The notes: generated by a model not told the origin, from the letters alone. A stretch of DNA of 64,000 bases from Mustelus asterias (GCF_964213995.1 NW_027590164.1:186001-250000), one strand, 5' to 3'. Numbered from the stretch's first letter, positions 1 through 64,000 are shown. Made by a program: numbers and translations.

Positions 1-308
1 GGGCCGTCCATCCTGACTGTCTTCCCCTCTACCGTGGCTACGTTCGCGGCCGGGTGTCCCTGGAGAGGGAGCATGCGGTGTCCACGGGCATGGTTGATGC
101 CTTCCGCGCCCGCTGGACACCGCAGGGGTTGGGGTGCGTTATCGACCCTAATAATCACATTTTAATTTGATGTTTTTTAAGTTTCCTTTGTACTTTGATT
201 TCTGTTCTGGCTGTTCCTCGCCCCCCCCCCCCCCCGCCTTTTGGGGAGCTGCCCCTTTTACTTTGTCCTGACTTAATCTAAGTTTGTTTATTTGGTTTGA
301 CCTAAAAA
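1..308 (+). mobile_element. 3' end of a non-LTR retrotransposon, probably Tx1/L1 clade (ORF2 C-terminus 3-170, then 3'UTR)
   Basis: Frame 3 reads DCLPLYRGYVRGRVSLEREHAVSTGMVDAFRARWTPQG...*, resembling Tx1-like ORF2 C-termini. A pyrimidine-rich UTR and short A tract follow, abutting the CR1 ORF. Confidence 0.55.
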
Positions 309-2690
309 GAGGGCAAGCTATCTTGGATCTGGTCCTGTGTAATGAGACAGGTAAAATTAATGATCTCCTTGTGAGGGATCCTCTTGGAATGAGTGATCAC
401 AATATGGTTGAATTTCTAATACAGGTGGAGGGTGAGAAAGTAGCGTCCCAAACCAGTGTCCTCTGCTTGAACAAGGGGGATTACAAAAGGATGAGGGCGG
501 AGTTGGCTAATGTAGCCTGGGAACACAGACTAATTGGAGGGACAGTTGAGGAACAGTGGAGGATGTTTACGGAGATTTTTCTCAGGACTCAGCAAAAATA
601 TATTCCAGTGAAAAAGAAGGAATGTAAGAAAAGGGATAACCAGCCATGGATAACCAAGGAAATAAAGGAGAGTATCAAATTAAAAACAAATGCATACAGA
701 GAGGCCAAAATTAGTGGCGAACTAGAAAATTGGGAAAGCTTTAAAAAACAACAAAAAGCTACCAAGAAAGCAATAAAGAAAGGAAAGATAGATTATGAAA
801 GTAAACTGGCACAAAATATAAAAACTGATAGTAAAAGTTTTTACAAACATATAAAACGGAAAAGAGTGGCGAAAGTAAATGTTGGTCCCTTAGAAGATGA
901 GAAGGGGGATTTAATAATAGGAAACGAGGAAATGGCCGAGGCCTTAAACAAGGTTTTTGTGTCGGTCTTCACAGTGGAGGACACAAATAGCTTACCAATA
1001 ATTGATGGTCATGGGACTGTAGGGTGTGAGGACCTTAAAACGATCACTATTACTAAAGAGGTAGTGCTGGGTCGGCTAATGGGACTAAAGGTACACAAGT
1101 CCCCTGGTCCAGATGGAATGCATCCCAGGGTACTAAAAGAAACGGCAGAAGAAATAGCAAATGCATTAGTTGTAAGTTATCAAAATTCACTGGACTCTGG
1201 GGAGGTGCCAGCTGATTGGAAAACAGCTAATGCAACGCCACTGTTTAAAAAAGGAGGTAGACAAAAGACAGGTAACTACAGGCTGGTTAGCTTAACATCC
1301 GGAGTTGGGAAAATGCTGGAATCTATCATTAAGGAAGAAATAGCAGGACAACTGGAAAAGAATGGTTTAATCAAGCAGACGCAGCATGGATTCATGAAGG
1401 GAAAGTCATGTTTGACTACTTTACTGGAATTTGTTGAGGATATAATGAGTGCGGTTGACAGAGGGGAACCGGTGGATGTGGTGTATTTAGATTTCCAGAA
1501 GGCATTCGATAAGGTGCCTCACAAAAGGTTGCTGCGTAAGATAAAGGTACACGGAGTTGGGGGTAAAGTATTAGTGTGGATTGAGGATTGGCTATCTAAC
1601 AGAAAGCAGAGAGTCGGAATAAATTGGTGCTTTTCCGGTTGGCAATCAGTGACTAGTGGCGTGCCGCATGGATTGGTGCTGGGGCCTCAACTATTTACCA
1701 TATACATAGACGATCTGGAGGAGGGGACCGAGTGTAGGGTAACAAAGTTTGCGGATGACACAAAGATGAGTGGGAAAGCAAATTGCGTGGAGGACACAGA
1801 GAGTCTGCAGAGAGATTTGGATAGGTTAAGTGAGTGGGCAAGGATCTGGCAGATGGAGTATAACGTTGGTAAGTGTGAGGTTATCCACTTTGGAAGGAAT
1901 AATAGTAAAATTGACTTTTATTTAAACGGTGAAAAATTACAACATGGTACTGTGCAGAGGGACCTGGGGTTCTTGTGCATGAATCACAAAAACTCAGTTT
2001 ACAGGTGCAGCAGGTAATCAAGAAGGCAAATGGAATGTTGGCCTTTATCGTGAGAGGGATGAAGTATAAAAGCAGGGAGGTCGTGCTGCAGCTGTATAGG
2101 GTACTGGTGAGGCAGGACCTAGAATACTGTGTACAACTTTCGTCCCCTTATTTAAGAAATGATATATTAGCTTTGGCGGGGGTACAGAGAAGGTTCACCA
2201 GGTTGATTCCGGAGATGAGGGGGTTAGCTTATGAAGAGAGATTGAGTAGACTGGGCCTGTACTCATTGGAGTTTAGAAGGTTGAGGGGAGATCTTATAGA
2301 GACATATAAGATAATGAAGGGGCGAGACAGGGTAGAAGCAGCGAGGTTATTTCCACTTATTAAGGAAACAAGAACTAGGGGGCATAGCCTCAAAATACGG
2401 GGGAGTCAATTTAGAACAGAGTTGAGGAGGAACTTCTTCTCCCAGAGGGTAGTGAATCTTTGGAATTCTCTGCCCAATGAAGCAGTAGAGGCTACCTCGT
2501 TAAATGTGTTTAAGTCACAGATAGATAGATTTTTAACCATTAAGGGAATTAAGGGTTATGGGGAGCGGGCGGGTAAGTGGAACTGAACCCACTACCAGAT
2601 CAGCCATGATCTCATTGAATGGCGGAGCAGGCTTGAGGGGCTAGATGGCCGACTCCTACTCCTATTTCTTATGTTCTTATGTTCTTATGT
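305..2690 (+). mobile_element. CR1-clade LINE, 5'-interrupted ORF2 (endonuclease end plus reverse transcriptase), one frameshift near 1970
   Basis: ORFs 284-2017 and 1975-2586 carry ILDLVL, KSPGPDG, QHGF, YLDFQKAFDKVPH, KFADDTK and the CR1 C-terminus. 3' tail (TTCTTATG)n at about 2666-2689. Confidence 0.95.
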
Positions 2691-2691
2691 A

Positions 2692-3124
2692 GCGATGAGG
2701 TGAGATTGAGTAAACTAGGGTTGTTCTCCCTGGAAAGACGGAGGTTGAGGGGCGACCTAATAGAAGTTTATAAAATTATGAAGGGCATAGATAGGGTGAA
2801 CAGTTGGAAGCTTTTTCCCAGGTCAGAAATGACAAACACAAGGGGTCACAAGTTCAAGGTAAGGGGACAAGGTTCAATACAGATATGCAGGGGACGTTTT
2901 TTACACAGAGGGTGGTGGGGGCCTGGGATGCACTACCAAGCAAGGTGGTTGAGACAGACACGCTAGGATCATTTAAGACTTATCTAGATAGCCACATGAA
3001 CAGACGGGGAATAGAGGGATACAAACGGATGGTCTAGTTAGGAACACATGATCGGTGCAGACTTGGAGGGCCGTAGGGCCTGTTCCTATGCTGTATTTTT
3101 CTTTGTTCTTTATTTGTTCTTTGT
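2692..3124 (+). mobile_element. 5'-truncated CR1 LINE (different subfamily)
   Basis: LGLFSLERRRLRGDLIEVYKIMKG...FFTQRVV in two frames; TTTGTTC-type tail. Confidence 0.9.
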
Positions 3125-3516
3125 AAACTGCTCAGCTCTAAGGGAACCAAACTCAGCTTTCAGCTGTTCTGATAGTGCAGCTCATGCATGATTAACGTCA
3201 AGATCGATATGACCTTCTACCTCGCGTGCTTCCCGATGTCATTTTAGGAATTGATGGAACTTTTGGATGGAATCCCATTAATCATTGTCATTATGTCAGC
3301 ATAAGATTCCAGGCTGGGAGAAGACTTGCTTCTGACAATTAAATGCCAACAACATATACATAGTCGTATGTTGAATTAACAGAGACAGTCTCTGATGTAA
3401 TGTAAAGAGAAAAAATCTGTGTAATATAAAAAGAGATGGGATCAAATGTAATAGAAACAGATCCGTGGTCTACTCTCGTACTAATTGAGAGGACCTAATG
3501 CAGCATAAATAGAGGG

Positions 3517-3617
3517 ATGGCCTCATAACGAGTGTAGTATAACGAGAGAAATGACCGAATGTAGCATAAATTCATACTACATTCGGTCATTTCTCTCGTT
3601 CTGCTACACTAGGCCAT
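3517..3617. repeat. Long palindrome; perfect 24-bp arms at 3541-3564 and 3577-3600
   Basis: AACGAGAGAAATGACCGAATGTAG ... CTACATTCGGTCATTTCTCTCGTT, with imperfect outer extension. Confidence 0.9.
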
Positions 3618-5382
3618 TACAAATTCCAAATTCCAAATTTGGAAATTTCAAATTACAAACTACAAATTCATTACAAATGAATTTATTCTATAAATGTAAC
3701 CTACGTGTCTGCGTGGGTTTCCTTCGGTTACTCAATTTTCCTCCCACATTCGGAAATACGCGCTGTTTAGGTGCATTGACCCGAACAGCCGCTGGACTGT
3801 GGCGACTAGAGAAATTTCACAGTAACGTAATTGCAGTGTTAATGTAAGCCTTACTTGTGAGTAATAAATAAACTTTGTATAGTGTATTATTGGACACAGA
3901 TTTCAGACTGTGGGCACACTGAGCTGAATGTCCAATTATGACCAGTTAACAGTCTAATCTCAGTGGAATCCGCATAAGTTTTGAGTCAAACGGTAATGTG
4001 TTCAATTCCCACAACAGACACCTGAGCTCGTGATCCAACCTGTGACCCAGTGCTGAATGTTCAGTTATTCAATTATTAGTTGTGATGATATTTCAGTCTA
4101 AGGGGTGGTATAGCAATATCATTTTTAAGCTAGCATTCCAGAAGCTTGAAGTAATGCTCTGGGGACAGGAGTTCCAATTCCACCCTGGCAGCTGAGAATT
4201 TCAATTCACTTAATTGATTATGCTGAAACAAACATCATGTGTATTTAAAGTTTAAAGGTTTAAAGTGTATTTATTCGTCACAAGTAGGCTTACATTCACA
4301 ATGTAATGAAGTTACTGTGAAAATCTTATGTCGCCAAAGCTCATCTTCTTCTCGAATGTCTTTCAGGAGAGGAAATTTTACTTCTTAGTTCTAAGATATA
4401 TAAAATTACCAGAAGAAGCAACAAACCTGAGGTTTAGGACCGTTTTAGAATTCAACAAAAGAAGACCAAATGATCGGGGGGGGGGGGGGGGGGGGGGAAA
4501 TAGAGTATGAGAGTAAAATAGCAGGGAACATAGAAACTAATTGCAAAAGCTTCTATGAATATCTGAAGAGACAAAGATTAGTAAAGACAAATGTAGTACC
4601 TTACAGTCAGAATCCAGGGAAACTATAATGGGGAACAAAGAAATGTTGGGTGAATAGAACACAAAGTTTTACACCACCTTCACAAAAGAGGACACACATA
4701 TCCTCCCAGAAATGTTAGGGAACCAAGGGGCTAGTTGGAAGGCGGCATTGTTGAAAACCAATATTAGTACGAAAATCGTACTGGGGAAATTAATCGGGTT
4801 AAATGCTGATCAATCACTAGGGCCTGATAATCTACATCCCAGAGTATGAAAGGAAATGGCCCTGAAAATATTGGATACATTGGTGGTCACCTTCCAATCT
4901 TCTATAAACTCTGGAACAGTTCCTACAGATTGGAGAGTGACAAATGTAACCTCAATGTACACAAAGGAAGGGAGAGTAAAAATGATGAATTACAGCCTGA
5001 CTTTAGTATCATCGAAGATGTTAGAAACTTATAAAAGACATGATAGCAAAACATGTGGAAAGCATTAACGGAATTTGATGAACCCAGCACGGGCTTAATA
5101 AAGACGTCATTCTTAACAAACCTACTTGCGTTCTTTGAAGATGCAAATAATGGGATAGGCAAGGTGGGACCAGTGTACATGGTGTATTTGCACTTCAAGA
5201 AGACATTTGAGATGCTTCTTCATAAAATATCAGGAGGCCAAATTAAAGCGCGTGAAATGGAGTTAATGTATTGGCATAGGTATGGAATTCATTGACAGAT
5301 AAGAAACAAGAGAGTGGAAATAAATGGGTCATTTTCCGAGTGGGAGTCAGCGACTCGTGGGGTACCCCAGATCCCAACTTTT

Positions 5383-5655
5383 TTAATTTATTAATTCGTC
5401 ACAAGTCGGCTTACGTTAACACTGCAATGAAGTTACTGTGAAAATCCCCGAGTCGCCATATTCCAGCGCCTGTTCGGGTACACTGAGGGAGAATTTAGCA
5501 TGGCGTAGCTAATGCACATAGCCAGAACATCTTTCAGACTGTGGGAGGAAACCGGAGCACCCAGAAGAAATCCATATAGACACGGGGAGAATGTGCAGGC
5601 TTCGTACAGACAGTGACCCAAGCTGGGAATCGAACCCAGGTCCCTCGCACTGTAC
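5383..5655 (-). mobile_element. tRNA-derived V-SINE (HE1-like)
   Basis: Reverse complement has the B box GGGTTCGATTCCC and the central domain GGGTGCTCCGGTTTCCTCCCACAGTC. Confidence 0.85.
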
Positions 5656-6142
5656 AACTGTGGGATCTGGATGAGGGAATCAAATGTAACATTTTCAAAA
5701 GGGTTGGCGATATATAACTGGGCGTAATTGTGAGCTGTGTGGAGGATCTGGACAAGTTGAGTGAATGGGTGAACACGTGGCAGATGCAGTACAGGGTGAC
5801 TAAATGTGCAGTTATATACTGGTGTGTAAAGCAGAACGCAACATATATTTGGAAGTGTGACGTAGAAATGGATCTGCGTGTCCTTGTACACCAGTCAATA
5901 AAATTGGAGAGGCATGCACAGCAAGCAATTAGGAAGGCCTTCTCTGCACGAAGATTTGAGTTCAGAATTACGGAAGCCTTACTGCAGTTATGCCGGGCCT
6001 TCCTAGGACCATGCCCGATGTAGTGCGTGTAGTTCTGATCTCGGTAAATAAGAAAGGGTCTGTGGGCACTACAACTGATACCGGAATTGGTGGGACTGTC
6101 CTAGGAGGTTAGGTTGATTCGACTGGGCCTGTATTCACTTGA

Positions 6143-6267
6143 CTCACCTGATGAAGGAGCGGTGCTCTGAAAGCTCGTGATTCCAAATAAACCTGTTGGA
6201 CTTTAACCTGGTGTTGTGAGACGACTTACTGTGTTCACCCCATTCCAACGCTGGTATTTCCACCTCA
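6143..6267 (+). mobile_element. 125-bp Penelope-like short insertion with a minimal hammerhead ribozyme core
   Basis: 13-bp TSD TGTATTCACTTGA (6130-6142 and 6268-6280). Core TCAC-CTGATGA-AGGAGCGGTGCTCT-GAAA-GCTC-GTGA. Confidence 0.8.
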
Positions 6268-6354
6268 TGTATTCACTTGAATTTAGAAGGATGAGAGGGC
6301 ATCTGATCGAAACATATAAAATTGTGACTGAAACGTATAAAACATATAAAACGA

Positions 6355-6645
6355 GGGTGGCACAGTGGCACAGTGGCGGGCCTCATAGCGCCAGGGACTC
6401 GGATATGATTCCCAGCTTGGGCCACTGTCTGTGCAGAGTCTGCATTCTCCCCGTGTCTGCATGGGTTTCCTTCGGGTGCTGCAGTTTCCTCCAACAGTCT
6501 GAAAGACGTGTTGGTTAGGTGCATTGACCATGCTAAATTTTCGCTCAGCGCACCTGAGTAGGGGCTGGAGTGTGACAGTAGGGCATTTTCACAGTAACTT
6601 CATTGCAGTATTAATGTATGCCTACCGGTGACACAAATAATAAAT
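6355..6645 (+). mobile_element. tRNA-derived V-SINE
   Basis: GGTGGCACAGTGG head and V-SINE central domain. Confidence 0.8.
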
Positions 6646-7934
6646 ATACATTATGAATGAATAAAGTATAACAGGACTGGACAGGCTAGATGAAGGAAAG
6701 ATGTTTTCGCTGGTTAGGGAGTCTCAAACCAGGGATGCAGTTTCAAGACACAGGGTAGCCAATTTAGGATATAAATGGGGAAAGCGCTCTTCACTTCAGA
6801 GGCTAGTGAACCTGCGGAGTGATCTCGCACAGATGACTGTGGATGCCATGTCGCTGCATATATTCAAGAAAAAAATAGATTTGTGATTAAATTTTAATGC
6901 TATCGAGGGGTGTGGACAGAATGCAACAATGTGGCCTGGAGATAGAAAACTATCCATGATCATGATGAATGACGGATCAGGTTCGAATGGCCGACTTCGA
7001 CTCCTAGTTTCTATCTACCTAATGTTCAGCTAATGTTCTGAGGACCTGGGTTCAAATCCCACCACGGCAGATCGTGGAATTTGAATTCAATAAAAAATAT
7101 CTGGAACTAAGAATCTATTGATGACTGAGACCATTGTTAATTTTTGCAAAAACCCATCTGATTCGCTAATGCCCCTTGAGGGAAAGAAATCTACCGTCCT
7201 TAACTTGTCTGACCTACATGTGACTCCAGAGGCACAGCAATGTGGTTGACTCTCAACTGCCCTCCAAGTGCAACTAAGGATGGGCAAAGAATGCTCGTCA
7301 GCCAGTGACGCCCAAGTCCCACGAATGAATAAAAAAGAGTGTGTTTACCCTGTCTGTCCTACATGTGACTCCAGTTCCACAGTGATGAAGCTGTCACTTA
7401 AATGCCTCTGAGATTTCCGAAATAGCCATTCAGGTGTTTCAAAGCTGCTGCAGAAATTCAAACACAAATAAAATCGACCAGTGGGCAATTATTTTCAAAA
7501 AGGTGGCTCAGGTCAGCCTTCTCAGGATGGGCAATTAATGCTGACTTTGTCAGTGATGCCCATATCCAGAGAATGAATAAAACAGTGCAAACAGTGCGGT
7601 TCCAGAAATCTGACAGAAAAACAACAAAAACGGTTGATCAGTGGGTATCAGCAGAGAGTGAAACGGATTCTCATTTCAGGCCGATGGCAGAATGCAAAAT
7701 CTCGATGATATAATTCTGTAGAACAGGGCTGTTCTCCCCAGTATCCTGGGCCATTCATTCTTCAACTAAAATCACAAAATTGCTGTTCCTTTATCACATC
7801 TCGGTTTGTGGGAGGCTGCTGTGCCCCAGATATTTGCTGTATTCCCAAGTAGTGAATAAATTAAGCGAAAATACATCAGAGAGTTTTAAATGCTTTGGGG
7901 CGACCTGAGGTCGGGGAAACCGTTATAAAAACGT

Positions 7935-8300
7935 GGGCGACATGGTGGCACCGTGAGGCAGCACTGTGGCACAGTGGTTAGCACTGCTGCCTTACATCTC
8001 TAGAGCCGTGGTTCGATTCCCGGCTTGGGTCACTGTCTGTGTGGAGCTCGCACATTCTTCCACATGTCTGCGAGGGTTTCCTCCGGTGCTCCGGTTTCCT
8101 CCCACAGTGCAAAGATGTACGGGTTAGGTTGATAGGCCATGCTAAATTGCCCCTTAGTGCCCCAGGATATGCAGGTGAGCGAGATTAACAGGGTAAATAT
8201 GTTGGGTTGCGGGGATAGGGCCTGCATGGGATTTTTGTCGGTGCAGACTCGACGGGCTGAATGGCCACCTTCTGCACTGTCGGGCTTCTATGTTTCCATA
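7935..8300 (+). mobile_element. tRNA-derived V-SINE (HE1-like) with a CR1-derived tail
   Basis: A box TGGCACAGTGG, B box GGTTCGATTCCC, central domain, tail ...CCTTCTGCACTGT...TTCTATG. Confidence 0.9.
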
Positions 8301-10154
8301 AACTCAATGCAAGTTCTTTCTAAATATTAACATTAGAAAATGCAAGATTTGATATGTTGAGAGCTCTGAGATTAATGTGATTGTATTCATTCCGCTGCCT
8401 GATGTCTTAACTTGTCCAGTTTAAGTAGATTAAATCATCAATCAAATTGACATTCGGTGGAATACCAGCCTGTTCAACTATGTTTCATTTATTGTGACAT
8501 CAGAATACTCTGAACAAATTTTTGATTAGAATGTATCTCTTTATTTGAATTAAATAGCATCTGTTCTAATGGGTATTCACAAAGTTTCTATTCATTTTGA
8601 ACCAATTGTCAATATACTTAAATTAAACCGTTATTTTGAGTTGAAACGAATCAATAAGTGACTGTTTATCTGGTTTTGCTGCCGTGATACTTCATTCTAA
8701 CCAGTGAGGTGTTTGTGTAAGTAAACAGAGAAGTAGCAATCCTAGAATAAATTTATTGATTGAGAAAAAGACAACAAAAATTTCCCCATCAACACAGCAC
8801 AGAAATAGACAAACATGCATATAAATCAACGGATTCCAGTCGTGAATGTTCTTTGGACATTTTCCTTCATCGGCTATATGTGCAAAAAAGGCTATGATCA
8901 TCTCTGTATTCAAAAGTAGGAAAGATTCCCTCCAATCTCGAAATATAATGCCACGGCAAATATATTTGTGGAGATTTCTTGTGCTTTTTCTCTCTTTTTT
9001 TCTGCTATCTGATTCTGTGTCTTGTTTTGTCTCTCCACGACAGGTCATTGTCAACAACATCAAGTCAAACTCCAGCTAATGTATTCTCTCAGCCATATCA
9101 ATAGGCTTCTAACTAAATGGGTCTAGTTCAATTAATTGGAATGTATCGAGGGAGCTTTTCTCCAAAATGTATATTGGTCATTCCCTGGATCTAACTCGTC
9201 CTGTCCCGGCCACCCAATTGTTTCAATGGACAGAGTAGAGAGAGTTTTACTGTTTCTAAACAGCCTACATTTTCTGGGAATGTATGATTAGGACAGTGGA
9301 GATGGAGATTCACTTCGTATCTATCCCGTGCTACACCTGCCTTGGGAGTGTTTAATGTTGCAATGTGAAGCGAGCTTAACATTCGGTACCTAAACACATG
9401 CTACACCTGTCCTTGGAATGGTTGATGGGACACTCGGCCCTGTCTCTATAATGCACTCGTCTGTGATCCAGGTCTGCTGATGTTAAATTAACTAATCTCT
9501 GTGTCAGTTTATATAAAAGAACGTTCTGTCTCTGTTCATATTACACTAGATGTGCTCTCTGTTTATACTAAACTAGATGCTGTCTCTGTTTATATTACAC
9601 GTCACCATATCTCTGTTTACATAAAGCTCGACAGTGACTCTGCTTCTATTAATGTAGACCTGTCTCTGTACTAAACTGGAAGCGGTCTTCGTTCTGCACT
9701 TCACTATGTCCACTTTCATTTTATATTGGGCACGGACTCAGTTATTACTGCGCTAGACAAGGTGCAATAATGTGAAAAGTGGCTGGGGGAACTCAGTTCT
9801 CTGCATCCTCCGACAGACACAACTCTCTGGGATGGAGACTGGTCTTGGGCACTGGAAGAAGTGATATCTGAAATCCAATTCGGCTGACTGCATTGCAAGT
9901 AGATATCAAACCCTGCGCTGGATGCACTGTCGATCCAATCATTTCTGTTTCAGGATACTGCTGAATACAGATGTTTTTAGCACAGCATATTTTTGTATTG
10001 TATTATCTCTCCTCCTCATAGAACCGTAGAGTAATGCGATCTTAATTCGAACGGAGGCATAATCTAGTGCATTAATAACAGTGACCTGGTCGCATTAAAT
10101 ATAGGCAGAGTCAGGATCAAATAAACACATACATGGACTGATGCAGCATTAAGA

Positions 10155-10605
10155 CCATACCATAAGACATAGTAGCAGAATTAGGCCGCTCGGCCCATCG
10201 AGACTGCTCGGCCATTCAATCATGGCTGATATTTTTCTCATCCTCATTCTCTTGCCTTTTGCCCATAACCCCTGATCCCTTTATTAATCAAGAACCTATC
10301 TATCTCTATCTTAAAGACACTCAATGACCTGGCCTCCACAACCTTCTGTGGCAAAGAGTTCCACAGATTCACCACTCTCTGGCTGAAGAAATTCTTCCTC
10401 ATCACTGTTTTAAAGGATCACCCCTTCAGCGTGAGGTTGTGCCCTCTGGCTCTGCTTTTCCTACGAGAGGAAACATCCTCCCCATGTCCACTCTATCCAG
10501 CCCTCGCAGTATCCTGCAAGTTTCAATAAGATCCCCCCTCATCCTTCTGAATTCCAATGGGTACAGACCCAGAGTCCTCAACCGTTCCTCATACGGCAAG
10601 CTCTA
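10155..10605 (-). mobile_element. 5'-truncated CR1 LINE
   Basis: Reverse complement of the CR1 3' end (TTCTTCAGCCAGAGAGTGGTGAATCTGTGGAA). Confidence 0.85.
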
Positions 10606-10754
10606 ACTAAAATAAGATCGAGTTAATTTGATGTCATGAACTATTCAAGCAAATACTGTGACCGAAACATTTGTAATGCAAGAATGTTGTTTCAGTTTAG
10701 TATACACAGATAAATGTTGTGATGCAGTAGGAATTGAGACACAGCCAGATTAAA

Positions 10755-11080
10755 GTTTTAAAGCTTATTTATTAGTGTCACAAGAAGGCTTACATCAACA
10801 CTGCAATTAAGTTACTGTGAAAATCCCCTAGTCGCCTGTTTGGGTAGAATTTAGGGGAGAATTTAGCATGGCCAAATTGCACCTGAACAGCACGTCCTTC
10901 GGACTGTGGGAGGAAACCGGAGGACCCGGATGAAACCCACACACACACACACACACACACAGACACAAACACAGGGAGAACATGCAGACGACACACAGAC
11001 AGTCACCATAGCTGGGAATTGAAGCCGGGTCCCTGGTGCTATCAGGCAGCAGTGATAACTATTGTGCCACCGAGCCGCCC
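10755..11080 (-). mobile_element. V-SINE with an internal (CA)n expansion
   Basis: GACTGTGGGAGGAAACCGGAG central domain; CA repeat at about 10937-10960. Confidence 0.8.
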
Positions 11081-11309
11081 ATAATAACTGAAACATAGTT
11101 CAGCACAGTCATAACTCAGAAAGTATCGTCTAAGTAGGGCATTGGCTTCATGTAGGAACAACTGATAATGAGCCGAGTAGAGAAATAGCGGAGATAAGAC
11201 ATGTTGTAATGTGATCGAGGCATGGCCTATTGCAATACAAACAGATATGGGGGTTAATTGAATATAAGCAGAGATATGACATGTTCAAAGTTATTTTATG
11301 AGATTTTTG

Positions 11310-13110
11310 TGTCACTGGTAAAGTGGCATTTGTTGCCACTTCGTTTTTCCATTTGAGAATGTGGTGGTGAGCCCTCTTCTCGAGCCATTGAATTCCACAG
11401 AGTAAATACACGCACAGTGCTGACAGGAAGGGAGTTACAAGATTTTCATCCATTGTCACTGAAATATACAGTCAAGATGGCGTGTGGGTTTTATGGGCAC
11501 TTGCAGGTAATTGTGTTCTCGTGCATCTGCTGCCCTTGTCGTTTTAAGTGTCAGAGCTAATGGGTTTGGGAGGTGCTATCGAAGGATTATGTTGCTGCTA
11601 TACAAGGTGTGTATAGTTTACACTGCTGGAGTTGTACATCTGTGATGCAGAGAGTGAATGCTTAAAGTGGCCCGTGGGGCGTTCATCGAGCCACCTGCTT
11701 TTTGCTGGGTGGTATCGAGATATTTGGGTGTTGCTTCAGGGTCACACGTAAGACAAGTGGAGAATATTCAATCACACTCCTGACGTTTGCCCTGTACATG
11801 ATGGAGAGGTTTGGGAAGTCAGGAGGTGAGTTACTCAACACAAAATTCCCAGCCTCTGACCTGTTCTTGTAGCAATATTATTTACATGGCTGTCCCAATT
11901 CAGTTTTTAATCAACGGCAATTCCCAGAATGATGATAGTGTGGGTTTCAGCGGTCGTCATGCCATTTAGTGTCAAAAGGAGATGTTTGGAATCTCTCTTA
12001 CTTGAAGAAGGTCATTGCCTGCCACTTGTGTGGCGTGAATGTTATTCTCCACTCCTCAGACAAGCCTGAGTGTGTTCTAAGTCTTGCTGCAGATGAACAC
12101 GGACTGCTTCAGTATCTGAGGACTCGCAAATGTGCTGAACACTGTGCAATCATTAGTGAACATCCCACTTCTGACCTTCTAACGAAGGGTGAAGATTACG
12201 CCGAGCACACTATCCTGAGGACTTCCTGCAGCAATGCCCTGTGACTCAGATGATTGGCTTTCAACAACCACAACCATCTTACTCTATGTTCGGTATGACT
12301 GAAGCCTGTGGAATGTTTACCCCTGGATCCCCATTGACTGCAGCTTTGCTCGGGCTTCTTGATGCCACAATCGGTCAAGTGCTGCGTTGATGCCGAGGGC
12401 CGGCACTCTCACCTCACCTCATTAAATCAGCTATTTCCACTATATTTGGACTAAGTTTAAATGGTTTCTGGAACCGAGTGCTTCTAGTGGGACCCAGACA
12501 GTGCTTCATTGAGTAGATTATTATTATTGCTGATCGGATGATCCTCGATACATTCTATTATTTTTATCTAGTGAGGACGCACTCGGCAGCAATTGGCCGG
12601 GTTGGATTTGCCCTGCCTTTTGCGATAGGGATGTCTGCCAATTTTCCATACTGTTGGGTATGTGACCGTGATGTATATACTTGAATAGATTGGCTGGGGC
12701 GCAGCTAGCTCCAGAGCACAAATCGTCATTATTATTGATGAAATATTGTCAGGGCCAATAATCCTTGCAGTGTCCAACGCCTTCAGCACAGGGTTAGGCC
12801 ACAGATCAATCATGATCATATTGCATGGTGGAGCGGGCTTCTGGGCTTGAATGGCCTACTCCTGTTCCAATGTTATCCTGTGAAATTAATTGAACTGCTT
12901 GGAAACTGGCATCTGTGATGCTGGGGACCTCAGAAAGAGGCCGAGATGGAACATCCTTTCGGCACTTCTGGTGGAAGATCGTAGCCATTGTTTCGGTTGT
13001 CTTCTCCATTTGCTGAGTTCCCACATTATTAAGAATAGGGGTTTTATTTGAGGCTGCTGCTGCGGTTAATTGCTTAAATGTCCACCACCATTCAGGACTG
13101 CATGTGGCAG
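11310..13110 (-). mobile_element. Highly degenerate CR1/L2-like LINE
   Basis: Minus-strand RT remnants (KALDTARIIGPDNI..., YPTVWKI, KSNPAN). Confidence 0.65.
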
Positions 13111-13519
13111 AACTGCAAAGTTAGATCCTACCTGTAAAAAGTCGGATCGGGGTGATTGTGTGAATGACATGTACTCGTGCAATACTAGTTTAAACAGGGT
13201 GCCATACGATATAATATATTATAAACATAGACAGGGCTCATTCTAACATATATACATATGGAGGCCAATTCAAAATGAACAGACACAGGGTCCAGTGTAG
13301 TATTTATTGCGGCGGTCCATGCTTCATGTAATGTAACCCATCAAGATTTCATTTCCATCTGCTGGCAAAACTTGGTAATTACAGTTACTGTGAAAATATT
13401 GCTGTGATATGAATGGAACAAGAATTCACATCCATTAATGTAATACCGCATCCCCTTCTGCGAGGTGCCAAAAGTTAAGGTGCAACGAATTGTACACGTA
13501 CGTTGCTGAACCATGCAGG

Positions 13520-14345
13520 TTAAGTGGTGTCCCGCAGGAATCTGTCTGAAGCCTCAATTATTTACAATATTCGTTAAGGGCTTAGATAATGGCACCAAAA
13601 GTCAAATATCCAAATGATAGATCAAGATATATTTTTTAGAAGGCACAAAGCTAAATTAAGTGGATGCCAAACAAGATTTGGGGTTAGGCGCATAGTTTCT
13701 TAAAATGTCACGATCTGATGCAGAAAATAATCATTCAGTCCAATGGAATGCTGGCCTTCTTATCCAAAGGACTGGAGGAAAGGGAAGCAGAAGTTGTACT
13801 GCAATTGTATGAAATCCTTCTTAGACCCCAATTAGAGTACTGTGAGCAGGTATGGGCAACACACCTTTGGAAAGATGTTGGCTCTGGTGGAAGTTCAACG
13901 CAAGTTGAGAGGAGAGATCAGACAAATTAGGACTTTTTCCCTCGAATTCAGAAGGTTGAGGGCTGCTCTGATAGAAATCTATGAAATGTTTCCAGGGAAG
14001 GACAGGGTAGAGAAAGATAAAATGTTTTCACTAGTTGAAAGTTCGAGAATAAAGGGCCATAGTTTAAAAAATAAGGACAGGCCGTTCAGGAGAGTTGAAA
14101 GAAAGAATTTCTACACGCAGAGAGATGTGAATGTTTGGAACTCTCTTCCGCAAACACCGGTGGGTGCTGATTCAATTGTTAGATTTAAGTCTAAGATCGA
14201 TTTTTTTTTTATTGAACAGGGGATCAAGGGATATGGGCCTCGGGAAGGTACATGGATTCGGCCAAAGATCAGCCATGATGTTATTGAATGGCGGGGCGAG
14301 TTCGAGGAGCTGAATGGCCAACTCCTGCGGCTATGTTCCGATGTT
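13520..14345 (+). mobile_element. Degenerate CR1 LINE 3' part
   Basis: NGMLAFLSKG...LRPQLEYC; FSLEFRRLR...FYTQR..NVWNSLP. Confidence 0.85.
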
Positions 14346-14629
14346 GCCAGATCAGCATCAGATCAAAATGGCTCAATCCATGGTAATGTATTTTTGTTCA
14401 TTTTGGTTAAAAGGAGGGACGTTGACCAAGGCGCTGTTGGAGACCATGGGACCTTTAACGTCCAGCTCAGCAAACATGGCGTTGGGAAAAGTTTCGTTGT
14501 TCATCATTCCATCTGAAAAATAGTCGGGGTCATTATCACTGAAGACTCCCAGGAAGGAAAATGTGTGTGTGTGTGTGTATGTGGGTTAATGTGTTTTATA
14601 CGTTGTTAGATCTTTATAAACATGATTTG

Positions 14630-14660
<31 letters not shown>

Positions 14661-15548
14661 ATGTCTATAGTGGTGATTCAGCATTGTAATATCATTGAGT
14701 GACAAGGGGCAACGGGTAGACTCTCCCTTTTTGGAGATGGTCATCGCCTGGCGCCAATATTACCAATAATCACCAATTCACAAAAATAAACTAATATTTC
14801 ACCAATTATTGTCAGTATTTTATTTGATGCAAATGTAATTGCAGTTTATTTAATATAATTCATTGAGATTCAAATGTATTGAGATCACATTGGCCTTTTT
14901 GTCACCAAAGAATCAAATCTGCCCCAGAATTCAGAGGGAAATTGGATTAAATCATACCAAATAGTAGCAGCTACCCAACAGCCTCTGCGCTTTATTGACA
15001 AGTAATCACCTCATCATCACACAGAAACTCCTGATATATAACTGGAGTGTGTGACCATTTTTAAAATGACTGTACAACTGAAAGTATCTGTATCTAATGT
15101 GAATTTATAGAAGCTTAAAATCCCGATTCATTTTTACACAGTTCTGGCAAGTAATTTACTTCAAGCTGTCCAGTGAGTTTCACAATATTTTAGTTGCCAC
15201 ATTGTTTACTTTTTAGCCTATTATCTTCACTAATTTGAGTGATGATCTGTTGAGTGATTTTGTTGCACTAGAAAGGCCCAAATATTACAATCTTCCCTCA
15301 TCAACCTAATCATGTTCCCTCTTTCCATCTTGCACTTGAAGGTTCACCATCAGCATGGGGAAAAATCAGACTACTCTTAGTGAGGTTCAATTCACTTGCT
15401 CCCGATATCCTGGGGATGGAATTCACCCAGGAAATCTGGAAGGATTAAAGGTTGTAGACTGACACAATTGTAATTAAGGACCATCTTCGATTTTTGAAGG
15501 AGTAAAGCACAAGTATGCGAACGTAGAGCAACACATTTTAGGACCAGC

Positions 15549-16485
15549 TATAGAACCATAGAAAATTACAGCTCAGAAACAGGCCTTTTGGCCCTTCTTG
15601 TCTGTGCCGAACCATTTTTTTCCTAGTCCCACTGACCTGCACTTGGACCATATCCCTCCACACCCCTCTCATCCATGAACCCGTCCAAAATTTTCTTAAA
15701 TGTTAAAAGTTAAAATTTGCCACTTTATCCGGCAGCTCATTCCACACTCCCACCATTCTCTGCGTGAAGAAGCCCCCCCTAATATTCCCTTTAAACTTTT
15801 TTCCTTTCACCTTTAACCCATGCCCTCTGGTTCTTTTCTCCCCTTGCCTCAGTGGAAAAAGCCTACTTGCATTCACTCTCTCTATACCAGTCAAAATCGT
15901 ATACACCTCTATCAAATCTCCCCTCATTCTTCTCCCCTCCAGGGAATAAAGTCCCAACCTATTCAATCTCTCTCTGTAACTCAGCTTCTCAAGTCCCGGC
16001 AACATCCTTGTGAACCTTCCCTGCACTCTTTCAACCTTATTTACATCCTTCCTGTAACTAGGTGACCAAAACTGCACACAATACTCTAAATTCTGCCTCA
16101 CCAATGCCGTATATAAACTTACCATAACACTCCAACTTTTATACTCGATACTCCGATTTATAAAGGCCAATGTACCAAAGGCACTCTTTCCGACCCTATC
16201 CACCTGTGACGTCACTTTTAGGGAATTCTGTACCTGTATTCCCAGATCCCTCTGTTCAACTGCACTCTTCAGAGTCCTACCATTTACCCTGTACGTTCTA
16301 CTTTGGTTTGTCCTTCCAAAGTGTAATATCTCACACTTGTCTGCGTTAAATTCCATTTGCCATTTTTCAGCCCATTTTTCTAGTTGGTCCAAATCCCTCT
16401 GCAAACTTTGCAAACCTTCCTCATTGTCGACTACACCTCCAATCTTTGTATCATCAGCAAATTTGCTGATCGAATTTACCACATC
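15549..16485 (-). mobile_element. Young 5'-truncated CR1 LINE
   Basis: Open 259-aa RT C-terminal frame (ISKFADDTKIGG...). Absent from the paralogous site near 29645. Confidence 0.95.
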
Positions 16486-18232
16486 GTCACATCCGTCAGT
16501 CCATTCACTGATTCCTCAATGAAAACATTCAGGCATCCAACTATCGTTCATCCCTGCATCAACACAAGCAATTCTATTTTTTTGTGTAGACGGTGGAGTA
16601 ATATTAATGCCAGTGGACCAGTAATCCAGAAACCCAGGCCAGTGATGTGGGAACTCGAGATTAAATTCGACCATCGCAGCTGGTGGAATTTGATTTCAAT
16701 CAATATATCTGGATTAATACTGACAGCGACCAGATAAATGTCTCTGATTCCCCAATCAAGGAAATCTGCCATCCCTACTTGATCTCACCAGGGTGTGACT
16801 CCAGGCGGACAGCAGTATACGTAACTGGGCAATGCCTTCTGAGATGCCCGAGCACACCAGTTGAAAATAAATTAAGCACAGGAAACAAATGTTGGTCTTT
16901 CCAGAGACTCCCACGCCCCATGGAAGAATAAAGTGAAATAAAACACAAACATACATGTTTATGGAGTATAAAATTTATCATCTCTCTGAATCAACTCTCA
17001 CAATCTGCCGATATTTATTTCCATCCATCGATCACAGTGGTTTGTTGTGTTAGATAGATCATCATTGTTGCTAACAAGGTGCCAGAGAAGCTGGAAACTT
17101 TCTTTTGCTAAGAAATGGGGAGCATTCATACAGGTTTACAACTTTAAAAATAATTAAGTTGCCTCCAGTGCTGTTGCTGGGCAGATTTGTTTATAAATAG
17201 GCCCCATTGACAATGCTATGAGTTTGAAGTTGGCTTGCAGCCAAGCGCTCAGTACTGAGGAAACAGATCTTTGAGTTTCTGAACAAACACCCTCAGATGC
17301 TTCCTGCAAACATCTTCGGGTATTTGGCAGCAGGTTGGACTGCTGCCAATTACTGTGTGGGACAGATTAACGTGAATATGTAAGGATAAAATAGGACTTA
17401 GCCAGTTATGCAATAAATGTTTGATTCCCACAAGAAAGACTCGTTTTAAATGGTATTCATTCCAAGCAAATACTTTAAATGAATGCACTGTTCATTATGT
17501 GATTTAGCAGTATTGGAAACTTGTAAATTGGTTAGGTGCTAGGTCATTTGTATAACTTCCAAATAAATGTCCTTCCAACAATTAAAGCCACTTTGTGAAC
17601 AACTTCATGAAGTGCAGGAAAGAGATTTTGATGTCCCCAATCCCTCAGCCCAATGAGTTCAGTGTAATGGCACGAAAATGAAAATAATTAAAAGTAAAAG
17701 AAAGTCATATAACTGCCTTGAACAGCGCGGATTCCTGGAATATTCTCAGTGTTCTGCCCCTCATTAAAAATACTCTTACACCTGATTAGTACCATGTTCT
17801 GTTGTGCAGCAGAATCTGATTTCGATTATTTAACAGTGCCTCTTAGAGCTGCCAATCTGCGAAGAAATGGCTAATTCATAACCTGGTTCAGTGGAAGATA
17901 AAACATCTATTCTTGTGATATTGTGCAACATGCCGCAAAGTCCTGATGTCCTGTACTCCCACTACCAGTGAATGTTAGAAAGCCGGCGGCCAATAAAATG
18001 AGTTGCAATGATTTGGATGCTGACGGAGAATTTTCCTGATCGCTGTGTCCGTTCTGATTCATTAAATTCTCTGTCAAAAGTCGATTTCAATTTTGTTTCT
18101 CAGCCAACTCAATTAATTATAAGCCAACCTGGTTTCTTTCACCGTTAATTTTCACAGGGTCAAGTAGCTGTTGGAGAAATATAAAGTGTAACATTGTATC
18201 ATATGAGGATTTTCTTTTTTGAATTCATTCGT

Positions 18233-18545
18233 GGGAGGCACAGTGGCATAGTTGTTAACACTTCTGCCTCACAGCGCCAGGGACCCGGGTTCAATTACCG
18301 GTTTGGTTCTGTGTGGAGTCACTGTCTCTGTGGAGTCTGCACACTCTCCAATTGTCTGCCTATTTACTCATTCGGTCCAATGATGTGCTGCTTAGGCTGA
18401 TAGGCGATGATAAATTGTCCCGTAGTGTCAAGGGAATTAGCAGGGAATATACGTGGGGTGATGGGTATAGGGCCCGGGTGGGAAAGGTGTCGGTGCGGGC
18501 CTGATAGGCCAAATGGTCTCCTTCTGCTCTGTAGGGATTCTATGG
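18233..18545 (+). mobile_element. V-SINE (internally deleted)
   Basis: tRNA-like head and HE1-type tail. Confidence 0.75.
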
Positions 18546-19870
18546 ACATCGTGCCACTGGATGATCGGCATTTATTGCCCACCTCTTATCCGAGGGCAGT
18601 TGAGAGCCAACCACATTGCTGTGGCTCTGGAATCACATGTAGGCCAGACCAAGTAAGAACAGCAGATTCCCTTCCCTAAAATACATTAGTGAACGAGATA
18701 AGTTTTTAAACAATCGGCAATGGTATCATGGTCATAAGTAGATTCTTAATTCCAGATGTTTTTACTTAATTTAAATTCTACCATCTGCCGCGTTGGGATT
18801 CGAAGCCGGATCCTGAGAACATGAGTTGAGTTTGTGGATTAATTGTCTAGCGACAAAAATACCAGGCCATTGCTTCCCTTCTTCTTATGTCCACTCCCAA
18901 ATTACAGTGATAGCTATCCACACCTGAAATACAATAAATCGATAATAATTGCTCCAATGAATTATATTTTTGCTGCAATGTGTTAGAGAGAGACAGAATT
19001 ATTGCAAGTCAGATTGACGTCTTTACCCTGATAAGGTAATGTCATCTTGTTTATGTCTATTCCCTTGTGGAGGGGTCGATAAATGAAGGGACTTAATTTA
19101 CAATGAAACTGTTCTTTTTTCTCTAACAGAGACTCAATTGCAATTTCACCTCTTGGACTAGCAGAGGCATTACAATGGATCTCATTGTTACTGCCTCAGT
19201 CTTAGTCTCTCTCTGGAATGTCAGTGTCAGCAATCAATTCACCGGGAATAATCCTCGGGGTTTTTGATTTATTTGATTTGATTTGATTTGGTTTGATTTG
19301 ATTTTTTATTGTCATGCATATTAATGCGCAATGAAAATTATTGTTTCTTGTGCACTATAAGGAGAGAGCATACCGTACATAGAGAAGGAAACGAGAGAGT
19401 GCAGAATGTAGTGTTACAGTCAGAGCGAGGGTGCAGAGAAAGATCAACTTAATGCGAGGTAGGTCCATTGAAAAGTCTGATTGCAGCAGAAAAGAAGCTG
19501 TTTTTTAATCGGTTTCTACATATCCTCATACTTTTCTATCTTGTTCCCGATGTAGAAAGGTGAAAGAGTGTGTCCGGGATGTGTCCGGGCGTTTTGTTGT
19601 CATTGTCTTTTTCATATTTTTACAAGTATCGAATCGGAGGTTACGTTAACTAAGCCAGAGGCAGAAACCGGGCATCCCTGAGGCTCCCTGAGACTGAGCT
19701 GCAAAGACAATGCGCTGAATATTGGCAGCAACTGGATGGTCTGAGTCCCACAGGTCCCTGAACAATCTTTATAGTGTCTTCTTCAGTATGATAATCTTGG
19801 ATCAACCTACAATTCCTCTACCCCAGAAAGTCAGAATTAATTTACTCCGCCCAAAGACATTTCAAACAAC

Positions 19871-20907
19871 GTGAAGAGAAAATGCTGGAAAATCTCAGCA
19901 AGTCTGGCAGCATCTGTAAGGAGAGAGAAGAGCTGACTTTTCGAGTCCAGGTGACCCTTTGTCAAAGCTTTGTCAAAAGACTACCTGGAGAAGAAACATA
20001 GAACATAGAACATCACAGCGCAGTACAGGCCCTTCGGCCCTCGATGTTGGGCCGACCAGTGAAACCACTCTAAAGCCCATCTAATCTACACTATTCCAAT
20101 ATCATCCATATGTTTATCCAATAATCATTTGAATGCTCTTAATGTTGACGAGTCTACTCCTGCTGCAGGCAGGGCATTCCACGCCCTTACTACTCTCTGA
20201 GTAAAGAAACTACCTCGAACATGTGTCCTATATCTATCACCCCTCAATTTAAAGCTATGTCCCCTAGTGTTAGCCATCACCATGCAAGGAAAAAGGCTCT
20301 CACTATCCACCCTATCTAATCCTCTGATCATCTTGTATGCCTCTAGTAAGTCACCTCTTAACCTTCTTCTCTCTAACGAAAACAACCTCAAGCCCCTCAG
20401 CCTTTCCTCACACGATTTTCCCACCATACCAGGCAACATCCTGGTAAATCTCCACTGCACCCTTTCCAACACTTCCACATCCTTCCTATAATGCGGCGAC
20501 CAGAACTGTACACAATACTCCAAGTGCGGCCGCACCAGAGTTTTGTACAGTTGCAACATGACCTCCTGGCTCCGAAACTCAATCCCTCTACCAATAAAAG
20601 CTAACACACCATACGCCTTCTTAACAACCCTATCAACCTGGGTGCCAACTTTCAGGGATCTATGCACATAGACACCCAGATCCCTCTGTTCATCCACACT
20701 ACCTAGTATCTTACCATTAGCCCAGTACTCTGTGTTCCTGTTACTCCTTCCAAAATGAATCACTTCGCACTTTTCCGCATTAAACTCCATTTGCCACCTC
20801 TCAGCCCAGCTCTTTTCTCTCCTTACAGATACTACCAGGCCTGCTGAGGTTTTCCAGCATTTTATCTTTTGCTTTCAATTCCAAAATCCGCAGAATTGCT
20901 TTTGTAC
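19871..20907. mobile_element. MER6/Penelope-like element with inverted ends, carrying a nested CR1
   Basis: 10-bp TSD TTCAAACAAC (19861-19870 and 20908-20917). About 57-bp inverted repeat AAAATGCTGGAAAA..CTCAGCA..TCTGTAAGGAGAGA..AGAGCTG. Confidence 0.75.
19997..20812 (-). mobile_element. Young 5'-truncated CR1 LINE
   Basis: Open 221-aa frame at 20125-20790; (CATAGAA)n tail on the + strand. Confidence 0.95.
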
Positions 20908-21614
20908 TTCAAACAACATCGTCTCTTTGGAAATAACATGAAAACCGAAGATTCCTATCTTTCCCCGGTCCACTGTGATGAAAATGACTCTTAGCCACCA
21001 CTGAAATTGCCGAGCAAGCTATCCAGTTGTATCAAAGCTGCTATGGAAAGTTAAACAATAAAATCATCCCGAGGGTAGGTTTCAACGAGGCGGTTCACAA
21101 TCGCCTTTTCAGCAGGGACAATTAATGTTCCTTTGTCAGTGATGCTCACATCCAGAGATCAATAAAAACAGTGCAAAGTGCTGAAGATTCCGGAAATCTA
21201 AAACTAAAACAACAAAAATGCCACTCAGCAGCTCAGTGGGCATCAGCAGAGACAGAACCCGATTCACATTTAAGATCGATGCCAGGATGCAAAATCTCAT
21301 TGATATAATTACGAAGAGCAAGGCTGTTCTGCCCAATATCCTACGCAAGTCCTCATTCTTCAAATAAAATCACAAATTTACTGGCCACTTATTACATCTC
21401 AGTTTGTTGGAGCAAGTTGTACGACTATTACCTGCTGTATTTCCAACATTACAGCAGTGACTAAATTCAGGAAAGGTACATCAGTGAGCTTTAAGAACTT
21501 TGAGAGGACATGAGGTCGGGTAAATTGTTCTGTAGATGCAAGTTCCACTAAAATGAAAGTTGTAATTCTTTGGAAGCGCTGAGATTAATACGAATACAGT
21601 CATTCTTCTGCCTG

Positions 21615-22090
21615 ATCATAGCAGCATGAAATCATATAATCCCTACGGTTCAAAAGGAGGCCATTCGGTCGAACAAGTTTGCAGCGGTTCTCCAGCAGAG
21701 CATCCGATCCAGGCCCAGCCTTCACCCTATCCCGACAACGACATAATTCACAGGCTAATCCCCCGATCCTCCACATCGTTGGACACTAACAGGCAATTTA
21801 GCACAGCCAATCCACCTTGGCCTTGGGAATTGATAGCTGGTGCAGAGTTGATGAACCGAATGGTCTCCTTCTGCACTGTAGGGAGGCTATGATTCTACGT
21901 TGCACATCGTTGGACGCTAAGGGGCAATTTATCATAGCCAATCCACCAAACCTGCACATCCTTGGACTGTGGAAGGAAATTGGAGCACTCGAGGAAACTC
22001 ACATGGATATGGGTAGAATGTGAAAACCACACACAGTCACCCGAGGTTGGAATCGAACCCGCTTCTCTGTCGCTGTGAGGCAGCAAAGCT
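21615..22090 (-). mobile_element. Rearranged V-SINE copies
   Basis: SINE tail, an inverted tail fragment and the central domain GGACTGTGGAAGGAAATTGGAGCAC. Confidence 0.7.
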
Positions 22091-23246
22091 AATTGTATCT
22101 CCTAGTGATAACCACACTGGGTTTTTTATTCTTCCCTCGTGTGAGTGTGATCACTATTTGTGATAGGAATACTTCAGACATCAGGTCTGTTTTTTTTATT
22201 TAACTTGTCTAGTTTAAACAGATTAAATCCTCAATCAAGTTAACACTGAGTGGAATATCTGCCTGTTCACAGATGCTTTGTTAATTGTGACATCAGAACT
22301 TTCAGAACTAATTCTGAAATGGAATGTATCATTTTCTTTTAATTAAATACATCTGGTGTTATGAATGTTCAAAAAGTTTCTATTCACTTCGAACCAACTG
22401 TTAATATTCTTAAAATAAACCGCTATTTTGAGTTGAAACTGATCAATAAGTGACGGTTTATCTGGTTTTGCTGTCATGGACATTTCATTGTAACCAGTGA
22501 GCTTTTTATGTAAATAAATACAAAAATAGAAATTCCAAATTAGATTGTTGACTGACAAAAACACAACAAATATTTCCCCACGAACACAGCACAGAAATAG
22601 AGACAACCATGCAAATCAATCAACGGATTCCAGTAATGATTGTTTTTCCACATTATTTCTTCGTCAGTTATGTGAAGAAAAACATCATGATGATATCTAT
22701 GTTCTGAATTAGGAAATAATCCCTCTGATTCCGAAATATAATGACACTGCAAATGTTTTCGTGGAAATTCCCTGCATTTCATCCCTTTCTCTGTCTTTCT
22801 CTTGTCTGGTTCTGTGTCTTGTCTCTCCAAGATGGTTCATCGTCTTCACTCCACAGCATAAAGTCAGTGTCTGCCCAATCTATTGTCTCAGCCAGAAATA
22901 TAGGCTTCTAAAAGAATGTAATTCAATGAATTGGAATCTGTGAATGAGATTTACTCTAAAAGATCTCTTGAGCATTCTATGATCTTGAAATGCTTGATAC
23001 ATTTTGTTCTGTATCTAACCTCGGCTGTACTTAATGATAAGGATTCGACGTGGCAGTTCCGAAGGATCTTTCCCTATATTTAGCCGGTGCTGTCCCTGTC
23101 CTTGAAGTATTTGACTGGACAGTGTCGAGGAACATTTACTCTGCATCTAAACACACTGTCCCTGCCTTTTGAATGTTTGATATGACTTTGTCAAGGAAGA
23201 TTTAATCCGTATCTAATCTCTGCTGTATCTGACCTGGGTGTGTTTT

Positions 23247-23612
23247 CATAGAAATCATAGAAATCCTACAGTGCAGAAGGAGGCCATTCGGCCCATCGAG
23301 TCTGCACCGACCACAATCCCACCCAGGCCCTACCCCCACATATTTACCCGCTAATCCCTCTAACCTACGCATCCCAGGACTCTAAGGGGCAATTTTTAAC
23401 CTGGCCAATCAACCTAACCCGCACATCTTTGGACTGTGGGAGGAAACCGGAGCACCCGGAGGAAACCCACGCAGACACGAGGAGAATGTGCAAACTCTAC
23501 ACAGACAGTGACCCGAGCCGGGAATCGAACCCGGGACCCTGGAGCTGTGAAGCAGCAGTGCTAACCACTGTGCTACCGTGCCGCCCCAACCACTGTGCTA
23601 CCGTGCCGCCCC
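23247..23612 (-). mobile_element. Young full-length V-SINE (HE1-like) with a duplicated 5' 25 bp
   Basis: Near-identical to 47381-47704; flanked by GTGTTTT direct repeats. Confidence 0.93.
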
Positions 23613-24711
23613 GTGTTTTATGGAACTGTGTAGACGGTCTTTCCCCTGTACCTAGTACGAATTTAAACCTGCCTCCCGAATCTCTAAAGGAAGAGTGCAG
23701 AAGAGGTTTTACGTAGAAGAGAGTCCATGCTCTTTCTGCCTTCATTTTGTTTGAGCAGACTTTGTAGAGGGAGTTTCACTCTGTTTCCAGACAGGATAAT
23801 GTTCTGAGAATGTTTGATTTGGATAGTGTAGAGGGAGATTAACTTTGCATGTAACTCATGCTATTCCTGCCTTGGAGTATTTAATTTGGCAATGCAGAGG
23901 GAACTTTACATTCTGCTGCTAACCCTATGTTACTGCTGTCCTGCAAGTTTTTGATGGGACAGTCGGCCGTCTCTACAAATTTCATGGGGATTTAACCAGT
24001 CTCTTTATATTACAGTAAATTTACCCTGTATCAGCTTATATTATGAGGCCAAGACCCTGTTTATTTTTCACTAGACCCTAACTCTTTCTATATTGCACGT
24101 AGAATTTTATATTGCCAGTCTCTATCCATCTTAAACTGGATGTTTTATCTGTTTATACTAAGTTAGACGCTATCCCTGTTTATATTATACTTCACCATGT
24201 TTCTGTTTATATTAAACTAGACGTTGTCTCTGTTTGTACTAATTTAGATCTGTCCGTGTTTGTATCAAACTAGATGCAGTCTTATTTCTGCAATTGACCG
24301 TGTCCACGTTTATATTGTATTGGATATTTACTGCACTGGACAATGCCAGTCATGATGAAAGTGGTTGGGGGAACACAATTCTCTGCATCCTACTGCAAGT
24401 GCAAACTCTATGAGGTTTTGGGCACTGGAAAAGAAGAAGTGATATCTGAAATCTACTTCTGCTGACTGCATTGAAAATGGATACTAAGCCCTGTGTAGCA
24501 TGCACTGTCAACAAAGAACAAAAAACAAAGACAATTACAGCACAGGAAAAGGTCCATCGGCCCTCCAAGACTGCACCAACCAAATACTGTCGATCCAATA
24601 CTGCCAGTTTCTCAATCCTGCCTGATAGCAATGTCTTTACCCAACATATTACCTCTTCTTCTTGAAGAACCGTGTAGTAATACAGACATAATTCAAACAG
24701 AGGTATAGTTA

Positions 24712-25352
24712 ATAGAAACATAGAAGATTACAGCACAAAACAGGCCCTTCGGCCCCACAAGTTGTGCCGAACATATCCCTATCTTTTAGGCCTACCTATA
24801 ATCCTCCATCCTATTAAGTCTCACTTACTCATCCAGGAGTCTCTTAAAAGACCCTATTGAGTTTGCCTCCACCACCACTGACGGCAACCGATTCCACTCG
24901 CCCACCACCCTCTGTGTGAAAAACTTCCCCCTCACATTTCCCCTGTACCTACCCCCCAGCACCTTAAACCTGTGTCCTCTCGTAGCAGCCATTTCCACCC
25001 TGGGAAAAAGCCTCTGAGAGTCCACCCGATCTATGCCTCTCAACATATTATATACCTCTATTAGGTCTCCTCTCATCCTACGACTCTCCAAGGAGAAAAG
25101 ACCGAGCTCCCTCAGCCTATCCTCATAAGGCATGCCACTCAATCCAGGCAACATCCTTGTAAATCTCCTCTGCACCGTTTCAAGCTTTTCCCCATCCTTC
25201 CTGTAATGAGGCGACCAGAACTGAGCACAGTACTCCAAGTGGGGTCTGACGAGAGTCTTATATAGCTGCATCATTATCCCCGGACTCCTAAACTCAATCC
25301 CACGATTGATAAAGGCCAGCACACCATAAGCCTTCTTAACCACCTCCTCCAC
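24712..25352 (-). mobile_element. 5'-truncated CR1 LINE
   Basis: EEVVKKAYGVLAFINRGIEFRS...FFTQRVVGEWNRLP. Confidence 0.93.
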
Positions 25353-27617
25353 CAGTGCAAGAATAACACTGACACAGCCTAGTGAAATATATACAGGGTC
25401 AGTATCAAATATTACATATCCAGAGAGAATGTCTAGTGCAATATAAACTGTGTTCTGGGTGTAGCAGAGTATTAACAGAGCCAGACGGTATTTTAATATA
25501 AACAGGGGCCTGATCCAACAAAATAGAAATGAGTTAGTGCCGAGTGCCATGTGGGGATGGTCAAATGCCAAATTCCAGTGACAAGCCACATCCCATGAAA
25601 GAAACATTTTTAAAAATGACATTGTCGAGGAAAAGAAAACTGAGACAGTGTCTATCGCAGTTTTACTGATATAGGAGCTTGTGCGACATGAACTGGGACA
25701 GCGCCGAGTAATTAATGATACTGGACCGAGATTTGTATGAACTGAGATGGAGCCAAGTGCATTAGTAATAATTACTGATACAGGACAGAGACAGGTTTAA
25801 ACTGAGGCAGAGTCCAGTGTGTTAGTGATAATTACTGATACAGTACCTTGACTGATATAAACTGAGACAGAGCCCACCTTCTTCGTAGTAATCCCTGATA
25901 CAGGACCGAGACTGATACACACTGAGATTCGGACAATGCAGCAATTAGGAGGTATTACAAAGTACAATAAAACGAGACATGAAATAGTCTTAAACAATCA
26001 AATACATGGACTGGTGCAGCATTAACTTAAAAATGATCTAGATTATTAAAATCTAATGAACTGTTAGCAAAATAACTGTGACAGAACCATGTGTAATGCA
26101 TGAAGACAGTATTTCCAGTTTAGTATACAGTGGTAAATGTTCTGAGGCAGTAAGAATTAAGACACGGCCTCTTGTCAGATTAGCAGAGACATGGCTAAGT
26201 GCAGCCATAATTTAGAAATTATAATATTAACAGAGCCTGTGCCTCGTACATGGACAGCTGATATTGAGCAGAGTGCAGGAAAAAACTTAGGCAGGACCTC
26301 CTGGAATGTGATCCAGGCAGAGCCTAGTGTAACACAGAGTCAGAGGCGAGTTGAATATAAGCAGAGATATGATATGTTTAACATTACTTCATGGGATTTT
26401 GACGTCACTGATAATGTCAACTTTTGTTGCCAAACTATGATTTCCTTTGGGAAGCTGGTGGGTGGGGTGTTCTTCGAGACAGCTACTTTTTCCAGAAAGG
26501 CATTGAGCTTTTTGAGTGCCACAAGTCAGTCAAGTAGAGAATATTCAATCAGCTGTGTTGGAACAGACTTGGTGGGCAGAAGGGCGTTTTCATGTGCTGT
26601 ACTGTTCTTTGTTCTTTGTTCATACTCCTCACCTTTGCCTTGTAGATGAAGGATAGAGTTTGGGAATTCAGGAGGTCAGCTGTTCACTGCCGAACTCCTG
26701 ACATCTGACCTTCTCTTGTAGCCACATGATTTAAATGTATTTTCCAGTTCAGATTTTCACGAAGTATAATGCCCAGGATGTTGATAGTGAGGGATTCTGC
26801 GGTAGTAACACTACTTAGTGTCAAGGGGAGATGGTTGGAATCTCCCTTATTGGAGAGGGTAATTGTCTGCCACTTGTGTGACATTAATGTTACTTGCCAC
26901 TCATTATCCCAAGACTGAATGTTTTCTAACTCTTGCTTCATATGGACACAGACTGTGTCAGTCCCTGAGGAGTCGGAACTGGTGCTGAACTTTGTTCAAT
27001 CACCAGTGAACAAACCACATATGAGCTTTGATGATGGCTGAAGCTTGGGGCTTGGTCACTAACCTGAAGGATTCCTGCAAAGCCCTGTGACTGAGATCAT
27101 TGACCATTAACAATCACAACCATCTTCCTTTGTGCTCCAGCCTGTGGACTGTTTTTCCCTTGATTCCCATTAACTGCATTTCGCTCGTAAGGTTAATTCT
27201 GCCACAAGTTCTGCCCATTAAGCTACCATTTGTCAGTGTGTGTTATCGTTTTTGTATCATGAATGGATATTAGGAGCTTTGGTGTAGAGCCAATTATCAG
27301 CAAAATCCTGTAGTCCTTGCCCTGCTGACGGTGTTGAATGTCTTAGCGAGATGGAACGAAGTACGTTAAAGATATGGACACATATGGAACATGGAGAAGT
27401 TGTTGCCTGGAGTAAATCTTTCAACACAATCACTGAACTGCACATCAGGAACACCCGGTCTGCAAGCAGATGATGTATTTCAAGTGGGACCATAGCAAAT
27501 ATCATTCCTGTGATGCTATGACTGAGATATGTCTGTAGCTGGAGCAGTCTCTTCCATTGGCTTACTTTTCAAAAAGTGTGATGAATTTGAATTATACACC
27601 TCTTGTGGAATGGTGGG

Positions 27618-27915
27618 TGCCAGTGTGGCACAGTGGTCAACTCTGTTGCCTCACAGCGCCAGGGCCACAGGTTTGGTTGCCGGCTTGGGTCAGTGTCTGT
27701 GCGGTGTCCGCACATTCTCCGTGTATGCGTGGATTTCTTCTGGGTGTTCCAGTTTCCTCACACAGTCCAAAAAGGCATGCAGGTAAGGTGCACAGCCAGG
27801 TTAAATTCTCCCTCAGGTTACCCAAACAGATGCCGCAATGTGGCGACTCGGGGATTTTCACAGTAACTTCATGGCAGTGTTAATGTAAGCCTACTTGTGA
27901 CACTAATAAATAAAC
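27618..27915 (+). mobile_element. V-SINE
   Basis: tRNA-like head, central domain and ...GCCTACTTGTGACACTAATAAATAAAC tail. Confidence 0.8.
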
Positions 27916-28364
27916 TTCAAACCTTAAATCTTCCAGCAGATAAGGAGAATGTCATAAATGTTCAGAAAAATAGTAATTATTTTCACAATGACCGTCCATT
28001 CACAGTTTAATAAATGCATTGACCAGTTATCGTTCATTCATAAAGGTTAGTATATTTAACATTACTTTATGGCGACCATGTCTAGGCCAGCATTTATTCC
28101 CCAATACTAATTGCATTCGGTAAATTGGTGGTGAGCCGCCTTCTTGATCCGCTGCAAAACCTGCAATGTAGGTACTCCCATAGTGCTGTTTGGGAGGGTG
28201 CTCATGGATTCCGACCCAGCGATAGTATAGGAACGGTAACATATGTTCAAGTCAGGTTGATGAGTGTCTTGGAGGGGAATTTCCAGGCGGGGTTGTTCCA
28301 ATTCACCAGTTATCATCAGTTCTTACAGATAAACAATTATTTCACCAATTATATTCAGCATTTT

Positions 28365-28885
28365 GAAAAAAGCAAAACACTGCGGATTCTGGAAACTAAA
28401 ACAAAAACAATAAATTCTGAAAAATCTCAACAGATCTGACAGCATCTGTGGAGAGAGAATAGAGCCAACGTTTTGAGTCAGGATGACCCTTTTTTATCTG
28501 GAGAAATTTGAAAAGGATGATGAAATTGGGAAATTTTGAGGGTGGATAGGGATGAGGCAGTTTTTTTTGAGGGTATAGTTAGTGATTGAGGCGTTGATTA
28601 GGTTAGTTAGGATGGAGAAGTTAATTATGATATTTGGGATCGATACATGAATTGATGTAACTTGTGTGTGGCTCGTAATAGTGTATATCATTAAACAGTA
28701 ACTACTTAAACTATTCCCATCTTACAGGAAAGTTGTACAGTTTCTCTGACACTTTGTTAGAAACAATGATGATCTCTCCAATGCATCAGGAATACTCAGT
28801 TGAAGCGTCATCCAGGCTCTATTCTGTCCCCACAGATGCTGTCAGACCTGCTGCGTTTTTCCAGCATTTTCAGTTTGCTTTCAGT
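28365..28885. mobile_element. MER6/Penelope-like element with inverted ends
   Basis: CTGACAGCATCTGTGGAGAGAGAATAGAGCC (about 28436) is inverted relative to GGCTCTATTCTGTCCCCACAGATGCTGTCAG (about 28815). Empty site in copy A near 14815. Confidence 0.65.
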
Positions 28886-31799
28886 ATTTCATTCTATACA
28901 ACATACAATTGTAATTTGCTTCGTATGATTTATTGATATTAACATTTATTAACATTTTATTGGCCTTTTTTTCTCCAAAAAATAAAATCTGTCCCAGAAT
29001 TCAGTGGGGAATTGAATTAATTCAGACCGAGGATAATGAACAGCTACCCAGCAGCCTCTGCGCTTCATTGAAAAGTAATCACCTCATCATCACATAGAAA
29101 GTCCTGATAAATAGCTGGAGTGTGTGATGATTTTCAAAGTGATGATATAAATGAAACTACCTGTACCTCATGTGAAGTTACGGAATCTTTAAATCCGGAT
29201 TCATTATTACACTGTTTTGGGAAGTAATGTAACACTTGGAGTTGTCCAGTGAGTCTCACAATATTTCTGTTGTTACCTTATTTACTTTTCACCCTGTTAC
29301 CTTCTCTAGTTTGGGTGATGGCATGTTGAGTGATTTGTTGCACGTGAAAGAACCAGATGTTTCAAATATTACAATCCTCCCTCCTCAAACTAATCATGTT
29401 CACTCTTTTTATCTTGGATATGAAGATTCAGCATCAGCAGAGAAATGAACCTTCCGAGCCGCAGGAATATCTCGTCCTTCTCTCCATGAGAATCAGCTTG
29501 CTAACTCCCGATAAACTCGGGATGGATTTCACCCAGACATTCTGGAAGAATTGGAGGTATTAGACTGACACAAATGGAATAAAGGAGCTGATTCCATTTA
29601 TGAAATAATCAAGCACAAATATGGGAATGTAGAACAGCATCTTTCAATGCCATCTATCAAAGCATCCATCAATCCATTCACTGATTCTTCAATCAAAATA
29701 TTGAGGCATCAAATTGTCACTCATCCAACCATCATTCATTCAAATGTCATTCATTCCTGCATCAACACAGTAATACATTTATTGTTTGCGCAGATTGTGA
29801 CATAATATTAATTTAATTGATCCAGTGATCCAGAGGCCCAGGACAATGATGTGAGGACAGGGATTTAAATCGGGCCATTACAGATGGTAGAACTTGAATT
29901 CAATTAATAAATCTGAAATAGATAGTAATGGCGACTATTGGAACATCTCTGATTCCCCAATGGGGGAAATCTGCCATCGCTACCTGATCTCACAAGGATG
30001 TGACTGCAAGCGGACAGCAAAATAGCTGACTCTTTCATATCTTCAGAAGTGGCCTAGAAAACCAGTCAGTTCAAGGGAATTTGGGACAGGCAAAAAGTGC
30101 TGGTCTTTCCAACCAAACATCCCATGGAAAGATAAAGGGGAGGAAAATGCAAACATGTTCATGTATCGTCTCTCTGAGACATCTCTCAGTTTGCCTGTAA
30201 TTCTTTCTATCCATCTATCACAATACCCTGCTGTGTTGGAAAAATCATTATTGTTGCTGACAGGGTGCCAGAGAAGCTGCATGACTTTCCTTTCTTTCGA
30301 GATGGGAAAATTTCATCTAGATTTACAACTTCAAAAAATTAAAGTGCCCCCAGTACTGTTACTGGGTAGATTTGTTTATAAATGGACCTCATTGACAACG
30401 TGAAGGGTTTTAAGTTGGCTTGCAGCCAAACGGTCAGTACTGAAGAAACAGATCATTGATTTACTTCACAAACACCCCCAGATGCTTCCTGTCAATAACT
30501 TTGAGCATTTGACAGCAGCCTGGATTGCTGCCAAATACTGTGTGGGAAAGATTAGCGTGAACCTGAATGGACAAAATGGGATTCAGCCATTTAAACAATA
30601 AATGTTTCATTCGCACAAGAAAGACACATTTTAAATAGTAATCATTCTAATCAAATATTTTCATTCAATGTCCAGTTCATTATGTGAGTAAATAGTATCG
30701 CAAAACAATAAAGTGACCAGATGCTTTTTCATTTGTATATCTTCCAAGTAAATGCCTTTCCAATAATTATAATCTGTTCATTAACCACTTCATGAAATGC
30801 GAGAGAGAGACGTTGATGGTCCCAATTCCCCAGTCAATTGAGATCAGAGCAATGGCCAAAAATGCATCGAAATAATATTAAAATAACATCATAAAACTGA
30901 ATATTCTGAACGTTCTGTATCTCATTTAAACAGCAGCGTCTCTTGTACCTGATTTACACCGTGTTCTATTGTACAGTATAATCTGATTCCTGTTATTGAA
31001 GAGTCCCTCTCATAGCTGCCAATGAGTGGAGAAATGATCAGTTCATAACCTGATTCAATGGAAGATAAAACATTTATTCTTGTGATATTGTGCAATGTGC
31101 CGCAAAGTCCTGATACCCTGTGTTCCCAATACCAATGAATATTAGACAGTCGGTGGCCAATAGAGTGAGCTGCAACGATTTGGATGCTGAAGGAGAACTT
31201 TAATGATCTCCGTGTCCGTTCCGAATCATTAACTTCTCTGTCAAAAATCGATGTTAATTTTATGTTTCTCTGGCAACTCACTATTTAATTATCAGGAGGG
31301 CGGGATTCTTATTATTTTCAAAGGGCTGTCTTCGAGATTGGGACAGTTTGACAAATATAAGGAGAAACATTGTATTGTGTGAGAGTTTCTTCTCATCTCC
31401 AAACCCAAATTGTACAGTGATAGCCATCCGCACTGTAAATAGAATCACTTTGTTCATCCCCCACATTTAGTTACAGAAATTGATAACAATTCTTCCGATA
31501 AAGTATGCTTTATTATTGTAATGTGACAGAGACCCGGAATTGTTGAAAAATAGACTGACGGTCTCTTTATATCCGAAAGCGTTATTTCATCATTTTTAGA
31601 TTTGTGTCCTTGTTAGGGGCGTGGTAATAAATTCAGCATATTTACAATGGAATTAGTTATTTAAATAAAGAAATGATGAACTGCAATATCACCATCAGAA
31701 ATAATGGAAACAATACAATGAACATACTCAGCCAAACTAATATCCCGACATGAATAAAATGTCAGTTTTAATAATAACCTATTGTAAATCTCGACTCCA

Positions 31800-31995
31800 T
31801 TCTGTTGGGGGTGTGGAAGGTGGGACGTGGATCCTGTCGCCGCCTCCAGCAGGGAATCAACAGGCGGCGCCTGGAAAGCCGCCCCCTTCTGCCGGGTATT
31901 TAAATGCCGCTCACTGGGACCGGAATCCAACAGTCCGGGAGTTGGTTTGTTCACTGAGTTCCGGACACAACCATTTCCCCCAATTTACCAGAAGG
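31800..31995 (+). promoter_or_regulatory. VH promoter: GC-rich, TATA-like TATTTAAAT at 31897-31905, no canonical octamer seen
   Basis: Lies immediately 5' of the leader ATG. Octamer-less VH promoters are known in sharks. Confidence 0.65.
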
Positions 31996-32041
31996 ATGAG
32001 GTCGGTGATTTGTCTCAGTTTGTTGCTGACTTTCTTATCCG
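31996..32041 (+). CDS. IGHV: IgH V leader exon (MRSVICLSLLLTFLSG)
   Basis: Hydrophobic signal peptide; phase-1 donor G|GTGAGT. Confidence 0.95.
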
Positions 32042-32162
32042 GTGAGTAGGTTTTTATTGTCCAAGTCTCTCACTGTTGCTGTCTCAGTCTATCTCTATAA
32101 TATTCCAGATTCAAAAATCAGTACCAGGATTAATCCTCGGGTTTCTTGATCTATTTTTACAG

Positions 32163-32467
32163 GTGTCCAGTCGGAGGTTGTGTTGACTCAGCCAGAGGCA
32201 AAGACCGGGCGTCCCGGAGGATCCCTGAGACTGACCTGTAAAACCAGCGGCTTCGATCTTGACAGCAGCGAAATGAGTTGGATCCGGCAGGTTCCCGGAC
32301 AGGGGCTGGAGTGGCTGGTTAGCTACGAAGATTCATCCAACGAATATTACGCCTCCGGGATTCAGGGCCGATTCACTGCGTCCAAAGACCTTTCAAACAA
32401 CATCTTCGCCTTGGACATGACGAGCCTGAAGACTGAAGACACGGCCATCTATTACTGTGCAGGAGAC
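32163..32467 (+). CDS. IGHV: IgM-type VH exon, open
   Basis: TTTTTACAG acceptor; [52 protein letters not shown]. Confidence 0.97.
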
Positions 32468-32506
32468 CACAGCGAGAGGAACCAGGGCTGCACCCGGACA
32501 AGAACA
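32468..32506 (+). promoter_or_regulatory. VH 23-RSS
   Basis: CACAGCG-23 nt-ACAAGAACA. Confidence 0.92.
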
Positions 32507-32840
32507 GCTCGTGAGGGAATTCAGCAACTTCCATCATAACCTGAAGGTCAGTATCTGTTTTAAATGTAATATGACCGACAGTGGTCAGAATCAAACCATA
32601 ATCGTGTTTAAAAAGTAACAAAGAAAGCATTTAGCAGTAAAATTTGAAAAGTCACCGATATAACGGGGTGAGCTTTTCACTGACTTTATATTTATTGTCG
32701 TTTCAGCAAGTACAGCACTATCGTTTTAATATTTCTGATAGATTGTGTTATATAAACAGTTGCCTACATTTTAAATTAGAGCCGAACAAATGGTCCATTT
32801 GAAGTGAATATTGAGCGGCAGTACTGAACAGAATGAGTGC

Positions 32841-32918
32841 AGTTTTTGTACGGGTGTGTGTCGCAGTGATACGATGGGGTCACAGTGCTGAGCACAGCGA
32901 CATCCTCATACAAAAACC
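32841..32918 (+). other. DH1 segment (ATACGATGGGGT, 32869-32880) with 5' 12-RSS and 3' 22-RSS
   Basis: AGTTTTTGT-12-CGCAGTG [D] CACAGTG-22-ACAAAAACC; matches the classical shark D1 layout. Confidence 0.95.
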
Positions 32919-33227
32919 TCAGAGAAGGACTTTGCTTAAATATGTGATCAGTGCCACTGCGGAATGCCAAACAAAATGAGGATTCAACAAAATAATAGGT
33001 AGAAGCAGCATTGTTTTTTAAAAGATATAAAATGCTTCAACTTTATTGTTATTTATTTACATGCTAAGTGTGAACGGAGAGTGTAAAAGTTTCTAATCCC
33101 CTTTATCAACATCATGACCAGTAAAAGTTGAAATATCTCACTGACTCACTCTTAAACGAGATGGAAACAGGCTTTTGAAATAGCAGTAAAATCAAATCTT
33201 TGTATTTTACAGTGAACAGCCTGCCGC

Positions 33228-33292
33228 AGTATTTGTCATGCTGTGTCTCACTGTGCCTGGATGGCACAGCAGTTACTGTCAATACAAAAACC
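33228..33292 (+). other. DH2 segment (CCTGGATGG, 33256-33264) with 12/12 RSS
   Basis: AGTATTTGT-12-CACTGTG [D] CACAGCA-12-ACAAAAACC. Confidence 0.95.
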
Positions 33293-33618
33293 CCTCAGCA
33301 TTGATTGATTGAAGCTGGATCAGTGTCACTTTTAAATTCCAACTTTAATCACAATACAGTATTATTTTTGTCCAGCACTGACCACATGATAAGAATGAAT
33401 ATGGAAAATCTGTGATAATTACTCAATTATCAGTTGGTGTTTTCAATAACATATTCATGTGTTCCTCTGTGAAATATAAAACATTCGGGTCATTTATGAA
33501 TGGAGAATGGTATCCAGAAATACAATGATAATTTAATGAACATTAATTGACTTTGTTTTTCCTCTGGTTTGTGAATATTTAAAATAATGTTGCTCTTGTG
33601 TCTATTTTGTGCAGGGAC

Positions 33619-33657
33619 GGTTATTGTATGACACAACCCAGGGAATGTGACATTGTG
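33619..33657 (+). promoter_or_regulatory. JH 23-RSS
   Basis: GGTTATTGT-23-CATTGTG. Confidence 0.92.
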
Positions 33658-33705
33658 ACTACTTCGACTACTGGGGACAAGGAACCATGGTGACGGTGAC
33701 TGCAG
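33658..33705 (+). CDS. IGHJ: JH segment (YFDYWGQGTMVTVTA)
   Basis: WGxG motif; donor G|GTAAG. Confidence 0.97.
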
Positions 33706-36700
33706 GTAAGAACCATGCACTTATTGAGAAACTGGTTTGCATGTGTCTTTGTTTTATATTTTTGCCTATACTAATAATCCATTTGTTTACTTAAATGTGG
33801 GTTTGGTGGATTCTCGATTGTGAATTTTTACAATGTTTCCCGTGATTCTGCTGCAAATGGGTTCTGGAATTCCGCTGTTTCTTGACAATCGGTGCTGCTG
33901 AGGGATTCAATCCCTAGTTGTTGTGCTTTTGTGTTTATCTGTTGAGTTACTGTGTGGCTGGGTTACTTTAAAAGCCTAACGTCTGTTCAACAATTCGGCG
34001 TTTCTGCAATGTTTATTCTCGGTGACATCTAGTGGCTGCGGGTTGTACAAGTGTTTGAAATCCAACCCAACATTTTTTTAAAATGCTAAAATTTCTATAT
34101 TAATCCAGTGAACATATTCCACTCACTCACAATGCTGGTGCTGCTATGCAATATTTCTGTTTATTTTAAACATTAATTACTTTGGTGGTGGCGGATTGGC
34201 TGGAATATATATCAAAAATTTCTGTCAATGTTACATTTGATTCTGTTGAAAGAGTTTGTAGAATTGAGCTGCTTCTGCAGGAAGCAGGGTTCAGTCTCTC
34301 AGTGATGTGTTTCTCTGGTGAGGAAATTGTTTGTCTGGTCGACTTTGAATAAGTAAAATTTGTGAAATAGTTTGGTGCTTCTGCATTGTTTAAACTCGGT
34401 GACGCACGCTTTGTGATTGAATACGAACAGTCTGCGGGTTTGCAACTGCTTGACGCATGACTGCAGGCAGAAATCAGGCAGGCGTTGTTGTATTTGTATT
34501 TTTTAAATCTTAAGTGATAATTGCAGGTTAAACTAAACCACGGTTTACGCCGCTCGTTCAGAACATACTTTTTCACTGCATTCACAATTTGGGGTACCTG
34601 CAATGTTTCATCTCGGTGGCATTTGATGGCTGCAGCTTTTACCATCCAAATGTTTAAATATGTTTGAAATATGACCCAATATGAATAAAATGTGATAAAG
34701 TTTCAATACTAATTTGTTGAACACATTCCACATCCCCGCAATGCTATTGCTGTTGCTATTATTCCAGATTTCTGTTTAGTTTAATAACTGGTAAGGAGTT
34801 GGTTTGCTAGATTCGATATTGAGATTTTCTTGCATTGTTACATTTGATTCTGTTGAATGGACAATTGAACTGTTTGTCCGTGAAACGGATTCATTCCCTC
34901 ATTGAAGTGTTTTGGTGTGTTTTTGCTGAAGAGATTCTGTGGTTCGATCACTATGAATGTTTAAAATGGGTAAAATGGTTTGGCGTTACGGCATTATTTC
35001 TGCATTGTTTCAACTCGGTGCCACTGAGCGGTTAGACGTCTTCTGGTTGAATGCAAACAATCTTTGAGTTTGAAAACCCTTGTAGGGAGAAAACAAGTAG
35101 GTTTTGGAAAAATAACTAAAATGAAGATATTCCAACATTTTTATAAATTTTAACTAAACCTTACAAATTAAAGTAAATCATGACTTACAACGCTCATTCG
35201 GACACGAAGTCGTTGTTGCAATCACAAACTTCTCATTAACAAGTTTAAAAGTAAAATTAATATAAAACAAACAATTATTAATCGGTAATATAACTCCATA
35301 TTCACCCAAGATTATTTTATATTGATATAAATTAGCATTAATCCCCTTTAATAGTTCTGTTGTGCTTTTCACACAATTAACATGACCAGAAAATTTTCCA
35401 GACTGGAAATATTTTGTGATAATTCCAGAAACTATTTCAATGATAACATGCTGTTTCCACAGCAGCGCTCAGTTCAGCAATATACTTTGTATTAATCGTT
35501 ATATCCCAGATTAAGTTCGCATTCACTGGAATACGAATTTTGCAGAGTAAGACGTTACTTTTTGGCAATTTTTGTATCCGCTTATTCACATTTTGTTTCT
35601 GTGCAGCCGCAACCAGATTATTAATTCCAAGTAATTTGTAATTGGATACCGAGATAGTTTATTACTAATCTCACCTCAAAATTTGTGAAATCGTTTGGTA
35701 TTTCTCAATTGTTTCTGTATTGGTTCAACTGAGCGGTTACACGTTTTCTGGCTAAATGAAAATGAAAAAAAGAATTGAAAATTCTTGTGGGGATAAAGCA
35801 AACAGGTTTCGGAAAAATAAAATAAATATATGTTAGGGCATCTTATTCATGTTAACTGATGCTTACATATTAAAATAAATCATGAATTACAATTCTTACT
35901 GTGTCACTGTATCTCTGTTAGGGACATTACACGACCCTGATCTGTTATATTTGACGTGCTCATTTTCAGAAAAATACATTTTTGCCTAGTTTTTGGGATT
36001 TGAGACAGACAGGGAGAGACAGTTAAAAGGCGAAGGGAGTTTTGAAATGAACATCAGGTTAAGTTAAAATTTGTCTTGATTTGTTTTGTTGTTGTAATTT
36101 GACCTTTGATCAATTAGAATCAAACAGTTTGAATACACTTGACAGAGCGAACAGAGTTTTCTGACAGGTGGAATTCGCTGACACTGAAGTAATTGTTCAT
36201 ATGATTGTGTTTGTAGTAAATTGTCAACAGAAACTGACTAGAGATGGACAAGTTAATGCTTGAAATTCAAAAAGATTAATTTATATAAAATATAATAATA
36301 TTATAAATATTATTAAAATAATATTAGCTCTGCACTTAATAATAACAGCATGTCTCCCATTACTGCTAAATACAGGATAAAATTATGGGAAGAATAAATG
36401 ACAGAATAGAAGAATTGATTCTATCTGAAGCTTATGTTTAATTCTTATTAAATATTATAATGAAGAAAAGGTCTAGACTTATATTCTGCATCGTGTTTTA
36501 GTGTTACAGAGGATTTGAATCAATTGTCCTCTTTGTGTTTGCACTGTTTAATTCAGATCTTCTTTAATTCAACAATATGTTCAGTAATTAAGTTATATGG
36601 ATGGTCGAAATTACTAAATCCAGGAAGCAGAATTATTGGTTTCAAACTGCCAGGCCGTTACACTCTGTACAAATTCAGGAGTATGCATTTTAACACGTTT

Positions 36701-38559
36701 GTAGATTATAATAAGACATTTGTAGTAAAAGTGAAAAAGTAAAATATTACAATGTGATTAGATTTAAGTAACTGAATGACAGATGTCTGAATGCTTCCAT
36801 TCAGTAATTTGAAATTATTGTTTAAGATTGTCTAAGATTTAATTGTAACCCAATTATTTAACACTGTTGGAGGCAGAAGCACGTTGAATAATTGAAAACT
36901 CATTTTATTACAGAATACAAATGAGCTGACAGGAGAACTAACAGGCAATTAACAATAGCTTAAAATATGATATTGGTGCTGATTAAGTTAAAACAAAAGA
37001 CCTTGAATATTGCACTGGCGTGCAAAATATCATCCGTTTTAGAGAACATTTAATTGTATCGAAAATGAATTCAGAAAAAAACATTACTTTACTCAGCTGT
37101 GCTCAGCTCAATAAAGTGCTTTGCTTTGATTATTTTGTTGATTACATTTAATTAAGAAATTAGTTCTAATCAGTAATGGTTTTCAATGTAAATGATTCCC
37201 GATTTGTTTACTTCTTACTGTGTCACTGCATCTCTGTTAGGGACATTGAACTGTCCTGAATCTGTTATTTTTGATTGCTCATTTTCAGCGAAATTACATT
37301 TTCACATAGTTTTCGAGAAGTGAGACAGAGAAATAATTAACAGTCGAAAGGAGTTTTGAAATGAATATCAGTTTAATTTAAAATAGATTATTGATTTTCT
37401 GTTGTTGTAAGTTGACCATTGATCAATTAGAATCCAACAGTTTGAATGAAATTGACAGATTGAACAGATCTATCTGCTGGGCACTCGATTGTTGCACCGT
37501 TTGTGTCTGTTCTGTTTCTGTGCGCGTGGTCACTGTGTTGGGACCAGGAATCTGTTTGACTGGCTATAAATCTTCTGGTTCCTTCTGCTGTATTTCAGGG
37601 AGTGAAATTTGATTTATTTCTTCAATACACTTGTATCTGTGAGAAATGTGACAGTTTGACTTGATGTTTGACTCGGCGTCTCAGAAATGAGATCCCCAAA
37701 GCATATTGCGACCATCAGACAGAGCAGAAACGTCAGACTGCAGAGGGAGAATTGGGTGATTTTTAACCAGTGATGTACCGGCCTTGAGAATGTTCGATGA
37801 ACAAATGCAAAGTGAGATTTACTATATTGTGATCCGTACTATAGCAGTCCCTGACCTGTTTAGTATGACAGTTGAAGGGTCAAATTCATTTGCATCTTAT
37901 TTTTAATTTTCTAAAGGCTCTTTTAGAGTCATTTCCTCGGCCAGAATTTTTAATCTTCCCTAATTGTTCCATGAGAAAGTGTTGCTATGAAGCATCGTTG
38001 AATAACTGCAGTCCATATGCTGCAGGCATCCGCCGTGCTGTTAGGCAGGAAGTTCCAGGATTTTGACCCAGCGACTGTGAAGGAACTGAGATATTGTTTC
38101 AAGTCAGGATGGTGTGTGTCTTGGAGGGGAGCTTGCAGGTGGTAGTGTTCATATGTGGCTGCTGCCCTTGTCCTGTTAGGATGCAAAGGCAGCGGGTTTG
38201 GACAGTGTTTTCTATGGAGCCTTAGTGAGTTGCTGCAGTGCATCTTGTATATTATACACACTGCTGTCACTGCTTGTTAGTGATGGAGAGAGTGAATAGG
38301 GTGAATGAGGGGGTTGGGTAATCTTGTGGGTGGCTTTGCCCTGGATTGTGTCAAATGTCCTGAGTTTTTACAAGTTTCGCTCATTGAGAAAAGAGGAAAT
38401 TATTCAATTGCGACTGACTTGTGAAAGAGTTAAATGTTTTTCCAACCTTTGGCCCGCGGTCCGTATTGTGCTCACATGTCACTCCCACTTACTGTGTGAG
38501 TGGGTGAGTGTGTGTGGAGTGAGGGTGCTTTTCCAGACTAAATCAGCCAGATAGAGACT

Positions 38560-40378
38560 TACACACATCACACACTCTCACACACATAGATACACACATG
38601 CACACTCTCATATTCTCTCACACATGCACACACAAATACATACTCACACTTACTTTCTCTCTCATACGATCTCTCTCACACAGCCATACACATTCTCTCT
38701 CTCTCTCTCTCGCGTTGTACATACACTCTCTCAATACAAGTACGTACATACTCTCGCTCTCTCAATTAATCTCTCACACGCCCTTACACAAAAGCAATCA
38801 CATCCCCACACACATTCTCTCTTACACGCAGACACATACTCTCACATAAGCACAGTCTCGCACACGCACTCTCACATGCACTCTCTCTCCCACACTCTGT
38901 CACACACGCTCAAGCTGTCTCACATTTATTCACACACACTCTCACAATTCCTCTTGCACACGCATCTCTCTCTCACATACACACGCACATATTCCTATCT
39001 CTCTTGCACACACTATCTCACACCTGTACATTCTTCCTTTCACACACTGGCTCTCTCACAAATACTCTCTCACAAACATAGACACATGCACACACTCTAA
39101 CACGCACTCTTACACACAGACACAGTCTCTCAAATAAGCACAGTCTCGTGCACACATTCTCCCTCACACACACACACATGCACTATCCCTCTCACATTCA
39201 CTCTTCCGTATACTCTCACTCCATCTCACACTCATTCATATGCTCCCTCTCTCATGCGAATAGTTGCGCACGCATTCTCTCACACAGGCACATATTTCTC
39301 TCTCTTTCACACGCTCACTCCCTTATACATTATCTCACACATGCAAAACCTTGCTCTCAAACACTGTCTCTCACAAACACCCTCTCTCTGACACGCACAC
39401 AGTCTCTCCGTCTCTCACACACGAACACACATGTATACACAATGTATCTCTCTTAAACACTCCACCTATCACAGACACATGTTCTCTCAACAGTTACTTC
39501 ATTCACACACACTCACGCATCCACTCTGTCTAATTTTCACACTTTCTCTCGCTCACACACACTCTCCCCGCCCCTCCACACACACACACACACACACACA
39601 TACTTTGAAGAACAGAGACACACTCTCACACACATAAAGACACACACACTATCTCTCACACACACATTCTTTCTCTCATGCACACTCTCTCCTCTTGCAC
39701 ACACAGACCACTGTCTCACACACGTGCAAAAGCATTCATGTGTCTCACACACTCTCACANNNNNNNNNNNNNNNNNNNNNNNNNNNNNNNNNNNNNNNNN
39801 NNNNNNNNNNNNNNNNNNNNNNNNNNNNNNNNNNNNNNNNNNNNNNNNNNNNNNNNNNNNNNNNNNNNNNNNNNNNNNNNNNNNNNNNNNNNNNCACACA
39901 CATTGCACACATCTTTCTCACTCAGACGCAATACCATGCACACCTTCAGACACTGATGAACATATTATTTTACTTTCCAATCGGCACTCCCTCTCACACA
40001 TACTGTCTTTCACATGAACACAACACTCTCTCCCACACACATACCCTCCCTCTCAGGCACACACATTCTCTTTCACAGACACCCTGTATCTCATACGGAC
40101 ACACTCCTTTTCACATAAACACACACTCAATCACACACAGAAGTACTCTTTCACACAGACTCCTACTCTCCCCGCCCCTCCGCACACACACACTTTCAGA
40201 AGAGATACACTCTCACACACAAAGAATAACTCTTCAAACACACATTCTCTCTCTCCCACACACATTGTCTCACACACCCTTTCTCTCACGTACACTCTCC
40301 CCTCTTGCACACGCAGCCCACTATGTCACACACGTGCAAACGCAGTTTATCACACACAGGCACATTTACACACACATC
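38560..40378. repeat. CA/CT-rich low-complexity tract containing an assembly gap (N at 39760-39894)
   Basis: Seen directly in the sequence. Confidence 0.95.
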
Positions 40379-40662
40379 GAGTCTGCACCAACAGCAATCC
40401 CACCCAAGCCCTATCCCCATAACCACATGCATTTACCCTAACTAGTCCCCGTGACACTAAGGGGCAATTTAGAACGGCCAATTCACCTAAACCGCACATC
40501 TTTGGATTGTGGGAGGAAACCAGAACACCCGAATGAAACCCAAGCAGACACGGGGTGAACTTGCAAACTCCACACAGACAGTGACCCAAGTCGGGAATCG
40601 AACCCGAGTCCGTGGCGCTGTGAGGCAGCAGCGCTAATCACGGTGCCTCCGTGCCACCCCGG
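40378..40662 (-). mobile_element. V-SINE
   Basis: Central domain plus GGGAATCGAACCC (reverse B box). Confidence 0.85.
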
Positions 40663-41354
40663 TAGCATTTGAATGAGTGTGGGATCGAGGAGCCCGAGTA
40701 AAACTCAAGTGAATAAGAATCGGGGGGAAATTCTTCTCTGTTTCGAGTCATACTTAACACAAAGCAAGATGGTATTGGTTGTTGGAGGTCAAACATCTAA
40801 GTTCAGACATCACTGCAGGAGTTCGGCAGGGAACGGTTCTGGGAGTAACAATCTTCTACTGCTTCATCAATGACATTCCATCCAACATGAGGTCAGAAGT
40901 AGGAATTTCCATGTGTTACACCGGACACAAAGGCACAATAAATAAGAAGGGACCTGGCCGAGACTAAGGCCGCCTGACTCCCCAATACTGGTGTAGAGTT
41001 GGTGTTTGATTCCTGTGCGGCCCATTTTAACTTTACTGTGAGCTTCCCTTCCAGCTCCCTCAGTCTGTCTATCTGTTCACTGACACGGGTTTCTTAAAGT
41101 AAGGCACAGACATTAAAGCAGCTGCTCAGTGATCTACACTGCTGCCTGACTTTAGACAGCTCTGTTACTGAAAGCTGATCAATGTGGAGAATCGGGACAA
41201 AATCGATGGAGAGGAAATGGAGGAGGTGGAGCTCCTGGAGCCGAATGGAGCAGTCCCCGACTCGGCTGTGGACAACAGGCAATGGAAAGCTGAGACTGAG
41301 CGGAAAATCATCCAGAGAATCATCCTGATAATGGGACCAGAGTAATTGTGAATG

Positions 41355-42100
41355 ATCACTGACCCACTCTCACTGACCCACCCCACTTATTGGCCCTCAC
41401 TGAATCACTCACTCTCACTCACTTACCCCCACTCATTCCTACTCACTCACCATCGTTCACCCTCACACACTCACCCGCACTCACCTACCCTCGCTCGCTC
41501 ACACGCTCACTCACTCACCTTCACTCACACTCACTCACCCACATTCACTCTTTCGTGCAAACTAACTAACCCCCACTCACCCAATCTCACTTATTCTCAC
41601 TCACAATCACTCATCCTACTCAGCCTCGCTCACACAGTCATTTTCACTGCCATTGACCCTGATACCCTCACTCACTCACATACCCTAAATCAACCTTACC
41701 CACACAGCATAATTCACACTCACTTAGTCACTCACTCACCTCACTCACCCCACTCACCCCCACTCACTCATACAACCTCACTCATTCACCCTCACTCACT
41801 TACCCAACCTCACTCATGCTAGCTGACACTGACACTCACTCACATGCGCTCATCCTCAATCAACTTCACTCACTCAGCCTCACTCACACTCACTAACTGT
41901 CTCTCACCCTCACTCATTCACCCTGACTCACCCACTCCCACGCACTCACTGGCTCACCATCATTTAATTAGCCTCATTCAATTATCCTCACTCCCTCAGC
42001 TACCCTCACTCACTCACGCACCCTCACTCACCCACCCTTACTCAACCTCACTCACTCACACTCACTCACTCACACTCACACCCACCCTCATCAACTTATC
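41355..42100. repeat. Degenerate (ACTC)n-rich tract
   Basis: Seen directly in the sequence. Confidence 0.9.
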
Positions 42101-42101
42101 T

Positions 42102-42515
42102 TCACTCCCCCTAACTCACTCACCCTAACTCACTCCCCCTAACTCACTCCCCCTAACTCACTCCCCCTAACTCACTCCCCCTAACTCACTCGCCCTAACT
42201 CACTCCCCCTAACTCACTCACCCTAACTCACTCCCCCTAACTCACTCACCCTAACTCACTCCCCCTAACTCACTCCCCCTAGCTCACTCCCCCTAACTCA
42301 CTCCCCCTAACTCACTCCCCCTAACTCACTCACCCTAACTCACTCCCCCTAACTCACTCACCCTAACTCACTCGCCCTAACTCACTCCCCCTAACTCACT
42401 CCCCCTAACTCACTCCCCCTAACTCACTCACCTTAACTCACTCCCCCTAACTCACTCACCCTAACTCACTCCCCCTAACTCACTCCCCCTAACTCACTCA
42501 CCCTAACTCACTCAC
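42102..42515. repeat. 14-bp minisatellite CCCTAACTCACTC(C/A), about 29 copies
   Basis: Homogeneous tandem array. Confidence 0.95.
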
Positions 42516-42604
42516 GCAGACGCATGCACATTCACTCACTCTCTCACATCCTGAAGCGAGGTCTGAAGACGGTGTGATGCCCAACTTCAGGAGCATGCCA
42601 ATGG

Positions 42605-43560
42605 AGTGGAGAGAGCTGTAGGGAAGCGCGGGGGCTCGGGCCAGGGAAAATGGCAAGGAGCTACGTGAAAGGGCAGATAGCTGGGGAAAGAGCAGAGAGC
42701 CGGGGGAAAGGGAAGACAGCAGTAGGGAAGGGCAGGGAGATGGGGGAAAGTGCAGAGATTCAGGGGAAATGGCAGAGAGCTGGGGAAAGGACAGGGAGAT
42801 GGGGAAAAGGGAAGAGAGCCGGGGAAAGAACAGAAAGCCAGGGGAAAGGGCAGAGAGCCGAGGGAAAGGGCAGAGAGCCGGGAGAAGGAGCAGACAGCCG
42901 GCGAAAAGAACAGGGAGACGGGGAAAAGGGCACACATTCGGGGGGAAGAGTAGAATGTCGGGAGAAAAGGTAGAGAGTCGGAGCAAAAGGCAGAGAGCCG
43001 GGGGACAGGGCAGCGAACAGGGTGGAAGGGCATAGAGATGAGGGAAGGGCAGCGATCCGGAAGAAAGGGCATAAAGGTGGTGGGAAGGACAGACAACCGG
43101 GCAATGGCAGAATGACGGAGGTAATTGCGGAAAGCCGCGCGAAACTACAGAGAGTGGGATGGGGAGGGGGGGAGGGGGGAGGGGGGCACAGAGTGTTGGA
43201 AAAGGGCAAGGAACAGGAGGAAACGACAGTGAGTCGGGAGAAAGTCTAGAGGGTTGGGGGAAACATAAAAGCAGAGAGAGGGGATGGGTCTGAAATTGCA
43301 GAGAGCCAGGATAAAGGGTAGGGAGGGAGCATAGAGAGCCGGGGACAAGTGAAAAAAGCCGGAAGAAAGGGCAGAGAATCGGAAGAAAGGACAGAGAGCT
43401 GGGGGAAAGCATAGAGGGGGTGAGAACGTGTGGACAGACATGAAAGAGCAGATAGAGAGATGGAGGAAAGCGTCAGAAGCCGGTGGAAAGTAGAGAAAGC
43501 TGAAGGATCGAGCAGAGAGTCAGGAAAGAGTAGACAGCTGGTCATTGGGCTGAAGGGAGG
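42605..43560 (+). repeat. G/A-rich degenerate ~20-bp repeat (GGGGAAAGGGCAGAGAGC(C/T))
   Basis: Strongly purine-skewed, with many GGGG runs and AGCT/AGCC motifs. Confidence 0.9.
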
Positions 43561-44256
43561 GGTTGGAATATGGAGTTTACACCCACAATCAGTTCACCCA
43601 TGATGTCACTGAATGGAGGAGGAGGCTTGAGGAAGCGAATGGCCTATTCCTACTATTAATGCATGATCCGAAGATTAGAGAATGTTGCAAGCATTTGAGT
43701 TGGTATTCATTTGAGAGTTTTATGGTGATTACATTAGTATTCATCCTGAAGGTATTATTGAAGCAAAGTCACTATTCTTTGTTTGGGGGTTTTGGAGATT
43801 GGTGGGAGGCGGGCGGTTGGGATGTTTGGTGGAAATGAGGTGGAGAGTGTTGAGAGCATCAGCCAGTTTGAACACCAGCAATTCCCAAAACTGCTAAGAA
43901 ATGAATGAAGAGACAATTTCCTCATCACAAGGTGCTGTTGATTGAGAAATAAATGGTGGCTGCAAGAATAGAGAAAATCATCTGCTTTTCTCCTTTGATC
44001 CAGTGCAATTTATGTCATTCAGATAACATCAAAATGTTTTTTTTCCAGTGTGACAGAGACGGAGAAAGAGATTTGAGTTCCTACAGAGGGAACAGATATC
44101 CTAAATCATAGAACTAATCGAATCTTAAATGTGGTGTCGGTTTTATTGGGAAATATTAGGATAGGTTCATAATTCTGGTCAAAATTTTAAATGTCTGATG
44201 GCTTAAAGAACACAATTAACAGTGTCTAACTTTTTCAATCGACCATTCTTTCTCAG

Positions 44257-44556
44257 CGACACCGTCTCCGCCCATTCTCTACAGCCTGGTCTCCTCCTGT
44301 CAGCAACACAACACTGACGGCTCCGTCACCTACGGATGTTTGGCAATGGACTACTCCCCAGAAATCACCAGTCTGACCTGGAAGAAAAATGGGCAGCCGA
44401 TCAACACTGGGTTTAAGACTTACCCGTCAGTGAGAAACACGAAGGGAACCTATACCCTGAGCAGCCAGTTAACCATCACCGAGTCAGAGGGAGAATGCAG
44501 CAAAATCGACTGTGAGGTTCGACACAGCGACTCAGTCAAGAGCATTGAAATGCCAT
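44257..44556 (+). CDS. IGHM: IgM Cmu1 exon
   Basis: [44 protein letters not shown]...[15 protein letters not shown]; AG/GT phase-1 boundaries. Confidence 0.96.
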
Positions 44557-44687
44557 GTAAGTGTTGTGCAGCTTGTGTAAAACAGAAACGCTGTGGTTAA
44601 CCTGTGTAAGGCCTTGGTTATAACTCACATAAAGAGATGTGCATAATCCGGACCCTGGATTGTCCCGGTTCATGTCCATTGACTGCA

Positions 44688-44998
44688 AATGAGCCTTTTT
44701 CCTCTGATGGAGAAATCCAGCACGAGGGGGCATGGCTTTAAATTGAGGGGGGGTAGTTATAGAACCGATGTCAGGGGTAGGTTCTTTACCCAGAGGGTGG
44801 TGAGGGATTGGAATGCCCTGCCAGCATCAGTAGTAAATGCGCCTAGTTTGGGGGCGTTTAAGAGATCCGTAGATAGGTTCATGGACGAAAAGAAATTGGT
44901 TTAGATTGGAGGGTCACAGTTTTTTTTTAACTGGTCGGTGCAACATCGTGGGCCGAAGGGCCTGTTCTGCGCTGTAATGTTCTATGTTCTATGTTCTA
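44688..44998 (+). mobile_element. 5'-truncated CR1 LINE in the Cmu1-Cmu2 intron
   Basis: TRGHGFKLRG..FFTQRVV; (TTCTATG)n tail. Confidence 0.9.
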
Positions 44999-45063
44999 AT
45001 GTAGACAGAAGTTTGATTGATCAACATCTTCTGTAGGAAATAACTAATATGTGTTTTCTCAAG

Positions 45064-45378
45064 GTCCTGAAGGTGGCATCCCTCCAACCGTTATCCTCAC
45101 CGTGAGTTCCAGTGAAGAAATCACAAGTAGCAAATTTGCATTCATCGTCTGTTCAATCGTCGATTTCCAGGCACAGTCAATGACGGTGAAGTGGCTGAAG
45201 AATGGACAACCCATGGATTCAGGAATTGTCACCTCTCCCGTCTGTGAAGTGAACGGGAGCTTCTCGGCGAGCAGTCGGCTGACAGTCTCCGCTGGGGAAT
45301 GGTTCAGCAAAGCGGTCTATACCTGCCAGGTCACTCATCAAGGATTCACCCAGAGTCAGAACATCACCGGATCTCTGG
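45064..45378 (+). CDS. IGHM: IgM Cmu2 exon
   Basis: [43 protein letters not shown]; phase-1 splice sites. Confidence 0.96.
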
Positions 45379-45664
45379 GTAAGAGATGCAAACCGAGGGA
45401 GGAATTGATCATTTTACGCTCTGATTTTAATAAAAATCAAGAATTATTAAAGTCAGTACATAGCAGCGGACAACTTTTAATTTACTGCCATGTATTTGCT
45501 TCTGTGTAAGAGCTGCATTAGGATTGCTCACCATTCAGGATTTCATCAGAACGTTTCCCTCTACTTTGATCTCATATAGTGAGTGAGGTGGACTTTATAT
45601 CAGCGTTTACTGAGCTGATAGTATTTGGGGAAACGATAGGTGTCTAGTAGTGATCGTGGTTTGC

Positions 45665-46655
45665 CTCAGTGATCAGAGTTGGGACGCAATTGTTTACAAA
45701 GATGATTTGGAGTTGGGGACCAAGTATAGTGTGTACAAGTTCGCAGATGACATTAAGATGAATGGTAGAGCAAAGGGTGCAGAGGACACTGAAAGTCTGC
45801 AAAGGGATATAGATAGTTTCAGTGAGTGGGCAAGGGCAAGGGAGTACAATGTTGGTAGGAATAGCAGCAAAATTGACTATTAATTCCGGGGTGAAAATTG
45901 CTGCATTCGGCTGTGCAGAGGGATCTGGGTGTCCTTGTGCATGAATCTCAAAATGTTGGTTTGTAGGTGCAGCAGTAATTAAGAAGGCAAATGGAATTTT
46001 GTCCTTTATTGCTGGAGGGATGGAATTTAGAAACAGGGAGGTTATGGTGCAGCTGTAAAAAGTTCAGCTTATAAATTGAGGCAACAGCTGTAGTATTGTG
46101 TACAACGTTAGGCTCCTTACTTGAGAAAGGATAAACCGGCACTGCAGGGGGTGCCGAGAAGTCACTAGGTTGATTGCGGAGTTGGGAGTGTTGGCTTATG
46201 CGGAGAAATTGTGTGGACTGGGACTATACCCATTGGAATTCAGAAGAATGAGGGGGGATCTTTTAGAAACATGTAAGACCATGAAGGGGTAGAAAAGAAA
46301 GCAGCAGGAGGTGGTTTCCACTGGAGTGTGAAACTAGAACGAGGGGGCATATCCTCAAAATAAGGCGGGGAGGGGGGGGGCGATATCTGCTTGAGTTAAG
46401 GACGAACTTCTTCATCCAAAGGGTTGTGAATCTATGGAATTTCCTGCCCAGTTAAGCAGTTGAGGCGACCTTGCTGAATATTTTAAAGGCAAAAATAGAT
46501 AGCTTTTTGAACAGTAAATGAATTAAGGGTTATGATGAGCGGGCGGGTGAGTGGATCTGAGTGCACGAAAATATCAGCCATGTTCTTATTGAATGGCGGA
46601 GTAGACTCGAGGAGCCAGATGGTCTACTGCTGCTCCTAGTTCTTATATTCATATG
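45665..46655 (+). mobile_element. Degenerate CR1 LINE in the Cmu2-Cmu3 intron
   Basis: KFADDIKM..ESLQRDID; 3' end similar to the element at 305-2690. Confidence 0.88.
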
Positions 46656-46982
46656 TTAACAGCTTCAAGGTATTGTGCTCGAAAGTGCACCCACCCTATT
46701 TATAAATCAGCGTTCAGTATTGCCTTCCTGATGTCAGGAATGATATATTTATACAGGGATTGCTGCAATGCTGATTCATTACAATAACGTCTGGAGTAAT
46801 CGATTTTACTGAATAGTTTTCGCAGACCAACCTGGCTTTCCATTCAGTATAGACGATTAAAGACGACATCTCGAGGTTGATATCCCGAAGTTTTTTTATA
46901 CTACATCAGAAAGTGAAGGCTGAATACTGCTGTCTTGATTCTGAAGATGAAACTTAGGTTCATTTTCATTTCTGCTTCACAG

Positions 46983-47282
46983 ATTCTCCCACATGCACCA
47001 ATTCCAGGATCACTCTCCTGCCTCCTCCCATAGAACAGGTCCTACTGGAGGCGACCGTGACCTTAACATGTGTCATTTCTAACGCTTACGCTGGATTCAA
47101 CATGTCCTGGAGCCAAGGAAAGAAACCTTTAAAATCAGAGATTGTCGAGAAACATTCAGGCAGTGTAGTCAGCAAATTAAACATCTCGACACAAGCCTGG
47201 CAGAGTGGGGACGTGTTCGAATGTGTGGCGAGCAATGAGGATCAGCCAACTCCTTTAAGACTATCTATCCACAAGGAAGAAG
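46983..47282 (+). CDS. IGHM: IgM Cmu3 exon
   Basis: [51 protein letters not shown]; phase-1 splice sites. Confidence 0.96.
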
Positions 47283-47380
47283 GTGAGCGGCCAGACTGAA
47301 ACAATAAATGAGTCATTGTGTATATTTCCAGTGTAAGTGGTTGAGTCAATCTTTGCTATTCGGTGTATTAATCGCCTTCT

Positions 47381-47704
47381 CATAGAAACCCTACAGTGCA
47401 GAAGGAGGCCATTTGGCCCATCGAGTCTGCACCGACCACAATCCCACCCAGGCCCTACCCCCACATATTGTACCCGCTAATCTCACTAACCTACACATCT
47501 CAGGACTCTCAGGGGCAATTTTTAACCTGGCCAATCAACCTAACCCGCACATCTTTGGACTGTGGGAGGAAACCGGAGCAAACCCACGCAGACACGAGGA
47601 GAATGTGCAAACTCCACACAGACAGTGACCCAAGCCGGGAATCGAACCCAGGTCCCTGGAGCTGTGAAGCAGCAGTGCTAACTATTGTGCTACCGTGCCG
47701 CCCC
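47381..47704 (-). mobile_element. Young V-SINE (HE1-like)
   Basis: Near-identical to 23247-23612. Confidence 0.92.
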
Positions 47705-48423
47705 TGATTGATAGTTTTAGTAACTAAACACTCTGGGTCTGTAGATAATAAATTCGATGTGAGAAGTGAAAAGTAGATGAAGTAACAATGATTAGAAGAC
47801 AACGCTTAGATGGAGTAAGAAGGGAGGAGGGACGTGATTTGAACTTTAGCAGCAAAACAGACCAGTTCAGCTGAATGGCCTCTTTCTGTGCTGTAAGCTT
47901 GAAGTAACTTTCTAGTTCAGACAGAAATGTTCACCAATAAATGGATCGTAACCATCTCTGCTCCGAACTGAAAAATTGGGCAAATCCCAAAATGAAAATT
48001 GGAAACCTTTAAAAGTCAGCATCAAATACGCTTTTCTCGATCGGGTAGATAATTAAGAAACATCTCCCCTTCGTGGAAGGGTCAACAACCAGATGATATA
48101 GATTTAAGAGAAGGAACGGCATTTGTGGAGAACCTTTTTCACCCAGAGGGTGTTTTGAATGTGCAACTCAATGCCTGAAAGGTTGGAAGGGGCAGGAACC
48201 TTCACAGCATTTAAGAAACATTTAAATTAGTCCTTGAAACACCAATGCATCCAAGGCTATGGATCAAGTGCTGGATAATGGAATTAAAATAGATTGGTGT
48301 TTCATGGCCAGCGCAGTCACATTGGGCTGAAGGGCCTCTTTTCGTGCTGTAAAACTCTATGACCTGGAGTATCCAGGAGTTCCATTCCCTCCGAAACTGA
48401 CGCATGTTGTACATTTTCTACAG

Positions 48424-48815
48424 TTAAAAATCCACAGGAACCCTCCGTTTCTGTCCTCCTGCCCTCGGCGGAAGACGTCTCCGCTCAGAGATTCATCTCC
48501 CTCAGCTGTTTAGTGAGAGGTTTCTCCCCCCGAGAGATCTTCGTCAAGTGGACCATCAATGACAAGCCGGTGAATCCCGGGAACTACAGGAACACAGAGG
48601 TGGTGGCGGAGAACGGCAATGGCTCCTTCTTCATGTACAGCCTGTTATCCATTGCAGCGGAGGAGTGGGCCAGTGGCGCTTCTTACTCATGTGTGGTGGG
48701 ACATGAAGCCATCCCCTTGAAGATCATCAACAGAACGGTTGACAAATCCAGCGGTAAACCCAGTTTTGTGAACATTTCTCTTGCACTGATGGATACCGTT
48801 AATTCATGTCAATGA
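48424..48815 (+). CDS. IGHM: IgM Cmu4 exon plus secretory tailpiece (internal membrane-form donor after 48753)
   Basis: [38 protein letters not shown]...[11 protein letters not shown]...DKSS|[20 protein letters not shown], with N-glycan site and penultimate Cys. Confidence 0.97.
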
Positions 48816-48842
48816 GAATCATACATTTATATTCGACACTTC

Positions 48843-48857
48843 AATAAAAATAATAAA
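48843..48857 (+). terminator. Poly(A) signals for the secreted mu mRNA
   Basis: Two AATAAA hexamers about 30-40 nt after the stop. Confidence 0.8.
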
Positions 48858-49239
48858 AGCCTTTTCGTCCAATGATGAATGAAAATAACCAATCGCTTAA
48901 TTGATTGTTTTCCAGTTTTACTTCTTTTAGGTCTCTTTGGTTTGGGTCTCATATTTACAAGTCTTGTAGAATCAGTGCTCCCATATCAGTGACACGCACC
49001 CTGGGTTAGAGACAGACTGGAGCATATTCATTACCAAACTCTGAAAAATAGCTTCACCAACCTTCCTGCTGCTGGGGAGAAATCCAACGAATGAATATTT
49101 CAGATAAACAAATACGCATATTTAGATCTTGGTATTCCTGCTTCCCTCATTGTCCATCCCATTAACATTGATGTCAGCTTTAAGTTGCTGACTACATCCA
49201 CTCGGAACTGAAGTGAGGGTCACACACAGACATAGAGCA

Positions 49240-49660
49240 GCAATCCCCCATCAGAGAGAGGGGGGATTGAAATTGTTAACACACTGGATTCCCACTCCTC
49301 CAGCAAAGAGAGGGGAGGGGCATTAGGTAATCCACAGTAATCCCACTGTCCCAGCAAAGTGAGGGGGTTGGAGCATTGGATAATCCACTTTACCCACACT
49401 CCACCAACAATGAGAGTGGGAGTGGCATTAGATAAACCATTGTACCCTCCCTTCGCAACAAAGAGGAGTAGTTAATCCACTGTATCAGCACTCACCCCAA
49501 AAAGAGGGGGAAGAACATTAATTAATGTACTCTACCCCCAATTTCCCAGTAAAGAGAGGAAGAGGGGAGTGTAGTTAATTCACTGTACCCCCACATCCCC
49601 AACAAAGTGAGGGGGAGGGGCAGTAGTGAACCCACTGTAGCTACAGCTCCTCAGCAGAGA
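49240..49660. repeat. Degenerate ~55-60 bp tandem repeat, about 7 units
   Basis: Recurring AATCCACTGTACCC...CAACAAAGAGAGGGG. Confidence 0.75.
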
Positions 49661-50149
49661 AAACCAAAATGGAAAGTGCTCAGTCCATAGGAGAGAACGA
49701 AACGATGAACTCACAATGCTCCCCATCCCCGAGCAGAAGATATGGAAGAGATTGGATTTCTATGGCAATTCCTCAGTCACCAAAGGTTTTCTCCCTTTCT
49801 GGCTGCAAATTCTAAACTTCCAACATGCTAATCATGTTGTGGAATATATATTTATGGAACATTATTTTCAAAGTTTAAACACTCTGTTCATCGTTTGCTA
49901 ACATTGATTTCTCACAATCCAAATTTAAACTGGTGACTGTATCCTCCCTGGGTTTTCAGACACCTATCCCTGATGTTTATGTGGATCAATAAATTGTTGC
50001 ATTAATTCAACGAATTTCGCCTTGCATCTCACAGAAGAGAAATATCAACAGAGGATGTTGAAAACATTCTCCATAATTCGCACCCGTCAGGGTCAAGGTC
50101 TATTATTTCCATCCTGTGAAACTTGGTACAGTAGTAAATATACAGGCAA

Positions 50150-51685
50150 CTGACAAAACAACACGCACACACACATGCCAGACATCTGCACGCACGCACA
50201 CAGAAACACACATCCACAAAAACACACGTAAGTACACACATACAGAAACACAAATACAGGCAAAGAAATATACACAAAGAAAAACACAAACATGCACAAA
50301 AATTACACACACAAACAGACACAAGTAAACGTATGGGCCTTCACAAAAGCAAGCATACTAACACGCACAAATATGTACACACACAAATATAGGCATACGC
50401 ACGAATACTCAAACAAAGAAATACGCAGATGCATAAGCCTATACAAACAAGTACAAAAATAAACATATATATCCATGTAAATATGCCAATAAACGCACAA
50501 TTTCACACAAGTGCAAACTCATGTACACACAATCACACACATTCACAGAAGCATAAAGGCAGACAGTCAGACACGCAAACACACACAAACAGATGCACCG
50601 ACACAAAGATACACACTTTTGTGCACACATAAAAGCACTCACATAAACGGAGAAATACACATAGAAACATACATAGGCACAGAATCACACGCACACAAAG
50701 ACACACACATGCACACACGAAAAACACATGCAAATCGACACATATTTACAAGCGTGCACAATGCACACAGACACACACAAGCCCTGACATGGAAAGACAT
50801 TCGCACATCGGTTCGCACACATACATTACTTACGCAAATGCGCATGTATACACACAAACAAACACTGAAATCATAGAATCCTCGAAATGCACATTAAATA
50901 CACACTTCTGAAAACAAACGCACAATTGTACACAGACACAAACACACACAAAAACACAGAAAAAACATGGCTCCATAAATACGCAGACAGAAATGCACAC
51001 AAACGCAGATGCAGGCACACGCAAGCAAGCAGACGCAAACACAAACATACAAAATGCAGAAGAGTATAATCACCCAAGGACATGGAATGCAAAAGAAGCT
51101 TAATTAAAGAATATGGATTCAAAGATGCATATGCTCACACACAAATATAGACACACAGACGCACGTTAACAGAGTACACATGATCACACAAATACTTAGA
51201 TCAACAGACGGCAAAATATTCAAAGACGCACATGTAGACGCAAACATTAACATGCCAATAAACAAGAGAACACAAACACACACATTAATACAAATGAGAA
51301 CATGAATATATATCAAATCATGTTTATAAAGATCTAACAAAGTACAAAAACACATTAACGCACACACACACACACACACAGATACAAACACTACTGCACT
51401 AACAGATAGTTGGAAGAGCAAAAGCATATTAGCACATTTATTAACAGGCACGAACGCATAAACATGTTTTCATATAGACATTACTAAATAAAGAGCGACT
51501 TGAACACAATGAATCACTCGTATGTAAACATTGACAGAGAAACATAATGTACACACAGATGCAGACACATGATTTTACAAAGTAACATAATGGCATAGGG
51601 TCACACATTAACACGTACATGAACGCAAACAAGTAATAGTGCAAAGCGAAATGCGCATGCGAACACAAACAAACTCAAACACAAA
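50150..51685. repeat. CA-rich low-complexity tract
   Basis: Seen directly in the sequence. Confidence 0.9.
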
Positions 51686-52237
51686 AGTGAGGTTTTTGAT
51701 GGAAGTATAATTCAAGTTACTTTTTAAAAGACATTTTCTCCAACAATTGTTCCAATAAGAAAATAACTCAACAAACACACTGAACAATATTCTCAATGAG
51801 GAACCGATTTAAGTTAATAATATAACAAGTGTTTCCATAACAGATAAACAAACGAGATGGAAACTCACATTCGACTTCTTAAATAGCAACATTTAAAGTT
51901 TACAAATAAACAGATCACAAATCTCCCTCGAAACACATTATTATATTCTCCAATAATAGGTAGCATGAAATTTTTGGAAAATGGACTGATACTGAAGAAA
52001 AGTTGCCATGTTTTCCCATACAGTCTGTACGAGGAATGTAAGAAAGAACATGTATGAAAATAGTTACAGAGATCGGTTACTGAGTGTCACGAACTCAATA
52101 GTAGATATATATGAAACTTCAATTAGATAATGAATTAATAGCTTAGGAAGGAGAAATGGGAATATACAAAGTAATATTTAGTTATGCTGGATAAATAAAA
52201 CAATCTAATTATATTTCCTCGGCTGTGACACCCATAG

Positions 52238-52365
52238 ATTCCACAGACCGTATTTGGATTGAAAACAATGAGGATGACAACAGCAACATCTGGACAACCG
52301 CTTCCACATTCATCGTCCTGTTCTTCCTGAGCATTTTTTACAGCACTGCTGTCACTCTGGTGAAG
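52238..52365 (+). CDS. IGHM: IgM transmembrane exon TM1
   Basis: [43 protein letters not shown] (CART motif); AG and GT boundaries. An alternative in-frame acceptor at 52246 is possible. Confidence 0.95.
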
Positions 52366-52505
52366 GTGAGATGATTCAATTAATCCACATTTCAAACTGA
52401 TAGAAGGGATTTGAAAAATCTCTGAACGTTTTATTGATTTAAAACTCTAACATTAATGCCCCGCATCATAAATATCTGCTTCATTATTGTATCTCTCTTT
52501 TACAG

Positions 52506-52514
52506 ATCAAGTGA
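52506..52514 (+). CDS. IGHM: IgM TM2 exon (IK*), giving a KIK cytoplasmic tail
   Basis: Polypyrimidine tract and TACAG|ATC AAG TGA. Confidence 0.9.
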   Translation: MK

Positions 52515-53614
52515 CGGGTTGAATTTTGGACGCTGTAGATTTCCCTCAACTGATTATTATGATCTCTGTATGGCTCAAATACAATATCTGCTCTCGGTGA
52601 ATCTAACAGTAAAATTCCCTCGGTTTATCATTCTGAATCTCTAACTGAGACAATACTGGCCGGTATTTCAGTTCTCAATATGAAACGTATGAGGTATTTT
52701 TTGTTGTGATGTAAACTGTAATTAATAGTTTCCCTGTAGTTTAAATTTCAAGTATAACTCAATGATTTTTCCCGTTCCTTATTCACAATTGTTCATTTCC
52801 CGATATGTTTAGCTCCTGTTTAATCTTTCTTGTGTCTGTTGTATGTGTACATATTTTGGACAGCTCGGAACAGGTGTTTTCTATTTTCAATGTGAAGCTT
52901 ATTCGCTTTATCAACTTTAAAACAAACGTTTCTGTTACATGTTCTCTGTTTTTTTTAAATAAATCTAGAGTGAAAAAAAAACTAAGTCAGACTTTGAGTT
53001 ATTCTCCAAAGCCTATCGACACCGCTCTATTTTCCCTATTACACGGTTTCCCCCTTTTCCCAGACTGGGATTTTTCCCCAGACTGTCTGGGATGTGTTTC
53101 AACTCAAGACTCTTCAGTGAAAGAGTCACTCCGCCATCTAGCGGCCCATCCGTGTAATGACAGCTTTACTGCTGCCTTTTTATGATAAACTCCAACCGGC
53201 CAGATATAAAACTCGGTGAGAACAGTTGGGTATTAACCACGAGAGACTGGGATGTTTTCTGCAAAAAACATGCAATTCGTACACATTTCCAATGATTGTC
53301 AGCAATTGGGGCCGATGAGATATACTAGGGGAAAACACGCAGAATTCCCAGATACTGGGGTCAATCTGAAACAACAGATAAACAGATTATTGGAACTGCT
53401 CCCAGAGAATGCGGTTTAATCTGATACAGAGACTCCCGCTTCTCATTTTCTCTTAGCACGCAAATAGATATTTTGCCCCCATGTTCTGTTGGAAACGCAC
53501 ACGCTCCGTTTTCTGGTGAACACACAGTGACTGTCTGCTTCACACTGTCCTTTTTGTGTCAATTAACATTGTCCCATTGATTCCATTTCGATGATGCATT
53601 ATCCGCAATAGACA

Positions 53615-54052
53615 CCATTCCCTCTGACTCCATCCCCCGAAATTACTGAACATCACCCCAGGGATCCTGTCTCTCGGCTCCATTCCTCTGAGTCTATCCC
53701 CTGAACTAACTGAGCATCACCCCAGGGATCCTCTGTCCCGGCTCCTTTCTCTCTGACTCCATCCCCTGAACTCACTGAGCATCACCCCAGGGATCCTCTG
53801 TCCCTGTTCCATTCCCTCTGACTCCATCCCCCTGAACTCACTGAACATCACCCCAGGGATCCTCTTTCCCGGCTCCTTTCTCTCTGACTCCATCCCCTGA
53901 ACTCACTGAACATCACCCCAGGGAACCTCTGTCCCGGCTCCATTCCTCTGAGTCTATCCCCTGAACTAACTGAGCATCACCCCAGGGATTCTCTCTGCCT
54001 GCTTCATTTCTGCTGTTGCTATCCCCCTGAATTCACAAGATATCACCCCAGG
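53615..54052. repeat. ~61-bp minisatellite, about 7 copies
   Basis: CTCTGACTCCATCCCCTGAACTCACTGAACATCACCCCAGGGATCCTCTGTCCCGGCTCC repeated. Confidence 0.93.
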
Positions 54053-54866
54053 GGTCTACCAATGACATTCAAACCTTCATGCCCTGACGATTCTGTCCAC
54101 TTCCATCTCATCATGTCCTTCTACAGGCTGTGGATGATATCAGCATGTCCTGAGGATTCTGGTCTGGTCCTTTGTATGTTCCTACATTCCTGAAGCTGAG
54201 ATCTTTTCATTCTAAAGTCCTGGATTTCAGCTCCGAGATTTGATTTGCTTGCATATCATATCAACTTCAAGGAGAGAAGAATGAACGGCCTGCATGCGTG
54301 TTCAGAAGAACTTCTCTGAGTAGTTACAGTTGAAAATTAAAGTTCCTTTCTGCTCGAATCTCTATTACTCACCATGTGCACCGCCCCACGCAGCCAAGGG
54401 CCGACCCTCCCTCACTCTCTTACTTTTACCTTCAGTTAGTATGACTCCCCATCTCGATGTACTTTCCCCAGGATCGGGAGATCTCACGTTGGTCAGGGTT
54501 ACCGTTTGTTTCTAACGCATGCGGCACTGAATCTGGGAATGAGTGATTGGATAATGTGGAGGGAGATTTGTACTGCATCACACCTATACCATACCTGTCC
54601 TATAATGTGATACCAGATTGTGGAGGGAGGTTTTAATTCTATCTGTGCTTAACCTATTGGACTTAATGACATGCTTTGCTGATAACCAGTATATATATAT
54701 ACATATATATATATACACACACACGCACATTTTAGTTGTTATGAGACTTTGCTGGTTAGGGCGATGACAAGATTCTATTCATAACAAATTATTAATACAA
54801 CCTTATGAAAGATGGAATTATTAATAGGAATAAAATGAACAATTTGGTGAAAGTACCCCAAGTGCA

Positions 54867-54954
54867 GACTCTTTGTTCCAGGGGTATGATTCCTGATGTT
54901 GGTATTTGAGATCAAATGTGCACGAAATGATGAGTTCAAATCCTGCACGAGCTC
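54867..54954 (+). pseudogene. Decayed tRNA-Pro-like sequence with about 16 extra nt in the anticodon region
   Basis: GACTCTTTGTTCCAGGGGTATGATTC and GAGTTCAAATCCTGCACGAGCTC match the two ends of vertebrate tRNA-Pro; the stems no longer pair. Confidence 0.5.
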
Positions 54955-56063
54955 TGTGATGTTGTTTCCTATTGCCCTATTCGCAGGTTTTGTTCATTTC
55001 TTCCCGTTACAGACAGATTGGTTCACATGGGGCTTGGTTTGAGAATCTGAGCACAAACTGCAGGGAATCCATCAACACAACACGCTCGCTCGAAAAGCAG
55101 CTTTCAAAAGGGTTGACTTGGAAGGGGACATTCATTTTATCATCATTCACCTGTTCACGGGACCCCATGATTGCCCGTTCAGGCAGTTCAGGCAGTTGGC
55201 TGGATGTTTCTGTTTATTCATTGACGAGATGCGGGTGTCTCTGGCTCGGCCGGCATTTATTACCCATCACTAATTTCCTTGAGAAGGTGGCGGTGAGCTG
55301 CCTTCTTGAACTGCTGCAGTCTATTGGTCTAGGACATCCATAGTGCTGTTAGTGGCGGGGGGAGCGGTTATTCCATGACCTTTTCCCAATGACGGAGAAG
55401 GTTCAGCGATACATTTCCAAGTCAACATTGTGGTCGGCTTGGAGGGAATCTTCCTCCTGGTAACGGTCTTGGGTTTGGAAAGTGCTGCCTAAGGTGTATT
55501 TGGTGAGTTCCTGTACCAACCATGCAAGTGGGGTGCATTCACTTACATTCCCGATTTGTGCCTTGTGGACAGATTTTGGGGAGTCAGGTGAGTTACTCTC
55601 CGCAGGATTCCCAGCCTCTGAACTGTTCTTGTAGCCACTGCACGAACTGAGAAAGTGTGTGTTGAGTCAAAATAGGAGCATGACTTTTCCTGCTCAGTGT
55701 GCAGTGGATTCTCAGCACCTCAGTTTCATTTTCTTTCTGAATGCATATTGAGGCATATGTAAGAGCTAATGCTATATGCGTGTAAAGTATTACATTCAAG
55801 TAATATTCGAGCGTTGATTCTCTGAGGGGAATGGTTCGTGGTTTGGTCGTCTTATAGTCTTTGGACAGCAGTTTGAATTCCAACACGGCAGGTTAACTCA
55901 GCAACTCAATTCAAGGGCAATTAGAGATGATTGTAAATGAATAAAGACAATCGCAATGATGGACCATTTCCTCACAAGTAAACGCAAACGTTTTGACAAA
56001 GTTTCTGCTTGAAACTTTCGAAATATCGGGCCAATGTGCAACAACTGCAACTTCTTGACATAT

Positions 56064-56136
56064 GGGCAAGTGGCGCAATGGGTAACGCGTCTGACTACGG
56101 ATCAGAAGATTCCAGGTTCGACTCCTGGTTGGCTCG
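56064..56136 (+). tRNA. tRNA-Arg(ACG) variant
   Basis: Differs from the vertebrate consensus at 3 positions (A5:G68 mismatch, G7:U66, one D-loop change). Intact B box; TTTT terminator at 56145. Confidence 0.88.
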
Positions 56137-56844
56137 GTGCAAACTTTTAAAACATGCTCACAATTTCCATGTTACTTTCGATGAAAAATGTCTTCAATAG
56201 CTTTACACTTATTCAGATAAATGCTGACCAACACTTTTTAAGCTTCTCTGGAGAAGTTAATGTTAGGAAATTGTTTATGAACTGAAACCGACTATTTTAA
56301 GTTAAATTCTATGAAAGAAAATTCATTTAATAAGATTAGGACATTAAATAAATGCTAAACTCAAATACATTTTGGACAAAATTCAACATGTCTGAGAGAA
56401 TTTACACAATTTTGTAAACTTTGTGTCATAAAATTCAGCATTTCTGATTTTGGAGAAAGCATTTGAGGCCGAGGTCAGAGCAAAGATAATATGTCTGTAA
56501 CATCGAGATTCCGATTATATTCAGCCCCAAACTGAAATCATACAGACTTCACTCACTCTAGACATGTTTCAGATAGTGATTAACTATGTTAGTCTGCACC
56601 TATAAACCCATTAAATTGGGCAGTAGACTGGACTGCTTGCTGATATGTGCACGGTGTCAAAATAGGAACGTTTCGTTTCTGTCATTGCGTCGCAAAAATT
56701 CAGCATTTCTTATTTGACACAAAGAATTTGAGGCCGAGGCCAGAGCAAATATAAAATGGCTGCAACATCGAGATTCGGATAATGTTCAGCAACAAACTGA
56801 AATCAGACAGATTTCCCTCACCCTACACAAGAAAAATAAATTAA

Positions 56845-56917
56845 CGTTTCGGCCCAGGTTTAAACTGGGGACCTTCAGCGTGTGAGGCGAACGTGACAAT
56901 CACTGGACTCCACAAAC
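56845..56917 (-). pseudogene. tRNA-Val(CAC) pseudogene
   Basis: Reverse complement GTTTGTGGAGTCCAGTGATTGTCACGTTCGCCTCACACGCTGAAGGTCCCCAGTTTAAACCTGGGCCGAAAC; acceptor stem and A/B boxes are damaged. Confidence 0.85.
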
Positions 56918-57555
56918 AAGTGACCAACTGCCCTTTTCTCCCAATTGGCCTGACTACAACGCTCAACTCCATTGTGTTGCTGCAAGTTCGAATGGTAAGA
57001 TCGAGAGCCCATGTCACTGAAGAGAAAAACACATCCGTTACGTTCAACCTGATATCTCAATTTAATTTGTACTTTAAAATTAAAAAGCTTTCGTGTGGCA
57101 AATGTCTAATGAAGCAAAGATTTCTGCGCAATCGTTAATACTTCAATCTTATCTTCCTGCGAATAATTTCAACCAAATATACTCAGTATTTGTTTCATAG
57201 GTTTATAGATTGCCTACATGTTGAAAAGGCCATTCAGCCCAGCGAATCTGCAGCGACGGCATAGTATCGTAACCAGGCCTTTTCTCCTGTCCTATCCCCG
57301 TAACACGACTCATTTCCCATATCTAATCCATCTAACACAAGGAGCAATTTAGCATGCCCGTCCACCTAACCTGCACAGCTTCATTCAACATTTAATATCA
57401 ATCAATTTATTTAATCTGTATGTCCTGATTCTCAATTTACTATTTCTGGAACTAACGATCGGTCTCTCTGCATTGTTCAGCTCCGCTCTGTTGCTGCAGG
57501 TTCTAATGGTTAGACTGAGAGTTCATGTACCTCAATACAAGAAGACAGGCGTTAC

Positions 57556-57725
57556 ATTAAACGGTTGCCCTGTTTGTGAACCCAACTCTCCACTCACCTG
57601 ATGAAGGGGCAGCACTCCGAAAGCTCGTGCTACCAAATAAACATGTTGGACTTTACCCTGGTGTTGTGATTCTTCTTACTGTGCCCACCCCAGTCCAACG
57701 CCAGCATCTCAACATCATGGCTACT
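57556..57725 (+). mobile_element. Second copy of the hammerhead-bearing short element
   Basis: CAC-CTGATGA(57598-57604)-AGGGGCAGCACTCC-GAAA-GCTC-GTG; the remainder aligns with 6143-6267. Confidence 0.8.
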
Positions 57726-58507
57726 TTCAACCTTATATCTCAACTTCTCTAGAATTTCAAAATTGAAAAGCGTTCGTCCGGCAAATGACTAAGGGGGCAG
57801 TGATTTCTGATAAAGCATAAATGCATCCTTCTCATCTTCCGTAGAATAATTTCAACCAGTTATATCCAGTTATTCAACATTAAATATCAAGATAACACAT
57901 TCTGAATTGAATATCTCTGAAATACACAGCATTGAAACGCAAACATGACTGTCCAACAAAAGCAATCGAGTCACTGGGTAATGCACATGCCATGCTGTTT
58001 ATTTGAGATTGACCACAGTCAGCTTTTTAAAAGAAATCAGTGATCAGTAGAATAAGTAAGATGGTTTTAGAGGGATATGGGCCAAATGCTCGCAATTGGG
58101 ACTAGCCTCGCGGTTTAAACAAAAGAGCGGCATGGACAAATTGGGCCGAAGGGCCTGTTTCCATGCTGTAAACCTCTATGACTCTATGACTCTATGGTGC
58201 TATCCATTCCTCAGGAAAATGGTTTCTCGGGCGGGCTGAAGCCTGTTAATATTTTACTGCTCTTTAGTTCTATGCGTTTTGTTAACCTTTAGCTCTTGAC
58301 TGTTGTGCGGGAAAGGTTAATCCAAATTAATATAATCACCGCGATATTGAGCCAGGTCTGCACCGACAGCAGTTATTTGTTCAGTCACTTCAGTTGCAGA
58401 CGGAGATCTGTGCACCGCACAGTCAAGGAGGAGTCTGTTGGCCCATTGTGCCTGTGCCAGGACTTCGCATGGGCTATCGAAATAATTCCACATCTCTGCT
58501 CTTTACC

Positions 58508-58930
58508 AAGAGTTCTGAACGAAACCCAGTCCATCACACAAACCAGCCTCCCATCCATTGACTCTATCTACACTTCCCGCTGCCTCGGAAAAGCGACCGG
58601 CATAATCAAGGACCCCACACACACAGGACATACGCTCTTCCACCTTCTTCCGTTGGGAAAAAGAAACAGATTTCTGAGGTCACGTACCAACCTACTCAAG
58701 AATAGCTTCTCCCCTGCTGCCATTGGACTTTTAAATTGATCTACCATACATTAAGCTTTTATTTCTCTACACCCTGGTTTTAATTGTAACACTGAATCCT
58801 GCACCCTCTCCTGTCCTTCTCCCCTATGTTCTGTATGTACGGTAAGCTTTGTCTGTGTAGCATGCAAGAAACAATACCTTCCACTGTATGCCACTATATG
58901 TGACAACGATAAATCCAATCAAATCAAATT
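58508..58930 (+). mobile_element. 3' end of a Rex1/Babar-like LINE
   Basis: IIKDPTHTGHTLFHLLPLGKR..RSRTNLLKNSFSPAAIGLLN*; (AAATC)n tail. A related minus-strand tail lies at about 19265-19590. Confidence 0.7.
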
Positions 58931-59629
58931 TAATCAAACCCAAGACAATTCCTCCTTTACATCTTTGAAATATTATTCAGTTATTTCATTTGGACAAACA
59001 ATGAGAGACATAGAATCTGAAATAGAGGCATTCAGTCCAATGAGCATTTTCTTAAATTTTAAACTGTATGATGACGGATTGTGATATTAAGAACGCTGAA
59101 AATATATTGTGCTGAGCTGGTCCTCACAGTTTGTCTGATTCTAGCTGCTGCTGCAACCTTACATTCGGCTCAAACCTGCAAACCCGCCCCCATTTCATTC
59201 ATCTCATAGGTGGAATTGCCCACATTTGTTTACATTATCAAAGCGGTTCGATCTCGCTGCCTTCTATCAAACTTTATACTAACTGTGGTCAGATGTAATG
59301 GTTCTTTTAATGGGAGCCCCCAGCACTAATAGCAACACAGTACGAACTGTTTCCCTTCACTTCCCACACCTCCAAGACATAAACTGTTGACGGGACCACA
59401 TTGTGTTTAATTCCTGTTCCCGTCACGGCTCCCCGCTCTGATGTCATGAATTAGCAGAAAGGAGCTCTCAGTTGATTGGATGAATCCAGAGTAAAGCGCC
59501 CAGGAGCTTATTGGATATCACCTGATGACGCTGTCAGGAATAAATTAACTTGTAGATTGTGATATCCAATCAGCTCTTTATTCTCCATTCAGTGATCTCC
59601 GCTCTTCCGACCATAGGGTCTGCAGGGTG

Positions 59630-59654
59630 TGACGTCAGACCAGCCACAGCCAAT
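59630..59654 (+). promoter_or_regulatory. TCR V promoter: CRE TGACGTCA (59630-59637) and CCAAT
   Basis: About 90 nt 5' of the leader ATG. CRE-containing elements are typical of TCR V promoters. Confidence 0.7.
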
Positions 59655-59728
59655 GCTCTCAACTTTATCTTGTTCGATCTTTTGCAGTTTTCGGAGCCAC
59701 AGGTCCCGGCAATCCAGGAGCAGCAGCA

Positions 59729-59774
59729 ATGCGGCTCCCCTTTTTCTCTCTGATCTGGGTGACATTCATTGTTG
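59729..59774 (+). CDS. TRAV/TRDV: TCR alpha/delta V leader exon (MRLPFFSLIWVTFIV)
   Basis: Hydrophobic peptide; phase-1 donor G|GTGAGT, in frame with the exon at 60470. Confidence 0.88.
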
Positions 59775-60469
59775 GTGAGTTTAACACTTTAAAAATGAAT
59801 TATTTTCTGGAGGGATAAAGTTGAAAAGCAGGACATTCATGTTATACAGGTATTGGACCTGCCGTAGAACACAAATGAATCCTTGCGAGTGGTTTTAATC
59901 TTTTGAAAATAGATTCGAAAAGCACACTGCAACGGCGATTTCGAGAGATGGTACCAGGATTGGAAGATGAGAGCTATCAGAATGCAAGGTTATGATTAAC
60001 TTCTCCACTGACGAAAAAAACCTGACTGATTTATTTACAATTAAATAGAGGATTGGTGTGGTGGACGGGGAGAGGATGATTCCACTTGTGGAAGGATTCC
60101 AAATATATGTCTCATGATTCCAAGGAAACAAAGAGATTAACTGGGAATCGGAGAGAAACAGCTTTCGAAAGAGTTGGGTAGAATGTGGCTCATATTAACA
60201 CAATGAACACTTGAGGAGAGGAGCAAAGATTAATTTAAAGGTAAACTAAACTAAACAGCTGAGGAAGAAAGGGACAGATGCATTGAGAAGAGGCGAGAGG
60301 GAGGAATCTCCAGGGGATTGTAAACGGGAACATAGATCAGTTGGAGAGAATGTGGCATGATTCAATACATTCAATACATATTTTTATGTTACACTGTCAG
60401 TGAATTTTCTCTCTTAGTTCAATTGAACTTTGAAACAATGTTTTTTCTTTCTTTAACCGTGTGTTTCAG

Positions 60470-60773
60470 ATCTGAGCGATGGAGATTCTGTTACTCAGCG
60501 GGAATCCTCACTCACACGGACAGAGGGAGAAGATGTCACTTTAAACTGCACCTTTAACGACGGTGCTTATTATTTATTTTGGTACCGTCAATATCCAGGC
60601 AGACAGCCCGAGTTTGCAGTCCGGAGAGACAAGAACGGCGGTTTTGAATTAAAGGCGGATTTCGCTCAGACCCGGATTTCTGATTCAGTCCAGCAGTCAG
60701 ACAATTTGTACCGAGTGACTATTTCGGAGTTGCGGCTGTCTGACACTGCGGTCTATTACTGTGCACAGAGTCT
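60470..60773 (+). CDS. TRAV/TRDV: TCR alpha/delta V exon, open (missed by the ORF track)
   Basis: DLSDGDSVTQRESSLTRTEGEDVTLNCTFNDGAYYLFWYRQYPGRQPEFAVRRDKNGGFELKADFAQTRISDSVQQSDNLYRVTISELRLSDTAVYYCAQS. Confidence 0.93.
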
Positions 60774-60812
60774 CACAGTGATGAGAACGAGTGAAATCCT
60801 CGTACAAAAACT
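60774..60812 (+). promoter_or_regulatory. 23-RSS
   Basis: CACAGTG-23-ACAAAAACT. Confidence 0.95.
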
Positions 60813-62194
60813 GCCGCAGGTTTCTGAGTCACAGCTGCTGTCTGTCGAGTGTTGTTTCTAACAGCGGGTTATAAACTAACACGTCAATACATTCCTGTGA
60901 ACGCAAACCAGACCACAATTCACACAAACACCATCTAAAATCGTTCACAGATTCTGTCTGATTATTACATTCACTGTGCGAGGGAAGAATTAGCTGTTGT
61001 TTATTTGGAATCACCGGGAAATCGGCACGAACATTGAGAATTCAAAATGCTGCAGGTAGCCTTGAACTAGTTGTACCCTTGTTCTGATGTTTCAAAGAAC
61101 ACTCGGGGCAAAGAAACCAATGCTGTTCGGTTTGATATGTCAGTCAATAGTGTAAACTGATGCCCGCCTGCTGAGGCAAATCCTCATAATCACAACAGCC
61201 TGATTAAACATCTCTCAATGTTACAGTAATGAAATAAAATATCAACTGAGAATCGAAGAGAAACTTCATTGGAAAGAGTTCGGAAGAATGTGACTCATGT
61301 TAACACAATGAACACTTGACACATATTAAAACTCAGAATTCTTAACAGTAAAGGTACAAAAGTTTATTTCAATACATGCTTAGAATCCAATGAACAATGA
61401 TTAATATCTCTATTAATAATCTCGAAGAATAAGTTTGGTGTACTCTAGACACTGGAACATTTGGTAAGAAAATCGACTGAATGCAAAAATCTAATTGAGA
61501 AGAGCGTCAGAAAGTTCCTGAAGGACAACTAGGGATGGGCAATAAATAGCGGCCGAGCCAGCAAAGCCCACATGCCCGAAAGTCTTTCTTTAAAAGTCTG
61601 CTGTAATCACCAGAAGTGCTATGGGAAATCGAAACCGCGGGATAAGTCTTCATGCTCAGACAAATATTTTGTTGGGATATGGGCCAAACGCGGGCAATTG
61701 GGACTTGCATAGTGGTTAGAAAAGGGTAGCATGGACAAGTTGGGCAGAAGGGTCTGTTTCCATGCTGTAAACCTCTATGACTCTGTGACTACTTCCATAT
61801 CCGTTATTTCCCTGAATATCCACAAATCTATCAACTGCCTTCAAGAAATCAAACGACTGAACAATCATCGCTCTCTTTGACACATAGAGTGCATTAAAGC
61901 GAATGTATGGTTTTTGACTGAGATGATTTTTGAGATATGCCTCTGATGAGTTTTATTTCATGTTGTAATTATTTCATGTTGGTCATTACAGCACCAGAGT
62001 CTCCTATTCAGAGTTGCTCGTAAACGACAGAAACTACTATAAAGAGGGATTTTACATACACTGACAGACATTCAGCACAAAGAACCTGATCATTCGGTTT
62101 AATTGGTTTTAATGAGATGATTTTGTTTCTATTAACTGTTCACAATCCAGCTCAGAGATCGGATTCAGTGAGAGGAGGTGAGAATGCCTTTGCT

Positions 62195-62671
62195 GGTTTT
62201 TGTACGGACTAACTGTGTCTCTGTAACTGCGGTTCAGCGCACACTGTTACAGATACACGGCAGAGTCAGAGACACGGACCCCGGTGATATTTAATGAAGC
62301 TGTTTTCTTGTCTCTGTCCAAATTAGCAGAAAACTGGTCCGAAAAATCAGGAGACTTATCCCCCTTCCCCTGGCCGTAACTTTTCAATAAATATCTCGGA
62401 GCTTCTCCGGGATACAGGATGTACCAGAATAGAGTTTGGTCAACGTACTTAGCTTTATAACTGCAGTTCAAAATTACCGTCTGTACTTCCTGAACCGTTA
62501 ATTCAGGCGGCTCCTGGGAAACTGAAGTTTGGCCATTGGTTCCTGTAACAACATATAGACTGTGTGAGAAATCTGTGAGTGAATATAACCCATTGAACAC
62601 ACACTGAGGATTTGAGCTCAGACTCACGGGGCAGCATGTCCATTATCATCAGTAGAACACGCAGGGAACAT
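62195..62671 (-). pseudogene. TRAV/TRDV: TCR alpha/delta V pseudogene (leader 62671-62628, V exon 62542 to about 62232, damaged RSS)
   Basis: QTSVSQEPPELTVQEVQTVILNCSY..LFWY..DSAVYL*QCALN. The leader exon is 44 nt (out of phase). RSS reads CGCAGTT-21-ACAAAAACC. CRE TGACGTCA at 62826-62833. Confidence 0.9.
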
Positions 62672-63569
62672 GTGGTTCCTGAATGGACAGTAAACAGCGA
62701 CACTGTTTAAAATATGTTGTTGCTTCTAGTCTTATATCACGGAGTAAACTCAGATCAGAGGCAGCTTCAATCATTGGCAAATTGGGGGGTTTTCCCAGTG
62801 TTGCAAATGGCTGGTCGCCTTGAGATGACGTCAGCTGTGGACCAAACACTGTTAGTGGTGGACTAAACACAGCTGGCTCCCTCCAAACACATTCCATCCC
62901 GGGCTGTGTGTGTTTTTCTCACTCTCTTTCTCTCTCCATGAAAGGTGAATAACGTTATCAGTTACACTGTCTCTTTCTCGGTTAACCCTCTTTCGTTCGA
63001 ACTCAATATCCCCCTTTTTATAGATAGATTTTTCTTTCTAAATAAAGTTAAAAATGAAATAAATAATTTACCCTCATTTACTCTGTGGGTATTAATGAGT
63101 GCATCCACTGCATGAACATAATAGTAGTCACTGCTTTATTTATACCGGGGATAAGTATTCACCCAAGTCCACATTGACTTGCGTTTCCACTGGGATTACT
63201 CTTATACTGGGAAAGTACTGATTCAATCAGTCATTATTTCTGTCCAGAAACTTCAAAATGTGACAACTCTCAGTGTGCCTTTAATATTGGATCACATTTA
63301 ACAGGTTCCCCTGACAGATAGGCATCTGATGCAGAAAGATTAGAAGTATTGATTTATTAAGTTATTCACCCGAGACATCTGTGGGTTTTGTGATTGGATT
63401 TATCCAGGAGTAATCTGAGCGCCAAATGTCACATTTTCCCAACTGTGACAATCACTGACGTTAGGGAGGGAAAGCCACTCAGATGAGGCTGCATTGTCAG
63501 GTTCATTTTCTCTGAAATTCAACGCAATGTGTTTTGCGGACAAGGAACCATTGATTGTGGACCTGCGCC

Positions 63570-63608
63570 AGTTTTTGTACGAGGTCCGCGGGAGCCTCAT
63601 TTACTGTG
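63570..63608 (-). promoter_or_regulatory. 23-RSS
   Basis: Minus strand CACAGTA-23-ACAAAAACT. Confidence 0.92.
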
Positions 63609-63918
63609 GGTCTGAGTGCACAGTAATACACGGTGTTGTCTAACATCTTCAAATCTTTCATGGACAAGTGAAAAGTGTTTTGTGTCTGGCTGAGATTCCC
63701 GCTGAAATGTTTAAGGCCGGGAGCCGTATCGGTAAATCCATAACTATCGGCTCTGAGCAGATACTGAGGAGCTCGGTGTGGATACTGGCGATGCCAGAAC
63801 AGGACATAGACTGCATCTGAACTCGGTACCGAGTAACTGCAGGGTATTGCTGAATCTTCACCCTCTGCTGCTTCAACTCCTGGTTCTGACTGGGACACTG
63901 AGTCACCGTTACTCATCT
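63609..63918 (-). CDS. TRAV/TRDV: TCR alpha/delta V exon, open; leader lies beyond the window
   Basis: TTTTCAG acceptor; GDSVSQSEPGVEAAEGEDSAIPCSYS..LFWHRQYPHRAPQYLL..DNTVYYCALR. Confidence 0.92.
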
Positions 63919-64000
63919 CTGAAAATAGACAACAGACACGCAGCGGGTTAGAAGGAGTAACAACAACGGAATAATCGCCGAGAAATGGAAATGGGCAATT

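Follow-up and report, generated by a model that had tools for sequence, protein, structure and literature searches.

An inverted TCR-type V gene with a stopped leader behind an IgM cluster of Mustelus asterias, its probable descent from DNA downstream of C-delta, and repeated TCR-delta loci in the same assembly

The window analyzed here is a stretch of 64,000 nucleotides from Mustelus asterias (G000:C132:186001-250000; GCF_964213995.1, NW_027590164.1), taken from a 3.68-Gb assembly, and all coordinates are those of the whole window. An IgM minicluster is followed in it by DNA carrying T-cell receptor (TCR)-type V genes, as detailed below.

31996..32506, plus strand: IgM VH, open (leader 31996-32041, exon 32163-32467, 23-RSS 32468-32506), from sequence and RSS scan
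32841..32918, plus strand: D1 (32869-32880) with a 5' 12-RSS (32868-32841) and a 3' 22-RSS, from RSS scan
33228..33292, plus strand: D2 (33256-33264) with a 12-RSS on both its 5' and 3' sides, from RSS scan
33619..33706, plus strand: JH (33658-33706, WGQG motif) with a 23-RSS, from RSS scan
44268..48812, plus strand: Cmu1-Cmu4 with secretory tail, aligned exon parts being free of stops
52240..52515, plus strand: IgM transmembrane exons, approximate bounds read from the sequence
53133..53144, minus strand: CTCF-like motif, identical to a CTCF core consensus (weak lead)
56063..56137, plus strand: tRNA-Arg(ACG) gene, lying after the IgM 3' end and before the V cassette
58055..64000, no strand assigned: cassette homologous to DNA 3' of TCR C-delta, 88-96% identical to the C173 and C110 flanks
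59729..60812, plus strand: V60, an intact TCR alpha/delta-type V (leader 59729-59774, exon 60470-60773)
about 62235..62540, minus strand: broken TCR-type V (stop, no usable RSS)
63608-63570, minus strand: 23-RSS of V63, CACAGTA-23-ACAAAAACT, from RSS scan
63609..63918, minus strand: V63, inverted TCR alpha/delta-type V exon, from open reading and Pfam V-set
64046-64094 in window numbering (C132:250046-250094, beyond the window edge), minus strand: V63 leader exon, with TGA at codon 4

The immunoglobulin part has all the elements of a shark IgM minicluster, VH(23)-(12)D1(22)-(12)D2(12)-(23)JH in less than 2 kb, then Cmu1-4, the tail and the transmembrane exons, and its layout agrees with the shark minilocus as described in the available text of PMC2435157. 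Homology of the window to other IgM clusters stops at 53194, and the CTCF-like motif lies at the end of this IgM-shared 3' block. A scan with the CTCF consensus, allowing at most one mismatch, gave 3 sites for 3.06 expected, which is chance level. This motif and the tRNA-Arg gene both fall in the 53-59 kb zone where a boundary had been proposed, and are candidate insulators only.

The V63 exon has 102 open codons and matches the Pfam V-set (E 1e-11), with both cysteines and the tryptophan present; its nearest single-domain PDB relatives are TCR alpha V domains. Its RSS is two bases off consensus, and 23-RSS with at most two mismatches occur three times in the window, whereas 30 base shuffles gave 0.03 on average. 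The original prediction had described an open minus-strand V with a good 23-RSS, 3' of Cmu and about 31 kb from the D segments, and all these features are indeed found where it placed them: the V63 RSS is separated by 30,740 bp from the D1 5' RSS and by 30,353 bp from that of D2. Its joining logic is sound as well. Inversion of V63 onto the 5' 12-RSS of D1 or D2 is 12/23-legal and would build V-D-J-Cmu on the minus strand, while a join to the 3' 12-RSS of D2 would delete JH-Cmu, in agreement with the orientation of the signals. The mammalian parallel that had been drawn is also apt, the geometry being that of mouse Trdv5, which lies beyond C on the opposite strand, carries a 23-RSS and inverts onto the 5' 12-RSS of Trdd2 according to the available text of PMC4995090.

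The V63 leader, which lies just outside the window, reads M-E-L-stop. It is identified as such because an open-leader paralogue on C178 has the same leader intron length of 128 nt. No open leader spliced in phase to the V exon was found: each of the three ATGs found upstream is either out of frame or followed by a stop after 3 codons, a second candidate leader 966 nt upstream also contains a stop, and the sole in-frame ATG sits within the V exon and yields no signal peptide. With the leader stopped and no in-frame alternative, a productive V-D-J-Cmu chain is thus not expected from V63. The TGA is common to the two closest paralogues (C110:69340 and C173:174499), and is therefore not a base error of the C132 contig. 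Such a common stop could also arise by gene conversion. C71, a near-identical copy of the window, has a gap of 200 N exactly over V63 and its leader, so that the stop is unconfirmed there; the same gap accounts for the end of C71 identity at 63598, inside the RSS, which had resembled a germline RAG event. As read from its sequence, V63 is a pseudogene by its leader.

The V63 leader, V60 and the broken minus-strand V between Cmu and V63 were all omitted from the original prediction. The V60 RSS, at 60774, is CACAGTG-23-ACAAAAACT, and a contig of run X1, from another organism, joins a leader and an exon homologous to V60. Since V60 lies on the Cmu strand, were it joined to the 5' RSS of a D, the coding joint would leave the chromosome with the excised circle. 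A chromosomal TCR V-IgM chain would thus not be expected from V63, nor, judging from RSS orientation, from V60. The proposal of a TCR V on IgM therefore stands as a legal DNA join and finds no support as a TCR V-DH-JH-Cmu protein made from V63, whose leader is closed. Protein searches with V63 retrieved nothing among 50 longer candidates or 1 candidate of similar length, which is weak evidence, and no full-length chain revealing which C the V63 family uses; distant gene models, most of them with several V, were all that a representative protein search retrieved. V63 is without cover in four presumed-RNA runs, which come from other organisms and hence give no evidence either way.

The V63 family has 153 genome matches, on contigs shared with 105 kept Cmu4 matches (a lower bound). 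The comparisons of position drew on 150 listed matches for each of three queries, and all counts are lower bounds: 144 were kept for V63 (the second halves of 6 split matches being removed), 62 for V60 (at least 68%) and 105 for Cmu4 (44 at 44% or less and one second piece being removed). Among the matches listed, 12 members of the V63 family lie within 50 kb of Cmu4: three downstream and inverted, and nine on the same strand, of which six are downstream and three upstream. No preference for the downstream-inverted position near Cmu was seen (3/12 among the matches listed). V63 comes last in a constant set of three V genes within about 3.1 kb (plus-strand V, broken minus-strand V, minus-strand V), of which the genome holds at least 24 copies. 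Three of 24 such cassettes, among the matches listed, are within 30 kb of Cmu4, two of them inverted and one not. Twelve of 24, again among the matches listed, lie 26.7-34.7 kb behind a C-delta transmembrane exon with V63 inverted. A special tie between V63 and IgM is not supported by these counts, the commonest partner of the cassette being C-delta. V63 is damaged in all 12 of the C-delta-linked copies among the matches listed: five are frameshifted, four have in-frame stops, one has a leader stop, and in two the only lesion is a leader insertion. These lesions are partly common by descent and do not count as 12 separate events.

That V63 would nevertheless join the IgM D-J by inversion as a functional partner, yielding TCR V-DH-JH-Cmu chains, is highly improbable. 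Its exon is open, its RSS geometry legal and the IgM cluster of the window intact, and sharks are known to make the opposite chimera, in which TCR-delta D-J-C carries an IgM or IgW V; but such chains would have to be made despite a leader stop common to paralogues and lacking any in-frame alternative, from a position that is not preferred among the matches listed. The available text of PMC2435157 moreover reports rearrangement of nurse shark IgH only within its own minilocus, which also speaks against this possibility.

Several observations point to the origin of the cassette. The C-delta flanks matching 58056-63999 run unbroken to C-delta in both C173 and C110, and the cassette extends at least 5 kb past the window end. 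The position behind C-delta, which is not that of V63 in the window, where the upstream C is Cmu, is found in 12/24 paralogous cassettes among the matches listed. Because the window matches C-delta flanks from about 58,055 onward, its layout of an inverted V after C most likely comes from TCR-delta. In a tree based on about 1 kb per copy (V63 with flanks), a clade with UFBoot 100 unites the window, C110:69k and C173 (C-delta-linked), all with the TGA, and the sister group comprises five copies, four of them C-delta-linked (UFBoot 98). C420, the only other inverted IgM-adjacent copy among the matches listed, belongs to a different clade and is frameshifted. The leader pattern search returned none for several paralogues, from which no conclusion was drawn. 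The left edge of the cassette, near 58,055, lies inside a common repeat that matches 53 of 123 loci and has no heptamer or RSS, so that a RAG-made cassette junction was rejected. As 12 of 24 listed cassettes have no C-delta within 45 kb, the cassette may have begun in a general V field. V genes upstream of J-alpha (C546) and after C-delta (C436) occur in both orientations, which counts in favor of the explanation retained.

The explanation retained, with good confidence, is that V63 is a TCR alpha/delta-type V with an in-frame leader stop, probably brought behind IgM by germline duplication of post-C-delta DNA; it would be RAG-invertible onto D1 or D2, with no receptor predicted. A C-delta 3' flank, with the dead V aboard, would have been joined to an IgM cluster by germline duplication or exchange, either through pasting of the cassette behind IgM or through replacement of a C-delta body by IgM. 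Exchange may have been assisted by the repeat near 58,055, and the leader stop would be older than the move. The IgM cluster would keep rearranging its own VH, which lies 400 bp from D1.

A dead V63 could still act as a RAG decoy in thymocytes, giving PCR-detectable, non-productive inversions to D1 or D2 or deletions of JH-Cmu. This is compatible with the preferred explanation, and we regard it as possible but rather doubtful. Shark thymocytes carry partial IgH rearrangements, such as V-DDJ with the D1 5' RSS left free (PMC2435157, available text), so that rare non-productive joints to the V63 RSS are possible. Of 48 nurse shark thymocytes, 44 had IgH rearrangements, among them forms in which the D1 5' RSS is still free, and mouse Trdv5 accounts for 6-8% of Trdd1/Trdd2 signal joints (available texts of PMC2435157 and PMC4995090); the near-consensus RSS of V63 also favors such events. 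The competition would be unequal, however, with the IgM VH 400 bp from D1 versus 30.7 kb for V63, and with the CTCF-like motif (53133-53144) and the tRNA gene (56063-56137) lying in between as candidate insulators. That thymocytes expose IgH D-J and TCR V to RAG together, as can be gathered from the available text of PMC2435157, is an observation that counts against the preferred explanation.

The homology of the cassette to C-delta flanks leads to the TCR-delta loci themselves. A genome search with a TCR constant region found 19 copies of one TCR transmembrane exon and two of another. A transmembrane segment with both Arg and Lys is of the alpha/delta type. The 19 copies are assigned to C-delta because a J with a 12-RSS and, with one exception, a D lie upstream in the copies read there, because their transmembrane segment has Arg and Lys, and because the other two transmembrane exons end long separate J-alpha arrays, on C71 and C546. 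The 100 kb upstream of the C71 array and the 137 kb upstream of the C546 array contain no C-delta. The copies have the make-up of a TCR-delta constant gene, with a single C1-type exon and a connecting peptide before the transmembrane segment. All 19 C-delta exons are open with AG/GT splice sites and represent 14 distinct exon sequences; the transmembrane pattern matched 18 of the 19, and the C850 transmembrane exon has no stop. A PDB search with the C-delta exon gave generic Ig C matches only, and the X1 contig of presumed RNA (other organism) fits this exon from acceptor to donor at 96%. Where the upstream DNA was read, for eight of the 19 copies, a J with a 12-RSS is present in all eight and a D in seven. 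Four of the eight carry a VH-like V that is open and has a 23-RSS, together with a 12/23 D and with J segments numbering three or four. Of the other four, one has a TCR V, two D segments and J, two copies have D and J, and one shows J only within 34 kb.

The C-delta loci, compared over 9.5 kb, are 88-99.7% alike and fall into 18 groups at 99.5% and 8 at 98%. They have different J sets, three are on one scaffold, and they are scattered among about 100 assembled Cmu4 copies. Second copies of one locus in the assembly are at least 99.7% alike (window/C71, 99.8-99.97%; C71c/C850, 99.7%), which implies at least 8-9 C-delta loci per haploid set, and up to 18. It is improbable that misjoins or uncollapsed haplotypes account for the IgM-cassette junction or for the many C-delta copies. 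Near-identical second copies are indeed present, as in the two pairs just cited, but the copies differ by up to 12%, beyond the groupings, J sets and shared scaffold already mentioned, and the C71 copy crosses the same IgM-cassette junction unbroken, from window 48755 to 63598. DNA runs of a related organism, G, hint at few C-delta copies there, which speaks against a general amplification, with one long contig per C-delta exon half (X21) and few variants (X19, X22); organism G, however, is 2-3% different over the C-delta exon, shares at most 0.49 of IgM words and is probably another species. This one assembly thus shows a TCR-delta of Mustelus asterias that is multi-copy and, from its sequence, of cluster type.

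The setting of these loci is partly known. The elasmobranch antigen receptor complex described by Flajnik et al. in 2025 links IgM miniclusters with TCR alpha/delta, and V exons of TCR alpha/delta type on both strands between IgH clusters are already published there, in the text and Table S1 as available (PMC12227049). The window is like this complex in having TCR-type V of both orientations near IgM. In contrast, that Table S1, in its available form, has a single TCR-delta constant entry for catshark and likewise a single one for stingray, beside TCR-alpha, which also speaks against a general amplification, as compared with 19 copies in the Mustelus asterias assembly, and its great white and epaulette shark parts carry no entry labelled TCR-delta constant (PMC12227049). 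Multiple C-delta copies in any one shark did not come up in our literature search, which did not extend to the principal papers on the nurse shark loci; these may describe extra copies or post-C-delta V in that species.

The likeness to mouse Trdv5 goes further for the paralogues, since the upstream C is truly C-delta in 12 cassettes among the matches listed. In the window, by contrast, it is Cmu, and V63 is a pseudogene and the third of several mixed-orientation post-C V. Human TRDV3 belongs to the same type of inverted V 3' of C-delta as mouse Trdv5. Shark trans-rearrangements of IgH V to TCR-delta, together with TAILV (Criscitiello 2010, Deiss 2019 and Ott 2021, as cited in the available texts of PMC12227049, PMC5931798, PMC6795676 and PMC3457774), likewise bring Ig and TCR segments together, through RAG or through linkage, and a VH-like V stands beside D-delta in four of the eight clusters read here. 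The direction described in these texts, however, is an Ig V on a TCR C; no report of a TCR V on Cmu was found in the literature search. Galliform birds have extra TCR-delta loci with VH-delta, marsupials and monotremes have duplicated TCR-mu clusters (PMC3457774, available text), and the newt has two TRDC-J-V clusters in one haplotype (PMC12698447, available text). The bird, TCR-mu and newt systems resemble the present one in their stand-alone VH-like V-D-J-C-delta units away from TCR-alpha, but, as far as these texts go, each involves one extra delta locus or a separate chain (mu), versus at least 8-9 loci per haploid set here.

A better candidate for a TCR V on IgM than V63 was found on C166. 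An intact IgM cluster (VH, D1, D2, JH, Cmu1-4) is followed there by an inverted TCR V with an open leader, an open exon and an RSS reading CACAATG-23-ACAAAAACT, about 33.7 kb from D1; this V is at C166:205960-206259 on the minus strand, and the D1 RSS is at 172226. This pair fits the idea better than V63, and its being intact makes the reciprocal chimera, a TCR V on Cmu, testable. On balance, we lean towards a broader picture, in which the assembly would hold at least 8 working VH-like V-D-J-C-delta miniclusters among the IgM clusters, uncoupled from J-alpha/C-alpha, and in which germline exchange would also put a TCR V in an inversion position behind Cmu, intact on C166.

Taken alone, V63 is a dead V carried along in a complex whose mixing of Ig and TCR segments was known before, and the origin of its cassette matters more than V63 itself. 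The window likely records a recent flank swap between an IgM and a TCR-delta cluster. The repetition of the TCR-delta clusters is the unusual part, rather than V63 behind Cmu. The usual description of TCR loci is that of translocons in which the alpha locus encloses a single delta constant gene, whereas clusters are described as characteristic of shark Ig. A large number of intact delta clusters, if real, would raise for gamma-delta T cells the question of allelic exclusion that has been asked for shark IgH. They would also provide a germline route to VH-bearing delta chains that does not need trans-rearrangement, and a living parallel to the supposed origin of the bird VH-delta loci and of TCR-mu.

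An intact IgM cluster of the Mustelus asterias assembly is accompanied by an intact inverted TCR V, with about 33.7 kb between its D1 and this V, and is a genuine candidate for inversional joining that would give TCR V-D-JH-Cmu.

C166:171492-207200, IgM cluster and inverted TCR V, both intact (loci L047-L051)

Other IgH features include a cluster joined in the germline, in which D-like codons continue the VH without a break and are followed by a 12-RSS, and a broken VH in the window, about 12.5 kb 5' of the functional one. Relics resembling the latter were found ahead of many clusters.

C71:12521088-12521381, germline-joined VD cluster (locus L046)
Window 19628-19873, broken VH

Among the following window features, the first CTCF-like motif is unchanged in all four IgM clusters compared. 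The second is part of a conserved 3'-terminal block of these clusters, yet has itself diverged in the other three. Arrays resembling C2H2 zinc-finger genes come after the TCR V cassette on two contigs (C132:272-347 kb and C71:9.053-9.055 Mb).

34024-34035, minus strand, CTCF-like motif
53133-53144, minus strand, CTCF-like motif
56063-56137, single tRNA-Arg(ACG) gene

The assembly also contains 19 TCR C-delta copies, all open (loci L085-L103), several of which come with a VH-like V, D and J each and form miniclusters interspersed with the IgM clusters. The TM exon positions of six copies are listed; 13 further copies make up the total.

C110:983416, C-delta TM exon
C154:714545, C-delta TM exon
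C71:7141643, C-delta TM exon
C71:11046964, C-delta TM exon
C71:12274115, C-delta TM exon
C173:145590, C-delta TM exon

An unusual V-like exon was observed upstream of the VH-like V in delta clusters (C173:105983-106450 and C110:950794-951157); the C110 copy carries a weak 23-RSS.

Two J-alpha/C-alpha blocks were located, with different TM sequences and, by sequence scan, about 27 J on C71 versus more than 100 on C546. They share a single long match, 83% identical over its length.

C71:18.37-18.43 Mb, J-alpha/C-alpha block
C546:137-242 kb, J-alpha/C-alpha block

No C-delta was detected in the 100-137 kb scanned upstream of either block, and the two are possibly distinct TCR-alpha loci, uncoupled from delta.
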